From IMG/VR virus record IMGVR_UViG_3300037129_000090: a stretch of DNA of 64,000 nucleotides; one strand, written 5' to 3'. The notes below the pieces were generated by a model. The model was not told the DNA's origin. It searched no databases and saw only the letters and a list, made by a program, of their open reading frames with translations. This DNA comes from a virus. Its lineage: Duplodnaviria > Heunggongvirae > Uroviricota > Caudoviricetes. A program made the position numbers and the translations under genes. Shown piece by piece: positions 1 to 64,000 of this stretch (the stretch's first letter is position 1; each line of letters begins with the position of its first letter).

Positions 1-127
1 TAATTTAATTAATTTAAGTACTTAATTGACACCTCTGGAACAGAGGGAAGAGCTTATGGAGTTATCTTCATTGGAAGGAGCTATGAAGTAGGAAGCTTCG
101 AAGTCTTTAGCTTCGAGGTAGTTCACC
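1..127 (+). ncRNA. TnpB-associated right-end/omegaRNA-like module; partial IS at window edge
   Basis: 29..127 aligns with 43159..43256, directly downstream of the TnpB at 42047..43159. Shared blocks ACACCTnTGGAAC..AGGGAAGAGC, then a hairpin CTTCGAAG-TCTTTAG-CTTCGAGG at 96..118, then TAGTTCAC. The hairpin stem covaries with the other copies while the loop is identical. A stop codon (TGA 27..29) sits at the position of the TnpB stop. Confidence 0.5.
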
Positions 128-279
128 AGCTATCTTGTCATGTAATTTGGAGAATTCGACTTGAAGGTCATATTTTTGTTTCTCCATCTTTTCGATAACT
201 TCGATAAGTTCAACTGGTGAAATGTATCGATTCTTATGTATACCAAATGTATCTGATGTTGAACCTGTTTTAGCCATTA

Positions 280-690
280 TTACCAACCCTTAATGAAACC
301 ATCGATGAAGTTCTGGAAAGAATCTTTGTATATTTTAGACACATACTGAGCTTCGGTTTTAGTTTCACATACCATTGTAAGCTTTACAAAACATTGCGAC
401 CCAAGCTTAGGGTAATTGCAGTCGATAAAACCATTAACTACAAACTTATCAGTTCCCTTTAATGGTGTTACACTAACTTTTGCTGTGTATTTGTCGTCTC
501 CTTTATGAGTACTGCGTTTTCTTGTGCTATTTGAGTCATTTGTGTTTCTACCTTTGTTCGGCGGATTAGCTAATCTTGGCGCTCCTGGTATGGGCTTGCC
601 TGTGAGCCTGTCTAGGCGCGTACCAGTGAGCGTGTAGACTTTACCGCTATTTGTGAGATAAACATAATCATCTTTTGCCACGCATTTCAC
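280..690 (-). CDS. hypothetical protein
   Basis: 136-aa ORF with SD AAGAGGTGA upstream of the ATG; no recognisable motif. Confidence 0.4.
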   Translation of the reverse strand: MKCVAKDDYVYLTNSGKVYTLTGTRLDRLTGKPIPGAPRLANPPNKGRNTNDSNSTRKRSTHKGDDKYTAKVSVTPLKGTDKFVVNGFIDCNYPKLGSQCFVKLTMVCETKTEAQYVSKIYKDSFQNFIDGFIKGW

Positions 691-808
691 CTCTTATTGC
701 TCGGCTTTTCAGATATACGAGCTAGCCCGAGTTCGTTTATAACATCGCGAACTGTGCGAGTCGCCTTGCTCCGAGGTTTCATATTTACTTTGGGTTTAGC
801 TGTAACCA

Positions 809-1024
809 TTACATCACTTTCCATTCGGTTTCTGAATCCAACTTAGTTTGGATTTTCTTATGTAATATGTTTTTCAAAAACCAGACAGCTTTACCTACAT
901 ATTTTGGTATAGCGCATTGACCACAGGAATGTGTCTCTCTCTTGAAGAGTTCTGAAGCCAACTTTACTAACTGTTCTCCTGTCATTGGTTCTTTGTTGTC
1001 GCCAACAATATACTGTCGTGCCAT
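809..1024 (-). CDS. hypothetical protein
   Basis: 71-aa ORF; Cys pair SCGQC; no confident family. Confidence 0.3.
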   Translation of the reverse strand: MARQYIVGDNKEPMTGEQLVKLASELFKRETHSCGQCAIPKYVGKAVWFLKNILHKKIQTKLDSETEWKVM

Positions 1025-1059
1025 ATTGTATCTGTATCAAATTTTGTGTTTGCATACTT

Positions 1060-1360
1060 AAATAGGTTTGGAGACTTTTCATCCAGATATTTATACTTTA
1101 TAATTTATATTTATATAGAAATAATACTCCTAATTTTATGTCCAATTTTTCTCTTATACTCCTTCTATACATGAGAACTTTTTACAATATTATATCTTAT
1201 GTTATTAATTTAGTAATAAAATAATTTACTAATAAACTAATTTATTATTTATTTAATTTAAGAAGATTAAATTTATTTTCTATTTATTCTAATATAAGAG
1301 CGTATAACTCAAAATTTGGACGTTCATTTTAAAATTATTTATTAATTACTATTTTATCTA
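1060..1360. repeat. AT-rich low-complexity region (>85% AT) with short direct repeats upstream of the primase-helicase gene
   Basis: Reiterated ttatattta / taatttactaataaa units; no ORF. Confidence 0.4.
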
Positions 1361-1503
1361 AGTTGTTGAATAAAACGATATCTATAGCAATGCTTATCCT
1401 TATATACTATGAAGTCTATGTTATTATACATTATTTATATATCTGTAATTTACAAAAATATTATTTAATCATAGTTTTTGTAGACGTAGAAGGAGTTTGT
1501 ATT

Positions 1504-4248
1504 ATGCTTGAATATATAGGAACCCCAGAAGAAGCAAATTTTATTAAACTGCGCCTTGAAGCATATGAACGAATTGATAATCAATCTGATGACTGTGAAA
1601 TGGCAACTCGATTTATAATAGAAAATTGTATGGACATTGACCGAGAAAATGCATATAGAATCATAAAATTATACGTTATAAATCACTTTAGACTCGACAG
1701 AAAGAGTGCATCTGCATTAAAAAAATTCTGGGACGAAAAACATGAGATAGAGAGTGGTATATCCTACACAAAAAATGAATTAAAATTATCGATCAACAGA
1801 GAAATAGAAGGTATTTCTCATGAAATATCATTGAAAATGACCTACGATAATCGGAAAGGATTCGTTGAAAATGTATGGGTTAATGAATTACTAATTGATG
1901 GTAAACAAATTAGTGTACCCGTACATACGTATGACGAACATATTATCGAGTCAACTAAAGATTATACGGCTGTCGCTAGAGATTTTGTTAATATTACTCG
2001 TTCCGAGAAGATCGCTCATGACCTCACAACCTTCCTTGTTTATGCAACTCACTTGCCGGATGAACAAGCATCAGAGATCATAAATGACCTTATGGAACTT
2101 GCTAAGAGCAGAGCAGAAGAAATAGCTCGCCTTGATCCTAAAACAAACGCAGAATTCGAAAGAATCTCAACAAAAGAGAATAATATTGCTACAGATGTCG
2201 ATGAAAGAATATCAAAATTCTTAGATACTAGCAATGAAAGTTTATTTGTTAATGTTAATTCTGACGATATAGATGAACAAGATGGCGTTCGAGTATTGCT
2301 TAGAAATTATACATTATCGAATAATATATCTAAAAATATAGATTTAGCTAAGCAGTTTATCAGAAATCACTATGCAGATGCACCAAAAGCCGATGTGATA
2401 CAAGTCATTGAAATGTATGTAAAACCATATTTTAGATTAGATAATAAAGGTGTCTCATTTATCAAGCAGTCTTGGAATGATATTCAGAAAGAACGAAGGG
2501 ATGCAAAGAAGGCTGATGAAGTAAAAAAACGAGAAGCTAAACTCTCTGTTGATGAAGATGAAGCTATAGAGGCACGGCGAATTGCGGAGGAAACTAGAGC
2601 TCAGAATATTACTATTAGAGAAAAGCGAGAAAAGCGAATCTCTGACCTATATGATATTCTCAAAAATAAAAGTGGTAATAGTACAGTAGCTGATATAGAA
2701 GCTGCAAAGTCTGAAATCAAAGAGAAAATGATGGATACATTTTGGACAATCGAAGGATTTAATGAGAAGACAGGCAACATGGGACATCTTTCACTTAAGA
2801 AACTTGCTATTGCTGACTATATTCAGAAAGCATTTAATATGGTTAGATTCGGTGGGCGTATTTGGTGGTTCGACTGGAATAAATCATTCTATACATATGA
2901 TTCTGATGATGTATTGATTCATCAAGAGATTGTAAGTATTATGAATATTGTTGGTGATGGTGATTTATATAGATATAATGGAAATGTAATATCAGATAAG
3001 GCTCAGATCATAGATGCGGCGAGTAATGTAAAAGTATTTACTGAAAATCCTTTTAATAAATATACAGGGTACATCAATGCAAGAAACGGTGTACTTAAAT
3101 TGGATTATGAAAATAAAAGCGTTACTCAACTCGGCAAACGTCCAGAGTTTATGTTTTCTTATTGTATCGACACAGAATATAAACCAAAAGCGATAGATAG
3201 CGAAATACATAGTATGTTAGGTCAAAATTTGGGTGAGGTACAGCGAGATTTGTTTTACCAGATGGCTGCAATAGCGATCAGAGATACTGATCCAAAACTA
3301 ATTCCATCAAAGATTGCTTATCTCTTCATTGGACCGCGTAACACAGGTAAAAACGTAGTTATGAGTGTGCTCGATGATTTTTTCGGTAAAGCTATAGTGA
3401 GTCGTATTCCTCTTATTGAAATTGCAGAAAACAAATTCGTAAAACCTCTTCTTGAAGGTAAAGTCATCAATCTCGACGACGAGTTGCCAGAACACTTGCC
3501 ACTTACCGAATCTCGTGAAATCAAGTCACTAACTGGTGGTAAATTCCATACACTTGAACCGAAGAACGTAAAACCTTATAGTGGAATCATCACAGCGCTA
3601 ATGGTTTTTGCTGGTAATCAATTTCCAAAATGTAATATTTCAAGAAACGACAGTGCTTTTTGGGATAGATGGGAAATTTTCAATTTCGACAAAGAACAGC
3701 ATAAAGTCGATGAAAATTACCTCAATAAATTACTAACATTAGACAATCTATCTGGATTCTTCAATCGAGTGATAGACCATTTATTTTTCATACATGATAA
3801 TCCAATTAAACGTAAACAAGGATTATATGACACATATGATGAATGGCTGCATTCAGCGAGTACAGTTTATCGCTTCTACTATGATATGACCATCAAAGTT
3901 GATGAACGCATGGAATATCCGAAGGATGAATTCTTTAAATATTACCATGACTGGTGCGAAGCTGTGAATATTCCGATAGAAAATAGAGCTGCTAATTTGC
4001 AAGAATTTGGTAGAGAGCTAGCGCAGACGTGCCATGTCAAAGAAGGTAGAATGGGTACTGGTGAGCGTCAATATACATATCGTATGTTTAGAAGATATGA
4101 ATCCGGTCAATTAGCATATTCACTCATGAAAGAAGAACCTACTATGCACGTCTCTATGCCAGATGACGATGAGATGGAAATACCAGAAGAAGTCTGGACT
4201 ATTGACGAAGATGGTTTTCCTGTTAAAGAGTATATTTACAAAAAGTGA
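1504..4248 (+). CDS. D5-like primase-helicase (SF3 helicase C-terminal domain) with long N-terminal region
   Basis: Walker A FIGPRNTGKN and Walker B VINLDDE with downstream SF3 helicase motifs, resembling poxvirus D5 / P4 alpha C-terminus. The listed ORF starts at 1363, but SD GAAGGAG precedes the ATG at 1504. Confidence 0.8.
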   Translation: MLEYIGTPEEANFIKLRLEAYERIDNQSDDCEMATRFIIENCMDIDRENAYRIIKLYVINHFRLDRKSASALKKFWDEKHEIESGISYTKNELKLSINREIEGISHEISLKMTYDNRKGFVENVWVNELLIDGKQISVPVHTYDEHIIESTKDYTAVARDFVNITRSEKIAHDLTTFLVYATHLPDEQASEIINDLMELAKSRAEEIARLDPKTNAEFERISTKENNIATDVDERISKFLDTSNESLFVNVNSDDIDEQDGVRVLLRNYTLSNNISKNIDLAKQFIRNHYADAPKADVIQVIEMYVKPYFRLDNKGVSFIKQSWNDIQKERRDAKKADEVKKREAKLSVDEDEAIEARRIAEETRAQNITIREKREKRISDLYDILKNKSGNSTVADIEAAKSEIKEKMMDTFWTIEGFNEKTGNMGHLSLKKLAIADYIQKAFNMVRFGGRIWWFDWNKSFYTYDSDDVLIHQEIVSIMNIVGDGDLYRYNGNVISDKAQIIDAASNVKVFTENPFNKYTGYINARNGVLKLDYENKSVTQLGKRPEFMFSYCIDTEYKPKAIDSEIHSMLGQNLGEVQRDLFYQMAAIAIRDTDPKLIPSKIAYLFIGPRNTGKNVVMSVLDDFFGKAIVSRIPLIEIAENKFVKPLLEGKVINLDDELPEHLPLTESREIKSLTGGKFHTLEPKNVKPYSGIITALMVFAGNQFPKCNISRNDSAFWDRWEIFNFDKEQHKVDENYLNKLLTLDNLSGFFNRVIDHLFFIHDNPIKRKQGLYDTYDEWLHSASTVYRFYYDMTIKVDERMEYPKDEFFKYYHDWCEAVNIPIENRAANLQEFGRELAQTCHVKEGRMGTGERQYTYRMFRRYESGQLAYSLMKEEPTMHVSMPDDDEMEIPEEVWTIDEDGFPVKEYIYKK

Positions 4249-4261
4249 TTCGACATTGGCT

Positions 4262-4292
4262 CATCGAAGCCAATTCTGATTTAGTATTACTA
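4262..4292 (+). terminator. hairpin TTGGCT-catcga-AGCCAA followed by a T-rich tract
   Basis: Inverted repeat immediately after the stop at 4248. Confidence 0.35.
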
Positions 4293-4550
4293 ATTTGCTA
4301 TTGAGTTAATCAATACATTTAAGTATAATTAACGTCATACTAAGCTTTGATTAACTGAATTTTATTATTTAAGGCGAATGTTGTGGCTACAGGCAAACAC
4401 ACGTTAAAATACGTCACTGACTTAATCAGAGATATAACGAGCGGAAAAAAGAAGTATAGTTCGTATACAAAGTAAACAAAGTAAATAATGTATACATATG
4501 ATATTATCTAACCTTAAATTATATATACAATACTATCATATGATAGTGTA

Positions 4551-5135
4551 ATGAAAGCTGGAGAAGTACTTAAGGTTCTGCACATCTCAAGACCAACACT
4601 CTACAGGTATGCAGAGGCTGGCTACATTAAAAGACGCTTACTTCCGAATAAGAAGTACGACTATGACGATGAAAGCGTCTACAGCTACCTTAACAAAGAT
4701 GTCAAGAGGAAGACAGTAATTTACAGCAGGGTCTCCACTACAAAGCAAAAGAAAGACCTTGAGAACCAGATTGATTACCTAAAAAACTGGGCTTTCAATA
4801 CTGGCTATCAGATTCATAATGTCTACTCTGATGTCGCTTCTGGAATTTCATTTGATAAGAGGAAGGACTTCTTCTTGATGCTTGATGAGATTCTGGATTA
4901 CAAGGTAGAAAATGTAGTAATAGCCTACAAGGACAGATTAAGTCGAATAGGATTTGAGTTGTTCTCAATCTTGTTTGCTAAGTTCGGAACTAAAATAATA
5001 GTGGTCTCCGAAGTAGGAAGCAAGAAACTGGACACTGAGGAAATCTTCGAAGAAATAATCTCACTTCTCCACTGCTACAGCATGAAGTACTACAGTAACA
5101 GGAAGAATAAAAAACTCGAAATTGAGATTGAATGA
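4551..5135 (+). CDS. tnpA: IS607-type serine recombinase TnpA
   Basis: N-terminal MerR-like HTH (LKVLHISRPTLYRY) plus resolvase-like core with catalytic-serine region VIYSRVSTTKQ. Confidence 0.85.
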   Translation: MKAGEVLKVLHISRPTLYRYAEAGYIKRRLLPNKKYDYDDESVYSYLNKDVKRKTVIYSRVSTTKQKKDLENQIDYLKNWAFNTGYQIHNVYSDVASGISFDKRKDFFLMLDEILDYKVENVVIAYKDRLSRIGFELFSILFAKFGTKIIVVSEVGSKKLDTEEIFEEIISLLHCYSMKYYSNRKNKKLEIEIE

Positions 5136-5146
5136 GGTGATAGAAA

Positions 5147-6379
5147 ATGGCTACAGTTACACGAACAGAACAAATACAATTTACATCGAATCCAGAGGTA
5201 GATTCTATCGGTAGCCTGTGCCATGCTTCTAAGAACCTCTTTAACTTCTCCAACTACCTTGTCAGACAGCGATTCTTCGAGAATGATAAGCTCTACCAAG
5301 AGAAAGGAGAGAAAGGCAAACATCTCTGGTACAAAGAGTTGTACCCTCTGGTGAAGTCCTCAGAACCTTACAAGGCACTTCTAGCGCAGACAGCACAGCA
5401 GATACTTAAATTGCTTGATAAGAGTTGGAAAGGCTATTTCATGTCTTTCAAGGCTTGGTTAGCACATCCAGAGGACTTCCTTGGTAAGCCCAAGCCGCCT
5501 AAATACAAAGCTAAAAACGGTGAACACATACTTGTTTTCACAAATCAGCAGTGTAAAATTGTAGATGGAATACTAAAGTTCCCTAAAATAGTAGGACTTG
5601 AACTCAAAACAAGATTAACAGATGTTGATTTGCGTGAAGTTCGGATTATCCCAAATGGCGTTAATTACATTTGCGAGATAGTGTACAACAAAGAAGTGTT
5701 TCCGGCAGAAATTAATTCAACCAGAGTTATCGGAATTGATACAGGCGAACGCAACATTGTAACCATTGCAAACAACTTTGGTGCTAAACCGATTGTTGTT
5801 AAGGGCAGTACTGCAAATAGCATGAATCAGTTCTACAACAAAGAGAAAGCAAGAGTCCAGAGCATCTACGATAAGCTAGGAATCAAATACGGCGGTAAAT
5901 TAAGGCATCTGGATTTCAAGCGAAATAATAAGATTAAAGACTACTTCCATAAGCTTAGCCGGATGATTGTTGATTACGCAAAAGACAATAATGTCAAAAC
6001 AATCGTTATCGGTAAAAATGTTAATTGGAAACAGGAGATTAACATCGGTAAGCGAAACAACCAGAAGTTCGTACAGCTTCCTCATGCTAAGCTTATCGAA
6101 ATGATACAGTACAAAGCTGAGGAACTTGGAATAGAAGTAGTCCTGCAAGAAGAGGCGCATACATCCAAATGTAGCTTCCTAGATAACGAATCAATTGAAC
6201 ATCATGCTAAATACGTTGGTCGAAGGATTAAAAGAGGCATCTTTAAAACAGCTAAAGGAATCCTCATTAATGCCGATGTTAATGGTGCTCTTAACATAAT
6301 CAGAAAGGCAACTCTGAAAGCCTTTACAGCAGACGGAGTAGAGGGTGTAGGGTTACACCCAGATAGATGGTACATTTGA
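5147..6379 (+). CDS. tnpB: TnpB (RuvC-like RNA-guided nuclease family), zinc finger degenerate
   Basis: RuvC-I GIDTGERN, RuvC-II ...QEEAHTSK, Ruv[15 protein letters not shown]. The usual CxxC...CxxC between RuvC-II and III is reduced to a single Cys. SD GAGGTGAT. Confidence 0.85.
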   Translation: MATVTRTEQIQFTSNPEVDSIGSLCHASKNLFNFSNYLVRQRFFENDKLYQEKGEKGKHLWYKELYPLVKSSEPYKALLAQTAQQILKLLDKSWKGYFMSFKAWLAHPEDFLGKPKPPKYKAKNGEHILVFTNQQCKIVDGILKFPKIVGLELKTRLTDVDLREVRIIPNGVNYICEIVYNKEVFPAEINSTRVIGIDTGERNIVTIANNFGAKPIVVKGSTANSMNQFYNKEKARVQSIYDKLGIKYGGKLRHLDFKRNNKIKDYFHKLSRMIVDYAKDNNVKTIVIGKNVNWKQEINIGKRNNQKFVQLPHAKLIEMIQYKAEELGIEVVLQEEAHTSKCSFLDNESIEHHAKYVGRRIKRGIFKTAKGILINADVNGALNIIRKATLKAFTADGVEGVGLHPDRWYI

Positions 6380-6458
6380 TACTATCTTTTGAAACAAGAA
6401 GGTAACATGTTTACCATTATTGATAACCTACCTGTTCTATGAATATAGGTGAGATATT

Positions 6459-7004
6459 ATGACTGTTCTAACTGGTGAAACTATAAAACGAATGTGCCAA
6501 GGCGATAAGCCATTGATAAGAAATGCTGTCGATCTTGAAACTCAACTTCAACAAAATGGTATTGACTTAACTTTAAAAAAGATTGAGCGATTTAGTGGTC
6601 GTGGAACAATTGATTTTGATAACAGTAAGCGTCAATTACCACCAATGCATGAATTACCAGTAATTCATGGTAATGAGGGTCTACATTTTTATAATTTATT
6701 CCCAGGTTCATATCTTGTTACTTTTAATGAAATCGTTGATATTCCAAAGGCACTTATGGCGCGTGCGTGCCCGCGCTCATCGTTGATGAGATGTGGCGCA
6801 ACAATGAACACAGCTGTATGGGATGCAGGATATGAAGGTCAAAGTCAAGCACTCATCACTGTTCACAACGATGATGGTATGTGGGTTACTGTAAATGCAC
6901 GTATTGCTCAGATTGTTTTTGAAGAACTTGACGATTATGTAGAGAATGGCTATGATGGTATATACCAAGGCGAAGGCGTTATTTCTGACAAAAAAACTGA
7001 GTAA
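6459..7004 (+). CDS. dCTP deaminase / dUTPase family protein
   Basis: dUTPase-fold motif III PRSSLMRCGATMNTAVWDAGYEGQ...ARIAQIVFEE; N-terminal GIDLTL motif typical of Dcd. Confidence 0.7.
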   Translation: MTVLTGETIKRMCQGDKPLIRNAVDLETQLQQNGIDLTLKKIERFSGRGTIDFDNSKRQLPPMHELPVIHGNEGLHFYNLFPGSYLVTFNEIVDIPKALMARACPRSSLMRCGATMNTAVWDAGYEGQSQALITVHNDDGMWVTVNARIAQIVFEELDDYVENGYDGIYQGEGVISDKKTE

Positions 7005-7009
7005 TATTT

Positions 7010-7498
7010 ATGATAGATAACGATACTGGCTACTTATTGTTGAATGCTTTAGCTATACTCATTGCACTTGGTTTAGTTGCAGCTCTCGTTATACTAATGA
7101 TGTCAGGTGTAGGTACAGGATGCTTACACTCACCTATGCCTTGGAAAGCAATTATTTTTGTTGGTATCCTTCTTATTTGTTTTGTTCAATTTGTCCTCTA
7201 TGTTAGTACTTATTACGAATCACAAACTATAGAATACAAAAATGGATACGCAGACTATCCTAATGTTACTTTATATAATAAAGTTAAATTCGCAATAACT
7301 AGTTCATTTACCATTAAGTATGTTTGGTATTGTGATGGCTTTGAGGATGCGCAAAATGAAGCAATTATAAAATCGAATTATACAGATGTCCAACGATTAA
7401 TTAATAGTATAAAAAACATATCAAATATGGCACGTCAACCTGTAGAGTTACCATCTATAAACGAATCAACTATTAAAGCGCAAATATCAAGGGTTTAA
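7010..7498 (+). CDS. membrane protein (two TM helices)
   Basis: Hydrophobic N-terminal helices; no family assigned. Confidence 0.5.
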   Translation: MIDNDTGYLLLNALAILIALGLVAALVILMMSGVGTGCLHSPMPWKAIIFVGILLICFVQFVLYVSTYYESQTIEYKNGYADYPNVTLYNKVKFAITSSFTIKYVWYCDGFEDAQNEAIIKSNYTDVQRLINSIKNISNMARQPVELPSINESTIKAQISRV

Positions 7499-7568
7499 AT
7501 CAATACATATATATAGTATTAAAACCTTGTAAGGTTAATAAATTATAAAACAAAGGAGTTGAATAGCA

Positions 7569-8171
7569 ATGGTTAAATTATTTGATAATTTGAAAGCGAA
7601 AATCACGGCAAAGAAAGAAGAAAAATTAGGTGAATCTGCTGATGTTGAAAACGTAAATGCAACACTAGAAGAGAATATGCCAGAAGGATTCGTTGCGCTC
7701 GATCATAGTGTTGATAATAGTACACCAGTGCCACCGGTAGTTCGTGCGACTGTTATTAGTTTAGAAAAGAACATGCCTACTGAAGAATCACTTAATCTCA
7801 CTAAAAAAGAACAGCCGAATCCACTACCACTTAATCTCAGCAAGAACAGTGTAGAGGAAATACCAGCGGAAGTTATCTTACCACAAGTGGTAAAGAACAC
7901 AGGTTCTTATTCAACTGGTGGTATAAAAGAGCAACTTACACCACCGGTCACAGCCACATCCACAGGTAATGTGAAGGATGTCGCTAAACCACTAATCGAT
8001 AAAGAACTTATAGCCAAAGCTATATTATTTGTGACATTCACGAGTGTAGTAGTTGATGGTTTAATGTATCTCTATGATATCGGACTCGATGGTTTACTTA
8101 TATTAGTTGCAGTTACCGCAATTATCCAGTTTTTACTTGTCACTGAGTATAGAAAACCTACAATGCGATAA
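7569..8171 (+). CDS. C-terminally anchored membrane protein
   Basis: SD AAGGAG; Pro/Thr-rich middle; C-terminal TM helices. Confidence 0.5.
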   Translation: MVKLFDNLKAKITAKKEEKLGESADVENVNATLEENMPEGFVALDHSVDNSTPVPPVVRATVISLEKNMPTEESLNLTKKEQPNPLPLNLSKNSVEEIPAEVILPQVVKNTGSYSTGGIKEQLTPPVTATSTGNVKDVAKPLIDKELIAKAILFVTFTSVVVDGLMYLYDIGLDGLLILVAVTAIIQFLLVTEYRKPTMR

Positions 8172-8221
8172 GCTTTCTTCTTTCTTTATTTTTCTTTTAT
8201 TTACGAATTATGAGGGTTTGG

Positions 8222-10003
8222 ATGAACGAAAAGCGCTTGATAGATTGCTTTCCTGAAGGATATACACCTAGAAAACAACAAGTATTTATACTTAATGAAA
8301 TTGAAAGACACATCAAAAACGGTGTCAAATATATAATTATTAATGCACCAACTGGTATAGGAAAGTCTTTAATAGCAATGGCAATTGGTAATTATTTTAA
8401 GCATTGCTATATATGCACTGGTCAGAAATCACTACAAGACCAATATATAAAAGAATTTGGTGATATGGCTACTACAGTGAAAGGTAGAGCTAATTTTAAA
8501 TGTCTTGATTATAAACGCGAACGCGATGGTGATATAAATAATTGCGATTATGGATGGTGTACAAGAAATAAAGACCCTGAAAAAATATGTCATAGAACAA
8601 TTCATCCACGTGAAGCTGGTAGAGTTGCAGCTTTCTCATGTACACGACAAAATCTGTATTATCAATCAGATGATAAAACATGTGAATATCAGGCGCAAAA
8701 AGCGAAGGCATTAAATTCAAAAATAGTCATAGCTAACTATGATTATGTATTGGCTGCCCTCAATTATATTGGTGATTTTTGTAGACGTGATGTTATTGTA
8801 TCTGATGAAGGACATGGTTTAGAAGCTCACATTGCCAACTTCGTCACCGTAGATATTTCATCGTACTTTTTAGACCGATTAAATGCTCGTTTCCTCAAAA
8901 AAGATTCTCTTAATTTCGCATATACTAACTATAATGATTCACAAGAAGTAAAATTCGAATGCCATTTCTCACAATTACAAAAAATATATAGCAAATTATT
9001 AATAGTTGAAAAGCAATCAGAAGGAAATTCAAAAGACGCGAAATTGTTTAATAATGCGCTCACTAAAATAAGATACTTACTTGATGACATTGAAGAAAAT
9101 AGAAATAACTGGGTCGTAAAAGAGGAAAGAACATATAGTAAAAAAAGTGTTACTAAAATACAGTTTTGTCCAATATTTATTCATCAATATGCCAAGAAAA
9201 ACTTTTTCAGCTTTGGAAAGGTCAATATCATAATGTCAGCTACGATATTAGCTAAAGATAAAGAAGCATGCAATCGGTTTGCAGCAGACCTTGGTATCAA
9301 AGCAAATGAATATGAGTATATAACAGTACCTCAAGTGTTTCCGTGGGTAAATAGTTTAATATATAATTTAGGACTTGTAAATTTAAGATATTCAAAAGAT
9401 AGGTCACCCGAACAAGAGAGAATGTTTTACAAGGATGTGGTGAAACAAATTGATTTAATTTTGGACCTTCATCCGAATGCTAAAGGCATCATACATTGCC
9501 ACACAAAGAAGATCAGTGCGCTAATAGATGAATTTACTACACATAAAGATAGAATAATTACTCATGATACTAAAAATAGAGCAGATAGGTTGAAAGAGCA
9601 TTGTGACTCTAAAAAACCAACGGTTCTATGTTCTCCATCCATGCACGAAGGCGTTGACCTGAAAGACGAGTTATCGCGTTTTCAGATAATCGTTAAAATA
9701 CAATATCCAAACATTAAAGAAGAAAGAATAGAACAACGACTTAAACTTGACCCAACATATATTGATAGACAAGCCTCACTTGCTTTTGCACAGGCACTTG
9801 GTAGGTCTGTGAGATCAAGCAATGACTATGCTAGAACATATACAATAGATAGCCGTTTCACGTGGTTTATTTCCAAAAATCACAATTATCTCAGTGGTAT
9901 AGTTGAAAATCGCATTATACCAGCTAATTCAATTGAATCTAATCTACGGGCTTGTCATAAAAATGAGTTAATGGCATTGGATGAATTATTCAAACGTAAT
10001 TAA
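8222..10003 (+). CDS. XPD/Rad3/DinG-family Fe-S helicase (SF2)
   Basis: Walker A APTGIGKS, DEGH box VIVSDEGHGLE, four-Cys cluster between motifs I and II (C-x-CDYGWC-x-CH), motif VI QALGRSVRSSNDYA. The listed ORF starts at 8210, but the likely start is the ATG at 8222 after GAGGGT. Confidence 0.8.
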   Translation: MNEKRLIDCFPEGYTPRKQQVFILNEIERHIKNGVKYIIINAPTGIGKSLIAMAIGNYFKHCYICTGQKSLQDQYIKEFGDMATTVKGRANFKCLDYKRERDGDINNCDYGWCTRNKDPEKICHRTIHPREAGRVAAFSCTRQNLYYQSDDKTCEYQAQKAKALNSKIVIANYDYVLAALNYIGDFCRRDVIVSDEGHGLEAHIANFVTVDISSYFLDRLNARFLKKDSLNFAYTNYNDSQEVKFECHFSQLQKIYSKLLIVEKQSEGNSKDAKLFNNALTKIRYLLDDIEENRNNWVVKEERTYSKKSVTKIQFCPIFIHQYAKKNFFSFGKVNIIMSATILAKDKEACNRFAADLGIKANEYEYITVPQVFPWVNSLIYNLGLVNLRYSKDRSPEQERMFYKDVVKQIDLILDLHPNAKGIIHCHTKKISALIDEFTTHKDRIITHDTKNRADRLKEHCDSKKPTVLCSPSMHEGVDLKDELSRFQIIVKIQYPNIKEERIEQRLKLDPTYIDRQASLAFAQALGRSVRSSNDYARTYTIDSRFTWFISKNHNYLSGIVENRIIPANSIESNLRACHKNELMALDELFKRN

Positions 10004-10241
10004 AATTAAATAATAACTCTACTGAAATTTATTTATACTTTTTTTTATATAATTGTTAATTTTTTTTATTATGTTTACGATAGTTGATGTTGTTAAAAAT
10101 ACTCATTATTAAGGTTTTCTACTTAATAATTTATTTAAGTGTTTTCAGCGTAAATTATATAAACAATTAATACCATTACTATGTTGCACTCGTTACAAGC
10201 TTCCATGCGTTGTGCGATACATTATTTTGGAAATGAGTATC

Positions 10242-10478
10242 ATGGATGAAAACAAAGCTGATAACGAAAGAATCGAGTGCGTAGAACAGCTTATTGCTCA
10301 GTTGGGTAATTCTACTACGCTCTGGGTTCCCAAGGTCGTTAGAAAAGACCAACCGAATTGGAAGAAACAGAACCCACGCGCTTTCCTAAATGTTCAACAA
10401 GATTCAGTTCAATTAATATATGAATGGAAAGCACATGATGGTGTCATAAACAATACGTCAATTAATAACGAGGAATAA
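10242..10478 (+). CDS. hypothetical small protein
   Basis: ORF only. Confidence 0.35.
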   Translation: MDENKADNERIECVEQLIAQLGNSTTLWVPKVVRKDQPNWKKQNPRAFLNVQQDSVQLIYEWKAHDGVINNTSINNEE

Positions 10479-10480
10479 TT

Positions 10481-11623
10481 ATGCCTACAAGAGAAGAATT
10501 GGCTAAAGTTAAGCCCCCACAAGATGTCATAAATGAAATTTCTAAAGTAAGTGAGATTTCAGGACAATCGAAGGATAGAGTCAAGAATGCGTTTTATAAA
10601 GCTCTTGCATTAAAAACTTTGGACGTATTCACTGATATGGACGAACGTTGCAGACAAGCAATGTACATCATGATAGCCCAACTTAAAGCTAAAATGCCGT
10701 CCGATAACACACCATTATTTCCAATGGAATTTACTGTTTTTGCAGTTACCTCACCTAAAACTATACCAATGAAAAATGAAAAGGTAGACCCAGTATCTGG
10801 AAACAAAATAACAGTGACAGAACCACGTAATGTAGCAAATGTATATGGTGTATTTGCCGGTGGACCGAATCCTGATCCTAATGCTCCTCAATTACCAGCT
10901 AAACTTGGCTTCTTGAGTTTGTGGGGAGATGCATGCCAGCTCGTGACTCAATTCAAAAAAGGTCATTCGTATCTCGCCGGTATGGGTGTTAAAAATAAAG
11001 ACAGCCATTATGAATTATCACTCAGTAATGTTGTGAAAATCGAAGAGTCACAGAACGATTTACCACCTATTAAGGAAATAATCGCTAAGTTCTTTAGTCC
11101 ATTCTCAGTGTCTCAAATACCTATACATCCTGGTAACAACCAATTTGTACATGGTAGGATTGTGAGAGGCTGGACTAAGCTTGATAGAAATGGACAAAAT
11201 AGAGGATATGTTGTAATGGCTGATCCTCTTATTGGTGCAGCTATGCTTGCTTCGGCATCGGGTGGAGAGAAGCGAGAGTACCAAGTCATGTTTTCAAATG
11301 CACCGGAATTTGCAACCGAATATGGTGCAGGCACTGAATGCTATTTCATGGCAAGAATTGATAATAAGAGTGAACAATATGGCGTTAGTGTTTATGGTGA
11401 CTTTATTGTTCCGATAACAATATCTACAACTGATCCAGAAGCAGCATCTGTTTGGGACGACGACCCTTTTGATTATGGTGAGCCAGAAGAGAGCAGCCCC
11501 TCACCAGAACCTATCCAAACTGCTCCTGCGCAAGTGCCTGTAGCCGTACAAGCGCCTGTACAAACACCTGTTGTAACACCACCAAATAACATTCCTAGCC
11601 CTGCCGCAAATGGTGAATGGTGA
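10481..11623 (+). CDS. hypothetical protein with acidic DDDPFDYGEPEE segment and Pro-rich tail (possible ssDNA-binding protein)
   Basis: SD GAGGAA. The acidic DDDPF motif resembles SSB C-terminal tails. Weak. Confidence 0.5.
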   Translation: MPTREELAKVKPPQDVINEISKVSEISGQSKDRVKNAFYKALALKTLDVFTDMDERCRQAMYIMIAQLKAKMPSDNTPLFPMEFTVFAVTSPKTIPMKNEKVDPVSGNKITVTEPRNVANVYGVFAGGPNPDPNAPQLPAKLGFLSLWGDACQLVTQFKKGHSYLAGMGVKNKDSHYELSLSNVVKIEESQNDLPPIKEIIAKFFSPFSVSQIPIHPGNNQFVHGRIVRGWTKLDRNGQNRGYVVMADPLIGAAMLASASGGEKREYQVMFSNAPEFATEYGAGTECYFMARIDNKSEQYGVSVYGDFIVPITISTTDPEAASVWDDDPFDYGEPEESSPSPEPIQTAPAQVPVAVQAPVQTPVVTPPNNIPSPAANGEW

Positions 11624-11628
11624 TTTGA

Positions 11629-12744
11629 ATGGGTTTAGCCGATTCACTCAATAACGCAAAGCAGCCACCTGCTGCTAATGCGTCTCCAATTCAGCGTGGT
11701 TCGTCGCGTATGCAATTGGAGTCGAGAGCACCCAAAATAGTTCCTGCTTCAAAAAAGCGTAAAGGCGAGCAAGAACACACAAAGCGCGTCGCAATAGTAG
11801 GACCGGCTGGTACAGGAAAAACACATTCCATTTTCTCGCTTATCAAACATTTGGCTACTATAGACCATCTCAACCCAGAGGAAATAAGGGTTGAGATGCT
11901 CGATCTTGATGGTGGTATGAGCGAGCTTACTGACCAGCGACTCATTCCAGACGAGTATCTTGATTGCATATATGTTGCCACTTGTCGCGACTTCGAAGAA
12001 CTTGTCGATGCAACAAAGGCAGCATATCAGCGTCTTGATGAGCATAAAAAAAAGTTTGGTGGTATAGGTGACTGGTTGGTAGTTGATAATGTCGAGAAGT
12101 CTTGGGATTATGTACAAAATGACTATTGTTTGGCTGTTTACGGCATGCCATTGATGGAACGTAAAAAACAAGTACGTGAGTCGCAGGTAGAAGCCAGAAA
12201 ACTCGGCGGTAAAGGCGAAAGTGTCTTTGATAAAAACCTTGATTGGGGTACAATAAAACCAATGTACGCAGACTGGATAAAATCGATGGAAGTTTGCGAT
12301 CATAATATTTTATTATTATCACCATGGAAAATGCAAGAAATCAAGGACAAAGCCGGTAATGTAGTTGAGATGCACGAAAAATTCGGTGCTGATGGAAACA
12401 GTTTGATTGTTTCTTACATTATAAAATTACACTTCGATAACAATAAGAATCGTCGTGCTACATTTCTTAAATCAAGAGCAACAAACTTGCTACCAAGAGA
12501 CCTGATCTATTCAAATTGGACTGATTTGTTCAAGGAATTAGACAGAATAGCAGCAGCAGAATTGAAAGAGCGCGAGGCTAGTATGAAACGTGAGGTATAT
12601 GGTAGACCCACTGACATACCTAGAGTAGCTTTGAATTCTGATGAAGAAGCTTTCAAAGAAAAGAAAGTTGAAGAGATAATGAGTGCTGCTGTATCTCAAA
12701 GTGCTTCATCCAACGATGTGGGTGCTACCGACGCCGAATGGTAA
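11629..12744 (+). CDS. P-loop NTPase (RecA/AAA-like)
   Basis: Walker A VAIVGPAGTGKTHS and Walker B WLVVDNVE; SD GGTGAT. Confidence 0.7.
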   Translation: MGLADSLNNAKQPPAANASPIQRGSSRMQLESRAPKIVPASKKRKGEQEHTKRVAIVGPAGTGKTHSIFSLIKHLATIDHLNPEEIRVEMLDLDGGMSELTDQRLIPDEYLDCIYVATCRDFEELVDATKAAYQRLDEHKKKFGGIGDWLVVDNVEKSWDYVQNDYCLAVYGMPLMERKKQVRESQVEARKLGGKGESVFDKNLDWGTIKPMYADWIKSMEVCDHNILLLSPWKMQEIKDKAGNVVEMHEKFGADGNSLIVSYIIKLHFDNNKNRRATFLKSRATNLLPRDLIYSNWTDLFKELDRIAAAELKEREASMKREVYGRPTDIPRVALNSDEEAFKEKKVEEIMSAAVSQSASSNDVGATDAEW

Positions 12745-12771
12745 ATATTTATTAAAGCATTGAGGTAAAAC

Positions 12772-13599
12772 ATGTTTACTTTAAAAATCCCCCATGATGA
12801 ACTTGAGGATTTGGTCAGAAAAATGTCTCTCCCTACAGGGAAAGACGAATTCGTTTTTGAAACCATTTCACCTAAGATAACACCAGAAGGATATCTAGAA
12901 TGGATTGGTAAAACGAAAAACATTACTGTATGGGTACGCGCAAAAGGGCTTGAAGTATCTGGCATCACTGAACCCACCAATCTCACATTGAAAGCCACAG
13001 AAGCAATGAATACACTTGCCTTTTTCCAAAAAGATGATATTATCACTCTCATTCATGACACAGAGCGTGGTGAGGACATCTTTACTGCCGATAACAACAA
13101 GCGTAAAAGAACTATTAAGCTTCCATCTGTTGTTGAAAGTGAGGCAAAGGAGAAACAAGACAAGTTCCCCGGTCAACTAGGTGAAGATGGCATCGTTGTC
13201 TATAAGGGTGGACGTAAACCTGACCTTCGTTGTACATGCGACGCAGGTGTTTTCAGAGAGCTTGTCGCTAATACCAATCTCATAATGGGTGGTAAGAAGA
13301 AAGAGGATACTCCTAATATTTACCATATCATCTTCGATGAGACCAACAATATGCTGAGAACCATTGCGGGTGACAGTACAGACCGCGCACACAAGACAGT
13401 TGATGATGAAGTACATGTCTTGTCTGTTGTCGGAAATGGTACAGTCCACTATGCTATGGGATTCCCTGATGTGATGGGTGTTCTTAATGAAGAAATTGAG
13501 CTGTATGCTCTTTTAGGTGGACCGCTGTGGGTTGTTCAAGATAACGACAATAGGAAATTGCGGTATCTTATTCCACCGGCAAAATTCGATAGAGACTAA
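12772..13599 (+). CDS. hypothetical protein
   Basis: SD GAGGTAA; no motif recognised. Confidence 0.55.
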   Translation: MFTLKIPHDELEDLVRKMSLPTGKDEFVFETISPKITPEGYLEWIGKTKNITVWVRAKGLEVSGITEPTNLTLKATEAMNTLAFFQKDDIITLIHDTERGEDIFTADNNKRKRTIKLPSVVESEAKEKQDKFPGQLGEDGIVVYKGGRKPDLRCTCDAGVFRELVANTNLIMGGKKKEDTPNIYHIIFDETNNMLRTIAGDSTDRAHKTVDDEVHVLSVVGNGTVHYAMGFPDVMGVLNEEIELYALLGGPLWVVQDNDNRKLRYLIPPAKFDRD

Positions 13600-13616
13600 A
13601 TGCTTAGGTGGTTGAC

Positions 13617-15443
13617 ATGGTTAACCTTGGTAAAAATGTGGGTTCGCAAGAGCCCACTTATGCAGAAGACGAAGAAGAATATGAAGAGTATGAGCCTGAA
13701 CCAGAATCAGCACCAGTGATCGTAGATATTCCGATGGACATAAGCGAGGCGGAGTATACTGTCCATGATGGTGGAATTATAACTGGCATGCCTGCACTCG
13801 TCGTTAAAATGGTTTCGTGTAATTTGCACTGTAGCTACTGTTTCGGCGCAAAAAGTGGTAGAGATCAGGATGGACATTATCACAGAAGACCCACACTATG
13901 TCCACCAAACAAAAAAGTTATTTCAATACATAGAGTAAAGGCTGGTGATGTGGTTTTAACTTATGATGAAAACCTTAAGTTGGTTGAAACCACTGTAGTA
14001 AATGTCTTAACGAGAGACGTTGATGAATGGCTAGAAATTATTATAAATAATAAAAAGTATTTCGTTACACCAGAACATCCATTTTTCACTACGAGAGGAC
14101 TTACACCCGCACAAAATTTAGAAATTGGAGATATGATAATTCATTCATCGTCACGAGATAAGATGTCATATCGTATGATTGGTGATAAAAACCCTATACG
14201 TAATATTGATATTCTAAAGAAGAAAATGGAACATACCGATTATGATATAGTTGGTGAAAAAATCCATAATACGCTGCAAGCTCAAATTGAGCGCGGTGAA
14301 TATATACATCCATTTAGTAAATTAACAAAGGAGCAAAAGACTGAAGCTATAAGAAAACTTTCCTTGGGTAAATTAGGTGATAAAAACCCTCGTTGGTCTG
14401 GTGGTCGTTCTACTTGGGATAATAACACACGTCCGAATTATTTTATTTTAACAGAAATGATAGAGAAAGGTGTATATACAGAATGTAAAATATGTGGCTC
14501 TATCGGCTCTAATGGTGGTAGATTATTGGAAGTGCATCATTTAGATGGTGATCCGAATAATGACGATCCTTCTAATCTAACCATTATCTGCCATAAATGT
14601 CATAGCAAAATACACAAAAGAGGAAATAATTTTTGGATGAATCCACGCAAAGATGGTGTGTGTGTTTCCACTGAGTTAGATTTCAGAATGTTAGAACTCA
14701 ATGGTATGGAGGTTACTAAGATAACTAGAGTAACTAATTCAAAAAAGAAACTGAAAGTGTATAATTTTCAGTGTTCGCCATACAACACATATCTTATAGA
14801 TAATATGTGGGTTCATAACTGTGACGTAATTAAACGGAAGATTGAGCGCTCATATAACATGAATAGTATGATCCAATTACTGGTTGGTTATGCAGACTTA
14901 GACCTTATCATCACTGGTGGTGAGCCATTTGTCCAACCCGAAGCTCTTGGTTTCTTAATTAATGTGGGACTCGATGCAAGAAAAGAATTTGGATATTCAA
15001 CAAATGTAGTTGTTGAGACCAATGGTACAATAGGTCCAGAAATATTACGAAGAACACAGTATGAAGCTAGTCGTGTATCAGAAGAAAATCTAAAGGCTGT
15101 CGTTTGGTCTATAAATCCTAAGCTGCATAGTAGTCATGAAGAATGGTCAAAAACGCGATTCACAGATTTTATGGAATTTCCGAATGTTCAAGTACGGCTT
15201 ACGGTGAACCCATTCGACCCTGATGATTTGTCTGATATGAGGCGAATAGCGAGTTTGATACCATCAAACGTACATATTGTGGCACATCCAATGGTTCAAG
15301 ACCTTGAATCATATGATATAGAGGCTTATCAGCGTTCTTTACATGAGTTGTATAAAATCATAATCGATGAACGTCTTGCTAGAGTACGTATTATTCCGCA
15401 GTTACATAAAGTGATTTGGGGAATGAGAAAGGAGTCAATTTAA
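13617..15443 (+). CDS. queE: 7-carboxy-7-deazaguanine synthase QueE (radical SAM) interrupted by an in-frame HNH intein
   Basis: CNLHCSYC (CxxxCxxC) motif. C-terminal exteins ITGGEPFVQPE...VRIIPQLHKVIWG match the QueE ends ISGGNPALL...VRVLPQLHTLLWG. The listed ORF starts at an alternative GTG at 13608. Confidence 0.8.
   Translation: MVNLGKNVGSQEPTYAEDEEEYEEYEPEPESAPVIVDIPMDISEAEYTVHDGGIITGMPALVVKMVSCNLHCSYCFGAKSGRDQDGHYHRRPTLCPPNKKVISIHRVKAGDVVLTYDENLKLVETTVVNVLTRDVDEWLEIIINNKKYFVTPEHPFFTTRGLTPAQNLEIGDMIIHSSSRDKMSYRMIGDKNPIRNIDILKKKMEHTDYDIVGEKIHNTLQAQIERGEYIHPFSKLTKEQKTEAIRKLSLGKLGDKNPRWSGGRSTWDNNTRPNYFILTEMIEKGVYTECKICGSIGSNGGRLLEVHHLDGDPNNDDPSNLTIICHKCHSKIHKRGNNFWMNPRKDGVCVSTELDFRMLELNGMEVTKITRVTNSKKKLKVYNFQCSPYNTYLIDNMWVHNCDVIKRKIERSYNMNSMIQLLVGYADLDLIITGGEPFVQPEALGFLINVGLDARKEFGYSTNVVVETNGTIGPEILRRTQYEASRVSEENLKAVVWSINPKLHSSHEEWSKTRFTDFMEFPNVQVRLTVNPFDPDDLSDMRRIASLIPSNVHIVAHPMVQDLESYDIEAYQRSLHELYKIIIDERLARVRIIPQLHKVIWGMRKESI
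13899..14816 (+). mobile_element. intein (Hint domain + HNH homing endonuclease) inside queE
   Basis: Starts at the Cys of TLC|PPNKK; block B TPEHPFF; HNH CKICGS...HHLDGDPNND...CHKCH; ends WVHN followed by extein Cys. Confidence 0.7.
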
Positions 15444-15455
15444 GCTGGTGTCTAT

Positions 15456-15809
15456 GTGAAAGATGGCTTAATCTGTCGTTTGTTTAAGAAAGAGACTGTT
15501 TCATTTGGTGATTTAATAAGTTCAGTATTAGTCACCTTAATGTTGTTATTTGTAATTGTGACAGGTTCAGCAGCAACTTGTGTATTGGGTTATATGGGTT
15601 TGAATATGCTGCAAAATGCAGGTCTAATAAACTTGGATTTATCAGTAATATTTTCATATCATATTGCAATATATGAATTTGTTGTTGGTCTAGTTCTCTT
15701 AGGTGTAATGATAGCTATAGTAACGGTTTTTGTATTAGCGTGTGAATCAGTCTATACTTTTACCAAGACAATTACAATTGCACAATGTCCGAGATATAAA
15801 AAACCCTGA
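15456..15809 (+). CDS. membrane protein
   Basis: GTG start; three predicted TM helices. Confidence 0.4.
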   Translation: MKDGLICRLFKKETVSFGDLISSVLVTLMLLFVIVTGSAATCVLGYMGLNMLQNAGLINLDLSVIFSYHIAIYEFVVGLVLLGVMIAIVTVFVLACESVYTFTKTITIAQCPRYKKP

Positions 15810-15829
15810 ATAATTAAAACGGTGATGAT

Positions 15830-16786
15830 ATGGAATTAGAAACTACTTGCTATTATCATGGCGACTTGGATGGAATCACAGCTGCGCGTGTTGTATTACA
15901 ACAATACCCAGATGCTAAAATGATACGTGCAAACCACGGTGACGCCTGGAAGGATGAAGATGTTGTCGGTAAACGTGTTATTATTGTTGACTTCTCATTT
16001 CCAGATATGATGGACATACACGATAAGTGTGCTGAATTAGTGTGGTGTGACCATCATAAAACCGCGAAAAGTGAACAGAAAAAATTATGGGGTGACGATA
16101 ATGTTGCTGGATTACGTTCACTTGACTATGCTGGTTGTATGCTAACGTATGCATTCTATAATAATATTAAGCTTTCCGATATTGTTTACAAGATACAGAA
16201 CCTTGACATTCCTTATGTTGTGCGGGCTGTAGCAACATACGATATGTGGCATCATAAAGCATTCGATGATGTCGATGCCTTTTGCGCGACAGCATTTGTA
16301 AAATTGACGTCACCAGATGCAGCTGACTTTGAGCGTTTATTTAATAATAATAAGGCTATTGAGAATGAATACATTGCCACTGGTGAGGTATTATTGCAAG
16401 CCGCCTTGAACAGGATCAGACATGTTGCCAGTCGCGAAGAGATATTGGTGCTGAAACCGTATAGTGGTGACATTTCTGTAATGTTTGTAAATTCCACCAG
16501 TGATATAAGTGCACTTGGTTCATACATAAACAAGGAGCTTGATTGTGATATTGCAATCATCTTTGAAATCATCGGTGAGAAGCGCAAAGATGTCGAATAT
16601 CGTCCAGAATCATGTAGAGTTAGCCTCCGCTCTCGAACATGTAATGTTGAAATAGTTGCACGTGAATTGGCGGGTGGTGGTCATCCGGGCGCAGCAGGAT
16701 TTTCAACAGCTGAAACACCATCTAAGATGCGCGATACTTTACAAGGTATAATCTACCGCATCGGACATCAAATTAAAGTAAAATAA
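15830..16786 (+). CDS. DHH/DHHA1-family phosphoesterase
   Basis: N-terminal HGDLDG, internal DHH (CDHHK) and DHHA1 GGGHPGAAGF motifs; SD GGTGAT. Confidence 0.75.
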   Translation: MELETTCYYHGDLDGITAARVVLQQYPDAKMIRANHGDAWKDEDVVGKRVIIVDFSFPDMMDIHDKCAELVWCDHHKTAKSEQKKLWGDDNVAGLRSLDYAGCMLTYAFYNNIKLSDIVYKIQNLDIPYVVRAVATYDMWHHKAFDDVDAFCATAFVKLTSPDAADFERLFNNNKAIENEYIATGEVLLQAALNRIRHVASREEILVLKPYSGDISVMFVNSTSDISALGSYINKELDCDIAIIFEIIGEKRKDVEYRPESCRVSLRSRTCNVEIVARELAGGGHPGAAGFSTAETPSKMRDTLQGIIYRIGHQIKVK

Positions 16787-16797
16787 TAGGTGATAAG

Positions 16798-17517
16798 GTG
16801 TCTTTTTATATTTTCTGTGGTGCAGATGGTCTAGGTAAAACTACCATCGCAAAACTTTTAGCACAGAAGCTTGAAAAACCATATTTCAAGTTTCCATATG
16901 GTAGTGACAATGATACTGAGGAAATAATATACAGTGGGCAAAGAATTCGTCAGATTCTGAATAAAGACCATACTTGTGATCCTGTTGCATTTCAGGCACT
17001 ACAACTGATAAACAAGCTCGAAGCAGTTCCTGTGTTGAAGGCACTTGAGCTTAAACACGGTATTGTGTTAGTTGATAGATGGTCTCTTAGCGCACTTATA
17101 TATGGTGAAGTTGATGGTGTCGATCGTGTTTGGAACAACAAAATATGTAAGTTTTTTGATAGTCAAATCCAACCAGCTATCATGTTCATATTCACCGGCA
17201 CACCGTTTAAAAACGATGGTGATAAATACGGTAAAAAACAACAAGCTATTGCTGCTCTATATGACAATTATTGCAAGGAACATGCTGACAACAAGCTCAT
17301 AGTTAAGATAGACGTAACAGGTAAGTCTATTGAAACCGTTGCGTTCGAAGTGTTGAGCCATATTGTTCGCGATGCCATGAAAATTAAACCACTTATTACG
17401 TCCACAACTTCAACAGTTGTACATGCGAAGGAAGGACAACAATTTTCATTAACCGACACTCAGAAAGATAAAAATCCTGACAAATCGAGCCATTGCTATG
17501 ACTCTATGGTGATTTAG
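16798..17517 (+). CDS. thymidylate kinase-like dNMP kinase
   Basis: P-loop CGADGLGKTT; DRY-like motif VDRWSLSALIYG characteristic of Tmk; GTG start after AGGTGAT. Confidence 0.75.
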   Translation: MSFYIFCGADGLGKTTIAKLLAQKLEKPYFKFPYGSDNDTEEIIYSGQRIRQILNKDHTCDPVAFQALQLINKLEAVPVLKALELKHGIVLVDRWSLSALIYGEVDGVDRVWNNKICKFFDSQIQPAIMFIFTGTPFKNDGDKYGKKQQAIAALYDNYCKEHADNKLIVKIDVTGKSIETVAFEVLSHIVRDAMKIKPLITSTTSTVVHAKEGQQFSLTDTQKDKNPDKSSHCYDSMVI

Positions 17518-18453
17518 ATGGTGGAAGAATTTAATATCCCCATCTCTGTTCTTATCGAAGGTAAGGACATGGCTAATGCGTGGGCGCGTGAGGTTAATCT
17601 TCTCTCGATGCAACCTCAAATCCTTGCTGGTGAGGATTATTCCGGCAGCGCGAAAATGACTCGTGACATGAATGTCCTTGTTGTTCTTGAGGCTGATGCA
17701 GTTGAGAAAATAAGAAAGGGAGAGATGCATCCTGCGTATGAATCTCGCGCACATGCGCTGCTCGCATATGATCGTGAGTTCACTTATGACTTTGTTTATG
17801 AACAATGGGCTGCTGATGAAAAGCATCAATTTGTTTATAACTACATGGACCGGTTTGTGAACAAACCTGTACCGAGCGAGAATTTTATTTATCAAGGTAA
17901 ACCACATATTCAGGATAAAGAAGTTGCAAAGTACTTAAATAAAGATACTAACGGCTTCGACCAGATAAAATGGTTGCATGATGCTATCAGAGAACAGGGA
18001 ATTTCTAGAAGACACCAAATCATAACGTGGATTGAAGCAATTGATTGTTTTGCACAATCTCCCCCGTGTCTTCAGCGTATCCAGTTGCGTGTTTTAGTAC
18101 CAAAATTAGAATGGCATAATTATGAAGGCTGTATACCAGTGGAAGCCGCAATCGAATACCGTTCTTGGGATATTGGAAGAGCGCAATTAAGTAATATTTA
18201 TGGATTAGTAAGGATGTTGTATAGATATATACTTGGCAATCTTACTGCTGAAGATGAATATGTGCGTGGTTCTGATGGCAAGAGGCTTTGTGATGAACGT
18301 GGTGTTCCAAATGTGTTGAATGATGAAGGTAATAAAATCGAGTTCAAGATAGTGTCACTTAAGTTGTTCGGAAATTTTGCACATTACTACGAAGATTGGG
18401 AAGATGTAGCTCAGACAGTAAAACCAGTCGCCACATTAGCTAAAAGTAGATGA
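17518..18453 (+). CDS. thymidylate synthase (ThyA) family pyrimidine methylase/hydroxymethylase
   Basis: ThyA core motifs SRRHQIITW, catalytic PPC, YRSWD...LSNIYGL, GNFAHYYED. The Asn of NI(A)SY is retained, suggesting a uracil nucleotide substrate. Confidence 0.8.
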   Translation: MVEEFNIPISVLIEGKDMANAWAREVNLLSMQPQILAGEDYSGSAKMTRDMNVLVVLEADAVEKIRKGEMHPAYESRAHALLAYDREFTYDFVYEQWAADEKHQFVYNYMDRFVNKPVPSENFIYQGKPHIQDKEVAKYLNKDTNGFDQIKWLHDAIREQGISRRHQIITWIEAIDCFAQSPPCLQRIQLRVLVPKLEWHNYEGCIPVEAAIEYRSWDIGRAQLSNIYGLVRMLYRYILGNLTAEDEYVRGSDGKRLCDERGVPNVLNDEGNKIEFKIVSLKLFGNFAHYYEDWEDVAQTVKPVATLAKSR

Positions 18454-18509
18454 TAAGTGAGTATTTGTGTATAAATTCTCACATTTTTTTTATATTAGGT
18501 GATTTGCAG

Positions 18510-19250
18510 ATGACAGAATTGTTATGCACCGATGCTATAAATAAAAAACTCATAGTTGTAAATAGAATATTGTGTGGTGAATATGTAGGTTTTGCTGAGC
18601 CAACTAAAATAAAATGTATGATGTGCGGCACTATAAAAGTAATGTCAGTGAGATCAGCCATACGAAGTCAGTGTCGTGCCTGTGCTAAAATTGAAAAAAC
18701 ACGACGTGAACTTAATCAGAATTTGTTTGTGTATGGGTGGGAATTAGCTAGTGAATATAATGGTGCTCGTAAGCCGTGCTCGTTCAGATGTATAAAATGC
18801 GGCAACATTATGTATACACCACAAGCTATAAACATTAGAAAAATAAAATGTAAAAATTGTGAAAAGCATGTGTGTTTAAATTGCGGTAAAGAGTTTCTCA
18901 TCAAAGGTAGTATTGGTATACAGAATACAAGATATTTTTGTTATGAATGTGTTTCTGGGTCAATTACATTGAAAGAAAATCGGAGCGAGTATAATAGATT
19001 GTATAAAGAATATGTACATAAAGAAATTAAGTTAAGATATGGTATATGTTGTACACGCTGTGGTTACAATAAATGTTATAGTGCACTAGAATTTCATCAC
19101 AGAATTCCAGATGAAAAGGAACATGATCCAGCATCTCTGATTTCTAGTTCACATAAGAAAATAAATGATATTTTTAAAGAATTAGATAAATGTGACTTGG
19201 TGTGTGCAAATTGTCATAGAGAAATACATGATATTGAAAAGAAAATTTAA
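18510..19250 (+). CDS. free-standing HNH endonuclease with multiple zinc ribbons
   Basis: Several CxxC pairs; C-terminal HNH EFHHRIPDEKEHD...CANCHREIH. The listed ORF starts at 18450, but SD AGGTGAT precedes the ATG at 18510. Confidence 0.7.
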   Translation: MTELLCTDAINKKLIVVNRILCGEYVGFAEPTKIKCMMCGTIKVMSVRSAIRSQCRACAKIEKTRRELNQNLFVYGWELASEYNGARKPCSFRCIKCGNIMYTPQAINIRKIKCKNCEKHVCLNCGKEFLIKGSIGIQNTRYFCYECVSGSITLKENRSEYNRLYKEYVHKEIKLRYGICCTRCGYNKCYSALEFHHRIPDEKEHDPASLISSSHKKINDIFKELDKCDLVCANCHREIHDIEKKI

Positions 19251-19365
19251 ATAATTTTTGGTGTGAATATTATGGGACTTGAAATAAAAAAAGCTGGATT
19301 GTGTACTCACATGTGATATATGCAAAGCGAAAATACCAATTGAGCAGAAGCTGCTAAAAATTGAT

Positions 19366-19596
19366 ATGACAGAAGGGACGATTTGTACAAGTATTGCTGA
19401 TGCTATTATTAGAATTTCTCCCATCTATCAAAACGATGCGAATTGTGAAGTTGTGCAGATTAATTGCAAGGAACGTAAAATACTATGTCATCGTTGTGGT
19501 ACTATTTATCGTAATCATAAGGAAGCACTTTGGACAAATTACAATGCGCGTAATCAGCCCGAAAGCTTGCTGAAAGCGGTTGAAGACCACATTTAA
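19366..19596 (+). CDS. hypothetical Cys-rich small protein
   Basis: CxxC-type pairs; ORF only. Confidence 0.35.
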   Translation: MTEGTICTSIADAIIRISPIYQNDANCEVVQINCKERKILCHRCGTIYRNHKEALWTNYNARNQPESLLKAVEDHI

Positions 19597-19604
19597 ATCT
19601 TTTT

Positions 19605-19922
19605 TTATTTATATTCTTTAGAGCGTTTTGAAGTCACACCCGATAACTTTCTTCCAGATGCACCAGCAGTTGAAGAGGGTTTCCTTATAGATGATGTACC
19701 TATTTTTATTTCAGTACCCCAATATTTCATAGGTAATGTTATAGTTTTAAACTCTGCGCCATTACCACGATTAGCAAGTTTATATTCACCTAGCAGAAAG
19801 TCTTTTTCTGCTCTATCTTTTGCATAGTCGCAATGTTCCCATTCTTTATTATAGACGGGATATCTTATTAAGATTTGATATTTGTATCCATATTCTGGGT
19901 CATATGCTTTTGGATATGTCAT
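19605..19922 (-). CDS. hypothetical protein
   Basis: Convergent with upstream genes; no motif. Confidence 0.5.
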   Translation of the reverse strand: MTYPKAYDPEYGYKYQILIRYPVYNKEWEHCDYAKDRAEKDFLLGEYKLANRGNGAEFKTITLPMKYWGTEIKIGTSSIRKPSSTAGASGRKLSGVTSKRSKEYK

Positions 19923-20234
19923 AAATTTTCCTCACTAAAGAATATTTCCTATAACTATATTCATTTATATCTGATTATCTTGACTTGTCAGTTTTAGATT
20001 TATTGATTTTGTCATTTAATTACTTATTTAACATAAATGCGATATGTGTGTATATAAATTTATTTATACTTTTAGGAAAGCTCGGGCTAATCTCCATTAT
20101 TTCAATGGTCGACTACAACCTGAGTTGTGATATAAACCAATATACTTAAATAGTATTACGTAGTTATTAATTGCATGGTGTGGAGAACATACCATAATGA
20201 CAATCATAAAACAGAAATAGAGAGGTAAGAAATT

Positions 20235-20789
20235 ATGGTAGACATTATAACAATAATTGCAATATTAGTAATAATTGTAGCTTTGTTTATAATCAGCTGC
20301 TTTGTGTCTATTGGACCTAAAGAGCGTGGATTATTGACAAAGAAATTTGGTGCTCCGTTGCCACAGGGTGACATAATCGCCTTTAATGGTGAAGCGGGTT
20401 ACCAAGCTAACTTAGTACAACCAGGATGGAGATTTATACTTAAACCGATTTACTCGGTCATGAAAATTCCGCTTGTACAGACAACTGCAAATGGTGGAGG
20501 AATAATAATTTCACAGATTGGTAAAGATATTCCAACTGGATTTATCAATGCAACAGGCGAAGGATTAACACTTGATGATTTCAGAGACCCTAAACAGTTC
20601 CTTGCTAAGAACGGTGAGAAGGGTATACAGAGAATCATGCTTCCGGTATCTACAAGTATGGAAATACATCCCATTGCCTTCCTTGTGAAGACTACACAGG
20701 GTATCTATGGAAAACCACTTACTCAGAATAGTGAAGAGGAATTACAGAGACTTTCACCTGAACTTGTAGTGATCAATGGAGGTAAGTAA
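20235..20789 (+). CDS. membrane-anchored SPFH (band-7) domain protein, N-terminal type
   Basis: N-terminal TM helix, then SPFH-like PGWRFILKPIYSVMKIPL; SD GAGGTAA. Confidence 0.6.
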   Translation: MVDIITIIAILVIIVALFIISCFVSIGPKERGLLTKKFGAPLPQGDIIAFNGEAGYQANLVQPGWRFILKPIYSVMKIPLVQTTANGGGIIISQIGKDIPTGFINATGEGLTLDDFRDPKQFLAKNGEKGIQRIMLPVSTSMEIHPIAFLVKTTQGIYGKPLTQNSEEELQRLSPELVVINGGK

Positions 20790-20790
20790 C

Positions 20791-22374
20791 ATGGGTCTGA
20801 TAGATACTATTGACAATGTGATAGATAACGCATCGAATAAAGTCAATGCTTCTCGTTCAAATCCCAATCTAACTCCTAATAATGTTAAAGTAGTGAGCTC
20901 TTCACCGAAGAGTTTCTATGGCAATGCTACAAATGGGAATTCGACTGAGGACTATATTGGTATTGTGATTGCCAGAGAAGGAGCACCACTTACAGAAGGA
21001 GACATTGCAAGCAGAATTGGTGGTTTCAAAGACATACAGTCACTTGAAGCAAGTGGCGCAACCGATGAAGACCTGATCGCAGAAATCCTGAAAACCAAAA
21101 ACAATCTTCACAATAACTATCAGGATGCACAAGCTTTCTTAAAAGCTGGTGGACAGGTTGGTATGCAGCATGACCCACTTCTTTATGGTGCATATAGGAT
21201 AAATCCAGCATCATTCACAGTTATGCTTGTACCTATGCTCGTTGTTGAGCAAGGTGAAGTAGCAGTCATCAAGGCGTATGTTGGAAACAAAGGTAGAGAT
21301 ACATCCGGTGAAGTATTCAGATTCGGTGAACTGGTAAGACCTGGTGACCGTGGTGTTTGGAGAACTCCATTAAGAACTGGTAAATACGCTATCAACCCCA
21401 AGTGTTATGAAGCGGTTATGGTAAAGACCAGCATCATCAACTTGAACTGGGCTGATGCAATTTCATCTGCCCACCAGTTGGACGCAAGGCTGTCATCTAT
21501 TCATGCAAAAAGCAAGGAAGGTTTCGAGCTTATCATCGACCTGCAAGTGCAGATTCACATTCCAGATACAGAGGCTTCGAAAGTTATCTCGTCTGTCGGT
21601 ACTATGCAGAACCTGATCGACGATATCCTTCAGGCAGCCGTAGGTAATCACTTCCGTGACAGGCTTCAGTCAATGTCTGCTGTGGCGTTTATCAACGACA
21701 GACAAAAGATACAGGAAGAAGCTTTCTCTCACATCAAAGAGAAGCTTACTATGTATGGTGTAGAAACTGTTGGTGTCTATATCCAGAACGTTATCTATCC
21801 TGACCAGCTGATTAAAGTCTTGCAGGACAGAGAACTTGCTAACCAGCAGAAGGATACCTACAAGTCTCAGGAAGCCGCTCAACTCCAGCGTATCGACATG
21901 GAAGCCAAGAAAGGTACTGCCGATAAACAGGCTGAACTTGCCGCATCTCAGGTGGGTATTGATATTGCTGATAACAACTCTAAAGCCAACATCAAGAAAG
22001 CAGAGGGTGACTCAAAGTACACTCAGCAGGTCGGTTTCGCTGAAGCAGATGTTATTAAACAGAAACAGCTGGCAGAAGCCGCAGGTTACGTTGCGAAAGT
22101 CAATGCTCTCGGTGCTGAAAACACTGCGCTCGTAACTGTACTTAAAGACATCGCTGCATCCCAGACCGGCATTAAGATAATGCCAGAAACCATGATTATG
22201 GGTGGTGGCGGAGGCGCTATGGAAGGATTCTTTGCTAAGGCAATGGGTTTCCTTAATGCTTATCAGGGTGTTGTTGCACCGAAGAAACAGCTCGATGCTG
22301 CTTCCGACGAAGACAATACTTCTGGGTCTAACAATAACCAAGACGATGTAGGTGATCTTAAATATATGGCATAA
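20791..22374 (+). CDS. flotillin-like SPFH protein
   Basis: SPFH core (ELIIDLQVQIHIPD...NHFRD) followed by flotillin-type A/E/Q-rich coiled coil (QAELAASQVG...AEADVIKQKQLAEAAG). Real start is MGLIDT after GGAGGT. Confidence 0.75.
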   Translation: MGLIDTIDNVIDNASNKVNASRSNPNLTPNNVKVVSSSPKSFYGNATNGNSTEDYIGIVIAREGAPLTEGDIASRIGGFKDIQSLEASGATDEDLIAEILKTKNNLHNNYQDAQAFLKAGGQVGMQHDPLLYGAYRINPASFTVMLVPMLVVEQGEVAVIKAYVGNKGRDTSGEVFRFGELVRPGDRGVWRTPLRTGKYAINPKCYEAVMVKTSIINLNWADAISSAHQLDARLSSIHAKSKEGFELIIDLQVQIHIPDTEASKVISSVGTMQNLIDDILQAAVGNHFRDRLQSMSAVAFINDRQKIQEEAFSHIKEKLTMYGVETVGVYIQNVIYPDQLIKVLQDRELANQQKDTYKSQEAAQLQRIDMEAKKGTADKQAELAASQVGIDIADNNSKANIKKAEGDSKYTQQVGFAEADVIKQKQLAEAAGYVAKVNALGAENTALVTVLKDIAASQTGIKIMPETMIMGGGGGAMEGFFAKAMGFLNAYQGVVAPKKQLDAASDEDNTSGSNNNQDDVGDLKYMA

Positions 22375-22380
22375 GTTCTT

Positions 22381-22420
22381 AGTGAGGTGTTTTCACACCT
22401 CTTATTGACTTTTTTGATTT
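22381..22420 (+). terminator. intrinsic terminator-like hairpin GAGGTG-ttttca-CACCTC plus T-rich tail
   Basis: Immediately after the stop at 22374. Confidence 0.5.
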
Positions 22421-22484
22421 TGTAAAACGTTAACTATTTAAGCAAGGTTTACCTTTTTATTCTTGAAAAGATTAAGAAGGTATT

Positions 22485-23516
22485 ATGATGTCAGAGGAAA
22501 GACACACAAAAACATCACACTCAAAGTGTGAAGTGTTCAACGAATGCTTGTTGCAGGGCTATTTCAAGTACATTATTTACGCCCCACCTGAACCCAAGTT
22601 CAAAGACAACTCTTTTATAGGCTCTTACACTCACGATTGTGTGGAGAATTGGCTTTACTACTACCACGATATAAAGGTAGGTAATCTTCAGTTTCCTGCA
22701 ACTCATTTTGCAGAGACGATGGATGGTTTCTACAGAGCTAATGAGGATACTATACCAAAAGCACCACCATCTGATCCAATGGGCAATGATGAAATAATAT
22801 GTAATTGTTTAGATAATTTTGTAGATTTCATGGTGCGTAGACTCGAACGTGTTAAGAAACTTAACATGGCTGATATGTTCGCTCCCATATTGGTCGAAAA
22901 AGAATTCAAATCCAATATTAATGGTGTACCGTTACAGGGTTATCTCGATGCTGGTTTTCAAGATACACAATACTGGTTCTTTGACTGGAAGACAAACAAG
23001 AAGCCTGAAATAATAAAGAAGTACATAACTCAGGCGACTCGTTATGTGCTTTTACTTGAGGCTTCTGGCGAATACGACAAACCAATTAACGACTTTTACA
23101 TGATAAACCTGCGTAACCGCGTTGATTTGGCTAAAGCTCATGTGATCATTACTGAAGAAATGAAGCGAGCAGAAGAAGCCGAGCTTTTACGGTTATGGGA
23201 TTTGATGAATGGTACGGAGTTTCCAAAACCTGGACACAACAAGAACTGCTTTTTCTGTGAATATAAATTGAGGTGTCTGTCTTATCCTACACATGGTGCA
23301 ACACACGATTGGTCTATACCTGTAGAGTATAAATCATATAGTAACAACAGTAGTAACGCACTACCGACACAAGTACCACCATTAACACCAGAAGAGGTTT
23401 TAGCGGCAGCTGCCGCAGACCCAGCGATGGAAGATATACTTGCTGACCTTGGTATAATTACTGAGAAACCAAAAGCACCAGAAGAAGACAAGACTGACCT
23501 AGATTGGTGGATGTAA
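22485..23516 (+). CDS. Cas4/RecB-like PD-(D/E)XK nuclease with Fe-S cysteines
   Basis: N-terminal Cys (HSKCEVFNEC), C-terminal CFFCEYKLRC, motif II FFDWKT (D-x-K), motif QATRY (QxxxY). Confidence 0.75.
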   Translation: MMSEERHTKTSHSKCEVFNECLLQGYFKYIIYAPPEPKFKDNSFIGSYTHDCVENWLYYYHDIKVGNLQFPATHFAETMDGFYRANEDTIPKAPPSDPMGNDEIICNCLDNFVDFMVRRLERVKKLNMADMFAPILVEKEFKSNINGVPLQGYLDAGFQDTQYWFFDWKTNKKPEIIKKYITQATRYVLLLEASGEYDKPINDFYMINLRNRVDLAKAHVIITEEMKRAEEAELLRLWDLMNGTEFPKPGHNKNCFFCEYKLRCLSYPTHGATHDWSIPVEYKSYSNNSSNALPTQVPPLTPEEVLAAAAADPAMEDILADLGIITEKPKAPEEDKTDLDWWM

Positions 23517-23570
23517 ATGTTTTAATTACCGCTGAGCCAAAAGCTCGGTGGTTTTCTGCTGGAGTCTGTT

Positions 23571-25871
23571 ATGAAAATTAGTGTTACGATAGGCGATGCA
23601 CGTAAAGTGCTCAAAGATTTACCTGATAACTCGATTCAGTGTTGTGTGACATCACCACCATATTATAACCTTCGTTCCTATTGCGATGAAGATTCACCAG
23701 AGAAAGAGGATGAAATAGGCACTGAGCAGACTCCTCAAGAATACATTGACAATATGGTTGATGTTTGTCGCGAAATAAAAAGAGTGTTGCGCGACGATGG
23801 AATACTATGGATTAACATAGGTGATGCGTTTTATAATTATCGTCCTGGTAAGGGACAAGCTCTTAGTAAACAAACATTTGCAAAAACAGATCAGGATTTA
23901 CCGCAATTATGTCCAAGACGTGGAAATAAACTTGATGGTCTTAAAGAGAAGGATTTGATTGGAGTGCCGTGGGCTTTAGCCTTTGCACTAAGAGATGATG
24001 GTTGGTTTTTGAGAAGAGACATAATCTGGAACAAGCTAAATAATATGCCAGAGTCAGTTTCTGATAGGGCAACTACTGCACATGAATATATCTTTATGTT
24101 TACTAAAAATAGCAAATATTTTTATGACAGTGAAGCAGTAAAAGAACCTGCTGACTACGATGGGCGTAAGGATACTGTAATGAAAGGTAGCGAAAAATAT
24201 AAAGAAGCCGCAGTACCTGGAAAGAAAGAACAAAGTATGGCTGTTGATGGCACTGAGAGATGGCAACGCAATGAAGATGGTGAGTATCTCAGAAATCTTC
24301 GTTCGGTGTGGAGTGTTCCAACCGAGTCTTATACGGACGCCCACTTTGCTTGTGTAGATGCTGAAACTGAATGTTTGACTGCTGGTGGATGGCGTAGATA
24401 TCATGAATTACGCATTGGTGAGATGATTTATTCTTATAACATGGAAAATGATTGTCTTGAGTTACAGCAACTAGAAGATGTCATGGTTTATTATCATACT
24501 GGTAATATGATTTCAGTAAGTGGTAGGTCTAGCTCGATGTTATTAACTGAAAATCATAGATGTGTAGTAAGACGTAGAAATACAAGGAAAGGTGGTTTTC
24601 GAGATACTATTATAGTTGCAGCTAGTGAACTTAATGGTAGTATGGTATTTCCAGTCGCTGCTGAGCTACACGGTGAACATATAGTACCAGATGAAATTCC
24701 AAATTACTATTATTTATTGGGAATTGTGGCATCTGAAGGTTTTTATAGCGATGCAGGTGAGATTGGGATAGCTCAATCACTCAGGGCTAATCCTAAAATT
24801 GTTAGTAAAATAGACGATGTATTGATTTCACTTAATGCTGAATATAGTAGATGGGTGTCCCATAGTGATAAAAATGGTGATGTTGTAACTTGGCGATTAC
24901 ATGATAAGTATAGAAGTAAAATAAGATTTGATTTACCTGATAAGTTTAGATTACCTGAGAAGCTTTTACATCTTCCAAAGGCTTATATAGACGCGTTTCT
25001 TGAAGGTTTCGTCGATGGTGATGGTAGTGTGAGAGAAGATGGAAGAATTTCAATTTATCAAAAAGTTAAACAGCCACTTGATATTATTCAGGCTATGTAT
25101 GTGCTTAGTGGTAAATCATGTATACTAACACAGAGAGGTAACCAGAATTGGAGTGCCTATGTTACAGATAAAAGATTTAGATATTTTAAAAATGCAACAT
25201 CTGAAATTATCACAGTAGTTCCTCATCAGGGAAATGTCTGGTGTCCTAAAACAAAGAATGGTACTTGGGTAGCTCGTAGACAAGGCAGACCTTTTATTAC
25301 TGGTAATTCATTTTCAACCAAGCTTATCGACCCATGTCTTAAAGCAGGCACTTCAGAGAGAGGTTGTTGTCCTGAATGTGGAGCTCCATGGGAAAGAGTC
25401 GTAGAGAAGCGTAGGATGCAACGCTGTGAGCTCCCACAAGACGATATTAGGTATCGTCCCAATACTTATCATGGCGCTTACGAAGACATCAATGGCAGAG
25501 GCGACGCTGGCTACACAGTATCAAAGACACTCGGATGGCAACCTACATGTGACTGCTATAACGTTACTAGAGTGCAAAAGCCTAAGAAAGATGATTCTGA
25601 CGAGATTAAAATAGAAAGAGAGCGACAATTAAATAACTTCAAAGAATTATCTTCAATTCCATGTACCGCTTTAGACCCATTTGCTGGTACTGGCACTGTA
25701 GGTCGCTGGTGTGTTGAAAACGATAGAAGCGTTGTGTTAATAGAACTTAATCCTAAATATAAACCCTTGATCGAACGTAGGCTCTCCTGCAACAAGGAAG
25801 TTATGTTGATTAAATCAGATAATGGAAATAATATGAATTTTGAAACCTCTACACTAGACGATTGGTTGTAA
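23571..25871 (+). CDS. beta-class DNA methyltransferase (SPPY motif IV N-terminal, motif I DPFAGTGT C-terminal; N6-A or N4-C) interrupted by a LAGLIDADG intein
   Basis: CVTSPPYYNL and ALDPFAGTGTVG extein motifs; SD GGAG. Confidence 0.85.
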   Translation: MKISVTIGDARKVLKDLPDNSIQCCVTSPPYYNLRSYCDEDSPEKEDEIGTEQTPQEYIDNMVDVCREIKRVLRDDGILWINIGDAFYNYRPGKGQALSKQTFAKTDQDLPQLCPRRGNKLDGLKEKDLIGVPWALAFALRDDGWFLRRDIIWNKLNNMPESVSDRATTAHEYIFMFTKNSKYFYDSEAVKEPADYDGRKDTVMKGSEKYKEAAVPGKKEQSMAVDGTERWQRNEDGEYLRNLRSVWSVPTESYTDAHFACVDAETECLTAGGWRRYHELRIGEMIYSYNMENDCLELQQLEDVMVYYHTGNMISVSGRSSSMLLTENHRCVVRRRNTRKGGFRDTIIVAASELNGSMVFPVAAELHGEHIVPDEIPNYYYLLGIVASEGFYSDAGEIGIAQSLRANPKIVSKIDDVLISLNAEYSRWVSHSDKNGDVVTWRLHDKYRSKIRFDLPDKFRLPEKLLHLPKAYIDAFLEGFVDGDGSVREDGRISIYQKVKQPLDIIQAMYVLSGKSCILTQRGNQNWSAYVTDKRFRYFKNATSEIITVVPHQGNVWCPKTKNGTWVARRQGRPFITGNSFSTKLIDPCLKAGTSERGCCPECGAPWERVVEKRRMQRCELPQDDIRYRPNTYHGAYEDINGRGDAGYTVSKTLGWQPTCDCYNVTRVQKPKKDDSDEIKIERERQLNNFKELSSIPCTALDPFAGTGTVGRWCVENDRSVVLIELNPKYKPLIERRLSCNKEVMLIKSDNGNNMNFETSTLDDWL
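24351..25307 (+). mobile_element. intein with LAGLIDADG homing endonuclease domain inside the methyltransferase gene
   Basis: Begins AHFA|CVDAETECLTAGG; block B LTENHRCVV; LAGLIDADG-like YYYLLGIVASEGF and LEGFVDGDGSV; ends ...FITGN|SFS. Confidence 0.75.
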
Positions 25872-26101
25872 TGGCTGCGACTCGGTTGAAAATCAGAGAT
25901 ATTAATGTGCAGTTTATTAAAAAGAAAGTATATGAATGGTTAGATGACCATTTACTAGCACTGTTAGCTGCTGGTTTTTCATTGTTGGTAACTACATTAA
26001 TGCTACTTGTAGATCATTTCTTTCCTGGTTATGGTGCATTGGTAGCTTTAGTCGCTCTTGCGGTTGGTGCAGGAGTTATATCAAGATTCTTAGGTTGCTG
26101 A
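25871..26101 (+). CDS. small membrane protein
   Basis: ATG overlaps the upstream stop (TAATG); two TM helices. Confidence 0.5.
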   Translation: MAATRLKIRDINVQFIKKKVYEWLDDHLLALLAAGFSLLVTTLMLLVDHFFPGYGALVALVALAVGAGVISRFLGC

Positions 26102-26128
26102 ATTATATTACATATTGGGTGATTGGTT

Positions 26129-26530
26129 ATGACTGAGGAATATGATTTATCTGAGGAAATGTCCGTAAAGTATGTTGAAAGGGACGATGGTATTGAAGAT
26201 GTAGTCGAGGGTGAGCTATGCTATATTGATTTGTTTATGGAGTATCCTTGTCATTATTTGTCAAAGTTCGCTGAAAAAATAAGGATGCAGCCGTTATCAC
26301 GTGACGACATTATTAGAATGATTGAGCTCTTAAATATGGATTCATATGTCATTCATCGTGCACTTGCTGTGGGTGTACATCCAATTACAGGCTTTGTATG
26401 GCGTGATTATAAAGATGAACGAATAGTTGAGAGAGCAGAGCGTTTAATTGCAAGAAACAATAGAAAGATAACTGTTTTGAAAAATTTACTTAGAAAACAC
26501 GAGACTGCTGAAATAAAAGCAGAATCTTAA
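26129..26530 (+). CDS. hypothetical protein
   Basis: SD GGGTGAT. Confidence 0.5.
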   Translation: MTEEYDLSEEMSVKYVERDDGIEDVVEGELCYIDLFMEYPCHYLSKFAEKIRMQPLSRDDIIRMIELLNMDSYVIHRALAVGVHPITGFVWRDYKDERIVERAERLIARNNRKITVLKNLLRKHETAEIKAES

Positions 26531-26716
26531 TCAACCTGTTGGTTATAACGAAAATCAAAGAGAAATCGCCTTACGCGGGAAACCGACAATCGAAATCAGG
26601 AGCGGTAGCGAATGATTTAAGAACTATGACAGCGTGTTATTGTATTACCTGATTTCCTCCATTCTCACATGTGTGAGCGGTATTTCGATTTCAAACTTTG
26701 TTTCTGGTGATAATCA

Positions 26717-27136
26717 ATGTGCGTTGACAATATATTTGCAGGCAGAGAGCGTGCTTCAGAGATTTTAAACACAATAGAACCTGAAGATGGCGAATTTTTA
26801 TATGGTGAGAGAAATGGCGGGATAGGTTATTGTCCTTTTAAGTATGTAAAAGATGGTCAAGAATTCGTGGCGACAGTTCGGACGACAAATCGAAATTTTG
26901 TGAAAATCGATCCTCGAATGTTAGCAACAAATATTGCGGCAGCGGAAGACAGAGAAATCGAACATGTATTGATTGTTGTTTTTAATTGGCTTTCCTCAAA
27001 AACGATGTTTATAGTACGTAATTGTGAAAGTTATATTCATCACGAAACAAACGGCTGGCGTTATAAGGTCTTTAGAAAAGATCACTTATCTACAATCGCA
27101 CGGGGTGGCTCAAATGGCGATGTTCAACTTTTATGA
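26717..27136 (+). CDS. hypothetical protein
   Basis: SD GGTGAT. Confidence 0.5.
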   Translation: MCVDNIFAGRERASEILNTIEPEDGEFLYGERNGGIGYCPFKYVKDGQEFVATVRTTNRNFVKIDPRMLATNIAAAEDREIEHVLIVVFNWLSSKTMFIVRNCESYIHHETNGWRYKVFRKDHLSTIARGGSNGDVQLL

Positions 27137-28202
27137 AGTGCCTCGCGCCTTCGGTACTCCTTCTCAAACAGTTGTCAAGACAGAAGAGGACTTACACCGT
27201 CTTATCCATACTAATATTGGCAAAACACCTATTTTCATTTCACACAATTCTTTTCCTGCATTTGTTAAGAATAAAGTGGGTTTTGAAGAACCGTCACAAG
27301 TGAATGTGTCTAAAATCTTTCTTGATTTTGATTCCGACCGTAAACCTGAAAATGCGCAGCTTGATGCGATAAAGGTAATCGACTTTTGTGAAAGTGAAAA
27401 CTTACCTTTCATTGTTGCTTTCTCGGGTTCTAAAGGATTTCATATATACATCGCGTTAAAGCCCACCGTTTATAACTATGGGCAGTTCCTGAAAGATGCA
27501 ACTAAAGCGATTCACGTTTGGTTGCAGCAAAAACTTGGTCTCAGGACACTTGACTTAAAATGTGCAGAGCCGCGTAGATTGTGTCGAGTCTTTTACACCC
27601 CTCACGTCAAAACAGACAAGAAGACAGGTAAGGCATATGCGAATGGCATGTATTGCTGCCCTCTAGAACCTATGTGGGTTCGTGACTGGCGTATGGAGCA
27701 AATAATGCGATTTGCTATGTCTCCTGTAAAGATAAATTATAAACCAAAAGGATATTGCATTACATTAGATGATTTTCTCACTAAATTCGACATAAATATA
27801 GAAGAAATGTTAAAGGCATCGGTTAGTGAGTCGTGTTCTTCTAGAAATTCATTGGTTGAGTACATACCTGTAAACGATGAGTATATTAAATCTATTCTAC
27901 CACTTCCATGTATTCATTCTCAAATAGCTCATAATCCCAATCCTTGTCATTTTGCGAGATTCGCCGCAGCCTGTTGGTTGCATGACATTGGTTTGGATAG
28001 AAGTGTAGCATTTAAGTTTTTTAAAGCAAGGAACTACGTCGATCATAAAGATGATGTGTGTGCAACTCAAATAAATAACATCTATGATCACGGTTACAAG
28101 TTTCCTTCATGTAGTAAACTTTACGAGAATTCACTCTGTGTAGGTAAGGCGTGTCCAAAGTTCGAAGCTTTTGCGAGACGGTCTAAGATCGTAGCAGAGT
28201 AA
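27114..28202 (+). CDS. archaeo-eukaryotic primase (AEP) superfamily primase-polymerase
   Basis: FLDFDSD (DxD) and FSGSKGFHIYI motifs. Likely start MAMFNFYEV after GGGGTGG; the listed ORF from 27024 is over-extended. Confidence 0.8.
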   Translation: MAMFNFYEVPRAFGTPSQTVVKTEEDLHRLIHTNIGKTPIFISHNSFPAFVKNKVGFEEPSQVNVSKIFLDFDSDRKPENAQLDAIKVIDFCESENLPFIVAFSGSKGFHIYIALKPTVYNYGQFLKDATKAIHVWLQQKLGLRTLDLKCAEPRRLCRVFYTPHVKTDKKTGKAYANGMYCCPLEPMWVRDWRMEQIMRFAMSPVKINYKPKGYCITLDDFLTKFDINIEEMLKASVSESCSSRNSLVEYIPVNDEYIKSILPLPCIHSQIAHNPNPCHFARFAAACWLHDIGLDRSVAFKFFKARNYVDHKDDVCATQINNIYDHGYKFPSCSKLYENSLCVGKACPKFEAFARRSKIVAE

Positions 28203-28216
28203 ATACTGTGGTGTCT

Positions 28217-28567
28217 ATGGCTTTAACGAGAAAGGTGTTAGATAAGACTTTACGTGAGTGTATGGACTTGAGAATTTTGCTCGCTGGTAAGTATCCTTAT
28301 GGTACTTTTCGTGTAATGTACCATCCGAGTATACCGAAAGAAGAGAATGTGAAGATCGCGAAAAAGCGTCGTGGTGATGTCAATAGATTGTCTATAAACT
28401 ACGATTCGAATCATATAGAGCATAGAGATTTGTTAAATTATCTGAGTGAAAATGGTTACAGTCACTTTGAGCCGAGTGTTTCGAGTGACGAAATTGATAC
28501 TAATTACGATTCACGTGTGGTTGGTTACTTACATCCAGAAATAAATCATTTCTCGAAATTCGTATAA
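28217..28567 (+). CDS. hypothetical protein
   Basis: ORF only. Confidence 0.5.
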   Translation: MALTRKVLDKTLRECMDLRILLAGKYPYGTFRVMYHPSIPKEENVKIAKKRRGDVNRLSINYDSNHIEHRDLLNYLSENGYSHFEPSVSSDEIDTNYDSRVVGYLHPEINHFSKFV

Positions 28568-28778
28568 TTTTTTTTATTTCTATTTAATATTATTTTAATA
28601 TATTGCTTTTACTAAATAGCACAATATAAGCTACGTTTTCTCTTTTTTGGCAACAAGTGTATTAATCTCGCCCAGGATTTATAATTAGCTATATATACGT
28701 CCATGTAATATTTACAAACAGGACAAAATTATAGAGTTTTAGTTATAATATAGTAAAATGTGTTAGGCGTTGATCGGA

Positions 28779-29081
28779 ATGGACATATCTTATCAATTTG
28801 TAGCATTCGTTGTGTTATTGCTTCTGGGCGTAGTCATACTTGATAGTGCGGTTTCATCGCAAGGCGATAGCTTGAACAGTTTAAATAATTATACTCTTAA
28901 CTTTACCCAGAATCCCCAAGCTGGAAGTACGTTAGTTGTAGACCATCAGGTGTTTGAGTTCACAAATAACACATCATTAAATGATGGTAACATTCCTGTG
29001 TTTATCGACGCCGATGTGAATACTACGGCAGCCAATCTTAAGCAAGCGATTGGTAATCATACAAGTCTGGTGGTCTCGTAA
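28779..29081 (+). CDS. small secreted/membrane glycoprotein-like protein, translationally coupled to the giant surface protein
   Basis: Signal/TM segment VAFVVLLLLGVVIL; several N-x-S/T sequons; stop overlaps the next ATG (TAATG). Confidence 0.5.
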   Translation: MDISYQFVAFVVLLLLGVVILDSAVSSQGDSLNSLNNYTLNFTQNPQAGSTLVVDHQVFEFTNNTSLNDGNIPVFIDADVNTTAANLKQAIGNHTSLVVS

Positions 29082-32000
29082 TGAAAACAATGAACATTAT
29101 ACTTTCAGCTTTATTTATTTTATTGCTAGCAGGAATGGCTGGTGTTGCGTCGGCTCAAGCTTATTGGATCGATAATAATAATAATATGTGGGTTAATACA
29201 AGTATACCAGCTGGTATAAACACTACAACACTTTATGTTACAAAAACAGCTGGCAATATATCTAATGGAAGTAATGTGTTTGATTTGTATGATGAATTTA
29301 ATGGCAATACATTGAATAATTCATGGATGAAAATTAGTAATCCAACAACGGCAAGTGTGGGTTCAGGTATCTTGACAGTTAAGCCATCTGGTGGTTCTGC
29401 TTTCATTGGTGGTGTAAGAACAACATCGAATTTGTCTAATAATGATTTCATATTAGATACACGTATGTCTTTTGATAATTATAATGGTGCGATAATGTAT
29501 CGTGCCAGTAATAGTAATTTTTATCCAGGTGATTTTGTGTGGGTTCAAGATACTGGTGCGTGGGGATTTTCTCATAAGCCAACTGCCACAACTTATATTC
29601 TTGATACTAGTGGTGGAATATGCGCAAGTGACACTTATTTTAATCTTACACTTAAAGTATATGGAAATAATATTGAGTTGTACAAAGAGGGTGTATTACA
29701 GAAGACAACTAGTGATTCTAGCATGCCAGCGAGTGGGGGTATAGGTTTTTCATCATGGAGTGGTGGTGGTGCTGATAATAATAAAATAGATTTCGTCAGA
29801 GTTAGAAAATACAATGCAACTGAACCAACTGTAAGTGTTGTGACAAATGGTGTCTCAGGTTATATAGTTAATATATCAAGTGGTACGTCACTTACAAATT
29901 ATCAAGTTAACATAAGTGGTGCGGCTTTAGGTGTTACATCTGCTGGTGATTCATATTCAGTAAGTACTACCCCACCGGGTTTAATTTCGTTTACTTCAAA
30001 TGTAACGTCTGGTACATATCCTTTAACTGTTAAATTCAATGACACATCTTCTAATTCACCAACTATATGGGCATGGAATTTTGGTGATAATACAGCTAAT
30101 GTTACAACACAAAATTGTACACATACTTTTGTGGGTGTTGGAACGTTTACTGTTACACTTGGTGCAACCAGTAATGGGATTACTACATATGCACAGCAAA
30201 CAGTAACTGTAAACAAAACAACTCCAACTATAACATGGTCAAATCCAGCCAACATAACTTATGGAACTGCTTTATCTGGTACACAACTCAATGCAAATGT
30301 AGCTTCTCCTGCTGGTTCAATTACATATAGTCCTGATACAGGTGCGGTACTTGCAGCTGGTACTCAAACGTTAGGCTGTACATTTACACCTACTGATACT
30401 GCTAATTACAGTACAGCCACAGGTAGTGTATCTTTAGTTATTAATAAAGTTACTCCAGTTATAACATGGACTGTGCCTGACGCTATTACTTACGGCACAG
30501 CACTTTCTGGTACTCAATTATCAGCTACGTGTCCTCAAACAGGGTCTTTCACATACAATCCTGTGAGTGGAACAGTGATTGCAGCTGGAACTCAAATTTT
30601 ACAAACTACATTCACACCATCTGGTGCAGATGCTACTAACTATACAACAAACATAGCTTCTGTAAATTTAACTGTGAACAAAGCGACGCCAGTAATTACA
30701 TGGGCTACACCAGCAGCGATTACCTATGGTACAGCTTTGTCTGCAACGCAATTATCAGCCACGTGTCCACAATCAGGTAATTTTGTGTATTCACCTGTTA
30801 GTGGTACAGTACTGGGTGTGGGTAACAAAACACTATCAACTACATTTACTTCGTCAGGTGCAGCTGCTGTAAATTATACGAATAATACAGCATCGGTATA
30901 TTTAACTGTAAATAAAGCAATACCAAGTATTACATGGGCTACGCCGACAGCTGTAAATTATGGAACAGCATTAAGTGATACGCAATTGAATGCAACTTCT
31001 GCAACTGCTGGTGCAATGACATATATTCCTGCTTCTGGAACAATATTGGCGGCTGGCAATCAGACACTTAATGTCACATTAACTCCGACAGACATAGCTA
31101 ATTATACCACTGCTACGGCTTCTGTGACACTCGTAATCAATAAAATAGTGTCTGTTATATCATGGGATACGCCTGAAACTATTGACTATCCGACTGTATT
31201 AAGCGCAACACAATTAAATGCAACTTGTAATGCACCTGGTACATTAGTTTATACTCCGCCAGTTGGTACTTTATTAGGTGTAGGAACGCATAATCTTAGT
31301 GTTACATTTACACCGTCAGACCTGACCAATTATACAACAGCTACAGACCAAGTCGCACAGATCGTTATAAATCAAAATAAGACTAATTTAACATGGATTC
31401 CTCCCGCAGACATAGTATATGGTACGCCATTGAGTGCAACGCAACTAAATGCTAGTGGTGGTGATATACCTGGTGTTTTTACATATGCTCCAGCAACTGG
31501 AACTGTATTGGGTGTAGGTACACAGATTCTTAATGCTACGTTTACACCAACAGATTATCTAAATTATTCAGGTAATTCAATAAATGTAACATTGAATGTG
31601 ACACAAGCAACACCAACAATTACTTGGAGTACACCAGCTAACATAACTTACGGAACTGGTTTATCTACAACCCAATTGTCTGCTACTTCTCCACAATCAG
31701 GAAGTTTTGCCTATTCACCTACAACAGGCACTATATTTGGTGTAGGTACACATACTCTAAATACAACATTTACACCGTCTGGTGCATCTGCGGTAAACTA
31801 TACCACAAATACAGCTTCTGTAAACTTAATAGTTAATCAAGCAACACCAAGTATTACATGGAGTAATCCAGCGGCTATAACTTATGGAACAACATTGAAC
31901 TCTACTCAACTTTCAGCAACTTGTATTGCAGCTGGTACATTTACATATACACCAGCGAGCGGGTACATAATGCACGCGGGCGCTGGACAAACTCTACATG

Positions 32001-35000
32001 TGGACTTTGCGCCAACAGATGCTGTAAATTATACAGTGGCTTCAAAAGATGTCGCAATAACGGTGAATAAAGGCACAACCAGTTTCACAGCTAATGTAAG
32101 TACAGTTACTATACCTGCTGGTGTACAATTTACAGATACTTCAACAGGTGCACCGACTCATTGGTCTTGGGACTTTGGTGATGGAACTACCGATACTGTG
32201 CAAAATCCAATACACTATTTTACCACAGCTGGTCATCATAGTGTAACTTTGAATTTCTCGGACTTCGCAAATTACACCTACGAATCTGGACCAACCGATA
32301 TTTTTGTGCTTAATGCAATACCAGTTGCAAATATCACAATGAATGGAAAGCAGGGCGCAATCAATACAACTGCACCATTAATAGCTTACTTTAATGATAC
32401 TTCAAACGGTGTAAATATTACACAATGGTCTTGGGATTTCAATGATACTATGGGTGGTCTTCAATATGCAACAACTCAGAATGCCACTCACGTATTCCCA
32501 TTGGCTGGTAATTATACAGTAACGTTAGCTGTAACAAACGATGGTGGTATTAATACTACAGAAATGCCAATAACAGTTGTTGGTGGCGGAGGTACTGGTG
32601 GACCACAAAAACCAATCGCTGGTTTCTCTGCGAATGCATCAATTGGTTATATTCCATTAACTGTACAATTCACGAATGTTAGTGCATTTACACCTACTTC
32701 ATGGCGTTGGGATTTCGGTGACAATACAAATAGTACTCTAGAAAACCCAATTCACACCTATCCAGATCGCGGTGTATATAATGTTACATTCACTGCGACA
32801 AATGACTATGGATCAGATACAGCACAGTGTATTAACTTTATTCATACATACTACGCTCCGCCTGTTACTAACTTTATCACAAATGTAACTAATGGCGATA
32901 TACCTCTAAATGTTCAATTTACCGATACATCAACAGGTATAATTTCCGCGTACAATTGGTCATTTGGTGATGGTACGTATAGTACAGAACAAAATCCAAT
33001 ACATGTATATACGCAAATTGGTTTGTATAATGTATCGTTGAATGCAAGTAACATAGACAATAACTATACAGTTACAAGAGTCAACTACATAGTTGTGGGC
33101 GTACCAATACCTGCACCAGTGGCTGATTTCAATGCAAATATTACAAGTGGAGCTGCACCTACAACAGTTCAGTTTGTTGATAATAGTACTGGTCCGGTTA
33201 GTAATTACACGTGGGATTTTGGTGATGGTATTGGTTCGTATACTCAAAATCCAGTACATGTATATGCAAATAATGGTAATTACACAGTTTCGTTAAATGT
33301 TAGTAATACAAAAGGGTTTAATGTATCAACAAAATATAACTATATAGTTGTAGCAGAAAGTATACCAGTGCCAGTTTCAGATTTCCATGCAGTAACTACA
33401 TCTGGTGGTGTACCTTTCAGTACACAATTTATAGACGATAGTACTGGTATTGTGCAGAGTCGTGTATGGGATTTCGGAGATGGTAACACAGCGACATCAC
33501 AGAATCCAACACACACCTATACACAAGTTGGTGTTTATACTGTCTCGTTGAATGTGAGTAATAGTAATGGATTCAATGTGTCAGTCAAAGCAAATTATAT
33601 AAATGCGACTTCACAATCACCAGCACCAACTGCGGCATTCCATGCAGTAACCGCCACAGGAATACCACCACTCGATGTACAGTTCATAGATGATAGTACA
33701 GGTGTTGTTGATAATCGTGACTGGGATTTCGGCGATGGTAGTACAGCACATTCACAGAATCCAATACACACGTATACGCAAGCAGGTACTTATACAGTTA
33801 CATTGAATGCCAGTAACTTCAATGGATTTACTACTTCGACAAGAACTAATTACATTGGTGTTAGTGCTGTAGAACCAGCACCAGTTTCTGCATTCCATGC
33901 AAATATGACTGGTGGATTAGTACCTCTAACTGTTCAGTTTGTAGATGACAGCGATGGTAATGTCTCTGGTAGAGTGTGGAATTTCGGTGATGGTAATGGT
34001 TCGAGTGCATTGAATCCAATACATACATATTCAACAGTCGGTGTTTATACAGTTTCTTTGAATGTAAGTAATGCTGGTGGTTCTAATGAATCAATGAAAG
34101 TAGGTTATATTAATGCAACAGACATTGCAATCCCGCACCCACCACTTGCCTCATTCAGAGAGAATGTAACTGGTGGAATTGCGCCGGTTACAGTACAATT
34201 CAAAGATACAAGTAGTAATACACCAACATACTGGTTATGGAACTTCGGAGATGGTGTAGGAACAAATGAGCAGAACCCCACCCACACATATACAGTACCT
34301 GGTACTTACAATGTAACATTGGAAATTGGTAATGTTGATGGAAATGATACAATCTCCGAGCTTGTAAATGTGTTAAAACCAATTAGTATACCAGTTGCTA
34401 ATTTCACTTCGGATGTTAGTGTAGGTGGGCTACCACTGACCGTACATTTCATAGACCTTTCGAGTAATGACACAGCTAATTGGTTATGGGACTTTGGTGA
34501 TAATAATACGGCTATAATCGAGAGTCCTACCCATGTATACCAGCAAGCTGGAAATTACACAGTTAATTTAACTGTGAATAACTCTGCCGGTAGCAACACA
34601 ATGACAAAGATTGATTACATAGTTGTAGGCAACCAAGTAAGGGCAAATTTTACAACAAATAACACGAATGGTACAGTTCCTCTGTTTGTTCAATTCACCG
34701 ATGTGTCGACAGGTTCACCGCAGAACTTTAGTTGGAATTTCGGAGATAATGCAACAAGCACAGAGCAGAATCCGATGCATGAATACAATGTATCTGGAAA
34801 CTACAGTGTTTCAGAGACTGTGGGGTTAGGTAATGCGAATGATACAATGACAAAAACGGATTATATTACAGCGCAATTACCATCAGCTGCACCACCGATC
34901 GCTCAGTTCTATGTGAGTGAAACCAATATTTCAATACCAGATGGTGTAGATACCAACACATCCGTGAAATTTACCGATACTTCGATAGGTGTTGGTATTA

Positions 35001-35617
35001 ATGCATGGGTGTGGGTGTTTGGTGATGGAAATACCAGTAATGAGCAGAACCCGACTCATATCTATCAGAAACCTGGCACATATAACGTTGTGTTGACAGC
35101 CACTTCACCGTATGGCACATCTGTTTCTGCACCGACAACGTTGAACATCATACAAGGCGCACCAAATGTAACTATGATGGTAAATGTGTCTGAAGGGTAT
35201 GTTCCCTTAACAGTAGCATTCATAGATTCAACTACTAATGTGAGTGGGCAAACATATTGGGATTTTGGTGACGGTAGTACTTCGAATGAATCTAATCCTA
35301 TTCATACATATATTGACGATGGTATTTATGGGGCTACGTTAATTGTAAATAGGAATGGACAAAATTATAGTATTACTCAGATGATCAATGCACATTACGT
35401 TACTGTGGCGACAGTAAAAATTAATGCGACTCAGCAGGACCAGATGCTAGATGTAAATTCAACAGCCGGTAAATCATTGAGATTGGAACAAACAAGCAAA
35501 CAATCAGCAATGTATGGTGCTGTTCATGCAGTTGAAAAAGGAACAAGCGGCGGATACACCTTATTAGTTGTGGCAATTCTAATATTGGGTGCTCTATCAT
35601 TCTGGTTCTTGTTTTAA
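29081..35617 (+). CDS. giant secreted surface protein: signal peptide, ConA-like/LamG-like N-domain, about 12 Ig-like MBG-like repeats (loose family call), about 18 PKD domains, C-terminal TM anchor
   Basis: Signal peptide ...GVASA|QA; repeated ITYGTALS..TQL.AT...GTF.Y.P..GT.LAAG.QTL...FTPTD..NY units; repeated W.FGDG..S.EQNP.HTY PKD motifs; C-terminal hydrophobic LLVVAILILGALSFWFLF; very high density of N-x-S/T sequons. Confidence 0.85.
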   Translation: MKTMNIILSALFILLLAGMAGVASAQAYWIDNNNNMWVNTSIPAGINTTTLYVTKTAGNISNGSNVFDLYDEFNGNTLNNSWMKISNPTTASVGSGILTVKPSGGSAFIGGVRTTSNLSNNDFILDTRMSFDNYNGAIMYRASNSNFYPGDFVWVQDTGAWGFSHKPTATTYILDTSGGICASDTYFNLTLKVYGNNIELYKEGVLQKTTSDSSMPASGGIGFSSWSGGGADNNKIDFVRVRKYNATEPTVSVVTNGVSGYIVNISSGTSLTNYQVNISGAALGVTSAGDSYSVSTTPPGLISFTSNVTSGTYPLTVKFNDTSSNSPTIWAWNFGDNTANVTTQNCTHTFVGVGTFTVTLGATSNGITTYAQQTVTVNKTTPTITWSNPANITYGTALSGTQLNANVASPAGSITYSPDTGAVLAAGTQTLGCTFTPTDTANYSTATGSVSLVINKVTPVITWTVPDAITYGTALSGTQLSATCPQTGSFTYNPVSGTVIAAGTQILQTTFTPSGADATNYTTNIASVNLTVNKATPVITWATPAAITYGTALSATQLSATCPQSGNFVYSPVSGTVLGVGNKTLSTTFTSSGAAAVNYTNNTASVYLTVNKAIPSITWATPTAVNYGTALSDTQLNATSATAGAMTYIPASGTILAAGNQTLNVTLTPTDIANYTTATASVTLVINKIVSVISWDTPETIDYPTVLSATQLNATCNAPGTLVYTPPVGTLLGVGTHNLSVTFTPSDLTNYTTATDQVAQIVINQNKTNLTWIPPADIVYGTPLSATQLNASGGDIPGVFTYAPATGTVLGVGTQILNATFTPTDYLNYSGNSINVTLNVTQATPTITWSTPANITYGTGLSTTQLSATSPQSGSFAYSPTTGTIFGVGTHTLNTTFTPSGASAVNYTTNTASVNLIVNQATPSITWSNPAAITYGTTLNSTQLSATCIAAGTFTYTPASGYIMHAGAGQTLHVDFAPTDAVNYTVASKDVAITVNKGTTSFTANVSTVTIPAGVQFTDTSTGAPTHWSWDFGDGTTDTVQNPIHYFTTAGHHSVTLNFSDFANYTYESGPTDIFVLNAIPVANITMNGKQGAINTTAPLIAYFNDTSNGVNITQWSWDFNDTMGGLQYATTQNATHVFPLAGNYTVTLAVTNDGGINTTEMPITVVGGGGTGGPQKPIAGFSANASIGYIPLTVQFTNVSAFTPTSWRWDFGDNTNSTLENPIHTYPDRGVYNVTFTATNDYGSDTAQCINFIHTYYAPPVTNFITNVTNGDIPLNVQFTDTSTGIISAYNWSFGDGTYSTEQNPIHVYTQIGLYNVSLNASNIDNNYTVTRVNYIVVGVPIPAPVADFNANITSGAAPTTVQFVDNSTGPVSNYTWDFGDGIGSYTQNPVHVYANNGNYTVSLNVSNTKGFNVSTKYNYIVVAESIPVPVSDFHAVTTSGGVPFSTQFIDDSTGIVQSRVWDFGDGNTATSQNPTHTYTQVGVYTVSLNVSNSNGFNVSVKANYINATSQSPAPTAAFHAVTATGIPPLDVQFIDDSTGVVDNRDWDFGDGSTAHSQNPIHTYTQAGTYTVTLNASNFNGFTTSTRTNYIGVSAVEPAPVSAFHANMTGGLVPLTVQFVDDSDGNVSGRVWNFGDGNGSSALNPIHTYSTVGVYTVSLNVSNAGGSNESMKVGYINATDIAIPHPPLASFRENVTGGIAPVTVQFKDTSSNTPTYWLWNFGDGVGTNEQNPTHTYTVPGTYNVTLEIGNVDGNDTISELVNVLKPISIPVANFTSDVSVGGLPLTVHFIDLSSNDTANWLWDFGDNNTAIIESPTHVYQQAGNYTVNLTVNNSAGSNTMTKIDYIVVGNQVRANFTTNNTNGTVPLFVQFTDVSTGSPQNFSWNFGDNATSTEQNPMHEYNVSGNYSVSETVGLGNANDTMTKTDYITAQLPSAAPPIAQFYVSETNISIPDGVDTNTSVKFTDTSIGVGINAWVWVFGDGNTSNEQNPTHIYQKPGTYNVVLTATSPYGTSVSAPTTLNIIQGAPNVTMMVNVSEGYVPLTVAFIDSTTNVSGQTYWDFGDGSTSNESNPIHTYIDDGIYGATLIVNRNGQNYSITQMINAHYVTVATVKINATQQDQMLDVNSTAGKSLRLEQTSKQSAMYGAVHAVEKGTSGGYTLLVVAILILGALSFWFLF

Positions 35618-35621
35618 GTAT

Positions 35622-35658
35622 GTATTACCGACCAACATTGGTTGGTTTTTTTTTAATA
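35622..35658 (+). terminator. intrinsic terminator ACCAAC-attg-GTTGGT followed by T9
   Basis: Perfect hairpin plus oligo-T directly after the giant gene. Confidence 0.6.
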
Positions 35659-35939
35659 TTTTAAAAGTCTAGTTAAATTTAATAAGGAGTAATTCAATTT
35701 TTTTTACGAGTGATAATATGGGAATAATTGACGACATTCTTGAAATCAATCCTAACTGTCTTTTTGCGTGGACAGAATGGAGTAAAAAAGGTACTTCTCC
35801 GCTTATTAAAAAACCGAGAGAAGAAAAAGATGGTCATTATACAACGTACATTCTTCTTGTTGTGCGTGCGATGGCTTCTGGTAGTGGTAAAACATTCAAT
35901 TACACAGAATTACGAGAAACAGAGCTGAAAATCATTTCA

Positions 35940-37375
35940 AAGATTATAAGTGGGGTCAACTACCGCTAGGCTAAAGACCTAGCGGCTTGTAATTTCCTCA
36001 GATTTTACAATTTGATTCAAACGCTAAAAACAAACGCTTTGGTCTGTTGACTAGACCTCTACTAACTATCTTCTGTATAGGAGAATCGCTAGCTACTTTT
36101 CTCAATATATTTAATGCACCATTTACATCTGCATTAATTAATTGACCAGTAATACTTTTATACAAGCCTCTCTTAACACGTCTTGATTTACCATAAGGTT
36201 GTTTTTTAATTTCATCTAAAGCCAAAGCATCGGTTCTACTTGTATATGCTTCATCAACTAATTGATATTTGATACCATAGTAGTCACATTTACTTTGAAG
36301 CTTACCTTTGAATTTTCCAAATGGTATTGACACAAAGCTCTGATTATTGCGCTTGCCATGATTTATTCCTTGCTTTATTTCCTTAAGTTCACCGATTAGA
36401 ATATTACCTATCTTATTTTCTAAACAGTGTTTTATGATGTAGTTAACTGTTCGGTTCATGAACTCTGATATCTTGTTAGCGCGTTTAGTTAAGAGTTTAA
36501 TCTGCTTATTTGTTATTAATTTTATTCCTTGTTTATCTTTGATACTCTGTAATCTAGCATTCTCCTTGTTATACCACTGGTTAATAGATTTTATATACTT
36601 ACCATCTATGATAATGGCAGTCCCATCGGTATCTATCCAAGTTGCAAAATTAGAAACGCCTAAATCTATGCTAAGATATTTAGAGTAATCAAGTTCTTGT
36701 TGTTGTTTCTTTTCTTCATAACAATATTTTATTTTGAAATACCGCCCATCATACATCGGTATGACATGAACTTCTTGTATACTGAACTTTTTAGTTCTCA
36801 ATGGTTTTGGTAATTTAAAAGTTAACAGCTTTTTAGCATTCCTGTTTTGCTTTAGAAACTCAATTGAAATACCCAACCGTATATTATTACCTTTGAATGA
36901 AAAAGCATTCTTAGGAAATGCTATCAAGAAATTACTATCTTTGTTAAGATAATGTGGTATATTAGGTTTATCCAATTGTCCATTTCTATAGAGTTTTAAC
37001 AAACCAAAAAAGCTTCGCATCCCTCTTTCTACCATCTTCAGAGATTGCTGAGCACTAGCCGCCTGCATTAACTTATAATTCTCATCTTCCTTGCAAAGAT
37101 GATAATTTTGAGGATATTTCAAAAATTCATTATTATTGAAGAAATATTGTCGAGTGTTATACAATCCTAAATTATACAAGTTTTTAGAAGCGCGACTAAG
37201 TGACCTCAACATTATATATTGTTCCTTGTTTAATCTAAGATTATTTGTGATACTCAACATTATGTATACATAATGTGATATTTGTATATATACTTTTGTC
37301 TAAATCAAATTGTATTTAACTTCCGGTCGCAATTCATCCACGAAACTAAAGATTTCGTGGTTTTCTTATGAACCT
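35940..37375 (-). mobile_element. IS200/IS605-like non-autonomous element (tnpB only)
   Basis: Subterminal hairpins with identical loop TCTTTAG at both ends on the minus strand: CCACGAAA-TCTTTAG-TTTCGTGG (37346..37368) and CCGCTAGG-TCTTTAG-CCTAGCGG then TAGTTGAC (35950..35982). No tnpA. Confidence 0.65.
35998..37260 (-). CDS. tnpB: TnpB, paralog of the IS607-associated copy; zinc finger absent
   Basis: Ruv[10 protein letters not shown], RuvC-II ...LVDEAYTSR, Ruv[15 protein letters not shown]. No Cys pairs between II and III. N-terminal [18 protein letters not shown] matches ASKNLFNFSNYLVRQRFF of 5147..6379. Confidence 0.85.
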
Positions 37376-37457
37376 TTTATAAAATTATTAAAAGATAAGT
37401 TAGAAGTAATTAAAGCAATGGCTTTTTTAAAAGTGTAAGATAGAGCGTAGTACGCTC

Positions 37458-37958
37458 TTAAATTTTTCTTCTTGATTTACTCATTGCAGCCACTGATTTT
37501 GATACTGCTTTTTCCATAAGTGGTGTTGATTGTATAGGCATTTTGTTAAGGAAGAAGTCAGAGTGCATTTTCACAGCAAATTGTCCTGCGTATTTTTTCA
37601 GTATTTTTCGAATCGTAGCAGCTTGTTTTGGTGTAAGTCTTTTACCTGCGCTTGGTCTTTTTTCATAAGATTTACCGTTTAATTTTGCGATGGCTGCTTC
37701 GACGCCTCCTTTGCCACCTTTTGTTTGTTCATAGATACTCGTTACAAACTCAGCGTCAAATGCGCTTAATCCCATACCATTGTGATGATTTGTTGTCTTG
37801 TCGACTACTTCATCAGCTGTCTGATTTTCTATGATGCGAGGAAGCCACACTACTTCTAATTCATATGGTGTTGCGTCATCGATCATTTTTCTAATAACTT
37901 CTTTTTTACCATCTAGTTTTTTCTTAGCTATGCTAGCTTCTGTTGGTGCTCTTGGCAT
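37458..37958 (-). CDS. hypothetical basic protein
   Basis: Lys-rich; no family. Confidence 0.5.
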   Translation of the reverse strand: MPRAPTEASIAKKKLDGKKEVIRKMIDDATPYELEVVWLPRIIENQTADEVVDKTTNHHNGMGLSAFDAEFVTSIYEQTKGGKGGVEAAIAKLNGKSYEKRPSAGKRLTPKQAATIRKILKKYAGQFAVKMHSDFFLNKMPIQSTPLMEKAVSKSVAAMSKSRRKI

Positions 37959-38039
37959 AATATAACTCCATCAATTTAAATTTATATAAGTAACAAAGTA
38001 TGAACCAATATAAAATTATATCCAGACTTTTAATTTTAC

Positions 38040-38078
38040 GAACGAAGATATTTCTAAGCACGTGCGTGCATTATGCGC
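38040..38078. promoter_or_regulatory. imperfect palindrome AAGCACGTGCGTGCAT-TATGCGCACGTGTGCTT in a divergent intergenic region
   Basis: Operator-like inverted repeat with CACGTG cores between divergent genes (37958 minus, 38155 plus). Confidence 0.4.
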
Positions 38079-38154
38079 ACGTGTGCTTAACTTGCCTCTT
38101 TTAACAAATATATTTATATACCTTTAAACACATTATGTATTTGAGGTTATGATT

Positions 38155-38481
38155 ATGAATGAGATCGAAATGATCGAGGATTCTATTAGTGATGCTACAA
38201 AAACGTATGCACAGGGTATGCCAGCAGAGCAACTGGATGGGATAATCGAGTCAAACGAAAAAGCTCTCGGTTACTGCGATAGATTGTTAAATCATGAACT
38301 GTTGTCCCTTGAAAAACACATTGGTGAAATGGAGTCTATCATGGACGCTCCACCTGAAGAACAAAAGAAGATGTCGTCGCTAATGGGTTCTATGGATGAC
38401 CTCAATGAAATGCTTATTAATATACGTGCGCTGAGTGAGGCTCGTAAATTCATTGCTGCTAGAAATGCCGCGCTGACTTGA
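38155..38481 (+). CDS. hypothetical small protein
   Basis: SD GAGGT. Confidence 0.5.
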   Translation: MNEIEMIEDSISDATKTYAQGMPAEQLDGIIESNEKALGYCDRLLNHELLSLEKHIGEMESIMDAPPEEQKKMSSLMGSMDDLNEMLINIRALSEARKFIAARNAALT

Positions 38482-38720
38482 TTGTTATGTTCAAGAAAAT
38501 AGAAGCCATCTACGATGATGAATATGATATTCTTTATATTATCATAGGTAAACCTACAGCGTGTGATTCGGAGTGGCTCGAAGATGGTGTCTATTTACGA
38601 AAGAGTTTTGCAACGGGTAGACTTCGAGGAGTAATCATAGAGGATTATTCTAAGAAAGACAGAGACCATCTCGCTAAAATACTACCAGATAATTTAGGTA
38701 TCTGCTTGCCGGTGTTATAA
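38478..38720 (+). CDS. hypothetical small protein
   Basis: Overlapping start/stop with neighbours. Confidence 0.45.
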   Translation: MIVMFKKIEAIYDDEYDILYIIIGKPTACDSEWLEDGVYLRKSFATGRLRGVIIEDYSKKDRDHLAKILPDNLGICLPVL

Positions 38721-39488
38721 ATGTATGTAAATCGTGAGAAGACCCTTAAAGATTATGCCCGAGATATAAAACATGCTCTGGTCGAAGAGAGGTTACAGTA
38801 TCTCTGGTATAATTTTAGGCGGTCTGATAGGTCACAGACTTTTATTTGTGGCGGCAAGCAATACAAATACGCATATTATAGCAAGAATTCAATTTATCTT
38901 GGCGAGCGAGCCATTGAAGTACCTATTGCGTTGGGAGCGGTAAACGCATGTAAGTTAGCGAGAGAATCATATGCGAATAATTGTAGGATATTAGAAGTAG
39001 GTAACGTTTTAAGTTATCAGTCTGACTTTCCTCATACTATAATTGATAAATACGAGAAAGCAGATAACGTAATTAATAAAGACGTAATGGACTTAGACCC
39101 AACCGATGTCTACGACCTTGTTATTTCGATTTCAACCATTGAACATATTGGTTTCGATGAAGCTGAAAAAGATAGCGAGAAACCTTTAAAAGCGCTTGAA
39201 AAATTAATGCAAATTACTAAATCAAGTGGTAGGTTGATTATTACAATACCACTGGGTTATAATCTATCACTCGAAGAACATATACGTAGTGGTAGACTTG
39301 AAAAGTGCATTGAAGCTAATCATACCTTTACTCATTCGATGTACTTAATGCATCGTGATGCTTCAAATAAATATGATAATATTTGGACAGAAATGCCAAT
39401 CGATCTTGTAAAAACTAAAACTGACTTTGAATATGGCACAATGAATAAGTTTTCTGCTGACTGGTTATTGATTTTAATGATCGAATGA
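38721..39488 (+). CDS. hypothetical protein, weak Rossmann-fold methyltransferase-like features
   Basis: RILEVGN... and DLVISISTIEHIGF resemble class I MTase motifs, but the Gly-rich loop is degenerate. Confidence 0.45.
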   Translation: MYVNREKTLKDYARDIKHALVEERLQYLWYNFRRSDRSQTFICGGKQYKYAYYSKNSIYLGERAIEVPIALGAVNACKLARESYANNCRILEVGNVLSYQSDFPHTIIDKYEKADNVINKDVMDLDPTDVYDLVISISTIEHIGFDEAEKDSEKPLKALEKLMQITKSSGRLIITIPLGYNLSLEEHIRSGRLEKCIEANHTFTHSMYLMHRDASNKYDNIWTEMPIDLVKTKTDFEYGTMNKFSADWLLILMIE

Positions 39489-39497
39489 GGTAATTTT

Positions 39498-40238
39498 GTG
39501 AATTATATTGACGATGATATTATTAAATCATTAAAATATTTAAAGTATGTACAAGAAGACACACGTAATGGTATGACTACAGCTGAGCTTATCGAATACA
39601 ATGAGCATATTGATGCAGTTTACATTCATAATACAACTGCAATTGAAGGAAACAGCCTTAGTCTAACTGCCGTCAAAAAGCTATTGAAAGAACCTGCTTT
39701 CAGGCAGTGTATATGGGGTGTTACTGAACGCGAATTCGATGAGGTATTGAATTACCCAAAAGTATTGAAGTATAGTCGAGGTTATACCGGTAACGTAGAT
39801 TTGCGTTTTATAAAACAACTACATGAGCGCATAATGACAGATATCCTTGAATTACCAGGTGAATTCAGGATACATAATAACATCTATATTTCAGGTGTAG
39901 ATAAATTGCTCACACCAGCTGATTTAATAATAGATGAATTAGAAGTTGCATTGCGCTATTACTACTCTAATGTTAAAAGTGACAGTAATCTTTTCGAGCG
40001 AGCTGTGATATTTCATTATATTTTCGAAGGTATTCATCCTTTCCTAGATGGTAATGGAAGGACAGGTAGAGAGATTTTTAATTATATGATTACCAATGCA
40101 GGCTATCCCATGATGCTCTTTGAAGGTCACAGAAATTACTATCTGTCTTTGCTGCAATGTGGTGACGCTGGGTTAATGGAGGAGATGGTAAATGGTTTTG
40201 CTAAAATAATGCTTCGTGATTATGGGATTAAGTGTTGA
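39498..40238 (+). CDS. Fic/Doc family protein
   Basis: Canonical Fic motif HPFLDGNGRTGR; GTG start after TGAGGTAAT. Confidence 0.8.
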   Translation: MNYIDDDIIKSLKYLKYVQEDTRNGMTTAELIEYNEHIDAVYIHNTTAIEGNSLSLTAVKKLLKEPAFRQCIWGVTEREFDEVLNYPKVLKYSRGYTGNVDLRFIKQLHERIMTDILELPGEFRIHNNIYISGVDKLLTPADLIIDELEVALRYYYSNVKSDSNLFERAVIFHYIFEGIHPFLDGNGRTGREIFNYMITNAGYPMMLFEGHRNYYLSLLQCGDAGLMEEMVNGFAKIMLRDYGIKC

Positions 40239-40240
40239 CT

Positions 40241-40666
40241 ATGACTAAAATAGTTATCAACAAAGGTGTAAGTTTTCATCTTTCGTATGAAGGTGTAATG
40301 AGGTACGCTGAGCTTACAGGGATTAGGCTGTATCCTTATAAATATAATGATGAAATTAAGAGTTATGTAAAAATAGATTATGGAACATGGGATTTGGCTC
40401 GTGATCCTGATTATTTCCGTTGCTCAGATGATATAATTCATTACATTAACGAGCGTGATAAGATCAACGAGTTATATTTTAGTGTATATCGCCTTGAGCG
40501 CGATGACCCAATTTTAGTGCAGGTAGTAGAAGAACTCGGTGAAAAAGCAAACACCGTATTCTCTGAGCTTAAAATCGTCGAGATACCAGATGATGTAATC
40601 TGGGAAATCGATGAGGATGAAAGCGGTCCAGAAAAAGTGCGTGAAGTTTCAAGGGTATGGGATTAA
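40241..40666 (+). CDS. hypothetical protein, tandem paralog 1
   Basis: Shares MRYAEL(T/A)GI, DDP(I/L)L(V/I)QV(V/I)EELG and (E/D)(I/V)PDDV(I/V)WEIDE(D/N) with 40669..41127. Confidence 0.55.
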   Translation: MTKIVINKGVSFHLSYEGVMRYAELTGIRLYPYKYNDEIKSYVKIDYGTWDLARDPDYFRCSDDIIHYINERDKINELYFSVYRLERDDPILVQVVEELGEKANTVFSELKIVEIPDDVIWEIDEDESGPEKVREVSRVWD

Positions 40667-40668
40667 TT

Positions 40669-41127
40669 ATGCCTAAAATTGCAATAAATCGAGCTATTGG
40701 TGGTTTTACATTGTCTCATAAAGCAATGATGAGATATGCTGAACTCGCAGGTATTGCAATATTCCCATATTACCATAATCTTGATAATGATACTTTCATT
40801 CGGCTTACAGCTAGAGAAATTGAAACAATAGATGACCACAATCGTTCTGATTCCGAAGAATATTATGGTAATCCATGGTATTTTTACGTTGATGCAGATG
40901 TGATTAATTATAGGAATTCGGAAGCTGATAGTAAATTTTTAACTGAGAGAGATATTAAAAGAGACGACCCACTTCTGATACAGGTCATAGAGGAACTAGG
41001 CGACGATGCTACTGGCTCAAGTGGTAAGATCAAAGTTGTGGATGTACCAGATGATGTGGTCTGGGAAATAGACGAAAATGACGCTGGGTACGAATGGGTA
41101 CAAGAAAAACCACGTAAGTGGTACTAG
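40669..41127 (+). CDS. hypothetical protein, tandem paralog 2
   Basis: See paralog 1. Confidence 0.55.
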   Translation: MPKIAINRAIGGFTLSHKAMMRYAELAGIAIFPYYHNLDNDTFIRLTAREIETIDDHNRSDSEEYYGNPWYFYVDADVINYRNSEADSKFLTERDIKRDDPLLIQVIEELGDDATGSSGKIKVVDVPDDVVWEIDENDAGYEWVQEKPRKWY

Positions 41128-41130
41128 ACG

Positions 41131-41475
41131 GTGATTTGTGTGTTTGACGAGTATATATGCAAGCATTTCAATATGAGTGAGGTGTATCTTTCAGATGTAG
41201 CAGATGCTACACTGCATTGGTGTTATGCTACATGGCGCAAGATTGCATGGTATGCGGCTGCAATAGCAGTGTTATCCTATATAACATATATCGGCTGGTT
41301 GGATGTAATTAATAAACTAATTGACGCAGCTGTGTTTCTTGCTCCGATTATAGCTATTCTCACGGTAGCAACTTTCATAGGTGGATACATTCTTGTATAT
41401 TCTCTCGTGTGGATCACAGAGAAGTGTAGAACGATTAAGGTTGCGCAATGCTCTATGGTCAATAGAAACAAGTAG
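41131..41475 (+). CDS. membrane protein
   Basis: Three TM helices. Confidence 0.5.
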   Translation: MICVFDEYICKHFNMSEVYLSDVADATLHWCYATWRKIAWYAAAIAVLSYITYIGWLDVINKLIDAAVFLAPIIAILTVATFIGGYILVYSLVWITEKCRTIKVAQCSMVNRNK

Positions 41476-41483
41476 GTATTGCC

Positions 41484-41945
41484 ATGGTAGATCATTATGT
41501 TCATGTAACTAGGCGGCATACCGCGCTCGGGCGCGTTGTGTATGACGATGTTAAAATTCCACTATGGCATAGACGTGAAGTTGAATTATCAGATATACCG
41601 TTTATACAGTTGGTGGAACATCTTCCTGACGTAATTAAAGCAGGTAATGAATGTATTATTTATCCGGTAGTGTTTTTTAAATCCACTGATGAAGTTGTTG
41701 GAGATGATGTAGCTAGTAAAGTTATGCACGTTATGCACAAGTTTTTTAAGCAAAGCGATGTATTAGTTGTAGTAGCAATTGTTTATTTAAAAGAAGAGGA
41801 ATTTGCGCAGTATGGCAATTCGTATAGAGGTCAGTTCTCATATAAAGAAGACGTGCATGGTGTTGGTGGCTTTAAAGACACTTTTGGTGATTTGCCTTAT
41901 CAGTTTAATGTCGTCATTATGAAAGAATCACTATGGGATTTATAA
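41484..41945 (+). CDS. hypothetical protein
   Basis: Stop abuts the IS left end. Confidence 0.5.
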   Translation: MVDHYVHVTRRHTALGRVVYDDVKIPLWHRREVELSDIPFIQLVEHLPDVIKAGNECIIYPVVFFKSTDEVVGDDVASKVMHVMHKFFKQSDVLVVVAIVYLKEEEFAQYGNSYRGQFSYKEDVHGVGGFKDTFGDLPYQFNVVIMKESLWDL

Positions 41946-42046
41946 GAGGTTCGCAAGAAAACCACTGAGTCTTCAGCTCAGTGGATGAATTGCGATGACA
42001 AAATTTTACCAAAAAGTATATATGTTGGTAAAACAATATACGTACT

Positions 42047-43159
42047 ATGTTAAAAGCCTACAAATATCGACTATATCCTACAAAGAACCAAGCTGATCAA
42101 TTTAATCAGCATATCGGTAGTTGTAGATTTGTCTATAATTGGGCTCTTGACCAGAAAATTAAAGCATATGAACAAACAGGTAAATCTGTATCAAGATATA
42201 CATTAAATAAACTTATACCATCTCTTAAAACCAATAGTCCGTGGTTAAGTGAAGTTAATTCACAATCATTACAGGGAATGACTAAACAGGTAGAATCTGC
42301 TTTCACTAAATTCTTTAGAGAAAAAGCAGGTTTCCCAAAGTTCAAATCTAAGAAGAATCCAATACAGTCATTTCCAGTACCACAGCATTATGAAGTAGAT
42401 TTTGATAGTGGTACAATCAAGTTACCTAAGATAGGTGACGTGAAAGTTGTTCTACATAAAAAATTTACAGGTACTCTTAAAACTGCTGTTATCTCAAGAA
42501 CAGTCACAGGCAAGTATTTCATTAGTGTCCTAGTTGATAATAATGAAGCTACTCCTAGTAAATCTATATTTTCTGAAATAACAACTGTAGGTGTAGATGT
42601 TGGTATCAAGGATTTTGCAGTTCTCTCGACAGGAGAAAAAGTAGAGAATCCAAAATATCTTAAAAATTCGATTCATAGACTAAAATGTCTTCAACGAAGA
42701 GTATCAAAGAAAGTTAAGGGTTCTAAAAATAGAAATAAAGCAAGACAACATCTTTCAAAGATTCATGAAATCATTACCAATCAAAGAAATAATTTCCAAC
42801 ACAAAATCTCTTCTAGATTGATATGCGAGAACCAAGCTATAGCGTTGGAAACTTTGAATGTTAAAGGTATGTTAAAGAATCACTGTCTTGCCCAATCGAT
42901 AAGTGATGTAGCATGGAGTAGTTTTGTAACTAAGTTAGAGTACAAAGCCGAATGGTTCGGAAAAACCATACTTAGAATAGGTAGATTTGAACCGTCGAGT
43001 AAGACGTGTAGTATTTGTGGCTATCGTAATAATACTCTAACATTGAAAGATAGGGAATGGGAATGCCCTGATTGCAAAACAAAACATGATAGAGATATTA
43101 ATGCGGCGATAAACATTAAGAAATTTGCATTAATAGATCAGAATTTAATCGGAATATAA
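42047..43159 (+). CDS. tnpB: TnpB (canonical, with zinc finger)
   Basis: RuvC-I VGVDVGIKD, RuvC-II LEYKAEWFG, Zn finger CSICGY...CPDCKTKHDRD, RuvC-III DINAAINI. Confidence 0.9.
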   Translation: MLKAYKYRLYPTKNQADQFNQHIGSCRFVYNWALDQKIKAYEQTGKSVSRYTLNKLIPSLKTNSPWLSEVNSQSLQGMTKQVESAFTKFFREKAGFPKFKSKKNPIQSFPVPQHYEVDFDSGTIKLPKIGDVKVVLHKKFTGTLKTAVISRTVTGKYFISVLVDNNEATPSKSIFSEITTVGVDVGIKDFAVLSTGEKVENPKYLKNSIHRLKCLQRRVSKKVKGSKNRNKARQHLSKIHEIITNQRNNFQHKISSRLICENQAIALETLNVKGMLKNHCLAQSISDVAWSSFVTKLEYKAEWFGKTILRIGRFEPSSKTCSICGYRNNTLTLKDREWECPDCKTKHDRDINAAINIKKFALIDQNLIGI

Positions 43160-43256
43160 CACCTATGGAACGTAGGGAAGAGCCTGTGGACTTGTGAACA
43201 CTAGTTCGAAGTATGAAGCAGGAAGCCACTGAGTCTTTAGCTCAGTGGTAGTTCAC
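43160..43256 (+). ncRNA. putative omegaRNA (right-end element RNA) scaffold of the TnpB element
   Basis: Lies immediately 3' of tnpB. Structured, with stems that covary against the copies at 1..127 and (minus strand) 35950..35982 while the loop TCTTTAG and tail TAGTTSAC are conserved. Confidence 0.55.
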
Positions 43257-43367
43257 ATGTTGTTTCTTTTTCAGTACCGCAACCATCGCTACAACTATTG
43301 CAGTACCCCAACTGATTCAATGCTGAACCACACATACTACATCTTTTATGCCATTGTTACCACCTTC

Positions 43368-43664
43368 TTAAGTAAACGAAATTTCAATACCGCTATCGTC
43401 AGCGTAATCGATACACATTCTTAAGAAATATTTTACCTTTTTTCTCTGCCATTTGTCAGTTATAAATGTGTGCGCTATCTTCCACTTATGCTTTAATTCA
43501 GCTTTCATAAAGGTTTTCCAACCAACACCACCCTGTTTTTCTCTAAAGTCAGCGACACCCATTAAGTTGTAAAATTCTGTATATAACACATTATTGCAGC
43601 TAAAACACATATCTGTTACGCCGTAATCATCACTTACCCGATGTGCAACAACATCTATTCCCAT
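43368..43664 (-). CDS. hypothetical protein
   Basis: ORF only. Confidence 0.45.
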   Translation of the reverse strand: MGIDVVAHRVSDDYGVTDMCFSCNNVLYTEFYNLMGVADFREKQGGVGWKTFMKAELKHKWKIAHTFITDKWQRKKVKYFLRMCIDYADDSGIEISFT

Positions 43665-43678
43665 TGTCTACTACCTCC

Positions 43679-44251
43679 TTATTCATCTTCATCCTCTTCG
43701 ATGTCGAGATACCACTTAATGAAGTTGTATCCAAGGTCAAATACATCCAGAGTTTCCCTGAACTTCGCTTTTTGAAGAATATCTTGTATAGGCGGAATTT
43801 CATCTTCATCTCTGTCGTCCATTGTTATAAGATAGTCCAGAGCATCGTTAACATAGGTTTCTCTTGTAAATGGATTGATAGCAAACCAATTAGCTAGAAC
43901 ATCCAAACCCATAGTACAACAAACCTCACCCTCTACGATTGACAACATTACACGATCCAAGTCCTGCGATGTGTACGTTCCCAAATCCAGTTCCAGAAGT
44001 CTAGCAAAATGATTTAAGAACTCATACATATCTTCTCTTGTGTACTCATCCTTTATCATGTCGTATGTTTCCAATCTACCAATGACGTTTTCAGGAGCAT
44101 CATCAGCGAAGACGGTGACGATCTTTCCTTTAATCTGCTTTATTGTTAGAAAACTTCTCAGTGAATTAACCATTTCTTGTGTAATTTCAGTAGGCATAAT
44201 TATCATCTCCTTTATTTTATATGTCATTAATAACAGCATAATGCCAGCCAT
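43679..44251 (-). CDS. hypothetical acidic protein
   Basis: SD GGAGATGATAA plus ATG. Confidence 0.55.
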   Translation of the reverse strand: MAGIMLLLMTYKIKEMIIMPTEITQEMVNSLRSFLTIKQIKGKIVTVFADDAPENVIGRLETYDMIKDEYTREDMYEFLNHFARLLELDLGTYTSQDLDRVMLSIVEGEVCCTMGLDVLANWFAINPFTRETYVNDALDYLITMDDRDEDEIPPIQDILQKAKFRETLDVFDLGYNFIKWYLDIEEDEDE

Positions 44252-44450
44252 CTTCTTTAGACCAAACTTTTATTTTCATAAGCGTTGCGAATTCAATACA
44301 AGCCTTAAGAGTAGTAGGTCTCTTAACATCTGGATAAATATCTTTATTTTCTCTGTATAATTTTTGTACTGATTTTATAAAGCCATCTCGATGTTCTCCC
44401 ATGCCATCTCCAAGTCTATACATAGGATTACGACACTTCATTGTTATCAT
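44217..44450 (-). CDS. hypothetical small protein
   Basis: SD GGAGATGATAACAATG. Confidence 0.5.
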   Translation of the reverse strand: MITMKCRNPMYRLGDGMGEHRDGFIKSVQKLYRENKDIYPDVKRPTTLKACIEFATLMKIKVWSKEDGWHYAVINDI

Positions 44451-44470
44451 CTCCTGTATTTGATTTTAAG

Positions 44471-44542
44471 GGCACATAAAGGGAATTGAACCCTGATATT
44501 AACTCCCACAACGTTACGCATTACCGCTGTGCTACATATGCC
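44471..44542 (-). tRNA. tRNA-His (anticodon GTG) with encoded G-1, no encoded CCA
   Basis: Manual fold of the reverse complement GGCATATGTAGCACAGCGGTAATGCGTAACGTTGTGGGAGTTAATATCAGGGTTCAATTCCCTTTATGTGCC: acceptor 7 bp (with G-U pairs), anticodon loop TTGTGGG, T-loop TTCAATT, extra 5' G pairing with discriminator C. Preceded by a TAACAA...TTATATATA promoter motif. Confidence 0.55.
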
Positions 44543-44619
44543 ACTTGTTTACTACACATACTATTAGCTTCTAGTATATATAATCTACGTTAGTTGTTTT
44601 GTTAGTAAAAATTAAAAAG

Positions 44620-44643
44620 CTTTCAGAAACATTGTTCTGAAAG
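44620..44643 (-). terminator. hairpin CTTTCAGAA-N6-TTCTGAAAG followed (minus strand) by T-rich CTTTTTAATTTTT
   Basis: Perfect 9-bp stem spanning the stop of 44623..44937. Confidence 0.5.
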
Positions 44644-44937
44644 TTTCTTAAATTTCTCATTCAGCCCTGCTAATTTAGCCTTCATATTATCAATTTTAAC
44701 ATCATACATTCTGCCAAGCACTTCTATTTCTGCCATTATCAGCGTTCTTGTAAGCATATTTTCATTGAAATCAAAGCGTGTCAACCTAGTTACATCCTCT
44801 AACACAATTTGTACTTCTATTAAATCAGCATATTTAGAATGTAATTCGTTATCGCGTTTATTCATTACAATTCTCATATCCCTGATTATCTTATTCGCTT
44901 TTAGCATGTTTTCCTTTATATCATTAGCGTTACCCAT
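44623..44937 (-). CDS. hypothetical coiled-coil protein
   Basis: ORF only. Confidence 0.5.
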   Translation of the reverse strand: MGNANDIKENMLKANKIIRDMRIVMNKRDNELHSKYADLIEVQIVLEDVTRLTRFDFNENMLTRTLIMAEIEVLGRMYDVKIDNMKAKLAGLNEKFKKLSEQCF

Positions 44938-45179
44938 TATACACCCTCAACTTTGTTAAGTTTATTACTCCATTGAGTATCTTTATCTTCCGGCGTGTCG
45001 TCCCATAATACAATAACAGTAGTGGGGTCAGGCAAATTAGTGTCAACTTCTTTAACTGTACCATAACAATCCACTGCTCTTACGTGTTCTACCCTGTCAC
45101 CCTCTTTAAGCTTGTGTTCATATTCAGTCATTTCATCGCCTTTAATCGCTATCAAGCAAGAGGAAACACATATAATCAA
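44937..45179 (-). CDS. hypothetical small protein
   Basis: ORF only. Confidence 0.45.
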   Translation of the reverse strand: MIICVSSCLIAIKGDEMTEYEHKLKEGDRVEHVRAVDCYGTVKEVDTNLPDPTTVIVLWDDTPEDKDTQWSNKLNKVEGV

Positions 45180-45675
45180 TATTTTCTACCCTAACATACA
45201 TCGTGTCGTATCTTTCAGCTATTAAGAAGACTTTAGTCAAGCCTTGCACTTTCAGATTTTGATTAATTGTATAGCTCATCAAGGTCTCTTCGCTTATATC
45301 TGCATCATTACAGCCACAATCAACACCTATAACATGATTAGCAAAAGCTACTTCTTTGCTTTTAACCAAGCTTCTCAGAATATCATTAGCCGCATCTCCA
45401 CCTTCCTGAAAGCCTTCGATACCTTTTAAGACCCAATCGAAGTTTCCAAGTCCAGAGAACTCAGCAATAATTTCAGGATTGATACCTGACATGTTATTGA
45501 GTACATCATCTCTAAGTGCTTCATACATCATTTTTTCTGACATTATAACTGCGGTGACACCATCTGAATAAAAGACAGGAAACCCGCATATTTCATATCC
45601 TCTTTTCACAATCTCGCCGTTTCTGCAATTCAGTGCTTTCATAGCAACTCTATTTACTATATCCATATTTAACAC
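45142..45675 (-). CDS. hypothetical protein, member of a paralogous family (with 48595..49086 and 50306..50569)
   Basis: Shared motif GFPVF(Y/F)...(I/V)AE(F/Y)...G(G/E)(D/E)AAN..(I/L)R(S/L)L. Confidence 0.55.
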   Translation of the reverse strand: MLNMDIVNRVAMKALNCRNGEIVKRGYEICGFPVFYSDGVTAVIMSEKMMYEALRDDVLNNMSGINPEIIAEFSGLGNFDWVLKGIEGFQEGGDAANDILRSLVKSKEVAFANHVIGVDCGCNDADISEETLMSYTINQNLKVQGLTKVFLIAERYDTMYVRVENIDYMCFLLLDSD

Positions 45676-45676
45676 C

Positions 45677-46624
45677 TCACCAATCTTTTAACATTTCTTG
45701 TAGGACATCGTTAGCTTCATCGTAAGTCATGAATACAGCTTGATTCAAGAACTTATCTTTAGGTACTCCGAATCTGCCTCGCTCAAGCTCTTCATAGATT
45801 ATGTATACTTCCTCATTAATTGAATCATCGAGCAGATAACCTATAATATCAATCATGCCATATTTACGTATGGCGCAGTAATTTCCCTCATTCGCTGAAA
45901 TTACATCGTTATCATCCGCAACCAAATAGAGGTCGTCAAGTGAGCGAGCCATAATTCGTGGCGGTAGACAGTAATCCTCGAAAGGTATACTAACGAATGA
46001 CGGTATTTCAACACCTTCATGGGTTATCAAGTTGCATAACGTTTCATACAGATATTTTGAAGTAGACTTTCTACTAACTATTCCTTTTTCTATGTTAATC
46101 GCTTCGAGCTTCTTGTATGCTTCTGCATCCGTAGCGAATACAACTTGCTCAAACTGTCTATAAATGCCGTAAACTCCACTTCCAATATCTTCATAAATTG
46201 CGTAAATGAAATCATCTGTTGCTTCTCCCTTAAGATAGCAAGAAGGCTGCGTAGCACCTTTGAAGTACACAGCACAGTATACTTCACCCTTGAACTTAAT
46301 CAGCTCAGTGAATGCAACTCGCATATCAAGCTCATCGATGTCGATAGCCCTTACGAAAGGCGCATTCCATAAGCGGTCATAGAGTATCTTCATTCCTACA
46401 TATTTAGCCATGACAAGCTCATACAAAGTGTCGTAGACATCAGTCTCTTCTACTACGCGCTCACTTTTTATTTCCTCAAGCTCTTTAATAGCCGATTTTA
46501 GCTTTTTGCAGAAAGGATTTGTCGGGCAGAACCTATTGGCTTTCTGAGTCAGTAAGTATATGACAAATGAAAGATTATCAGACTCTTCCATCTGTTTAAA
46601 AGTCCAGTGTTCCATGTTTATCAT
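45677..46624 (-). CDS. hypothetical protein
   Basis: MINM-type N-terminus: the first ATG lies inside SD GGAGATGATAAACATG, so the real start is probably M4. Confidence 0.55.
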   Translation of the reverse strand: MINMEHWTFKQMEESDNLSFVIYLLTQKANRFCPTNPFCKKLKSAIKELEEIKSERVVEETDVYDTLYELVMAKYVGMKILYDRLWNAPFVRAIDIDELDMRVAFTELIKFKGEVYCAVYFKGATQPSCYLKGEATDDFIYAIYEDIGSGVYGIYRQFEQVVFATDAEAYKKLEAINIEKGIVSRKSTSKYLYETLCNLITHEGVEIPSFVSIPFEDYCLPPRIMARSLDDLYLVADDNDVISANEGNYCAIRKYGMIDIIGYLLDDSINEEVYIIYEELERGRFGVPKDKFLNQAVFMTYDEANDVLQEMLKDW

Positions 46625-46640
46625 CTCCGTATCTGTTTGT

Positions 46641-46913
46641 TTATTCCTTCAAGAAGTCGAAAGGGATACGTATAACTTTAGCTGTACTACCACCTTCGAC
46701 AAGATATGTACTAAAGAACACGCCTTCGAGACCTTCTAATTCATCGATGCAATATCCTTCAAACGTTTCTACACCATTAACTTGTAATCTTACACCCTCG
46801 GTAAAATCGAGAAGACAGAATTCCATAACACTACCATCTGGAACTCTATACATACCTGTTATTGAAAAGGTATGATTATTTATATCGATTGGTTTTCGTT
46901 TCTCCCAAGCCAT
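46641..46913 (-). CDS. hypothetical small protein
   Basis: SD GGAGATGATAACAG. Confidence 0.5.
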   Translation of the reverse strand: MAWEKRKPIDINNHTFSITGMYRVPDGSVMEFCLLDFTEGVRLQVNGVETFEGYCIDELEGLEGVFFSTYLVEGGSTAKVIRIPFDFLKE

Positions 46914-46939
46914 CTGTTATCATCTCCTTACTCTTTTCT

Positions 46940-47803
46940 TTACTCTTGTTTAACCATCTCTGGAAACAGCTCAAGAAGAAGGTCTTCGGGAGCTTTAAAG
47001 AGCGCATCGACAAAGGTAAACATATCGTTTTCGCTGTTGAATGTTACCGGCATATTTCCGTTCATTTGATAATGCAGTTTAAGAAGCTTAGTTTCGTTCT
47101 TACCACCCGCTTCAACCAACCTCTCGCATTTAGACTCAGATGGTTTTACCTTACCCAAAACTATCTCAGCGAATTTGACAATCGCATCTTGTTCAAATTT
47201 ATCATGAGGCACGAACACGATACCTTTTTTACTTGATCTCTCAACATCTGAAAAGTTAGATGGTTTAACGCCACATCCTCTTCTACCGCCGCCTACATCA
47301 GCGAGAGCGCGCTTAGCAAGCTGTTGAAGCTGACTGATAGTTTCATACTCTTCATCATCAACATATAGCTCGAACAGCCTTATCATAAGCTCAGTGGGAT
47401 TAAAGATTTTATTGTTATCAAACAACTCATCAAGATAGATGCGAACTTCACTTCTGCTTATTCTCGCATTTTGCATTGTTGATTCTACGGTAGTGATTAC
47501 ATAATCTGCAAACCTATCGGTAGCATTCTCATACGTACTTTTCAGTGTGTCAAGAGTATAGTACTCAATCACATTTCTATGGCGTTGAATCGGCTCTCCG
47601 TCATTCTCAACTACAAGTATTTCAGTGAACTTATTAGCACACGCCTCTACTGCTTTAATACCAAGATACATAATCTTCAATGTATATTCAAGCGGCTCAA
47701 AGTAATCCACTGAAAGCCCTTTCACTTCGATGAGAGCTTTTATTTCTGGCTTGATTTCTGTAACTTCGCTGTACGGTTTATACGGCTCTTCCATATTTAT
47801 CAT
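46940..47803 (-). CDS. hypothetical protein
   Basis: MINM-type start; SD GGAGATGATAAAT. Confidence 0.55.
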   Translation of the reverse strand: MINMEEPYKPYSEVTEIKPEIKALIEVKGLSVDYFEPLEYTLKIMYLGIKAVEACANKFTEILVVENDGEPIQRHRNVIEYYTLDTLKSTYENATDRFADYVITTVESTMQNARISRSEVRIYLDELFDNNKIFNPTELMIRLFELYVDDEEYETISQLQQLAKRALADVGGGRRGCGVKPSNFSDVERSSKKGIVFVPHDKFEQDAIVKFAEIVLGKVKPSESKCERLVEAGGKNETKLLKLHYQMNGNMPVTFNSENDMFTFVDALFKAPEDLLLELFPEMVKQE

Positions 47804-47871
47804 CTCCTATTTCATAATGCTCTACACATACTAGCGTTAATAGATATATAAATATATTGGTTATTAGCTTG

Positions 47872-48474
47872 TTACTCATCAACCAAATTAGCTCGAACAT
47901 CTTTACAGAGACCATTCCAGTAATCAACAATATACTGGTCAATCCATGTAAAGAGCTTGTGTATTGCATTAACAAACTTCATTACAACCTCATAGTCAAC
48001 ATCGTATAAGTCATAAGATACAAAGCCATCGACATAACGTTTAACCTCTACAAAGCTCTCAGGCATCTTTACATGGATTTGGAAATGTCCTGCTGACCTG
48101 CCTTCAAATCCGGTTTTATTCTCTCTTATAGCAAACTTCAACTCAGGGACAGCTTCTTTTACCGCTTCGTTTACAGCTTCTATGAAATCAGTATAGTACA
48201 TGTCATCAGCGTCGGAGTAGATATAGTCAAAGAATGTCTGCTGATTCTCTTTTGTTAGTCGATTAGCTTTAGCATCAATGTCTACAACACAGTTGATGTC
48301 TTGATTAACGTTAATGAAATTGAAAAGTATTCTGCTGTTATACTCCATTTCAGCGACCGCTTCAAATACATCTCTGTACTCATTGTATAATTCATCTTCT
48401 GATAACTCTCGTGGGTCTCTTCTTATCGCTATTGATTTTCTTTGTTTGAGTTTTTTAACCGTCATAACTTTCAT
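47872..48474 (-). CDS. hypothetical protein
   Basis: SD GGAGATGAAAGTTATG. Confidence 0.55.
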   Translation of the reverse strand: MKVMTVKKLKQRKSIAIRRDPRELSEDELYNEYRDVFEAVAEMEYNSRILFNFINVNQDINCVVDIDAKANRLTKENQQTFFDYIYSDADDMYYTDFIEAVNEAVKEAVPELKFAIRENKTGFEGRSAGHFQIHVKMPESFVEVKRYVDGFVSYDLYDVDYEVVMKFVNAIHKLFTWIDQYIVDYWNGLCKDVRANLVDE

Positions 48475-48594
48475 CTCCTAACTTGTAAATTGTGATCTAT
48501 TAATTGTAACTACTCATACTATCACTACAAAGTATATAAAAGTATTGTTCATAACATTGTTAGATTAATAAAAAAAAGTAAATGGAGATGATTG

Positions 48595-49086
48595 TTAGCG
48601 AATGAATACGCCGTAATAGAATTTCATTGTGTCTTTATCGCTCGCGTGTGCGAGCTTCATTTCTTTAGCTGTTTTATAAGTGCCGTTATACATTCGTAAG
48701 GTCTTCATGTAACCCTCGATTTCATTAAATACATAACTTGCGATGTCTCCCTGACGTATCTCACATGAAAACTCATCTTCATCTCGAAGCAACAACCTAA
48801 TAGCACAGTTAGCCGCTTCTCCGCCTTTCTGTAAGGCTTTTATAGCTTCAACCATCCAATCAGTCGCACCCTCGAATGTATACTCTGCAATGGTCTTAGG
48901 ATCGTATGTATACAATCTACTAAAGACGCACTCATCTACAAACGCAGAAACTTTAAACTGCTCTATGAGTACAACTGTTTTTAGACCAAAGAAGAATACT
49001 GGAAAACCGAATATATCAAAGCTTTCTGGTATTACATCGTCTGGTTCACACTTTAGCATCTGAGCAGCCACATCATTTAAGGTCAT
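48595..49086 (-). CDS. hypothetical protein, paralogous family member
   Basis: See 45142..45675. Confidence 0.55.
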   Translation of the reverse strand: MTLNDVAAQMLKCEPDDVIPESFDIFGFPVFFFGLKTVVLIEQFKVSAFVDECVFSRLYTYDPKTIAEYTFEGATDWMVEAIKALQKGGEAANCAIRLLLRDEDEFSCEIRQGDIASYVFNEIEGYMKTLRMYNGTYKTAKEMKLAHASDKDTMKFYYGVFIR

Positions 49087-49090
49087 TGAA

Positions 49091-49696
49091 TCATCTCTCT
49101 TTCTTTATTTTAAGATTATTGTCAATGTAGGCTTCTGCCTCTCCCCATGTTTTGAATGTAAGTTTTGATTCTGCATGAGGATAAGATTCTTTATCGCGTC
49201 TAGTGTATACTAGATACACCTCTCGCGTGAGTGTGCGGTCGCGTATGTATACGGGAAGCGCGCCTATACCTGTATCTAAGTACACTGGTTGCACTATTCT
49301 AGTATACTGTTCTCCCCTGAGTGTAAACTTATCTTCGTAAACAATTTCTTTAATGAAACACTGATCGGGCATAGATGTACTTATGAATGGAGTCTTACGT
49401 TTCTTGTCTTCGTCTTCCATATTGATTATCTCAACGTTAATACTCTTGAAATAATCGAGAACATTGACAAAAACCCTCACCTGCTGACCGTTGTTATCTA
49501 CAACAAAGCCATTATCACCTGCGAGCGCAAGTTTTGTTTTTATCTCTTCAAGCTCATACCTTGTCTGTTCAAGTTTAACAGTGAGCGGAGCATACCCATT
49601 CGTGAGACCGCTTTCCCTTTCATACAGTACAGCTTCCGCAAAGTCAATAGTGTCTGTATTATTAATCTCACCCATCGTCCATCTTCGATTTGCCAT
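49091..49696 (-). CDS. hypothetical protein
   Basis: SD GGAGATGATAAGTAATG. Confidence 0.55.
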   Translation of the reverse strand: MANRRWTMGEINNTDTIDFAEAVLYERESGLTNGYAPLTVKLEQTRYELEEIKTKLALAGDNGFVVDNNGQQVRVFVNVLDYFKSINVEIINMEDEDKKRKTPFISTSMPDQCFIKEIVYEDKFTLRGEQYTRIVQPVYLDTGIGALPVYIRDRTLTREVYLVYTRRDKESYPHAESKLTFKTWGEAEAYIDNNLKIKKER

Positions 49697-49921
49697 TACT
49701 TATCATCTCCTTATAAATCAAAGAAATTTCTTCTGTTTCTGTATAACATCGATTGTAAGTTTAGCAGCTTCACTTGATAAACAACTGATAGCCGCCTCTG
49801 CATCTTCACCCTTCTTCATAGCCCCTAAGACTTCTAGCACATGCCGTTGATCGTCCAGTGATAGCTTTCCAAAAGCTTCCAATCTCTTAATATCATCTGT
49901 ATTCGTTGATTACCATCTCCT

Positions 49922-50221
49922 TTAAACACTTCCATGCGGATGTGCTAACCACCATTGTCTTGTGTGTTCTTTTGCTTCCTCTAATTTTTCAGGCATAAAA
50001 TATCTTATGTCTCCTTCGGTAAGACCACAAGCAGGACACTGATATAGGGGATTAGTGTTACGCCCGATGTATGGTTCACTAACTCTCACTACTTTTCCGT
50101 TTTCATCTCTCGCCATTGTATCTTCAACAAGCGCATTATGTTTTGCTAGTAGTTTACCTTCGTTGTTTCCACATTTGGGACATGTTAACGGTAATAATTC
50201 ACCTTCGGTCATATTAATCAT
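49922..50221 (-). CDS. zinc-ribbon protein (CPKCG...CPACG)
   Basis: Two CxxC pairs about 45 aa apart; MINM-type start. Confidence 0.5.
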   Translation of the reverse strand: MINMTEGELLPLTCPKCGNNEGKLLAKHNALVEDTMARDENGKVVRVSEPYIGRNTNPLYQCPACGLTEGDIRYFMPEKLEEAKEHTRQWWLAHPHGSV

Positions 50222-50305
50222 CTCCTTTATTCACTACTAATACTAAGCTTATATTGAATATATAATTTTCTGTCTTAACGTTGTTAGTAAAAAGTTGAAA
50301 GAGAG

Positions 50306-50712
50306 TTAGATAGTATATGCGAAGTAAGTAACACCATCGAACTCTATAATGTCCTCTGTCATATAGCGAGATAGGTATTCACCGTAGCCGCCTACTATAT
50401 TATTTGCTATACTCTCAATGAACGAATCAACATCATAAAGCAGATTGAAAAGGCACTCATCGGCATCGAAAACCTCAGAAAGGCTAAGTATTTCAACTGC
50501 TCTTATCATTCCCTCAGTACACCCCGCTTTTGTGTATTTTGCGATTGTCTCAGGACAAAATATGTGCATGTTCTCTTTGAGGACTTTATTGTTTCTTCTA
50601 TCAAGTCATTGGAGTTAATATTAAACATTTCCAGTGAATCGTTGTAAACTCTTTCCTTTGCTTTTTCTGAAAGCTCCCTATATCTGTAAACTGTGACATT
50701 TTTAGTTTCCAT
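50306..50712 (-). pseudogene. possible frameshifted member of the 45142/48595 paralog family (two overlapping ORFs 50506..50712 and 50306..50569)
   Basis: The downstream ORF matches the middle of the family (CPETIAKYTKAGCTEGMIRAVEIL vs DPKTIAEYTFEGATDWMVEAIKAL). The upstream ORF carries the SD and start. They overlap in different frames. Confidence 0.35.
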
Positions 50713-50812
50713 AATTTATCATCTCCGTAATCATTCACTACTCATACTACTCAAGCATTACATATAAACATATCGCTTCTGTCTTTGTTAGTACAAAATA
50801 AGAATTAGTGGA

Positions 50813-51106
50813 TTAAACCCCGAATCGCTCCATATGGAAGTCTTCAAGCCCGAAGTTTATATAAGTCCGGTAATCGCTTATAAGCTTCCTGACTTGCTCT
50901 ACTGTAAACGTAAGAACATTATAATAAATATTGTAATCTTGAAGATAATAATCGTTTCTATCCTGCTGCATGTCTATATCATACCTCGGTCTAAACGATA
51001 TGGATAAACTCTGTGTGCCTCTAGCACTCACTTCTATTCTTCCATCCAACTTAGGATACATTATTTGTGCTTCATCTACTATCATTGCTAATGTGTGTAA
51101 ATCCAT
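50813..51106 (-). CDS. hypothetical protein
   Basis: ORF only. Confidence 0.45.
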   Translation of the reverse strand: MDLHTLAMIVDEAQIMYPKLDGRIEVSARGTQSLSISFRPRYDIDMQQDRNDYYLQDYNIYYNVLTFTVEQVRKLISDYRTYINFGLEDFHMERFGV

Positions 51107-51133
51107 ATCGTATCAACTCCTTATTAAAAATAA

Positions 51134-51553
51134 TTAAAATAGGGACAGTTTTAGCCCTGTAAAGTTCTCGAATATCGGTTTTAATTGGTCAACATACAAA
51201 TCCTCAAAAGTTTCTACAGTCTTGGGAGGTTGCGTTACTGTTAGATAGTAAGCTTGTTTATCGCTATCGCCTTTATTCTCTCTTTTTGCTTTCGGGATTT
51301 TGATAAATTCCATCTTGTATAGGTCTTTACCCTCAAGATATGTAATTCTGCAATGTGACGCTTTTTTACATAGCTTAAACTGGAAAGTCATTTCTCCTTT
51401 TCTGCTGTATGTAAAATTCTTAGCTCCTAACATGGATTGAAGCCTTCCATAACCGCCCATTTGAGCAATTATTGTGTCGCCTATGCGTTTAGCTGTTTCA
51501 TTATCATAAAGGTAATCTTGTGTTTCCATAGTTATGTATCTCCTTTTAATCAT
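51134..51553 (-). CDS. hypothetical protein
   Basis: SD GGAGATACAT. Confidence 0.5.
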   Translation of the reverse strand: MIKRRYITMETQDYLYDNETAKRIGDTIIAQMGGYGRLQSMLGAKNFTYSRKGEMTFQFKLCKKASHCRITYLEGKDLYKMEFIKIPKAKRENKGDSDKQAYYLTVTQPPKTVETFEDLYVDQLKPIFENFTGLKLSLF

Positions 51554-51610
51554 TCTTTACTAATACTATGCACACATTACATATATACTTTTCTATTATG
51601 TCTTTGTTAT

Positions 51611-51845
51611 TTATTCCTCATACTGCTTGTCCTGTGTCTCAGCTTCAAGAAGAATCTGATAGTAATTTGAATACAAGTTATATATTCGTGTATCACCGAC
51701 AGCATGTGCAAAAACCATTATTCCTAGACACTTATCTTTAGTTAAAAGAGCCTTAAATGCATCCATACTAAATTTAGGAAGATTAACTCTTTCCATAAGC
51801 ATAATAGCCGCCGCATCTGTTGTTATTATAAATTCATCTTTCATA
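51611..51845 (-). CDS. hypothetical small protein
   Basis: Likely start MKDEF after AGGTGATAAT; the listed ORF 51611..52003 is over-extended into the upstream gene. Confidence 0.4.
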
Positions 51846-51872
51846 TTATCACCTACAAAAAATATTAGTGGA

Positions 51873-52367
51873 TTATTCTGAAACCCACTCATAATTAGCC
51901 ATTTCTTGCTTTTCGTTGTATTTCGTTGAGTGCGTTTGTGTTCCATTGTATTTAGTTGACTGTATTTGTGTTTGCACTGTCGGAGTTGTAATATCCTCAG
52001 CACTTAGAATGTTTCGATACTGTGAAATTACATCCCATCTGTAACTTACACAATCAAACTTATACTTATGACCTACTTGAATTTTTCCGTACAAGTCGCT
52101 CGAATTCCAACGCCCATTTATCGCAGAATCCCGAATTGCATAAGTTTCATTATTACCCCATACCAAATACTGAGCTGATTTTCCGTCTTTAGAAACCACT
52201 CTCTCGGCTTTTGTAACCGTGTCATAAGCTGTGCTGTGCTGTGTATCCATATAGAGACCATATACCCATATACCCACTGAGAGCCCAATTATAAGCAATA
52301 TAACAAGCACATAGATTAAATCAAATGCGCCTTCTGCTTTTTCATTATTTCTGAAACTCTTTACCAT
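51873..52367 (-). CDS. membrane protein with pilin-like N-terminus
   Basis: KAEG|AFDLIYVLVILLIIGL resembles a class III (prepilin-type) signal; SD GGAGATGTTAAACATG. Confidence 0.45.
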   Translation of the reverse strand: MVKSFRNNEKAEGAFDLIYVLVILLIIGLSVGIWVYGLYMDTQHSTAYDTVTKAERVVSKDGKSAQYLVWGNNETYAIRDSAINGRWNSSDLYGKIQVGHKYKFDCVSYRWDVISQYRNILSAEDITTPTVQTQIQSTKYNGTQTHSTKYNEKQEMANYEWVSE

Positions 52368-52369
52368 GT

Positions 52370-52582
52370 TTAACATCTCCTGTTTTGTTTTATTGATTGT
52401 CTTTTGTCGTTTATAGCTGTTTGAATTATAAGTACTGCAAAGTCAAATATACCGACACAACATAAAGCAACTGTGTCAATTAATTTTTCATTCGGAAATA
52501 CTGTATTAGACAATAGTGAAACTGCAATTACTATAATCATTGCCAGAATGCATGTCAACATATTTTTATAATATTCATCCAT
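52370..52582 (-). CDS. small membrane protein
   Basis: Two TM helices. Confidence 0.45.
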   Translation of the reverse strand: MDEYYKNMLTCILAMIIVIAVSLLSNTVFPNEKLIDTVALCCVGIFDFAVLIIQTAINDKRQSIKQNRRC

Positions 52583-52595
52583 TCTTAGCCGCTCC

Positions 52596-52805
52596 TTAAT
52601 TGATTAATCCCATTTTTACATGGTATTCCTCTTTTGTGAATTTACCTTCATTGATTAGAACATCAAGAACCTTGCTAACATCAGATGTCGTATATCCTGT
52701 TCTCATTGAAACTGTCAAAGCAACATCACATATATACGTTCTGTGTTCGCTGTGTTCTTCTAAGGCTCTTCTTGCTTCTGCTTCTATCACATTTTTATCT
52801 ACCAT
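52596..52805 (-). CDS. hypothetical small protein
   Basis: SD AGGGTAAGGTGATAACAATATG. Confidence 0.5.
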   Translation of the reverse strand: MVDKNVIEAEARRALEEHSEHRTYICDVALTVSMRTGYTTSDVSKVLDVLINEGKFTKEEYHVKMGLIN

Positions 52806-52995
52806 ATTGTTATCACCTTACCCTTTTCTTAGTATCCTAACGTCATTACTCTATTCAATCTTTCAGAATCAAGGCAACCTGCACCTGTCCTATAAACACA
52901 ATGACAGCATTTTGTTTTCTTGCATTCTGCTTTTGTTTGTGGTTTTTGCTCTCCGAATATTCCGCTTTCCATATCCGACACCTTACCCTACTTAC

Positions 52996-53202
52996 TCACT
53001 CACAAAAAACTCTCAAGCTCTGCATGTCAATATCTTTTAATGACTCTATCGCGCTTGTGTGTGATTTAATCTCTTCTTCCCACTGCCTTATTAAGTGGTT
53101 ATCATTATCTTCCTGCTTCTCAGTCGCTATCATTCGCTGTAATAGCTCTATTTCTTCCTTTAAGTGTTCTATCGTTCTCCAATGCGATTCGTACATAGCC
53201 AT
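52996..53202 (-). CDS. hypothetical small coiled-coil protein
   Basis: ORF only. Confidence 0.4.
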   Translation of the reverse strand: MAMYESHWRTIEHLKEEIELLQRMIATEKQEDNDNHLIRQWEEEIKSHTSAIESLKDIDMQSLRVFCE

Positions 53203-53216
53203 ACCTTATCCTCTCC

Positions 53217-53447
53217 TTAATCTGTTTCCTTACCCTTAGCTGCCTTGTATATTGCTTGTTTCTTCATCATCAGATAATCATTATATGCAAATGCAAGATG
53301 AGTATCCACGATTCCAATAGTGAATACAGTTATCAAGCCATCCACTACCTGAAATGTCGATTCAATTATAGTTTCGTGTCTCCTGTATTGGAAATAACCA
53401 TACTGAGACTTCTTGTATCGTAAATCAAAGCCTACAAACTTTTTCAT
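53217..53447 (-). CDS. hypothetical small protein
   Basis: SD GGAGGGTAAGGTATG. Confidence 0.5.
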   Translation of the reverse strand: MKKFVGFDLRYKKSQYGYFQYRRHETIIESTFQVVDGLITVFTIGIVDTHLAFAYNDYLMMKKQAIYKAAKGKETD

Positions 53448-53471
53448 ACCTTACCCTCCGCTTCCTTACCC

Positions 53472-53696
53472 TTATGCGCTTCCTCTTACTAACTCAGCGC
53501 ATGGAGTTATAATAATCTCATCCGGCTCTCCTTTTACATGCTCTATATCGCTCTCCTTTACCATACCTGACCGCATTTGCTCAAGAATCATATTTCTTGC
53601 TTCATCAACATTTCGAGCATACGCAAACGCAAAGCCTAAGCCGTACTGCTCTAATATGTCTCTCCAAATAAAAAGTTTAAATGAAGGTACTCGCAT
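53472..53696 (-). CDS. hypothetical small protein
   Basis: ORF only. Confidence 0.45.
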   Translation of the reverse strand: MRVPSFKLFIWRDILEQYGLGFAFAYARNVDEARNMILEQMRSGMVKESDIEHVKGEPDEIIITPCAELVRGSA

Positions 53697-53702
53697 TTAT
53701 TA

Positions 53703-53993
53703 TCAACTCCTTAGCCTACTATTGAGATAATTTATTTGGTCTTGAATTTCTTCCTCTGTATATTCGACACCAACTAAATCAAGAATATTTCCAGCCATGT
53801 CATACGATTTTATTTTATTGTATGGTAAATTATCGTTATCGTTTAGTACATTAGTTCTGTGATATTGCTCTCTGTACTGTAAACATTCACCTGAATGGTG
53901 ACAGTATCTACAAAAGCTATAATGTGTTAGATTATAGCACCCGAATGTATCCCTAGTTTTTTGTTGCATAAGTTTTACCTCTACTTCTAACAA
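53703..53993 (-). CDS. Cys/His-rich small protein
   Basis: CYNLTHYSFCRYCHHSGEC; upstream AAAAGTATATATATAA TATA-like box and GAGGT SD. Confidence 0.5.
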   Translation of the reverse strand: MLEVEVKLMQQKTRDTFGCYNLTHYSFCRYCHHSGECLQYREQYHRTNVLNDNDNLPYNKIKSYDMAGNILDLVGVEYTEEEIQDQINYLNSRLRS

Positions 53994-54031
53994 GTACTAC
54001 ATTATATATATACTTTTCTGTTCTGTTCTTG

Positions 54032-54379
54032 TTATATTTCGATACTAACTAATTCGTCACCGTCCTCGAATTCGTCAACCCATCCATGACAGTCTACTAT
54101 TTTTTTAATTCTGTTATACTTCATATTCCAGAGAATTGTGTCATTCTCGCCGTTAATGTTCTCCGCTTGCACTTCTTCATAAGTCTTAACTATACCGTTA
54201 ATAAAATAATTGCCACTCTTTTCTAGTACCTTTCCGTCATCTGATACCTTTGTTAAAAACTGAAACGATGCCGGAAATACACCATGACTATTGATAAACT
54301 GTATAGCTCTTTTTTTAACCGCTTCAATATCCCACTCAGGAATTTCTTCTAAAACTGGTTGACTACTTCCAAAATTCAT
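54032..54379 (-). CDS. hypothetical protein
   Basis: ORF only. Confidence 0.5.
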   Translation of the reverse strand: MNFGSSQPVLEEIPEWDIEAVKKRAIQFINSHGVFPASFQFLTKVSDDGKVLEKSGNYFINGIVKTYEEVQAENINGENDTILWNMKYNRIKKIVDCHGWVDEFEDGDELVSIEI

Positions 54380-54685
54380 CGGAATATCAAACCTAACAAA
54401 CTTTTTACCATATTTATCTACCTCATATATTTTAATTCTTACAACAAACTAAGTACTTATAACATATATACCTTTCTGTTCTGTTCTTGTTATACTTATT
54501 TTCAAGCTCTATAACTCAGATAAATTGTATTCAGGATTAAAACTTGCCTTTACTACAAGCCCATAGAGAGGATTTTACAAGCTTCTTAATGGAATATTAT
54601 CTCAGCTTGTCTAATCCTCTCTAATAGCCTGTAATTGCGTTACGTGTCTATGTGTTTATGAATATGCTCTCCTGTATGCGTATGT

Positions 54686-54722
54686 AAGAAAAAGGTTTAA
54701 AGGTAACTAAAATTTAAACCTC
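54686..54722 (-). terminator. hairpin GGTTTAAA-N11-TTTAAACC followed (minus strand) by TTTTTCTT
   Basis: 8-bp perfect stem spanning the stop of the SNF2 gene. Confidence 0.5.
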
Positions 54723-57056
54723 TGCAAGCGCATACAATTCTTCATTTAACGAATCATAATCTACTTCCACTTTTCTACTTGTTTTCTGTTTACATGCATA
54801 TTTTGAAATGTTTGCGTATAAATCAAAGCGCAGTTTTTTGTTATCAGAGACCACTGTTTGAGATGTGCCTCGCTTTTCTTCAAGTAACATCATTTTATAC
54901 TCTTCTATTGTATCCTCTGATAATGTATAGTAGCATGTGACAGCGTTTTTCTGTGTTATTCTGTGTGTCCTGTCTTCCGCTTGGTCATGGTCAGCGGGAG
55001 TCCACCCCAATTCAAGGAAAACGACATTAGAAGAAGCTGTAAGCGTCAGTCCAACACCGGCTGCCTTAATATTTCCGAGAAACACTAAGATTTCAGGGTC
55101 ATTCTGGAATTTTTCTTTAGCCGCTTGTCTTACTTCATCTTTCTTTACTGAGCCGTCAATCCTTACAAACTTTACTTTATCGTCCTCGAAATGTTTTTGT
55201 AATTTGTCTAAGGTCTTTATGTGAGTTGCGAATATTACTACTTTAGTTCCGGTAGCAATAAAGCTGTTATCTATCCACTCGATAGCGTTTTTCATCTTGC
55301 CTTCTATAACAATTTGACTTAATCGCTCAAACCCTCCTAATAATTGACCTCTCAGCATTTCTATTTCTTTTTGTATGCTTACTGATTGTGTTTCTTGGTA
55401 TTCAATATATAAATCCTTTATCATATCCTTTATTTCTTCAAGTTCAAGTTCCACAGCACGGTAAGCCGCCCTGTTATCAAGTTCAAAGACTACTGGTACT
55501 CTTCGCTTGTCTGGAAGCTCTTTAAGAACATCCTCTTTAATTCTTCTTATCATTACTGCTTGTAATAATGTAGCTAACTCTTTTAAATTAGTTGCACCGC
55601 TGAAATCCCATGCAGTACGATTGAACCCGATACTTATTTCCTTTCCACCACAGAACTTTTTACCAAAATTAAAGAAACCCTTAGTGGGATATAATCTTGG
55701 ATTAATAATATTCAATTGTGTGTATAATTCTTTTGGTTTATTTAATACTGGTGTTCCTGTTGCCAATATTACCATAGGCACATTTTCAGTTATTTCCTGC
55801 GCTGCCTTAGTTCTTTGAGCCTCAAGATTTTTAAGCATATGACTTTCATCAAAAACCATTATCTGAGGATTCAATTGTTTTATTTCTTCTTTATATTTTT
55901 TAAGCATATCATAATTTATTATTATTATGCTTGCTATAAGTGCTTTTTGTTTTCCGCTCTTGATTACCTGTATATCGTCGTTAGTATCAAGCCATGTTTC
56001 GCATTCATACCGCCAGTTAAGTTTAAGGCTTGCCGGACATACTATTACTGCCGTTCTTGCATCTTTATGAAGCTGTATAAATGAAAGTATTTCAATTGTT
56101 TTCCCTAATCCCATTTCATCAGCTATTAAAGCTCTGCCTTTTGCTAATTGCAGAAATTCTAAACAAGCCTTCTGAAAAGGCATTAACGTTTTACCGTGTC
56201 CGAATCCACCCAAATCAAATTCGGCATCTGTAGACATTGCTCTTGCTTTAGACTGTAAAAGTTTTCTGTTGGCAACAAATTGTATAAATTCAGAACTCAT
56301 TTTAGCATTAGGGAACTTCTCAAGAACTTCCTCAACATTATTAAGAGGTACAGTCCAATATTTTCCTGTTTCATCCTTCTCGAATTTCCTAACACTTAAT
56401 TCTTGTGCTTTAGATATAAGTTCTTCATTGTAAGGAAAACGTATGTGTATTCTGTCTCCCGCAATTGATAATGTTAAATCACTGGATTGAGAAGGAGTTG
56501 CACCTATTTCTTTGTTATTTACAACTGCAACCGCCGCTGCTTTTACATCTTTATTATTGAAATCTTCATTTTCGGCTATCCATTGTAAATATCCTAGATT
56601 TTCCTCTGCAAGTTGAGCCATAGATTTTCCTTTATGTTTACCTATAGGCATAATAAAGGCTTTCCATGATTCACGAATGACTATTTTTTGTTTAGTCCTT
56701 GTTACTGTTTTATTAGAATCTTGTGTTTCGTGCTTGCCATGAAATTCAAGTTTAATATCATCGTAATTAATACCGAAGTGTGATAACTGTTTCGTGTATT
56801 TCTTCAATTTTAGATACATTTCAATAACTGTAGAATCCCATAAGCCGCCTGTCGCTCTCTCTTTAGCTAAAAATGGTTTAAAGAATTTAGCATCAAGCCC
56901 ATTAAACCCCTGCTCATCAAGAGCCTTTGCGCCATCACAAACACAATCAAGAACGTTAGCCGCCCTCAAAATAGTTATTCTTGCTTCCGGCGTAAGTTTT
57001 CCGTATATTTGGGACATTTTAATTGCTTGGTCTTTTATTTTTTCATGCTCTTCCAT
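54714..57056 (-). CDS. HARP-SNF2 family helicase (SMARCAL1-like annealing helicase architecture) with N-terminal extension
   Basis: SNF2 motifs LADEMGLGKTIE (I), DESHMLKN (II), LATGTPVLNKPKELY (III), QAEDRTHRITQ (VI). Upstream HARP-like segment (RIHIRFPYNEELISKAQEL...KYWTVP) and MPIGKHKGKSMAQL...YLQWI motif. Confidence 0.8.
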   Translation of the reverse strand: MEEHEKIKDQAIKMSQIYGKLTPEARITILRAANVLDCVCDGAKALDEQGFNGLDAKFFKPFLAKERATGGLWDSTVIEMYLKLKKYTKQLSHFGINYDDIKLEFHGKHETQDSNKTVTRTKQKIVIRESWKAFIMPIGKHKGKSMAQLAEENLGYLQWIAENEDFNNKDVKAAAVAVVNNKEIGATPSQSSDLTLSIAGDRIHIRFPYNEELISKAQELSVRKFEKDETGKYWTVPLNNVEEVLEKFPNAKMSSEFIQFVANRKLLQSKARAMSTDAEFDLGGFGHGKTLMPFQKACLEFLQLAKGRALIADEMGLGKTIEILSFIQLHKDARTAVIVCPASLKLNWRYECETWLDTNDDIQVIKSGKQKALIASIIIINYDMLKKYKEEIKQLNPQIMVFDESHMLKNLEAQRTKAAQEITENVPMVILATGTPVLNKPKELYTQLNIINPRLYPTKGFFNFGKKFCGGKEISIGFNRTAWDFSGATNLKELATLLQAVMIRRIKEDVLKELPDKRRVPVVFELDNRAAYRAVELELEEIKDMIKDLYIEYQETQSVSIQKEIEMLRGQLLGGFERLSQIVIEGKMKNAIEWIDNSFIATGTKVVIFATHIKTLDKLQKHFEDDKVKFVRIDGSVKKDEVRQAAKEKFQNDPEILVFLGNIKAAGVGLTLTASSNVVFLELGWTPADHDQAEDRTHRITQKNAVTCYYTLSEDTIEEYKMMLLEEKRGTSQTVVSDNKKLRFDLYANISKYACKQKTSRKVEVDYDSLNEELYALAEV

Positions 57057-57444
57057 AGTTAGAACCTCTCTAATAATATTCTTGCCTGTATCTTCCTATA
57101 TGAGAGTATTCATATATAAGCATATTGCTTTAAACATTGATAGCTAAATCAGATATTGAAGAACCATTTTAAAAAATAAATTAAATAGGCATATGATTGA
57201 ATTATCTTAAACGAAATTATTACAAGCGTTATTATAAAGTTCATAATTACCACCGCTCTCTACTTGACCGCTCAATCATCTTGCGTTCTGCTTTTTCTGC
57301 ATTTTTACGCTCATGTTCTGCTCTAAGCGCGGGATTTACAAAATATTCATAAGCCGCTCTTATTGCAGACACTACAATAAACAATATCATTGCATAAAAT
57401 CCCCAACTCATAGGTTATCAACTCCATTTATTTTCTAAAGTTCT

Positions 57445-57570
57445 CTCCTTACCCATCTCAACGTTTCCTCTGTTATCGTTTATCTTCTTTATTCTTTTTA
57501 ATCGCTCCTTACCCTTCCTATTTGTCCTCTCCTTACCCTTTATATTCTCCTTACCCCTCCTGAGATGTCA
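57445..57570 (-). repeat. four spaced copies of GGGTAAGGAG (minus strand; CTCCTTACCC on plus), 28-40 bp apart, in a non-coding stretch
   Basis: The same decamer serves as the SD in front of several nearby genes (for example 52805 and 53447). Here no ORF follows. Confidence 0.5.
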
Positions 57571-57649
57571 ACCACTGTTGTTTTATTCTCTTTTCTTTTC
57601 CATCTACTTATTTTAAGATTGATTCTATATGTCATTAATTATCATCTCC

Positions 57650-58081
57650 TTAATCATAAACTAATCTGGTCATAATCTCATCAAGCTTTATGTCTCTATA
57701 TTCAGCTTCTTGAAATACTTTTTCTGCAAGCTCAACCGTCATTTTAATGTAATCATTATAATTGTTTATCGGTTCGCCGCTTTCAGCTATTCCGATTAAG
57801 TTTAGTAAGCTGTCGGTAACTTCAATATACAAGGGAATTAAACCCTCTCCATTCTGAAAGTCAAAGTATGGGCATGACCGCACAATAAAGTTTTCACTGT
57901 GCCAATAAGCTATTTTTCCATAACTTAACAGGCTATCAAAGCTTAGTTTAAAGCTCTCTCCGTTTATCGTTATGTTGCCTTTATAGTCCATAAAATCCTC
58001 TATGTTAGCTATGTAATGCATTTCTAGCATTTCCATAGTAAACATTAAGTTATTATCCTCTATAAGCCTTGTATTAACCAT
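57650..58081 (-). CDS. hypothetical protein
   Basis: SD GGAGATGATAATTAATG. Confidence 0.55.
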   Translation of the reverse strand: MVNTRLIEDNNLMFTMEMLEMHYIANIEDFMDYKGNITINGESFKLSFDSLLSYGKIAYWHSENFIVRSCPYFDFQNGEGLIPLYIEVTDSLLNLIGIAESGEPINNYNDYIKMTVELAEKVFQEAEYRDIKLDEIMTRLVYD

Positions 58082-58482
58082 TTTAAGACCATCTCCATAT
58101 TAAGTGATATGTTCCTATTAACTAATCTATTTTCATTGTGTGCGCTGCTATAAGGCATTTCATATAGTAACAATTATCAAAATCTTCCTTCCTACACATT
58201 GAAAGTGTGTAAGAGGGACACTCAGGAGTATTACACTCCTTAACAAGTCTTGATTCTGGTTTCTGGTGTTTACTTCTCTTGATTTCTGTTTTATCCATAA
58301 TTAAACCTTCTTGTTACCACGCATAAACAGGATAGATACTTATTAAACTTAGTACGTTTCCTGTTGCTCTTGCTTTATCTGCTGCATTCGGCACACTAAC
58401 GGCATCAATAGGCATTATACGAATACTTCCAGACAAATCTTCAAACGTTACATCGAATTTTACCATAGTTTTAAGCCTCCTG

Positions 58483-58857
58483 TTATGCTTTTATCATTTG
58501 TACTCCTGTTATGTGTTCACCCTTAACGTTTCTTAACTTCTCGCTTTCATCGAAAACGATTATCTTAACATTTGCGTTTAATATCGCTTCTTTATGTTTC
58601 TTGAATAAAACATAATCAATAATTATTATGCTTCCGGTTATTTCTACAGCTTTAAAGCCCTTGATTTCCTGTACTGTTTCAGTTTCACCGAAGAACTTTT
58701 CCGCTTCATTTACCCAGTTCTGTTTTAAGATAGTCTCGCAAACAATCACTGAGGGTCTCGCTTCTTTGTTGTTCAGTAAATAATTTAATGATTGAATTGT
58801 TTTTCCTGTTCCCATTTCTTCTAACATAGCTTTAAGCCTCCGATTTTCATTAATCAA
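58483..58857 (-). pseudogene. SNF2 helicase N-terminal fragment (motifs I-II only), decayed paralog of 54714..57056
   Basis: EEMGTGKTIQSL (motif I) and IIVFDESEKLRN (motif II), aligning with IIINYDMLKKYKEEIKQLNPQIMVFDESHMLKN of the full gene. Ends after 124 aa. Confidence 0.55.
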
Positions 58858-59048
58858 AAAAGGACATTAGCATATATAAGCTTATTGGTTTTATCCTTGT
58901 TGCTATTCTAAGCCCTTCTAAGCCCTTGTATATGCGTTATGTGTGTTTATATCTATATGCGCTTGTATGCCCGCCTGTGAGCCTCTTAATACCTTCTCAG
59001 CTTAAGTTTAAGTTTATGGTCTTTTTCTAGTCTTTTCCTTTTATTAAA

Positions 59049-59441
59049 TTAAATACACTGCTTGAATTGTAAAAACTTATTTCCGTATCTTTCAAATTGA
59101 TATTTTTTTCCAATTGCATTTTCTATATTACGATTAGCTGAAAAATCTGGTAAAAATACACTACTAAAATTTTCAAGCTCATCAATAAATACTAATTTAA
59201 TTCCAGTATTAAAGTCAACGTTAACTTCTGATGTTATTGTTTTTTCGTTTGTGCAATCCCTTAATATTATTGAAGTTGTATAGTTTTCTTCTTGCATGTC
59301 CTTTGATTCATTAAATTGAATTTCATTAATCTCATAAATATTAGGACATACTGGTTTTTCAGCATCAATAGCCAATGTTGTTACTACTGTTTTTTCAGAA
59401 TACCCTATTTTCTTTGTTACTTTTTTAACCATGTTTAACAT
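59049..59441 (-). CDS. hypothetical protein
   Basis: MLNM-type start. Confidence 0.5.
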   Translation of the reverse strand: MLNMVKKVTKKIGYSEKTVVTTLAIDAEKPVCPNIYEINEIQFNESKDMQEENYTTSIILRDCTNEKTITSEVNVDFNTGIKLVFIDELENFSSVFLPDFSANRNIENAIGKKYQFERYGNKFLQFKQCI

Positions 59442-59448
59442 CTCCTTG

Positions 59449-59715
59449 TTAATTGTTCTTAGGTCTCTCAGCCTCTAGCTTTATGTAAGTTTTACCTTGA
59501 CATGGGGAAGATTCACAAACAACCTTAAAGCCGTCCTTCCTCATTTCCCGCGCAAATCTGTTTCTTACCTTTGTATAGTCCGTATCGTCTTTATCAAGCC
59601 AATAAACATCTACTTTATCAAATTTTTCCAGATATTCAGCCGGATAACATCTGCTACTCCACTCTTGCGCGCCCTCCGCTATTGCTTTTGTGTTCCATTC
59701 TTCTTGTGTTGCCAT
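59449..59715 (-). CDS. hypothetical small protein
   Basis: ORF only. Confidence 0.5.
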   Translation of the reverse strand: MATQEEWNTKAIAEGAQEWSSRCYPAEYLEKFDKVDVYWLDKDDTDYTKVRNRFAREMRKDGFKVVCESSPCQGKTYIKLEAERPKNN

Positions 59716-59761
59716 GTTATTTATCTCCTTGATAGTGAAAAAAATTATTTTGTGATTTTAT

Positions 59762-60085
59762 TTAACATTCTCTTCTTAATCTCCTTTTTATGAAATTTAA
59801 TTCGCTTGTATAGTCTTGCCCTGCACAATATCCCTCTTTTGATACCCGCCTGTAGATACCGATATTTTCAGGAAGGTTATCAGGTGACATTCTTCTTATT
59901 GCTCTTGCGATTTCTGATTTTTGACTTCTGCACGTTTCGAGAAGCGCGTCCTTGATTTCCTCAAGGTATTTAATTTGCTCATCATCGGTCATGTCTCTCC
60001 ATCCTTCTTTTTCAAGGATTCTTTTACCTATGACGTTTTCAAGTGATACATGTAATTTAAATTCTCTTCTTGCTCTTCCTTCCAT
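59762..60085 (-). CDS. hypothetical protein
   Basis: Preceded by the conserved promoter/operator module. Confidence 0.5.
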   Translation of the reverse strand: MEGRARREFKLHVSLENVIGKRILEKEGWRDMTDDEQIKYLEEIKDALLETCRSQKSEIARAIRRMSPDNLPENIGIYRRVSKEGYCAGQDYTSELNFIKRRLRREC

Positions 60086-60094
60086 GCTTTTTAT

Positions 60095-60180
60095 CTCCTT
60101 GTTATTGTGAAAATTTGTTTTGTGGTTTGCATTTCACCACAAAAGATAATAGTACATTTTAGTATTTAAGCCTTGTTATT
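60095..60180 (-). promoter_or_regulatory. conserved promoter module: ATAACAAG-GCTTAAATA (TATA-like) - N17 - palindromic operator TTTTGTGGT-N9-ACCACAAAA - SD
   Basis: Copy 1 of at least 4 near-identical modules (others at 60655..60735, 61905..61995, 63200..63300). Confidence 0.5.
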
Positions 60181-60189
60181 TTGTCCTTG

Positions 60190-60636
60190 TTAAATTTTTG
60201 TAGGGACAATAAGCGTGCCCCTGATACCGAATGAGTCTCTCCTTAGTTGTTCTAATGTCTGAGCCTCTTCTATTTCTTCCGGTGTTATTGTTCCCACTCT
60301 GCATTTATCTATTAAATCATTCAACCGCTGCAATTCGTTAAATCTGAATTGCCTTAGTTGGATAGTGTTGCCGCCCTTAGCTTTTATGGTTTCAGCCAAT
60401 TGTGAATATGTCTTACCTTCCTGTTTTTTCCAGTAATCAGTTTTTTCATTAAATTGTTTTCGTATTTCGCTTTTATCGCCTGTAGGGTCAAATGTGAAAA
60501 TTTCAAGTGTGATACATTCAAATGAATTCACACCGAATTCTCCCGATACTGCAAATGCATCATTCGCTATCTGTTGGCTTGATACACATCTTAGCGTTCT
60601 TCTTTTAATCTGGTTGCTTATGTCTTTTCCTTCCAT
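60190..60636 (-). CDS. hypothetical protein
   Basis: Preceded by promoter/operator module copy 2. Confidence 0.5.
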   Translation of the reverse strand: MEGKDISNQIKRRTLRCVSSQQIANDAFAVSGEFGVNSFECITLEIFTFDPTGDKSEIRKQFNEKTDYWKKQEGKTYSQLAETIKAKGGNTIQLRQFRFNELQRLNDLIDKCRVGTITPEEIEEAQTLEQLRRDSFGIRGTLIVPTKI

Positions 60637-60654
60637 TTGTAAAACCTCTTAATT

Positions 60655-60735
60655 GTTTTGTTTGTGGGTTTTATTTTACCACAAACAATAAAGCATATTT
60701 AACTATTTAAGCCTTGTTATCTTGTCTTTGTTAGA
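60655..60735 (-). promoter_or_regulatory. conserved promoter/operator module, copy 2 (TTTGTGGG-N9-TACCACAAAC)
   Basis: See copy 1. Confidence 0.5.
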
Positions 60736-61143
60736 TTAAAGTCTGCAAAAAGCCTAGAGTAAAGCTGATAGTACAATAAGCAACATAGCAGAGTAAAGCA
60801 ATTTCATAAGGATTATTTGTATTGATACTCATTTCAAGCACTCCTTAAACTCTTTATATTTTTTCTGAACCATTTGCTGTTTTCGTTTTTCTGGTATTCC
60901 TTTTCTTCTTTCATTAAAGCCTTGTATTCTAACATATCAGCTTTTTCTATTTGTATTTTCATGTTTACCGCCCCGAATTAAAATTTAAGGTTTTTACAAG
61001 TATAGGATAGTCCGGTTAATCTGCTTAGTTCTTCCGCTTCTTCTTGATTCAATCCTCTACAATTGAGAATATCAAACAGCATAGTTATTTTTTCGCTTAT
61101 TGATAATTTCCATTTACCGTTTATGTATTTCATGTTTACCGCC

Positions 61144-61452
61144 TCAGAAATTATAATCATAAAACTTTACTGGAACATCAGAAATAATATGTTTACCGTA
61201 TTTACTCCAATAAAAGCCGTCTTTCCTCATATAAGCTTTTATTAATGGGTTGTTTTCGTTTTGCGCTATTATCCATTCTTGTTTATTGTTATTCGTACAA
61301 ATTGCAGAGAAGCCGCCTTCAACGTATTCAGGTTTAAAAGCCTTCTCAAATTGCATTTGTCTTATTGTTATTGTTTTTTTCGTTTCCTTTATTACTTCAA
61401 AAGGTACAATATCAGAATATCCATGTAAGTTAGCATATTTTTTTTCTTCCAT
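61144..61452 (-). CDS. hypothetical protein
   Basis: ORF only. Confidence 0.45.
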   Translation of the reverse strand: MEEKKYANLHGYSDIVPFEVIKETKKTITIRQMQFEKAFKPEYVEGGFSAICTNNNKQEWIIAQNENNPLIKAYMRKDGFYWSKYGKHIISDVPVKFYDYNF

Positions 61453-61475
61453 GTTAACCGCTTCCTGAAAAAGGA

Positions 61476-61748
61476 TTAATAGAAGTTATAAGCTTTTACC
61501 GCGTCACCGCTTGCATGAAGCTTAATTAAAATGTGGTCGTCGTATCCGTCAAACCCTTCCATAAACTTTGGAGGGTTCACACAATACACTTTATTATGCA
61601 AGTTCATTATTTCGTCTAAGAAGTATTTGTTACCTCTGAATACAAAATAACTTCTACAGTCTTCCTCTTCACTCTCAGGAACATCAGTCTGAATTTCAAG
61701 CCAATGTTCGTTTCCGGTTATTGTAACACCGTCTATTGTTTTCTTCAT
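61476..61748 (-). CDS. hypothetical small protein
   Basis: Upstream tandem AAATCAAGTTATAATA repeats. Confidence 0.5.
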   Translation of the reverse strand: MKKTIDGVTITGNEHWLEIQTDVPESEEEDCRSYFVFRGNKYFLDEIMNLHNKVYCVNPPKFMEGFDGYDDHILIKLHASGDAVKAYNFY

Positions 61749-61774
61749 TCTTTAAAACCTCTTATTTTATTATG

Positions 61775-61820
61775 ACTTGATTTTATTATAACTTGATTTT
61801 ATTATAACTTGATTTAAGTA
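61775..61820. repeat. tandem direct repeat, 16-bp unit acttgattttattata x about 3
   Basis: Perfect copies at 61775..61790 and 61791..61806, partial third copy. Lies between the tRNA-Asp 3' end and the next gene start. Confidence 0.6.
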
Positions 61821-61827
61821 TCAAGTA

Positions 61828-61899
61828 CGCCAATGTCGGGAATTGAACCCAAATCCAAACGCCGACAACGTTTGATGATAGCCATTACACTACATTGGC
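61828..61899 (-). tRNA. tRNA-Asp (anticodon GTC), no encoded CCA
   Basis: Manual fold of the reverse complement GCCAATGTAGTGTAATGGCTATCATCAAACGTTGTCGGCGTTTGGATTTGGGTTCAATTCCCGACATTGGCG: 7-bp acceptor, D-loop with GG, perfect anticodon stem AAACG/CGTTT with loop TTGTCGG, T-arm TTGGG-TTCAATT-CCCGA, discriminator G. Confidence 0.75.
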
Positions 61900-61904
61900 A
61901 TTTA

Positions 61905-61995
61905 CTTTTATTTAACCTCTTATCTGTTTTGTGGTTTGCATTTTACCACAAACATTAAAGAACGTTTCAATATTTAAAGCTTGTTATTCGTATTT
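61905..61995 (-). promoter_or_regulatory. conserved promoter/operator module, copy 3, upstream of tRNA-Asp (GCTTTAAATA ... TTTGTGGT-N9-ACCACAAAA)
   Basis: Same module as copies 1-2 and the plus-strand copy at 63200..63300. Confidence 0.5.
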
Positions 61996-62159
61996 TGTTA
62001 GTTTTCTGGTAAAACGCTATTTTTAGCTTAAACAGCCTAAGTATAGCGTTTTACCATTTGGATAGTGACAAATATGATAGAATCAATTTTCTGTATATCG
62101 TTTCTGGTAATGTGGTTTCTCCTTCCTAATGGATTTTAGTTATCAGTCAATCTTCTATA

Positions 62160-63180
62160 CGCATATGCGCCCGCGTATATGTCACTTGTATGTGATCATG
62201 TCACACGTACTTGTATTCGTGTTATACGCGCATATCCGCGCATATGTGCCCATGTCATACGTATATGCGCCATTTCATTAATGCGCCCGCGCATGTTAAA
62301 ACGCGCCCGCGTATTAATTAATGCGTAATGCGTATGTCAAAAGGCTATATAGCTGATATATCCGATTTGATACGTTTAATATATCAGCTTTCCATACTAT
62401 TTAGCTTATGTTTTACTACCTATTCTTATCATTCCTCCATGATTCGATACTACTACAAATACCTCTGAGAATATAAAGCTTTCGTATGGTATGCTGTTAT
62501 TTTAGAATGTAGTATCTCATATATAACGCACTCGCATGATACGTATTATGCGCCCGCGTAATATGCGCCCGCGTGTATTATACGTATAGCGCATAATGCG
62601 CGTAATGTAGCAACCAATAGATTTATATGCAATAATGCCATAGTAATTGTATCGAATTTAAGCTAAAACAACAAAAAACACTATACGCGGGCGCGCATAA
62701 TGCGTATATGCGTATATAAAGGAGATTTGAAACATGGATATATTTGTATCTGGATTTATAGCGGGATTTATAGGTACTTTGTACGTAATCATTAATATTA
62801 GTAGTATATTGATAAACCTTAAAGCCATATTTGCTAAACGTACATAACGCGGGCATAATACGTATGCGGGCGCGTTTAATACGTATGCGTGTACGTATAA
62901 GACGCGGGCGCGATATACGTATATACGCGCATAATACGTTATGCAACGCGGGCGCGCATGATACGCATACGTATAATACGTTATGCGCGCATAATATACG
63001 TTATGTGTACGTATAGGCTTTAAGGTTTAATCTGAAAGTCTTATATATACGTATGCGTTATAATACGCGGGCGGGCGCGCATATATAGAGAGAATTAAGG
63101 CAAAAAGCAATAAATCAGGCTTTTTGAGTAATTCCCTATACGCGGGCGCGCATATAATAATATAACGCGGGCGCGCATAT
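62160..63180. repeat. array of about 13 GC-rich 10-bp motifs CGCGGGCGCG (each flanked by ATRCG/CGYAT) in inverted orientation around about 62630; putative origin/iteron or protein-binding array
   Basis: C-strand orientation (GCGCCCGCG) at about 62168, 62283, 62303, 62551, 62567. G-strand orientation at about 62690, 62868, 62904, 62948, 63064 (extended GGGCGGGC), 63142, 63168. A roughly 200-bp AT-rich motif-free gap at 62320..62545. Sits at the strand-switch point. Confidence 0.6.
62734..62847 (+). CDS. possible 37-aa hydrophobic peptide embedded in the repeat array
   Basis: Strong SD AAGGAGAT 7 nt before the ATG; sequence MDIFVSGFIAGFIGTLYVIINISSILINLKAIFAKRT. Confidence 0.3.
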   Translation: MDIFVSGFIAGFIGTLYVIINISSILINLKAIFAKRT

Positions 63181-63199
63181 AATGACGTAAAATAGCTTA

Positions 63200-63300
63200 A
63201 ACTTAGCTAAAAAGGATAAAACCAATAGCTTTAAATAGATTACTTGCATTAGTCTTATTGTGGTACGATTTACCACAAAACAACAAAATAAGGAGATAAC
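63200..63300 (+). promoter_or_regulatory. conserved promoter/operator module, plus-strand copy (GCTTTAAATAG ... TTGTGGTA-cgattt-ACCACAAAACAA - AAGGAGAT) driving the GHKL ATPase gene
   Basis: Aligns base-for-base with the minus-strand copies. Confidence 0.5.
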
Positions 63301-63305
63301 AAGCG

Positions 63306-64000
63306 ATGCAACAAGAAATAATGGAAAATCGAGAAATAGCTAGAATCAAGGTAGATTTTAACTATTTCAAAACATGTGCAAAAAGAGAATATACGCAAAA
63401 ATTACCGGTAATCTGGATTAGGGAAGCATTGCAGAATTCGACCGATGCGGGCGCGGAAAACGTTTGGATTGAGTTAACCGATGACGAAATTACCTTTACA
63501 GATGACGGAAAAGGTATGGATTCAAATATCATTAACAATAAGCTGTTAACTCTCGGCGGGTCATTAAAAGACGCGGGCGCGGTCGGGGGATTTGGAAAAG
63601 CAAAAGAAGTTTTGTTTTTCTGCCATGAAGAATGGAGTATTACAAGCTGTCCGAATAAAAATACTAAATACTTCATTAATCACCAAATGATTGACAAAGT
63701 ACCAATAAGGATCACTAAGGGCGAATTTACTAAGGGAACAGAAATAAAAATAAAATATGATCCTAACGAATGTAATAAACAAACATGGGCTTCATGTATA
63801 AGGGACTTTGTTTCAACCTGTAGTACAAAAACTAAAATCTTCCTTAACTGCGATGAATTAGTTAAATTGGAAAATAGAGGAAAATGCATTGAGTATGACA
63901 TAGGAACACTCAGGATAAACAAAAGTAAGAAAACTAATAATGTCTATGTAAGAATAAGAGGAATTACAATGTTCTCCTTTTCGTCATGGGGAGACATTGA
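63306..64000 (+). CDS. GHKL-superfamily ATPase (MutL/Hsp90/MORC-like Bergerat fold), 5' partial, runs off the window
   Basis: Motif N IREALQNSTDAGA and motif G1 DDGKGMD; a second Gly-rich segment GGSLKDAGAVGGFGK. Confidence 0.7.
   Translation, partial: MQQEIMENREIARIKVDFNYFKTCAKREYTQKLPVIWIREALQNSTDAGAENVWIELTDDEITFTDDGKGMDSNIINNKLLTLGGSLKDAGAVGGFGKAKEVLFFCHEEWSITSCPNKNTKYFINHQMIDKVPIRITKGEFTKGTEIKIKYDPNECNKQTWASCIRDFVSTCSTKTKIFLNCDELVKLENRGKCIEYDIGTLRINKSKKTNNVYVRIRGITMFSFSSWGDI

Follow-up and report, generated by a model that had tools for sequence, protein, structure and literature searches.

The repeated hairpin modules in this stretch of DNA (64,000 nucleotides, hereafter the window) are the ends of insertion sequences of the known IS200/IS605 type. 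With a probability of roughly 85%, the three modules are the right ends (REs) of non-autonomous, tnpB-only (IS1341-type) elements, the hairpins upstream of the tnpB genes are the matching left ends (LEs), and the hairpin serves a dual use. This last point follows from a pseudoknot that is specific to RNA, combined with a hairpin at both ends and a GAA/CAA-to-TTC/TTG covariation that fit recognition of single-stranded DNA by TnpA. The finding is real and mostly ordinary, since the modules are known insertion sequence ends and the zinc-finger-less TnpBs found here are members of a branch that is very large and has been described before. Four TnpB elements lie in the window, namely A, B, C and one IS607 element (Table 1), on a replicon that is probably archaeal and virus- or plasmid-like. 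Their anatomy, exact insertion boundaries, covariation (in stem, pseudoknot and DNA guide) and protein conservation were established directly. The value of the work is mainly one of annotation: four TnpB elements are delimited, and their TAM, guides and RNA segments are mapped. Two tempting over-readings are corrected, namely that an RNA is proven by stem covariation and that loss of the zinc finger is something unusual.

Table 1. Coordinates of the TnpB elements and their parts in the window
Feature	Position	Strand	Basis
Element A, tnpB-only IS200/IS605, 1313 bp	41944..43256	+	Empty site L287 vs filled site L286
A, TAM TTTAT at LE	41939..41943	+	Empty/filled site comparison and LE consensus
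A, LE hairpin CCACTGAG-TCTTCAG-CTCAGTGG, extended by TCGCAA/TTGCGA	41962..41984	+	
A, tnpB, 370 aa, 'typical' DRDxN clade	42047..43159	+	
A, putative omegaRNA stem 1; loop GGAAC, pseudoknot partner of tail GUUC	43162..43176	+	
A, RE hairpin, putative omegaRNA stem 4	43226..43248	+	
A, tail/TEM TAGTTCAC	43249..43256	+	
A, putative guide ATGTTGTTTCTTTTTCAG...	43257..43276	+	Equals sequence after TTTAT in empty site
Element B, tnpB-only IS200/IS605 (IS1341-type), 1424 bp	35955..37378	-	Homology to element A and family consensus
B, TAM TTTAT at LE	37379..37383	-	
B, LE hairpin CCACGAAA-TCTTTAG-TTTCGTGG	37338..37360	-	
B, tnpB, 420 aa, NADxN clade	35998..37260	-	
B, putative stem 1; pseudoknot loop GTCAAC (36051-36046)	36041..36057	-	
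B, RE hairpin CCGCTAGG-TCTTTAG-CCTAGCGG, putative omegaRNA stem 4	35963..35985	-	
B, tail/TEM TAGTTGAC; GTTGAC, 3' strand of putative pseudoknot	35955..35962	-	
B, predicted guide	35935..35954	-	Flank 3' of RE; unique in window
Element C, cut by window start: last TnpB codons and putative omegaRNA/RE	1..126	+	
C, last TnpB codons, ...NLINLST*	2-25	+	
C, putative stem 1, loop GGAAC	32-46	+	
C, putative stem 4, loop 104-110	96-118	+	
C, tail/TEM TAGTTCAC	119-126	+	
C, predicted guide, flank directly 3' of RE	127..146	+	Analogy with element A; unique in window
IS607-type tnpA, serine recombinase	4551..5135	+	Pfam Resolvase 8e-19
IS607-linked tnpB, NADxN clade, without zinc finger, RuvC-II rearranged	5147..6379	+	
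IS607 TnpB, candidate omegaRNA scaffold	6343..6432	+	Similarity to relatives stops at ~6430
IS607 candidate RNA, stem 1	6343-6360	+	
IS607 candidate RNA, hairpin	6401-6415	+	

Hairpin modules and element boundaries

The RE modules occupy positions 91-126 (+), 43221-43256 (+) and 35990-35955 (-). Their 8-bp stems are CTTCGAAG/CTTCGAGG in element C (with one T.G wobble), CCACTGAG/CTCAGTGG in A and CCGCTAGG/CCTAGCGG in B, and all three carry the loop TCTTTAG and the tail TAGTT(C/G)AC, confirming the three modules with covarying stems described in the earlier note. Its statement that the loop is always TCTTTAG holds for the three REs and the LE of B, but not for the LE of A, which reads TCTTCAG. 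The same hairpin does recur in the left ends as claimed, although at 41962-41984 and 37338-37360 rather than at 41965-41987 and 37346-37368. A degenerate hairpin pattern matched four sites against 0.01 expected, and a covariance-model search, which had been proposed as a check, returned exactly three RE and two LE hairpins in 64 kb and no others, the three window REs having been part of the model's training set.

The two plus-strand RE copies, A and C, share 74% identity over 98 nt (43159-43256 on the A side), and the module of B is homologous only across the final ~36-45 nt. The LEs of A and B are 82% identical across their common 57 nt. In both elements the LE and RE hairpins have the same orientation, giving the subterminal hairpins on the same strand at both ends, in place of terminal inverted repeats, by which IS200/IS605 elements are recognized. 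For element C, direct reading of the sequence showed a C-terminal peptide similar to the ...QNLIGI* of TnpB 42047.

The boundaries of element A were defined by comparison with metagenomic sequences. An empty site (L287) reads ...CATCTTTTAT|ATGTTGTTTC..., and in a filled site (L286) identical flanks enclose the element, with no sequence duplicated. The junctions, TTTAT|element|ATGTTG..., correspond to precise insertion 3' of TTTAT without target-site duplication, and the presence of both empty and filled sites shows that the element is polymorphic in the population.

Outside the window, the motif GTCTTTAGC-N5-GGTAGTTSAC was found in at least 120 viral-contig stretches, and at 46 loci a typical-clade TnpB ORF lies directly upstream of the hairpin. 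The loop varies among relatives retrieved by protein similarity (GCTAG, GTTAG, TCTATAG and long loops). It is scarcely credible that the hairpins act on the tnpB genes as intrinsic terminators of transcription: a GC-containing stem directly after the stop codon would suit such a role, but the tail that comes next, UAGUUCAC, is no U-tract, the same hairpin stands in the LE upstream of the genes, and many relatives have a tnpB ORF that continues across the hairpin and ends only at the TAG within the tail.

The right end as the probable 3' end of an omegaRNA scaffold

The reading of the module as the 3' end of a TnpB omegaRNA scaffold, with the hairpin as stem 4, is supported by sequence covariation and by analogy with ISDra2. 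TnpB 42047 is ISDra2-like (E = 2e-73), the hairpin sits at the place of stem 4, and the pairing between tail and upstream loop covaries. The argument originally given for it, that stem covariation is strong evidence for an RNA, did not stand. The same hairpin occurs in the LEs, outside the omegaRNA, and IS200/IS605 TnpA needs single-stranded DNA hairpins at both ends (Meers 2023), so that stem covariation among three copies is by itself no proof of an RNA.

For stem 4, 91% of cells were paired, compared with only 28-45% in slid controls, and five of the eight pairs showed double changes in 22-34 of 71 sequences. The pattern used to collect the viral set dictated loop and tail as well as three of the stem positions, which leaves the other five stem pairs as the free test, and shuffle statistics are inflated by kinship among the sequences. 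Stem 4 lies directly 5' of the tail, with folding z-scores of -1.8 to -3.4. The tail GUU(C/G)AC and the stem-1 loop, ~90 nt upstream of it and inside or just after the tnpB frame, are predicted to pair as a pseudoknot; in element B, stem 1 falls within the codons of a conserved G-L-V-N-R-P motif. In 17 protein-retrieved relatives, the pseudoknot and stem 1 were 100% paired, against 10-46% in slid controls, and 5 of 11 pairs showed double changes. Co-changing tail/loop pairs included GTTGAC/GTCAAC, GTTCAC/GTGAAC or GTGGAC, GTTGAA/TTCAAC, GGTTTAA/TTAAACC and GGTTGAC/GTCAACC, and GGAAC-type loops were present in typical-clade relatives. Stem 1 itself shows a compensatory change between elements A and C (CCTAT/GTAGG vs CCTCT/AGAGG). 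This tail/loop covariation is RNA-specific evidence, because no TnpA mechanism requires it and it fits the pseudoknot of the solved omegaRNA structure. Searches for Rfam families gave no match at the gathering threshold or at E <= 10.

A purely DNA-level account would make the hairpin a TnpA-binding subterminal palindrome that is incidental in the transcript, its covariation being silent on RNA. It would explain the identical hairpin in both LEs, the similarity of LE and RE loops within elements and the covariation of DNA guide and TEM described below, and the ISDra2 structure (Nakagawa 2023) shows the loop of stem 4 as disordered. We nevertheless consider it very improbable, as it leaves the tail-loop covariation over ~90 nt without a TnpA mechanism that demands it, the WED domain of ISDra2 TnpB contacts stem 4 (Nakagawa 2023), and the hairpin necessarily lies between scaffold and guide.

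Under the dual-use reading, the module would be transcribed and would form an RNP with TnpB in which 16-20 nt of flanking DNA act as the guide; the 3' flanks differ among the copies. The complex is expected to cut sites composed of TTTAT plus the guide sequence, which are empty copies of its own insertion site, and such cutting would favour retention of the element.

DNA signals and mobility

At the DNA level, the top-strand hairpin and the 3-nt 'DNA guide' (GAA/CAA) immediately preceding it would direct cleavage by a Y1 TnpA after the transposon-encoded motif (TEM, TTCAC/TTGAC) and after the target motif TTTAT. The DNA-guide column of the RE covaries with the TEM column, with G-C in 43 sequences and C-G in 8 (GAA/CAA vs TTC/TTG), and unrelated loci have TTTAT in front of the LE. 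ISGst2, which has been studied experimentally, uses TTTAT as its TAM and TTCAC as its TEM (Meers 2023).

A tblastn search with 24 Y1 TnpAs from related loci detected neither a gene for such a transposase nor a remnant of one in the window, so present mobility would depend on an unseen helper, with the Y1 TnpA supplied in trans. Absence of the gene is expected for non-autonomous IS200/IS605 members.

The IS607 element

The fourth element (4551-~6430) has a serine recombinase TnpA directly upstream of tnpB on the same strand, the arrangement that defines IS607. The gene pair also occurs in related contigs, at the same site in 7/7 contigs listed. The IS607 TnpB is not associated with the TCTTTAG module; this element has its own candidate RNA, non-homologous to that module. 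The tail TAACC (6424-6428) could pair with the loop GGTTA (6351-6355), and the two co-change in two relatives, L306 (ATTTAC/GTAAAT) and L308 (TAGTT/AACTA); with so few sequences, assignment of 6343..6432 as the omegaRNA scaffold is suggestive only. No RAGATH-18 or other Rfam match was detected at 6200-6520, even at E <= 10.

TnpBs without a zinc finger and the RuvC site

TnpB 42047 has the RuvC residues D184, E268 and D350, zinc-finger cysteines C321, C324, C340 and C343, and the RuvC-III sequence HDRDINAA; with DRDxN and a C4 zinc finger, it belongs to the 'typical' clade. The reported zinc-finger reduction in the other two complete TnpBs was borne out: 35998 has no Cys in the TNB segment, and 5147 retains only C342 in this region. 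Such loss is not unusual, as had been suggested, being clade-wide in thousands of archaeal and bacterial TnpBs and stated in the literature. The further claim that both proteins keep all RuvC residues is correct for 35998 (D199, canonical E291, beta5 E337, D378). TnpB 5147 (D198, D377) lacks the canonical Glu, having K290 at that site, and retains a full set only in an arrangement, of a kind already described in the literature, that uses the beta5 E336 (in EEAHTS). The two proteins, described earlier as paralogs, share only 34% identity. Structure prediction, also proposed as a check, gave an AF2 model of a zinc-finger-less TnpB with pLDDT 87 and a TnpB/Cas12f fold (TM 0.6-0.7).

Both proteins fall in a large NADxN branch whose invariant catalytic Glu, as judged from alignment, would be the one on beta5, immediately ahead of the TNB insert. 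The set Asp, beta5 Glu and Asp is kept in 141/141 distinct relatives, of which 139 have at most one Cys, and the canonical RuvC-II site is Tyr in 80/141. Among the 121 closest homologues of 5147, none has Glu at the K290-equivalent site (K, H, Y or N is found there instead) and 120 keep E336. Both glutamates are mostly kept in the 35998 subfamily.

We regard 35998 and 5147 as most likely active nucleases whose RuvC site is rearranged. We judged it improbable that the elements are decaying relics whose zinc-finger-less TnpBs, 5147 especially, are inactive or repurposed as nuclease-dead DNA binders. K290, the lack of a TnpA in the window and the fixed IS607 copy would fit such decay, but every reading frame is intact, as are the ends and the pseudoknot, the catalytic residues are conserved as above, and element A is polymorphic. 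Altae-Tran 2023 notes the zinc-finger-less branch and interprets conserved RuvC-II rearrangements as active. No direct activity test of zinc-finger-less, beta5-Glu TnpBs was found in the accessible literature.

This single replicon shows one 'guide adapter hairpin' and TAM common to two deeply diverged TnpB clades, and modular adapter hairpins are described in the literature. A wider proposal is tentative, and we think it unlikely as a whole: zinc-finger loss would be structurally coupled to the move of the Glu to beta5, the 35998 subfamily (E291 and E337) would be a natural intermediate, and one guide adapter hairpin and TAM would serve both clades, the tail being constrained three times over, by the RNA pseudoknot, by the TnpA DNA guide and by the TEM. 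If it is true, the subfamily lets one ask which Glu is used. TnpB 35998 is a convenient test of the identity of the catalytic glutamate and of zinc-finger dispensability, because it is compact (404-420 aa), its TAM (TTTAT) and guide boundary are defined, and both candidate glutamates are present in it.

Comparison with known systems

Element A most resembles ISDra2 of Deinococcus radiodurans in its TnpB, a full-length match to 42047 with DRDxN and a C4 zinc finger. The ISDra2 omegaRNA/reRNA likewise overlaps the tnpB 3' end and RE with the guide outside the RE, and has a terminal stem 4 followed by a short tail in a pseudoknot with the stem-1 loop (Nakagawa 2023). The present elements differ in their TAM (TTTAT vs TTGAT), in a scaffold that seems ~15 nt shorter, in having no tnpA, and in their host, an AT-rich virus- or plasmid-like replicon; the nearest TnpB relatives are from Methanosarcina.

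The ends compare closely with those of ISGst2 and other ISGst elements of Geobacillus stearothermophilus, which have TAM TTTAT, TEM TTCAC, subterminal hairpins at both ends, DNA guides covarying with TAM and TEM, similar ends around different nuclease cargoes, and a non-autonomous majority mobilised by one TnpA (Meers 2023). The same ends are also found in Bacillaceae members of the zinc-finger-less clade. Unlike ISGst2, element B has TEM TTGAC, compensated in the DNA guide and in the pseudoknot loop. In IS608 of Helicobacter pylori, according to PMC3201880, TnpA similarly recognises its cleavage site through base pairing to nucleotides on the 5' side of the hairpin foot, and insertion is 3' of a short motif without duplication; IS608 differs in its motifs (TTAC/TCAA) and in being autonomous.

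Among TnpBs, 35998 and 5147 resemble the 'derived' NADxN proteins which, according to Altae-Tran 2023, have NADxN at RuvC-III, a replaced canonical Glu with a beta5 Glu (RuvX-like), zinc-finger loss in large branches and association with Y1 and serine recombinases; the 35998 subfamily departs from these in mostly having both glutamates. The IS607 element ISFba1 also has a serine-recombinase tnpA adjoining tnpB and a TnpB of similar fold (8iaz, TM 0.60). The ISFba1 TnpB, however, keeps its TNB cysteines and is only marginally similar in sequence (E = 0.004), and its reRNA is intergenic and contains RAGATH-18.

Right-end hairpins and stem covariation

The right-end (RE) modules of the tnpB-only IS200/IS605 elements A, B and C, the last cut by the window start, are all three present as the earlier note had described them. 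A degenerate pattern gave four RE-type sites in the window against 0.01 expected. A covariance-model search, using a model trained on 71 family members including the window copies, recovered exactly three REs (53–58 bits) and two left-end (LE) hairpins (17–18 bits, at 41962-41984 and 37338-37360), and no further match in 64 kb. Searching the window with Rfam gave nothing relevant at gathering or permissive thresholds. The plus-strand copies A and C are homologous across 98 nt (74% identity) and the LEs of A and B across 57 nt (82% identity); homology of the element B module with A and C is confined to the last ~36–45 nt.

Table. Features of the tnpB elements and residues of their TnpB proteins (TnpBs named by coordinate)
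Feature	Position	Strand	Details
IS607 tnpA	4551-5135		serine recombinase
IS607 tnpB	5147-6379		directly after tnpA
IS607 candidate stem 1	6343-6360		inside last tnpB codons
IS607 candidate hairpin	6401-6415
IS607 candidate tail	6424-6428		TAACC; complementary to stem-1 loop GGTTA
RE module, copy C	91-126	+	GGAAG-CTTCGAAG-TCTTTAG-CTTCGAGG-TAGTTCAC
RE module, copy A	43221-43256	+	stem CCACTGAG/CTCAGTGG
RE module, copy B	35990-35955	-	stem CCGCTAGG/CCTAGCGG; tail TAGTTGAC
Element B	37378-35955	-
Pseudoknot loop, element A	in 43162-43176		GGAAC
Pseudoknot loop, element C	in 32-46		GGAAC
Pseudoknot loop, element B	36051-36046		GTCAAC
TnpB 35998 (element B)			RuvC-I D199; canonical RuvC-II E291; beta5 E337; RuvC-III D378; TNB Cys 0
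TnpB 5147 (IS607 element)			RuvC-I D198; canonical site K290 (no Glu); beta5 E336; RuvC-III D377; TNB Cys 1 (C342)
TnpB 42047 (element A)			RuvC-I D184; RuvC-II E268; beta5 not applicable; RuvC-III D350; C321, C324, C340, C343

An exact search with GTCTTTAGC-N5-GGTAGTTSAC matched at least 120 viral-contig stretches, and 76 of 112 distinct copies had a perfect stem, formed by many distinct sequences. In 46 loci the hairpin directly followed a typical-clade tnpB ORF, whose end was often the tail TAG. Across 71 distinct sequences the RE hairpin (stem 4) was paired in 91% of cells, with double changes at five of its eight pairs in 22–34 sequences; pairing fell to 28–45% in the slid-partner control. 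This covariation had been put forward as strong evidence for a functional RNA. By itself it cannot tell RNA from DNA: the omegaRNA and the strand on which TnpA acts are of one sense, and the LEs carry this hairpin too.

At 60 of the 116 hairpin-plus-tail matches (L006-L125), the upstream ORF resembled none of the three window TnpBs and lacked CxxC; PATE/MITE-like elements, omegaRNAs standing alone or truncation may account for these loci. In at least 10 viral contigs from IMG/VR (L009, L013, L041, L043, L056, L061, L063, L084, L085 and L100; 8 of these 10 from sample 3300045988) the RE survives as its 3' half, TCTTTAG-CTCATGGG-TAGTTCAC, with the 5' arm broken and a common downstream flank TT(A/T)AACTCCTTG, seemingly a fossilised right end in a conserved phage locus.

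Predicted pseudoknot and DNA-guide pairings share the tail

In elements A, B and C a small hairpin ~90 nt upstream of the tail GUU(C/G)AC has a loop complementary to that tail. Among 17 protein-retrieved relatives of TnpB 35998, stem 1 and this pseudoknot were paired in 100% of cells, with double changes at 5 of 11 pairs. The tail/loop pairs in more distant relatives were GTTGAA with TTCAAC, GGTTTAA with TTAAACC or TTAGACC, GGTTGAC with GTCAACC, and GTTCAC with GTGAAC or GTGGAC. Such covarying complementarity is RNA-specific evidence, and the predicted pseudoknot is that of the ISDra2 cryo-EM structure, where the WED domain binds the corresponding hairpin, stem 4, whose loop is disordered (Nakagawa 2023). 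Comparative sequence analysis thus supports the omegaRNA reading of the earlier note as correct, with the pseudoknot, not the stem, as the decisive evidence.

A second candidate partner, GGAAU at 43151-43155 (-105 to -103 in ISDra2 numbering), was dropped in favour of the GGAAC loop, since the hairpin of the latter covaries and is conserved across relatives. The stem-1/pseudoknot segment (36041-36057; L126-L285) falls inside codons for the conserved protein motif G-(L/R)-V-N-R-P, and its variants are achieved in part by synonymous changes, such as Val GTC to GTG.

Covariation links tail TTC or TTG to the 3 nt (GAA or CAA) that precede the hairpin, as G-C in 43 sequences and C-G in 8. According to Meers 2023 and PMC3201880, pairing between DNA guide and transposon-encoded motif (TEM) is what TnpA uses, and the covariation is evidence specific to DNA. 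Because RNA-specific and DNA-specific covariation are both present, the tail would serve three partners and the hairpin would be dual-use; the RE hairpin is also a TnpA site. The loop, said in the earlier note to be always TCTTTAG, varies in protein-retrieved relatives; where it is conserved, TnpA accounts for it better than TnpB does.

The IS607 element lacks the TCTTTAG module and gave no match to RAGATH-18. Likeness of its 3' region to relatives stops at ~6430. Loop and tail change together in two distant relatives (ATTTAC with GTAAAT; TAGTT with AACTA), which suggests, from few sequences, a candidate RNA of the same architecture for its TnpB.

Insertion sites and mobility

Two metagenomic contigs, L286 and L287, were reached via a 98-aa protein neighbouring element A. 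L287 carries the empty site ...CATCTTTTAT|ATGTTGTTTCTTTTTCAG..., and in L286 these flanks enclose the element, AAGAGGTTCG...GGTAGTTCAC; this comparison delimits element A to 41944-43256. Insertion directly 3' of TTTAT without duplication, as seen here, is the signature of IS200/IS605 elements. As expected of a homing guide, the sequence 3' of the RE equals the one that follows TTTAT in the empty site. The same motif stands before the LE in element B (37383-37379), as it does in many unrelated relatives. In ISGst2, the target motif is TTTAT and the TEM is TTCAC, with TnpA excision and TnpB cleavage shown experimentally (Meers 2023).

The left flank of element A at 41925-41943 (...CACTATGGGATTTAT) is unlike that in L286:3790-4010 (...GTTCTACATCTTTTAT) and the right flanks are identical, so the genome variants part exactly at the left boundary of the element. 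This points to recombination between copies or else to an independent event. The cumulative GC skew maximum and a switch of gene orientation from + to - adjoin elements A and B (~42000-43500).

An 83-aa ORF (35718-35969, +), antisense to element B, extends into its right end; its last codons are IS sequence, and its 3' end therefore appears to have been remodelled by the insertion. The remnant of element C at 2-25 encodes ...NLINLST*, like the C-terminus of 42047; its TnpB was sought upstream of the window and not recovered, the sole long contig stopping within the repeat.

The window holds no Y1 TnpA gene or remnant, and elements A, B and C are therefore non-autonomous. The IS607 tnpA-tnpB pair is fixed at its site in all related contigs shown. 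Exact-flank searches of IMG/VR gave no empty site. For element B and the IS607 element no empty site was found either, every contig being filled. The three predicted guides had no secondary targets within the window.

Genomic context

Genes of the window include those for a D5-like primase-helicase, dCTP deaminase, helicases, thymidylate kinase, HNH and PD-(D/E)XK nucleases, a methylase and two tRNAs, and there are intein-like inserts; the whole resembles a virus- or plasmid-like replicon. Methanosarcina supplies the nearest TnpB relatives, and we infer an archaeal host. Megablast of 20 kb against phage records gave no match, and distant blastn turned up nothing beyond a weak resemblance of tnpB to Campylobacter and Lak phages.

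A radical-SAM ORF (13608-15443) with HINT/intein-splicing matches and a DNA methylase ORF (23571-25871) with a LAGLIDADG match are probably intein-containing genes. The gene for a secreted protein of 2178 aa made of PKD-type repeats (29081-35617) contains DNA repeats that are 255 nt and 234 nt long. Repeated intergenic motifs 5' of minus-strand genes (47812-54497 and 60120-62004) look like promoters or regulatory boxes; one family (D9, D17) is ~63 nt, '...ACTA...ATATATA...TTGTTA', and the other (D12) is a 'TTTGTGG...CCACAAA' hairpin followed by 'GCCTTGTTAT'. An irregularly spaced, GC-rich cluster of 'ACGCGGGCGCG'-type repeats in AT-rich surroundings (62685-63581, also 38058 and 31959) could be an origin or binding-site array.

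Zinc-finger-less TnpBs

Over its full length TnpB 42047 is related to ISDra2 TnpB (E = 2e-73), and it has DRDIN where 35998 and 5147 have NADVNG, the 'derived' NADxN signature. As previously noted, 35998 has no TNB Cys and 5147 a single one. That this is unusual was not borne out: CxxC pairs are absent from all top 120 homologues of 35998 (from Methanosarcina, Methanohalobium, Methanoculleus, Thermococcus, Asgard archaea, Firmicutes, cyanobacteria and others), and the TNB segment of 139 of 141 distinct relatives holds no more than one Cys. Zinc-finger loss is a known clade-wide trait; zinc-finger-less TnpBs with rearranged RuvC-II are described in Altae-Tran 2023.

The RuvC-I Asp, the beta5 Glu in the '(D/E)E-x-(Y/H)-T-S' block and the RuvC-III Asp are each kept in 141/141 relatives, whereas at the canonical RuvC-II position 80 of them have Tyr and just 17 have Glu. 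The claim that both proteins keep all RuvC residues holds for 35998 but fails for 5147, whose site is predicted to be rearranged around E336, with K290 at the canonical position; among its closest relatives, Glu occupies that position in 0/121 and E336 is kept in 120/121. Reading E336/E337 of 'DEAYTS' as the canonical RuvC-II Glu was rejected, since alignment to ISDra2-type proteins puts that site at 'IGELK'.

The proposed structure prediction, run for 35998, gave a confident AlphaFold model (pLDDT 86.9, pTM 0.76) whose best structural matches are Cas12f, ISFba1 TnpB and ISDra2 TnpB (TM 0.6–0.7); no solved structure close in sequence was found. A literature search for activity tests of zinc-finger-less TnpBs found nothing direct. 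Circumstantial hints agree that Geobacillus stearothermophilus GstTnpB2 may belong to this clade. Experimental proof of activity for the zinc-finger-less beta5-Glu branch would be a modest point; should GstTnpB2 be a member of that branch, such proof may be available already. The TnpB elements of the window are of already known kinds.

Follow-up and report, generated by a model that had tools for sequence, protein, structure and literature searches.

A predicted self-splicing LAGLIDADG intein in the HFA motif of a viral beta-class DNA methyltransferase

The window, meaning the whole stretch of 64,000 nucleotides of viral DNA analysed here, contains an ATG-started gene at 23571..25871 (+) of 766 aa, with a reading frame open over all 766 codons, in which two motifs of a DNA methyltransferase stand far apart. 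The question raised by this locus is whether the residues inserted between them, which end in Gly-Asn in place of the usual His-Asn, form an intein and, if so, by which route it could splice.

Methyltransferase gene and insertion site

The predicted product is identified as a beta-class N6/N4 DNA methyltransferase by a match to the Pfam family N6_N4_Mtase (PF01555; E=1.7e-33, 116.9 bits against a cut-off of 26.7, best stretch aa 22-204) and by the order of its motifs, SPPY (motif IV, aa 28) preceding DPFAGTGT (motif I, aa 702), which is the beta-class layout. This agrees with the first-pass annotation, which had proposed a beta-class SPPY enzyme. Matches in the PDB comprise TTHA0409-like enzymes, RsrI, CcrM and N4-cytosine methyltransferases, the C-terminal residues 654-739 are likewise matched by PDB methyltransferases, and cyanophage methyltransferases are about 50% identical over aa 1-272. 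An SPPY motif is more characteristic of N4-cytosine methyltransferases, and homologue annotations in databases conflict on the target, as they name ‘dam’, ‘cytosine methyltransferase’ and ‘adenine-specific’. The virus-like element is poorly sampled and seems to be without a close sequenced relative, since a megablast search of 50,697 phage records, with the 10 kb surrounding the gene as query, gave zero matches; in the same collection no record spans at least 80% of the methyltransferase-plus-intein query. A match in StAnnes was rejected as an intein because two separate genes, one for a methylase and one for an endonuclease, are joined in it.

The insert starts with a cysteine and ends in ...FITGN, followed by Ser580, and is flanked by AHFA and SFSTKL (Table 1; a vertical stroke marks a junction throughout). 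Its bounds had been proposed as AHFA|Cys...GN|S with a length of 319 aa, and these bounds are supported by intein-free homologues that are contiguous at HFA|S/T: in alignment A1, AHFA-T/V-FP runs unbroken in Methanoculleus virus L4768, in cyanophage MED4-213 and in an uncultured phage homologue, and the start of the C-extein supplies the rest of the HFA-S/T-F-x motif. An intein-free allele of 447 aa (P0002) with 85% identity reads AHFASFSTKLIDPC across the site, and its contig is syntenic, with a PD-(D/E)XK gene and then the methyltransferase in the same order. The spliced coding sequence of 1344 nt has the length of this allele and aligns to it gap-free at 81% nucleotide identity; the codon differences, 161 synonymous and 50 non-synonymous, point to an extein under purifying selection. 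As exactly these 319 residues are missing in four homologues (three from phages or viruses and the 447-aa allele), the insertion is not a product of chance.

Table 1. Features of the methyltransferase gene in the window; residues with a three-letter name are numbered within the intein
Feature	Position (nt)	Strand	Residues	Remarks
N-extein	23571..24350	+	aa 1-260	motif IV SPPY inside; last residues are the conserved AHFA
Motif IV SPPY	23652-23663	+	aa 28-31	
AHFA, N-extein end	24339-24350	+	aa 257-260	
Intein	24351..25307	+	aa 261-579	319 aa; LAGLIDADG homing endonuclease inserted in a Hint splicing domain
Block A CVDAETECLTAGGW	24351..24392	+		Cys1, predicted N-terminal splice nucleophile
Block B LLTENHRCVV	24540..24569	+		Thr66 (B:7), His69 (B:10), Arg70 (B:11), Cys71 (B:12)
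LAGLIDADG domain	24666..25175	+	approximately intein residues 106-275	
LAGLIDADG motif 1 YYYLLGIVASEGF	24705-24743	+		LLGIVASEG, Glu129
LAGLIDADG motif 2 AFLEGFVDGDGSV	24993-25031	+		FVDGDG, Asp224
Block F GNVWCPKTKNGTWVARR	25230..25280	+		Cys298 (F:4); block-F His absent
Block G GRPFITGN|S	25284..25310	+		Thr317 (G:5), Gly318 (G:6, penultimate), Asn319 (G:7), Ser+1 (G:8, first C-extein residue)
C-extein	25308..25871	+	aa 580-766 plus stop	opens SFSTKLIDPC; basis alignment A1
Four-Cys insertion in C-extein	CCPECG 25365-25382, TCDC 25545-25556	+		
Motif I DPFAGTGT	25674-25697	+	aa 702-709	in C-extein

The H-F-A|[ST]-F site of beta-class methyltransferases is heavily used for insertion: among the 120 closest homologues it accounts for 48, and of the 160 best intein domains from the representative search it supplies about 100. 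No description of this site was found in the searchable literature, which places methyltransferase inteins elsewhere (mycobacteriophages).

Hint domain, endonuclease domain and Gly-Asn terminus

On the strength of profiles and a structural model the 319-aa insert is a bona fide intein, its splicing itself being predicted. With the Pfam and NCBIfam intein models the splicing domain of this reading frame stays below threshold or undetected, so that profile and structure methods are needed for its detection. An AlphaFold (AF2) model of the intein reaches a pLDDT of 94.9 and a pTM of 0.92, and its strands at 287-300, 305-310 and 313-318 close the Hint fold at the C-terminus, where blocks F and G are both present. 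Foldseek ranks whole intein-endonucleases at the top (E 2.6e-17 to 4e-11), with whole-length matches to TliVMA, PhoVMA, PI-SceI, PI-PfuI and PI-PkoII at TM 0.63-0.69; these classical LAGLIDADG intein-endonucleases share the two-domain fold of a Hint domain with a double-motif LAGLIDADG domain but are only 10-15% identical, and their PDB entries have 361-537 residues against 320.

The comparison with profiles leads to a more specific relative. A mini-intein profile from which the endonuclease domain had been removed (alignment A3) gave as its best PDB match 6ZGQ, the AceL NrdHF split intein (E=3.2e-9), in an alignment that extends through block F. When the full-length intein profile was compared with AceL by hhalign, the N-terminal half alone was aligned, the C-terminal profile alone aligned weakly to AceL (hhalign P=0.017), and phmmer with the last 49 residues found no match in the PDB. 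The register of F:4 is fixed by the profile alignment, in which Cys298 falls on position 124 of the AceL NrdHF structure (C124A), and block B lines up with the SPNHR of the same intein.

Inteins at the same site (43 parsed) share only 25-90% identity, with a median of 38%, and nevertheless keep the catalytic positions. Cys1 is present in 43/43 of them and in 160/160 clade members, and among 20 aligned inteins C1, D3, T6, L9, T10, G13 and W14 of block A are invariant. Block B has Thr or Ser at 66 and His69 in 43/43 and Arg70 in 42/43, W297, C298 and P299 of block F are invariant among the aligned inteins (Cys298 43/43 at this site), and Thr317, Gly318 and Asn319 of block G are each found in 43/43, followed by Thr in 38 and Ser in 5 cases. 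As the penultimate residue is G:6 in the numbering of PMC2807308, Thr317 is G:5, which matters for the comparison with class 3 inteins below.

In the endonuclease domain of the same-site inteins, the acidic residues Glu129 and Asp224 of the two LAGLIDADG motifs are kept in 43/43 and 42/43, and Gln142 and Lys198 in 43/43. Its profile matches PI-PkoII (E=5.1e-8), and its fold matches I-DmoI and I-Tsp061I (E 1e-8 to 1e-6), so that the LAGLIDADG-type blocks noticed at first sight are confirmed as two motifs with conserved acidic residues in an endonuclease fold. The Pfam family LAGLIDADG_3 (PF14528) scores 21.4 bits (E=3e-4), just under its cut-off of 22.5 bits, and a PF14528 match is precomputed for many same-site homologues.

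The ending GN|S had been singled out in the first-pass annotation as a departure from the usual HN. The Gly-Asn is indeed there, but it is not peculiar to this copy: it was found in 43/43 parsed same-site inteins and in 158/160 clade members from other searches, with Gly318, invariant in the clade, standing in the place of the missing penultimate His. Across hundreds of sequences Gly at G:6 goes together with a conserved Arg at B:11. The insert carries the signature of this clade, C1 ... [TS]-x-N-H-[RK] ... [WY]-C ... [T]-G-N|[ST], in addition to full-length similarity: tblastn recovers the Bethlehem gp51, DNMT, NT and portal phage inteins along the entire length of the intein (100%) at 25-29% identity, and a representative search with the full intein alignment A2 as query gave 3945 representative clusters at E<=1e-30. 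The Gly-Asn ending is thus no defect but what members of this very large, known clade of phage-associated inteins ordinarily carry.

Members of this clade show how the present intein is related to known systems. The intein of Bethlehem gp51 (RDF/metallophosphoesterase) has a similar length (~317 aa), Cys1, T-x-N-H-R (TANHR), V-W-C, L/I-T-G-N|S (LTGN|S; G316) and a LAGLIDADG domain, and its C-terminal profile alignment to the present intein has a probability of 97% (E=1.2e-10); it differs in its phosphoesterase host, its site NHD|C, its block A (CSWTNARAVT against CVDAETECLT here) and its source, an actinobacteriophage. The mycobacteriophage DNMT-1 and DNMT-2 inteins (for example Bobi gp73 and Lilac gp101) belong to the same clade at 27% identity over the full length, with C1, TPNHR, VWC and ITGN|S, and their hosts are also annotated as DNA methyltransferases, namely N6_N4_Mtase proteins according to Kelley et al. 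2016 (PMC5050341); however, their site is ...SIAWLYG|C...N|SGFPKS and not HFA|S/T. The AceL NrdHF intein (6ZGQ; Hoffmann et al. 2020, PMC7891396) shares [ST]-P-N-H-R (H68-R69, with Arg at B:11), Cys F:4 and the T-G-N|S end (T144-G145-N146|S), and the histidines at F:13 and G:6 are both absent. In contrast to the present intein, its first residue is Ala1 and experiments place it in class 3, with the F:4 Cys as first nucleophile; it is naturally split and, in place of an internal LAGLIDADG domain, is accompanied by a separate GIY-YIG gene, and it has Met at B:12 and a ribonucleotide reductase host.

His at G:6 is usual in standard inteins, and Asp is most frequent at F:4 (PMC4031507). Penultimate Gly is a known tolerated variant with splicing members (PMC5050341, PMC7891396). 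The wild-type Bethlehem gp51 intein splices to completion, being complete already at time zero, and its G316H mutant is slow (PMC5050341); in AceL NrdHF the G145H mutation abolishes splicing, and R69 forms a hydrogen bond with the C-scissile carbonyl (PMC7891396). AceL NrdHF thereby supplies a structural rationale for the Gly/Arg pair, and the family-wide coupling of Gly G:6 with Arg B:11 agrees with the mutagenesis of these two single inteins.

Splicing route

The locus is very probably occupied by a mobile intein between Ala260 and the Ser/Thr of H-F-A-[ST]-F, with class 1 self-excision as the most likely route, a role for Arg70 and probable homing. The full 766-aa precursor would be translated and the intein would fold as a Hint domain with a double-motif LAGLIDADG endonuclease. 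Cys1 would form the N-terminal thioester, assisted by Thr66 and His69, the N-extein would be passed to Ser+1 and Asn319 would then cyclise, with ligation of the exteins giving a methyltransferase of 447 aa with its AHFASF motif intact. Arg70 (B:11), invariant save in one same-site intein, may fill the space of the missing penultimate His and polarise the C-terminal scissile bond, a role borrowed from AceL NrdHF, a relative of low overall identity. Once excised, the intein is probably active as a homing endonuclease, which would cut intein-free alleles at ...CACTTTGCA|TCTTTT... and then copy itself in; the vacant site of the intein-free allele in L006, GACGCGCACTTTGCA|TCTTTTTCAACAAAG, is a candidate target.

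The class 1 route is favoured because Cys1 is invariant, and block B retains the class 1 TxxH (Thr66-x-x-His69). The assignment is not secure, since Cys F:4 and Thr G:5 are hallmarks of class 3 and in AceL NrdHF, the nearest solved relative, the F:4 Cys is the first nucleophile. In a class 3-type or dual route, which is unlikely, Cys298 would attack the N-scissile bond and a branched thioester at block F would pass the N-extein to Ser+1, Cys1 being dispensable or auxiliary. This would suit the invariance of Cys F:4 and Thr G:5 at the same site and the constant Ser/Thr at +1, which correspond to two of the three residues of the WCT triplet (C and T) and to the +1 preference of class 3 (PMC2807308), as well as the spacing of 21 from Cys298 to the C-terminal Asn, which is identical to that of MP-Be DnaB, Msm DnaB-1 and Mle DnaB (PMC2807308, PMC5222942); class 3 (WCT) inteins such as the first two also resemble the present one in their phage association and LAGLIDADG domain. 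Furthermore, the closest solved structure, AceL NrdHF with its xPNHR, Cys F:4 and TGN|S, is experimentally class 3 (PMC7891396), the complete WCT triplet occurs together with Cys1 in 27/59 clade members at other insertion sites, and three WCT inteins with an initial Ser or Cys are described in PMC2807308. However, class 3 inteins lack a nucleophile at their N-terminus, and their B:12 and G:6 residues are Trp and His (PMC2807308, PMC5222942), whereas the present intein has Cys1, Cys B:12, Gly G:6 and Thr B:7. Position 1 is never free of a nucleophile among the 160 clade members, while F:4 is Ser in two of them and Asp in one; Trp B:12 is found in 0/101 inteins at the methyltransferase site, where the residue is C, T, V, N, M or A; Thr B:7 is not conserved in class 3 inteins (PMC7891396); and the Bethlehem gp51 intein was treated as class 1 by Kelley et al. 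(PMC5050341).

The two invariant cysteines predicted at the active site also allow for conditional splicing, in which a Cys1-Cys298 disulfide would form under oxidising conditions and keep the methyltransferase in an inactive precursor form for as long as the cell is not reducing. Precursor conformers with a disulfide bond occurred in the G316H mutant of the related Bethlehem gp51 intein (PMC5050341), and a class 3 DnaB intein is documented to be under redox control through its catalytic Cys (PMC6195587). Nevertheless this proposal is purely inferential and very unlikely, as the wild-type Bethlehem intein is fully spliced at time zero (PMC5050341) and the window contains nothing that points to redox regulation.

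That the insert is decayed or does not splice, being either a dead intein in a methyltransferase pseudogene or a LAGLIDADG domain kept permanently as a DNA-binding module, is scarcely credible: the penultimate and block-F histidines are both missing, the Pfam intein models are silent and LAGLIDADG_3 stays under its cut-off, but the frame is intact, the splice residues are conserved despite the low identity of the same-site inteins, the extein differences are mostly synonymous, the model shows a complete Hint fold, efficient splicing is on record for relatives that carry the same residues (PMC5050341, PMC7891396), and a retained insert would not be tolerated because it breaks an invariant methyltransferase motif.

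Intein traffic and wider meaning

The first-pass annotation also counted two inteins of different homing-endonuclease classes in the window, and this holds: the radical-SAM gene in ORF 13608..15443, 10 kb upstream of the methyltransferase intein, has a PT-HINT match (E=1.3e-9) and an HNH motif. Its start is placed at Cys78 (CFGAKSG), where splicing would restore CxxxCxxCD. A start at Cys98 (CPPNKK) was rejected, as homologues conserve CxxxCxxC-FG[VI]...VHN|CDT, which favours Cys78. The further claim, that inteins move actively in this element, has only indirect backing from the intein-free allele in a sister contig, from the conserved catalytic residues of the endonuclease and from purifying selection on the extein, but recent movement within the element itself is not shown. 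The methyltransferase intein and the radical-SAM intein are both members of widespread families.

In annotation the gene should be entered as a single methyltransferase that carries an intein (nt 24351-25307) and has a predicted mature product of 447 aa, and neither as a fusion of 766 aa nor as disrupted. Because the odd Gly-Asn end is a known clade signature, the intein is real but fairly ordinary, and it extends current understanding without changing it. A broader reading, rather unlikely at present, is that the clade with Cys1, Cys F:4, Thr G:5 and Gly G:6 could be a reservoir for an F:4-initiated class 3 route independent of the WCT/THN lineage, with AceL NrdHF as an Ala1 offshoot and the methyltransferase intein able to use either cysteine first. 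If this were true, its members would be natural intermediates between class 1 and class 3, and class 3 splicing would be polyphyletic and not the result of a single event. With an invariant Cys1 alongside Cys F:4 and Thr G:5, the clade is a convenient natural system for the evolution of class 3 splicing.

The interrupted methyltransferase gene

The methyltransferase is encoded by one single open reading frame in the ORF listing, and its assignment to the beta class in the first-pass annotation is borne out by a Pfam match to N6_N4_Mtase (E=1.7e-33), by matches among PDB sequences to beta-class N6-adenine and N4-cytosine methyltransferases (a TTHA0409-like enzyme, RsrI, CcrM and PvuII) and by the motif order, with SPPY (motif IV) at aa 28 and DPFAGTGT (motif I) at aa 702. 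The insertion described there is also found: exactly 319 residues, beginning with Cys and ending in FITGN, separate AHFA (aa 257-260) from SFSTKL (aa 580 onwards). The insert is slightly richer in AT than the exteins (35% versus 40-41% GC).

Homologues that lack the insert at exactly HFA|S, for which the annotation had proposed a search, do exist. In Methanoculleus virus L4768 (gp58), cyanophage MED4-213 and an uncultured 485-kb phage, the methyltransferase can be aligned to both flanks of the insert and reads an uninterrupted AHFA-T/V-FP, with A257, H258, F259 and A260 invariant in the alignment. P0002, a homologue of 447 aa from the large protein search that is 85% identical to the window methyltransferase, is likewise uninterrupted and reads ...TDAHFASFSTKLIDPC..., and a PD-(D/E)XK nuclease gene lies directly upstream of it in its contig, as in the window. 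Without the insert, the window gene is exactly as long as the P0002 gene (1344 nt), and the spliced gene aligns with the latter gap-free at 81% identity with 161 synonymous versus 50 non-synonymous codon differences. These differences imply purifying selection on the host gene, with which an insert retained in the protein is hard to square.

The C-extein holds a four-cysteine, zinc-ribbon-like insertion (CCPECGAPW ... TCDC) between HFA-S-F and motif I, which is kept in archaeal-virus and uncultured-phage homologues and missing from the cyanophage enzyme.

Coordinates of the features discussed, in the window and in two phage loci
Feature	Sequence	Position (nt)	Strand	Details
D5-like primase-helicase	window	1363-4248	+	three relatives
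TnpB/OrfB_IS605	window	5147-6379	+	Cas12f-like TNB domain
QueE-like radical-SAM protein	window	13608-15443	+	ORF with HNH intein
HNH intein	window	13839-14819	+	327 aa
Methyltransferase	window	23571-25871	+	766 aa
Methyltransferase intein	window	24351-25307	+	319 aa
Four-cysteine insertion	window	25365-25556	+	C-extein
PKD-repeat protein	window	29081-35617	+	2178 aa; 14 PKD_4 stretches, E=1e-194
TnpB/OrfB_IS605	window	35998-37260	-	Cas12f-like TNB domain
TnpB/OrfB_IS605	window	42047-43159	+	Cas12f-like TNB domain
tRNA-His(GTG)	window	44470-44541	-	
tRNA-Asp(GTC)	window	61827-61900	-	
Portal intein	Gordonia phage Woes (L011)	1501-2562		Cys1 and full WCT
DNA polymerase I intein	phage DP SC_2_H4_2017 (L009)	2501-3523		Cys1 and full WCT

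Conservation, fold and the Gly-Asn ending

The same HFA| position carries an insert starting C-[VI]-D-x-x-T-[ED]-x-L-T in 48 of the best 120 homologues. Both junctions could be parsed in 43 of these 48, giving inteins of 313-340 aa with a mutual identity of 25-90% (median 38%). In the block numbering of PMC2807308, where G:5 is the antepenultimate residue, G:6 the penultimate and G:7 the Asn, all 43 have Cys1 (A:1), Thr/Ser66 (B:7), His69 (B:10), Trp297-Cys298-Pro299 (F:3-F:5), Thr317 (G:5), Gly318 (G:6) and Asn319 (G:7); Arg70 (B:11) is kept in 42, and the +1 residue is Thr in 38 and Ser in 5. An AlphaFold2 model built with 20 same-site sequences as input (mean pLDDT 94.9, pTM 0.92) has an alpha/beta domain in the middle and beta-strands at either end. 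Its top Foldseek matches in the PDB are the whole intein-endonucleases TliVMA, PhoVMA, PI-SceI, PI-PfuI and PI-PkoII (E 2.6e-17 to 4e-11; query TM 0.57-0.69, or 0.62-0.69 with one chain excepted), followed by free LAGLIDADG enzymes that match the middle domain. The modelled fold thus argues against a non-splicing domain devoid of C-terminal Hint blocks.

The GN|S ending is present in the window copy as first described, but it is no peculiarity of this copy, since all 43 same-site inteins end in [FI]-[IV]-T-G-N; the Gly-Asn ending is a rule of the clade and no lesion. Full-length relatives at 25-29% identity were found by tblastn with the intein alone in mycobacteriophage DNA methyltransferases (Bobi gp73, Lilac gp101), the nucleotidyltransferase of cluster C1 phages (Cali gp3), portal proteins of Gordonia phages and a phage DNA polymerase I. 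Their junctions have Cys1, [WV]-C and [TH]-G-N|[ST] in 5/5, and block B is x-N-H-R, but G-K-H-R in the DNA polymerase I intein. The same signature, Gly316 included, is seen in the mycobacteriophage Bethlehem gp51 intein, whose last 34 residues match the family profile with a probability of 97%; this intein splices to completion and its G316H variant is slow (Kelley et al., PMC5050341).

When A3, the mini-intein alignment with the endonuclease domain removed, was compared as a profile with the PDB, there was one strong match, the AceL NrdHF intein 6ZGQ (E=3.2e-9; runner-up 8e-4), in an alignment that extends through block F and places the family Cys on residue 124. AceL NrdHF ends T144-G145-N146|S and has S65-P-N-H68-R69-M70 as block B; Arg69 forms a hydrogen bond with the C-scissile carbonyl, splicing is slower in R69A, and G145H abolishes activity because His would clash with Arg69 (PMC7891396). 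By analogy, the practically invariant Arg70/Gly318 pair of the methyltransferase inteins would fit this Arg/Gly solution.

Splicing class

The methyltransferase intein has Cys F:4, Thr G:5 and Ser/Thr at +1, and therefore two of the three positions of the class 3 triplet WCT (Trp B:12, Cys F:4, Thr G:5) plus the class 3 preference at +1. The spacing of 21 from Cys298 to Asn319 is that of MP-Be DnaB, Msm DnaB-1 and Mle DnaB (PMC2807308, PMC5222942), the F:4 register resting on this spacing and on profile alignment to one solved relative. Both points speak for a class 3-like or dual route, the main rival to class 1 splicing. However, Cys1 is present in 160/160 full-length clade domains from a library of 1.84 billion proteins, F:4 is Ser in two and Asp in one of them, and Trp B:12 occurs in 0/101 at the methyltransferase site as against 27/59 at other insertion sites, in a set of best-scoring representatives whose statistics are skewed towards query-like sequences. 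The class 1 residue Thr B:7 is kept as well, and Bethlehem gp51 was handled as class 1 by Kelley et al. (PMC5050341). Provided that the intein splices, these residue patterns make a class 1 route the probable one.

Cys1 together with the complete triplet (H-R-W in block B, W-C in block F, T-G-N) is seen at other sites, for instance in the Woes portal and phage DNA polymerase I inteins, and in 27/59 non-methyltransferase inteins of the representative set.

Genomic setting, mobility and spread of the clade

The second intein reported for the window, of a different endonuclease class, is real. This HNH intein interrupts a CxxxCxxC iron-sulfur cluster motif (CNLHCSY|CFGAKSG...MWVHN|CDV), so that the third cluster cysteine is its +1 nucleophile, and it ends canonically, in His-Asn|Cys. 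Among the radical-SAM homologues, 120/120 matches listed are intein-bearing in length, most with precomputed Hint-type Pfam matches. No further copy of the methyltransferase intein was found with its profiles among all window ORFs.

The window represents a module for replication and nucleotide metabolism from a virus-like element that has been poorly sampled. For the primase-helicase, a search of 5.8 billion proteins yielded just three relatives (100%, 67% and 61% identity), and megablast of the 10 kb around the methyltransferase gene against the phage collection (50,697 records) gave no match. The lineage of the element is very sparsely sampled. Helicases, a SNF2 helicase and a DHH phosphoesterase are also encoded, together with a weak prim-pol (primase-polymerase)-like match under the Pfam cut-off and a Cas4-like nuclease gene immediately upstream of the methyltransferase; thymidylate kinase is among the gene calls of a matching Logan contig (L004). 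Downstream of this module, the 2178-aa protein consists nearly entirely of PKD/Ig-like repeats, and at about 43-44 kb gene orientation and GC skew both switch from + to -. With three TnpB genes and two inteins, the 64 kb hold at least five genes of selfish elements; among the window proteins scanned, TnpA was not noticed.

In the methyltransferase intein, the acidic residue is kept in both LAGLIDADG motifs (Glu/Asp129 in 43/43, Asp224 in 42/43 same-site inteins), Gln142 and Lys198 are invariant (43/43), and mini-intein versions were not seen among the 43 same-site copies, a pattern that points to selection on the endonuclease. The 85%-identical, syntenic intein-free allele shows a presence/absence polymorphism such as homing would produce, one that carries no date or direction.

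The very large clade comprises 3945 representative clusters at E<=1e-30, with up to nine matched stretches in some proteins. Species-representative genomes of Bacteria (Chromatiaceae, Streptomyces, Patescibacteria and others) and Archaea (DPANN, Hadarchaeales, Thaumarchaeota) hold 258 confirmed loci. Eight or nine separate profile matches each in P0243 (2602 aa), P0361 (2583 aa) and P0351 (3308 aa) may represent many clade inteins within one host protein. Four methyltransferase homologues have extra length and Pfam Intein_splicing matches that suggest an upstream-site intein, alongside the HFA-site intein in P0041 and P0055 and without it in P0072 and P0115; in this family, inteins may thus occupy two or more insertion sites.

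Already known are the clade, the Gly-Asn ending and splicing by its members, and also mycobacteriophage N6_N4 methyltransferase inteins (DNMT-1/2, PMC5050341); those examined sit at ...AWLYG|C, unlike the HFA| intein of the window. In the phage collection, coverage of the methyltransferase-plus-intein query stays below 80% for every record. New, as far as we found, are the clade membership at the heavily used HFA| site, of which no description was found, and the sequence relationship of this Cys1 clade to AceL NrdHF, an Ala1 intein of class 3.

Follow-up and report, generated by a model that had tools for sequence, protein, structure and literature searches.

Which role a 2178-residue secreted protein could play for the element that encodes it is the question raised by this locus of the window (the whole stretch of DNA that was analysed, 64,000 nucleotides). 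Our preferred answer is that it is probably an element-encoded, membrane-anchored, N-glycosylated glycan-binding adhesin, with a coupled partner, in a methanogen host. The protein is encoded by a single uninterrupted ORF (29081-35617, + strand). The independent assembly SRR12362150 has a full-length copy, and partial copies that match exactly come from three JGI samples, also independent assemblies; because these encode the same protein, the ORF is not an assembly chimera, and the 2178-residue length given by an earlier sequence-only reading stands. The order of domains is signal peptide, 276-residue head, one PKD domain, eight Ig-like repeats, 13 PKD domains and C-terminal transmembrane (TM) helix. 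The features are listed in Table 1.

Table 1. Features of the gene pair and its flanks in window coordinates.
Feature	Position (strand)	Residues	Description	Basis
AT-rich intergenic region before gene pair	28568..28778 (+)		TATA-like boxes	sequence read directly
Partner gene	28779..29081 (+)		100 aa	gene-caller call, sequence
Sec-type signal peptide	29081..29158 (+)	1-26	predicted cleavage between VASA and QA	sequence features
Head	29159..29986 (+)	27-302	DUF2341-like N-terminal strand region; ConA-like (LamG/DUF1080/GH16-like) beta-sandwich; small C-terminal beta-sandwich	
PKD domain 1	29987..30208 (+)	303-376		Pfam, self-trained HMM
Eight tandem Ig-like repeats	30206..32080 (+)	376-1000	77 aa each	self-trained HMM, Pfam
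13 further PKD domains	32081..35398 (+)	1001-2106		Pfam, self-trained HMM
Membrane-proximal linker	35399..35548 (+)	2107-2156	without domain match	
C-terminal TM anchor and stop codon	35549..35617 (+)	about 2157-2178	GGYTLLVVAILILGALSFWFLF	hydropathy maximum
Terminator-like element	35627..35654 (+)		8-bp hairpin (35627-35646), then T run	fold z -2.2

The N-terminus (MKTMNIILSALFILLLAGMAGVASA followed by QAYW) was read as an n-region, an h-region and an AXA site, in agreement with the signal peptide proposed earlier. The lone C-terminal TM anchor was likewise recovered as the only hydrophobic helix at that end (Kyte-Doolittle 19-residue maximum of 2.6 at residue 2160). It has neither a PGF/PEF motif nor a basic tail, and no NCBIfam sorting-signal model matched the C-terminus at E<=1. 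Pfam and NCBIfam profile searches gave no family match for the linker.

The Ig-like repeats share 43-73% pairwise identity and the consensus ..P.ITW..P..ITYGTALS.TQL.A....G.F.Y.P..GT.L..G...L...FTP.D..NYT....V.L.V. In Pfam they matched Ig_CFAP65_4th (1.7e-27, eight stretches) and also the HYDIN/ASH/Cep192 Ig models. All PKD domains taken together are 26-64% identical in pairs, with Pfam values of 1.1e-194 for PKD_4 and 1.2e-124 for PKD. About 12 Ig-like repeats and about 18 PKD domains had been counted in the sequence-only reading; the self-trained HMM reduced these numbers to eight and 14, and Pfam likewise finds 14 PKD stretches over the whole protein. The label MBG-like was dropped, as Pfam does not assign MBG to the Ig-like repeats; MBG_2 is a distinct domain that merely alternates with the Ig-like repeat in bacterial proteins.

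The closest full-length relatives are encoded at syntenic positions of related elements (65% identity, covering 84% of the query). The ortholog P0160 has the same synteny and the same 1-nt overlap between partner and giant gene; its signal peptide is 88% and its head only 32% identical to those of the giant protein, with values of 73-94% along the stalk and 74% for linker and TM helix together, and it carries a YVTN propeller and one additional ConA-like module. A second locus, L008, is 75% identical to the window at the nucleotide level from 28710 in the putative promoter region through the partner; homology stops where the giant gene begins, its ConA head being replaced by a YVTN propeller head. 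A third relative, P0269, unites the Ig-like repeat, PKD and the S-layer domain PF07752, which Pfam does not find in the giant protein itself. These alignments indicate that related elements exchange the head and retain the partner, signal peptide, stalk and anchor.

N-x-S/T sequons had been said to exceed what the richness in T and N would give, and a shuffle test agrees: 104 were observed against 48.3 +/- 5.9 expected (z 9.4; the highest of 5000 shuffles had 73). None of the control motifs was enriched (reversed [ST]xN z 1.6, QxS/T -0.3, DxS/T 0.8, NxxS/T -1.3). The sequons fill 42 distinct repeat columns, 14 in the Ig-like and 28 in the PKD repeats, and only one column per repeat type is conserved. 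The observed/expected ratio is at background (1.12) in the window's 55 remaining ORFs and has a median of 1.24 in the other 118 listed homologs, the named ones of which are mostly bacterial; density is 4.8 per 100 residues in the giant protein versus 0.5-2.4 in most tabulated homologs. P0160 retains 77 of the 82 stalk sequons, and the S/T at position +2 is kept in 98.8% of cases within sequons versus 85.2% for other S/T (p 3e-4). Sequon enrichment exceeds both composition and repeat inheritance.

Such a high and conserved sequon density would also be expected of a protective glycoprotein brush, which would mask S-layer receptors (superinfection exclusion) or shield the cell, with the head incidental. 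The gene is mobile-element cargo and has a promoter-like region and a terminator of its own, and on Methanosarcina plasmids glycosyltransferases are paired with such proteins, both of which suit a brush. We nevertheless consider it unlikely, since it leaves the exchange of a distal head over a conserved stalk unexplained and the lectin-fold family of the head is widespread and conserved.

Receptor-binding proteins typically swap heads while conserving the stalk, and the protein could instead be a virion spike or receptor-binding protein of an enveloped or membrane-containing archaeal virus, first inserted into the host membrane and then acquired on budding, with the swapped heads setting host range. 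Pleolipovirus spikes have a signal peptide, a C-terminal TM helix and glycosylation, which is the layout found here, and ConA-like and DUF2341 domains occur in archaeal-virus proteins and phage receptor-binding proteins. Some content of the window is virus-like: it carries tRNA and nucleotide-metabolism genes, inteins and homing endonucleases, along with a primase that shares about 22% identity with the primases of haloarchaeal tailed viruses. This role is improbable, however. Pfam and PHROGs searches of the 64 kb detected no structural gene (capsid, portal, terminase or other), IMG/VR gave no match for three queries (head, partner and primase), the closest annotated relatives are plasmid-borne, and the genomes of known enveloped archaeal viruses are far smaller. 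The gene pair lies between the primase and a TnpB gene, amid replication and accessory genes. The mobile-element context proposed earlier is supported; the element is archaeal, extrachromosomal or viral, and unclassified. Of the suggestion that this is an adhesin or receptor-binding protein of a virus or mobile element, the element-borne part is upheld; display on the host surface rather than on a virion is favoured because of the signal peptide and TM anchor and the position outside a structural gene module.

For an adhesin on the host surface, the head would be the binding part. Structure prediction and structural matches, GH16 enzymes among them, identified a ConA-like lectin/glucanase fold, as anticipated for the N-domain; residues 122-154 of the model are of low confidence. 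The same structural matches, together with matches of the head-family profile to GH16 glucanases and porphyranases (E 3e-5 to 1e-3) and a Methanomethylovorans plasmid match annotated as disaggregatase-related, could point to a surface-tethered glycoside hydrolase that degrades extracellular polysaccharide, such as that of a matrix or of aggregates. We find this very doubtful: the GH16 motif ExDxE is absent from the giant protein, the catalytic segment aligns to a variable, non-acidic stretch of the family profile, and only one of 30 family members reached Pfam GH16 at E 0.01 or better. The head is predicted to bind carbohydrate non-catalytically.

The affinity to archaeal surface glycoproteins suggested earlier is supported by the best plasmid matches of the giant protein, to PKD/LamG surface proteins of five Methanosarcina plasmids, by PF07752 in one relative and by the adjacent TnpB, which is closest to copies from Methanosarcina and Methanocella MAGs (76% identity to the Methanosarcina one; 46% or less in bacteria). 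Bacterial closest homologs had been named as grounds for rejecting that suggestion. For the Ig-like repeat alone the named high-scoring matches are indeed mostly bacterial (45-57% identity; Acidobacteria, Bacteroidota, Verrucomicrobia and Planctomycetes), but the archaeal reading stands because the full-length relatives are syntenic and the repeat occurs eight times in the M. barkeri plasmid protein WP_011302000.1. A giant adhesin of a bacterial element, its sequon excess a by-product of the repeat consensus, would account for these matches and for the N-Y-T in the consensus (bacterial homologs average an observed/expected ratio of 1.24, some about 2), but is most improbable given a sequon density 2-9 times that of most tabulated bacterial relatives over so many columns, the archaeal nearest full-length relatives and best annotated plasmid matches, the methanogen-like TnpB, a primase closest to those of haloarchaeal viruses and the YVTN/PKD/S-layer combinations in relatives. 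No CRISPR spacer or binning link to a host was found, and the clusters of ten other window proteins held unbinned metagenome sequences only. On gene affinities, a methanogen of the Methanosarcina type (Methanosarcinales) is the most likely host.

The small secreted partner described earlier is present upstream, with 100 residues from the ATG at 28779 chosen by gene callers; the 103 residues first given are obtained from a TTG at 28770. A hydrophobic helix (residues 7-25) is followed by a domain of roughly 75 residues with six N-x-S/T sequons (6 per 100 residues, observed/expected 2.9), several of which are conserved down to 46% identity. Only five relatives were found among 5.8e9 proteins, the one at 46% identity does not adjoin a giant gene, and profile searches of Pfam, NCBIfam and PDB gave no match. 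The proposed coupling is seen as a TAATG in which the partner stop codon and the giant-gene ATG overlap. TATA-like boxes lie upstream at 28678-28685 (TTTATAAT) and 28743-28752 (TTATAATATA), the latter about 30 nt before the partner ATG; they are a possible archaeal promoter for a near-leaderless transcript. The intrinsic terminator also noted earlier has four G-C pairs in its stem and nine T, counting the last stem base, and is located 3' of the stop codon.

As an adhesin, the giant protein would be made with its partner from one transcription unit carried as cargo, exported by Sec and kept tethered by its TM helix. Its 22 tandem beta-sandwich domains would project from the cell as a rod with an estimated length around 80 nm, sufficient to reach beyond the S-layer, and the host oligosaccharyltransferase (AglB) would be expected to glycosylate roughly 100 sites, making the rod stiffer and protected. 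The head at the tip may bind a glycan on neighbouring cells, matrix or another surface, and head exchange between related elements would retarget the ligand. The TAATG overlap could set a fixed ratio of partner to giant protein; the partner, a putative small membrane-anchored glycoprotein, may assist assembly or anchoring at the conserved, membrane-proximal end.

Among known systems, bacterial giant repeat adhesins of the RTX and Bap types (e.g. MpIBP, SiiE and LapA) carry distal ligand-binding modules, held off the cell by a long tandem Ig-like rod as proposed here. The bacterial proteins, those with this Ig-like repeat among them, are secreted and anchored by other means (T1SS, T9SS CHU_C or dockerin), with few sequons and interleaved MBG_2, whereas the window protein has Sec export, a C-terminal TM helix and an archaeal-type sequon load. 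Methanosarcina cell-surface proteins are reportedly composed of YVTN beta-propeller, PKD and related modules. They are modular and secreted, with PKD arrays, and relatives of the window gene have YVTN heads; they differ in being chromosomal, and the window gene has no PF07752 domain. We know of no such protein paired with a small coupled glycoprotein.

VARTIG modules are chromosomal, occur in Thermococcales only and have a variable C-terminal Ig domain and variable downstream genes (Makarova et al. 2021, PMC8416519). The layout is alike, with no homology claimed: a large archaeal Ig-domain protein in a small conserved gene module, a terminal region of which is exchanged by recombination between relatives (PMC8416519). 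In the window protein it is the N-terminal head that varies, and the accompanying small gene is conserved and lies upstream. Borg/Methanoperedens elements are large, low-GC elements of Methanosarcinales that encode 'cell decoration' functions as well as surface proteins of the S-layer and PEGA types; among their core genes are those for a DNA methylase (intein-containing or not), a Rad3-related helicase, a radical SAM protein and a homing endonuclease (PMC11208441). All four have counterparts in the window. Unlike Borgs, the window has no pervasive perfect tandem repeats, and within it an iteron-like cluster points to an internal replication origin. PKD was not mentioned in the Borg/Methanoperedens-element papers covered by term counts.

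The nearest comparison is WP_011302000.1 (M. barkeri str. Wiesmoor plasmid NZ_CP009525.1). It shares the signal peptide, LamG-type ConA-like heads, copies of the 77-residue Ig-like repeat (39-43% identical), PKD domains, a C-terminal membrane anchor and a raised sequon density (3.3 per 100 residues), and its plasmid region has a similar GC content (35% versus 36% in the window) and IS200/IS605 (TnpA/TnpB) neighbours. No functional characterization of the Methanosarcina plasmid PKD proteins was found in the literature. WP_011302000.1 differs in having only two PKD domains, a pair of LamG heads, one further domain in the centre and a C-terminus of the PGF type (an archaeosortase signal, read by eye), and it adjoins glycosyltransferases, with no upstream partner gene seen; in the window protein there are 14 PKD domains, the head is of the DUF2341 type, the TM tail is plain and a partner is coupled. 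The kind of protein is familiar, and the pairing with a partner and the swapping of heads are modestly new.

The giant gene is a single unbroken ORF, and opposite-strand ORFs within it reach at most 117 residues, none with support. A Logan assembly also encodes the full-length protein, and three JGI metagenomes contain partial copies identical to it, so the repetitive gene is not an assembly artefact. The sequence-only reading had placed here a coupled small upstream ORF (the partner), a signal peptide, a single C-terminal transmembrane anchor and a terminator, and all four can be traced. The TAA stop codon of the partner and the ATG of the giant gene share one base (TAATG). The same 1 nt overlap is found in the loci of P0160, the ortholog of the giant protein in a related element, and a 15 nt gap in L008, the locus of a related element with a 70% identical partner. 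This conserved stop/start overlap predicts a translationally coupled gene pair. The earlier partner length of 103 residues holds for a TTG start; gene callers in public assemblies take the ATG further on and arrive at 100 residues. Read by eye, the N-terminus of the giant protein (MKTMNIILSALFILLLAGMAGVASA, followed by QAYW) shows Sec signal peptide features, and the last ~22 residues are its only strongly hydrophobic segment. No NCBIfam model for an archaeosortase or other sorting signal was found at E ≤ 1 in the last 72 residues. An archaeosortase substrate of the PGF-CTERM or PEF-CTERM type was rejected, as the C-terminus (...GALSFWFLF) has neither a PGF motif nor basic residues. Ten bases past the stop codon lies an 8 bp hairpin (four G-C pairs; RNA fold of −10.9 kcal/mol, z = −2.2), followed by a T run. 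The gene pair has the primase block on one side and a TnpB gene on the other. An AT-rich upstream region and a terminator of its own liken it to typical accessory cargo. Coordinates are collected in the table.

Positions of the gene pair, the parts of its products and other features of the window
Feature	Position (nt)	Strand	Residues	Remarks
D5-like primase-helicase ORF	1363-4248		961 aa	TTG start; 14 sequons, 5.9 expected
TnpB gene	4551-6379			With serine resolvase, IS607-like
Small predicted membrane protein	7010-7498			TM near residue 13; 3.1 sequons per 100 aa, observed/expected 3.7
Small predicted membrane protein	7569-8171			TM near residue 173; 2.0 sequons per 100 aa, observed/expected 2.6
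Radical SAM gene	13608-15443			Intein-bearing (Hint domain)
SPFH/Band-7 protein	20235-22374			Preceded by a small N-terminal-TM protein in an NfeD-like position
N6/N4 DNA methylase gene	23571-25871		766 aa	Intein-bearing (LAGLIDADG insert)
Start of L008 nucleotide homology	28710			Promoter region
Partner, TTG start	28770		103 aa
Partner, ATG start	28779		100 aa	Gene callers in public assemblies
Segment of partner with RfbH/DegT likeness	28842-29078		aa 22-99
Stop/start overlap	29078-29083			TAATG
Giant gene	29081-35617	+	2178 aa
Head			aa 27-302
First PKD unit			aa 303-376
Ig-like block			aa 376-1000	8 units of 77-78 aa
Second PKD array			aa 1001-2106	13 units
Terminator hairpin	35627-35646
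TnpB gene	35998-37260	-
Fic-domain protein	39498-40238
Putative terminus or replichore junction	42000-44500 (about)			+ block (left) meets - block (right)
TnpB gene	42047-43159
tRNA-His	44470-44541
Candidate origin or iteron region	62150-63590			Eleven exact GCGCCCGCG copies
GCGCCCGCG copies, five	62167-62573	+
GCGCCCGCG copies, six	62686-63580	-

Pfam searches of the giant protein matched PKD_4, PKD (14 stretches), weak Ig-like models over residues 380-1000 and an N-terminal DUF2341; the S-layer protein family PF07752 was considered and gave no match. PKD domains (PF18911/PF00801) were recognized by a score above the gathering threshold together with the motif WDFGDG...H.Y...G.Y.V.L, and they were found at 631.6 bits for PKD_4 (cut-off 27) and 406.9 bits for PKD. 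HMMs trained on the protein itself gave 14 PKD units, the number also obtained with Pfam, and 8 Ig-like units; the previous counts of about 18 and about 12 were overestimates. The MBG label given to the Ig-like repeats has to be dropped as well. MBG_2 (PF18676) and its relatives gave no match at E ≤ 10, whether one repeat or the whole repeat block was used. Instead, the block matches Ig_CFAP65_4th (E = 1.7e-27; 96 bits in total over 8 stretches), HYDIN_VesB_CFA65-like_Ig (36.4 bits), ASH (36.8 bits) and also Cep192. The repeat is accordingly classed by profile matching as a predicted CFAP65/HYDIN/ASH-type Ig domain at superfamily level only, because one repeat on its own scores 18.6 bits, under the cut-off. 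Many bacterial proteins carrying this repeat also contain MBG_2. In three bacterial proteins the repeat HMM and MBG_2 occupy separate, alternating segments; in P0248, one such protein, MBG_2 (residues 1004-1077) fills the gap between one repeat match that ends at residue 1002 and the next, which starts at 1080. Judged by these profile boundaries, the two co-occur yet are distinct domains. The giant protein is an exported, C-terminally anchored protein with a head and 22 tandem β-sandwich domains; at an assumed 3.5-4 nm per domain the rod would have a length of the order of 80 nm.

Sequons (N-x-S/T) had been described as denser than composition would give, and comparison with shuffled sequences bears this out: the giant protein contains 104 N-x(not P)-S/T sites against 48.3 ± 5.9 (z = 9.4; maximum of 73 among 5000 shuffles). 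The reversed motif and the Q and D controls occur about as often as expected. N immediately before S/T is depleted (z = −4.0), which argues for a specific N-x-S/T preference. Repeat inheritance cannot account for the excess, because the sequons are scattered over many alignment columns (27 over 14 columns in the Ig-like units and 61 over 28 in the PKD units, with one column only per repeat type conserved in at least half of the units). Sequon densities per 100 residues, with observed/expected ratios in parentheses, are 4.8 (2.15) for the giant protein, 6.0 (2.9) for the partner and ~0.6 (1.12) for the other 55 ORFs of the window; most tabulated values for the other 118 listed homologs, of which the named ones are mostly bacterial, lie at 0.5-2.4 (median ratio 1.24). 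The sequons are also under constraint. P0160, 86% identical over the colinear stalk, keeps 77 of 82, and in this comparison the S/T at position +2 is kept as S/T in 98.8% of sequons versus 85.2% for other S/T (Fisher p = 3e-4); the sequon N is kept in 95% versus 90%, which is not significant. An N-x-S/T excess in an exported protein is the mark of archaeal N-glycoproteins, and glycosylation of the giant protein is predicted. We consider it rather unlikely that the protein acts as a protective glycoprotein coat.

A word-indexed homolog search with the head returned no relatives, whereas an exhaustive HMMER search gave 177 at 25-35% identity, most across the full 276 residues; one of the ten best-scoring is from a Woesearchaeota MAG. 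DUF2341 (PF10102) scores 25.2 bits on the isolated head (gathering threshold 23.4) and 20.2 bits in the full-length scan, and is matched by 27 of 30 aligned head homologs (best E = 4.7e-18). AlphaFold2 modelled the head with a pLDDT of 81.5 and a pTM of 0.83 from a 30-sequence alignment (pLDDT of 32 from the single sequence). The head has the two-sheet jelly-roll β-sandwich of the concanavalin A (ConA)-like lectin/glucanase superfamily, in agreement with the lectin/glucanase-like N-domain first proposed. Phage tail proteins often contain ConA-like modules, as do several archaeal virus proteins, among them a DUF2341 protein from a Sulfolobales rudivirus, which would suit a virion spike; however, no HK97-fold capsid, portal or terminase was found with Pfam or PHROGs among about 50 scanned ORFs of the window, which covers only part of the element, and we regard a spike as unlikely. 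A tethered hydrolase draws on the head-family profile, which reaches GH16 glucanases at E = 3e-5, but the GH16 catalytic motif E-x-D-x(x)-E, expected on the concave sheet, was not found in the head, and the motif segment of 3d6e and 3o5s (..wdeIDIEF..) aligns with a variable, non-acidic stretch of the profile. GH16 membership and an enzyme role are rejected on these two grounds, leaving a hydrolase highly improbable. On the DUF2341, AlphaFold2 and GH16-profile results and the missing ExDxE motif, we read the head as a ConA-like, probably non-catalytic, carbohydrate-binding module.

The expectation that the closest homologs would not be bacterial is borne out in part. The named high-scoring matches of the Ig-like block are mostly bacterial, with 45-57% identity over the block. 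In tblastn against plasmids, five Methanosarcina plasmids rank first (39-43% identity); the M. barkeri plasmid protein WP_011302000.1 has the same Ig-like repeat, and P0269, another relative, combines PKD domains and this repeat with a Pfam S-layer domain. Reference phages gave weak PKD matches only. The TnpB beside the giant gene shares 76% identity with a Methanosarcina MAG copy, 64% with a Methanocella MAG copy and at most 46% with bacterial ones; these loci are weak evidence of the host, because they have only the IS element in common with the window. No direct host link was found, and ten other window proteins fall in clusters made up only of unbinned metagenome sequences. Taken together, these comparisons best support an archaeal, Methanosarcinales-type origin of the element. 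A bacterial adhesin, suggested by the Ig-like matches, receives almost no credence against the Methanosarcina plasmids and the methanogen TnpB copies.

Only five relatives of the partner were present among 5.8 billion proteins (100, 72, 72, 70 and 46% identity). The 100% copies are from the same element in six samples; the 46% relative still conserves several sequon positions and adjoins no giant gene. P0160 (3086 residues) is encoded in a syntenic element with the order PD-(D/E)XK nuclease, methylase, small ORFs, primase, 116-residue ORF, 100-residue ORF, giant gene. Its identity to the window protein is 88% in the signal peptide, 32% in the head, 73-94% in the stalk and 74% at the C-terminus, and it has an inserted second ConA-like module and a YVTN β-propeller. 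The nucleotide homology of L008 to the window runs through the partner and stops at the giant-gene start; a YVTN propeller serves there as the head, and behind it come a PKD domain and Ig-like repeats of the same type. The heads are exchanged between related elements, unlike the conserved partner, signal peptide, stalk and anchor.

A small coupled partner before every giant PKD gene was considered and rejected: the 104-residue ORF 5' of P0199, another giant PKD gene, is unrelated and looks cytoplasmic. The contig of the relative P0174 (ENA ERZ1426646, 66.7 kb; same sample as P0160) has two pairs within 16 kb, each a 101-residue ORF immediately before a giant protein (1270 residues, LamG_3 and PKD; 2658 residues, PKD and Ig-like), with IS200/IS605 genes adjoining, so that some elements may carry several copies of the cassette. 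Part of the partner resembles RfbH/DegT sugar aminotransferases around ...PVFIDADVNTTAANLKQAIGNHT..., which is also the name given by JGI. At E = 0.04 (NCBIfam) and 0.2 (tblastn) this is not significant; an aminotransferase was rejected, and the likeness may be chance or a gene-fragment relic.

We are confident that this is an exported, anchored, glycosylated archaeal surface protein carried on a mobile element. For its function, we lean towards an N-glycosylated, glycan-binding adhesin rod with an exchangeable head and a partner made in fixed ratio. The host AglB would N-glycosylate the rod, which would present the head past the S-layer, and exchange of the head would reset the specificity of the adhesin. 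Through the overlap, the partner would be made in a fixed ratio and may act at the conserved membrane-proximal end. A bolder proposal, which we put forward as a long shot, is that the partner and the head-swapping stalk serve together as a dedicated module for transmission in a new class of extrachromosomal elements of Methanosarcinales. It would then be either an archaeal counterpart of the plasmid 'aggregation substance', joining donor and recipient cells, or an envelope spike, belonging to a large membrane-containing archaeal virus not seen before, and the exchanged heads (ConA-like, double ConA-like with propeller, or propeller alone) would determine the range of cells open to the element.

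The window, of about 36% GC, appears to be a section of a large mobile element, for which the longest known contig measures 77 kb. The window encodes a D5-like primase-helicase, an IS607-like resolvase and TnpB pair with two further TnpB genes, dCTP deaminase/dUTPase, a Rad3-type helicase, a DHH phosphoesterase, thymidylate kinase, a thymidylate-synthase-like protein, a radical SAM protein with an intein, an HNH endonuclease, an SPFH protein, a PD-(D/E)XK nuclease, an N6/N4 methylase with a LAGLIDADG intein, Fic and SNF2 proteins and two tRNAs. SPFH/Band-7 and Fic genes are typically accessory genes of mobile elements. The primase-polymerase shares about 22% identity with its counterparts in haloarchaeal tailed viruses and is distantly related to the primases of HVTV-1 and HCTV-5; for the D5-like protein, the reference phage and plasmid collections yielded distant relatives only. 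Nothing related to the head, the partner or the primase came up in IMG/VR, and two metagenome-contig scans gave no match.

Several further features of the window were recorded. The clustered GCGCCCGCG copies (0 expected in shuffles; one other copy in the whole window) lie amid ATACGTAT/GCGCATAAT-rich repeats, at the point where the cumulative GC skew reaches its minimum and the long block of minus-strand genes comes to an end, and mark a candidate replication origin or iteron region. The meeting point of the two gene blocks falls at the skew maximum and looks like a replication terminus or replichore junction. The two small membrane proteins adjoin one another and may be a second surface glycoprotein pair; the product of the first has a weak PHROG match to a glucosyltransferase (E = 6.6e-4). 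The D5-like ORF has a moderately hydrophobic stretch near residue 35 (19-residue Kyte-Doolittle maximum of 1.95), and its start or N-terminal part may be mis-assigned. In the related element the methylase has 447 residues and is intein-free; among Borg core genes, too, a methylase with or without an intein is reported (PMC11208441).

Borg core genes include several of the gene types of the window (PMC11208441), and its GC content and single-strand gene blocks are also Borg-like. Borgs have pervasive perfect tandem repeats, whereas only 7 tandem repeats, all weak and low in copy number, occur in the 64 kb of the window; Borgs carry marker genes and terminal inverted repeats and replicate from their ends, and the window does not contain the ends of the element. 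The element is left unclassified.

The cassette bears on how extrachromosomal elements of methane-cycling archaea move between cells and affect their hosts: encoding a very long, lectin-tipped glycosylated rod with heads that related elements exchange, it is a concrete candidate determinant of host range or cell contact and could be expressed in genetically tractable Methanosarcina. The simple, well-folded domains carry about 100 predicted N-glycosylation sites, which would also make the protein a useful substrate for work on methanogen N-glycosylation. Modular PKD/LamG/YVTN surface glycoproteins of the Methanosarcina type are already known, also from Methanosarcina plasmids, so the gain is incremental unless a transmission role is shown; what merits following is the conservation of the coupled partner and the clean exchange of heads from one related element to another. 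The known protein used for comparison is WP_011302000.1, a PKD surface protein on a plasmid of M. barkeri str. Wiesmoor, which shares with the giant protein a signal peptide, 8 units of the same Ig-like repeat and PKD domains (two in the plasmid protein). It differs in its two LamG-type heads and in its C-terminus (...PGFGIACGVACLFGVLLYKRE), and it carries 3.3 sequons per 100 residues. Its gene has glycosyltransferase and IS200/IS605 genes as neighbours, and the GC content of that plasmid region is 35%.
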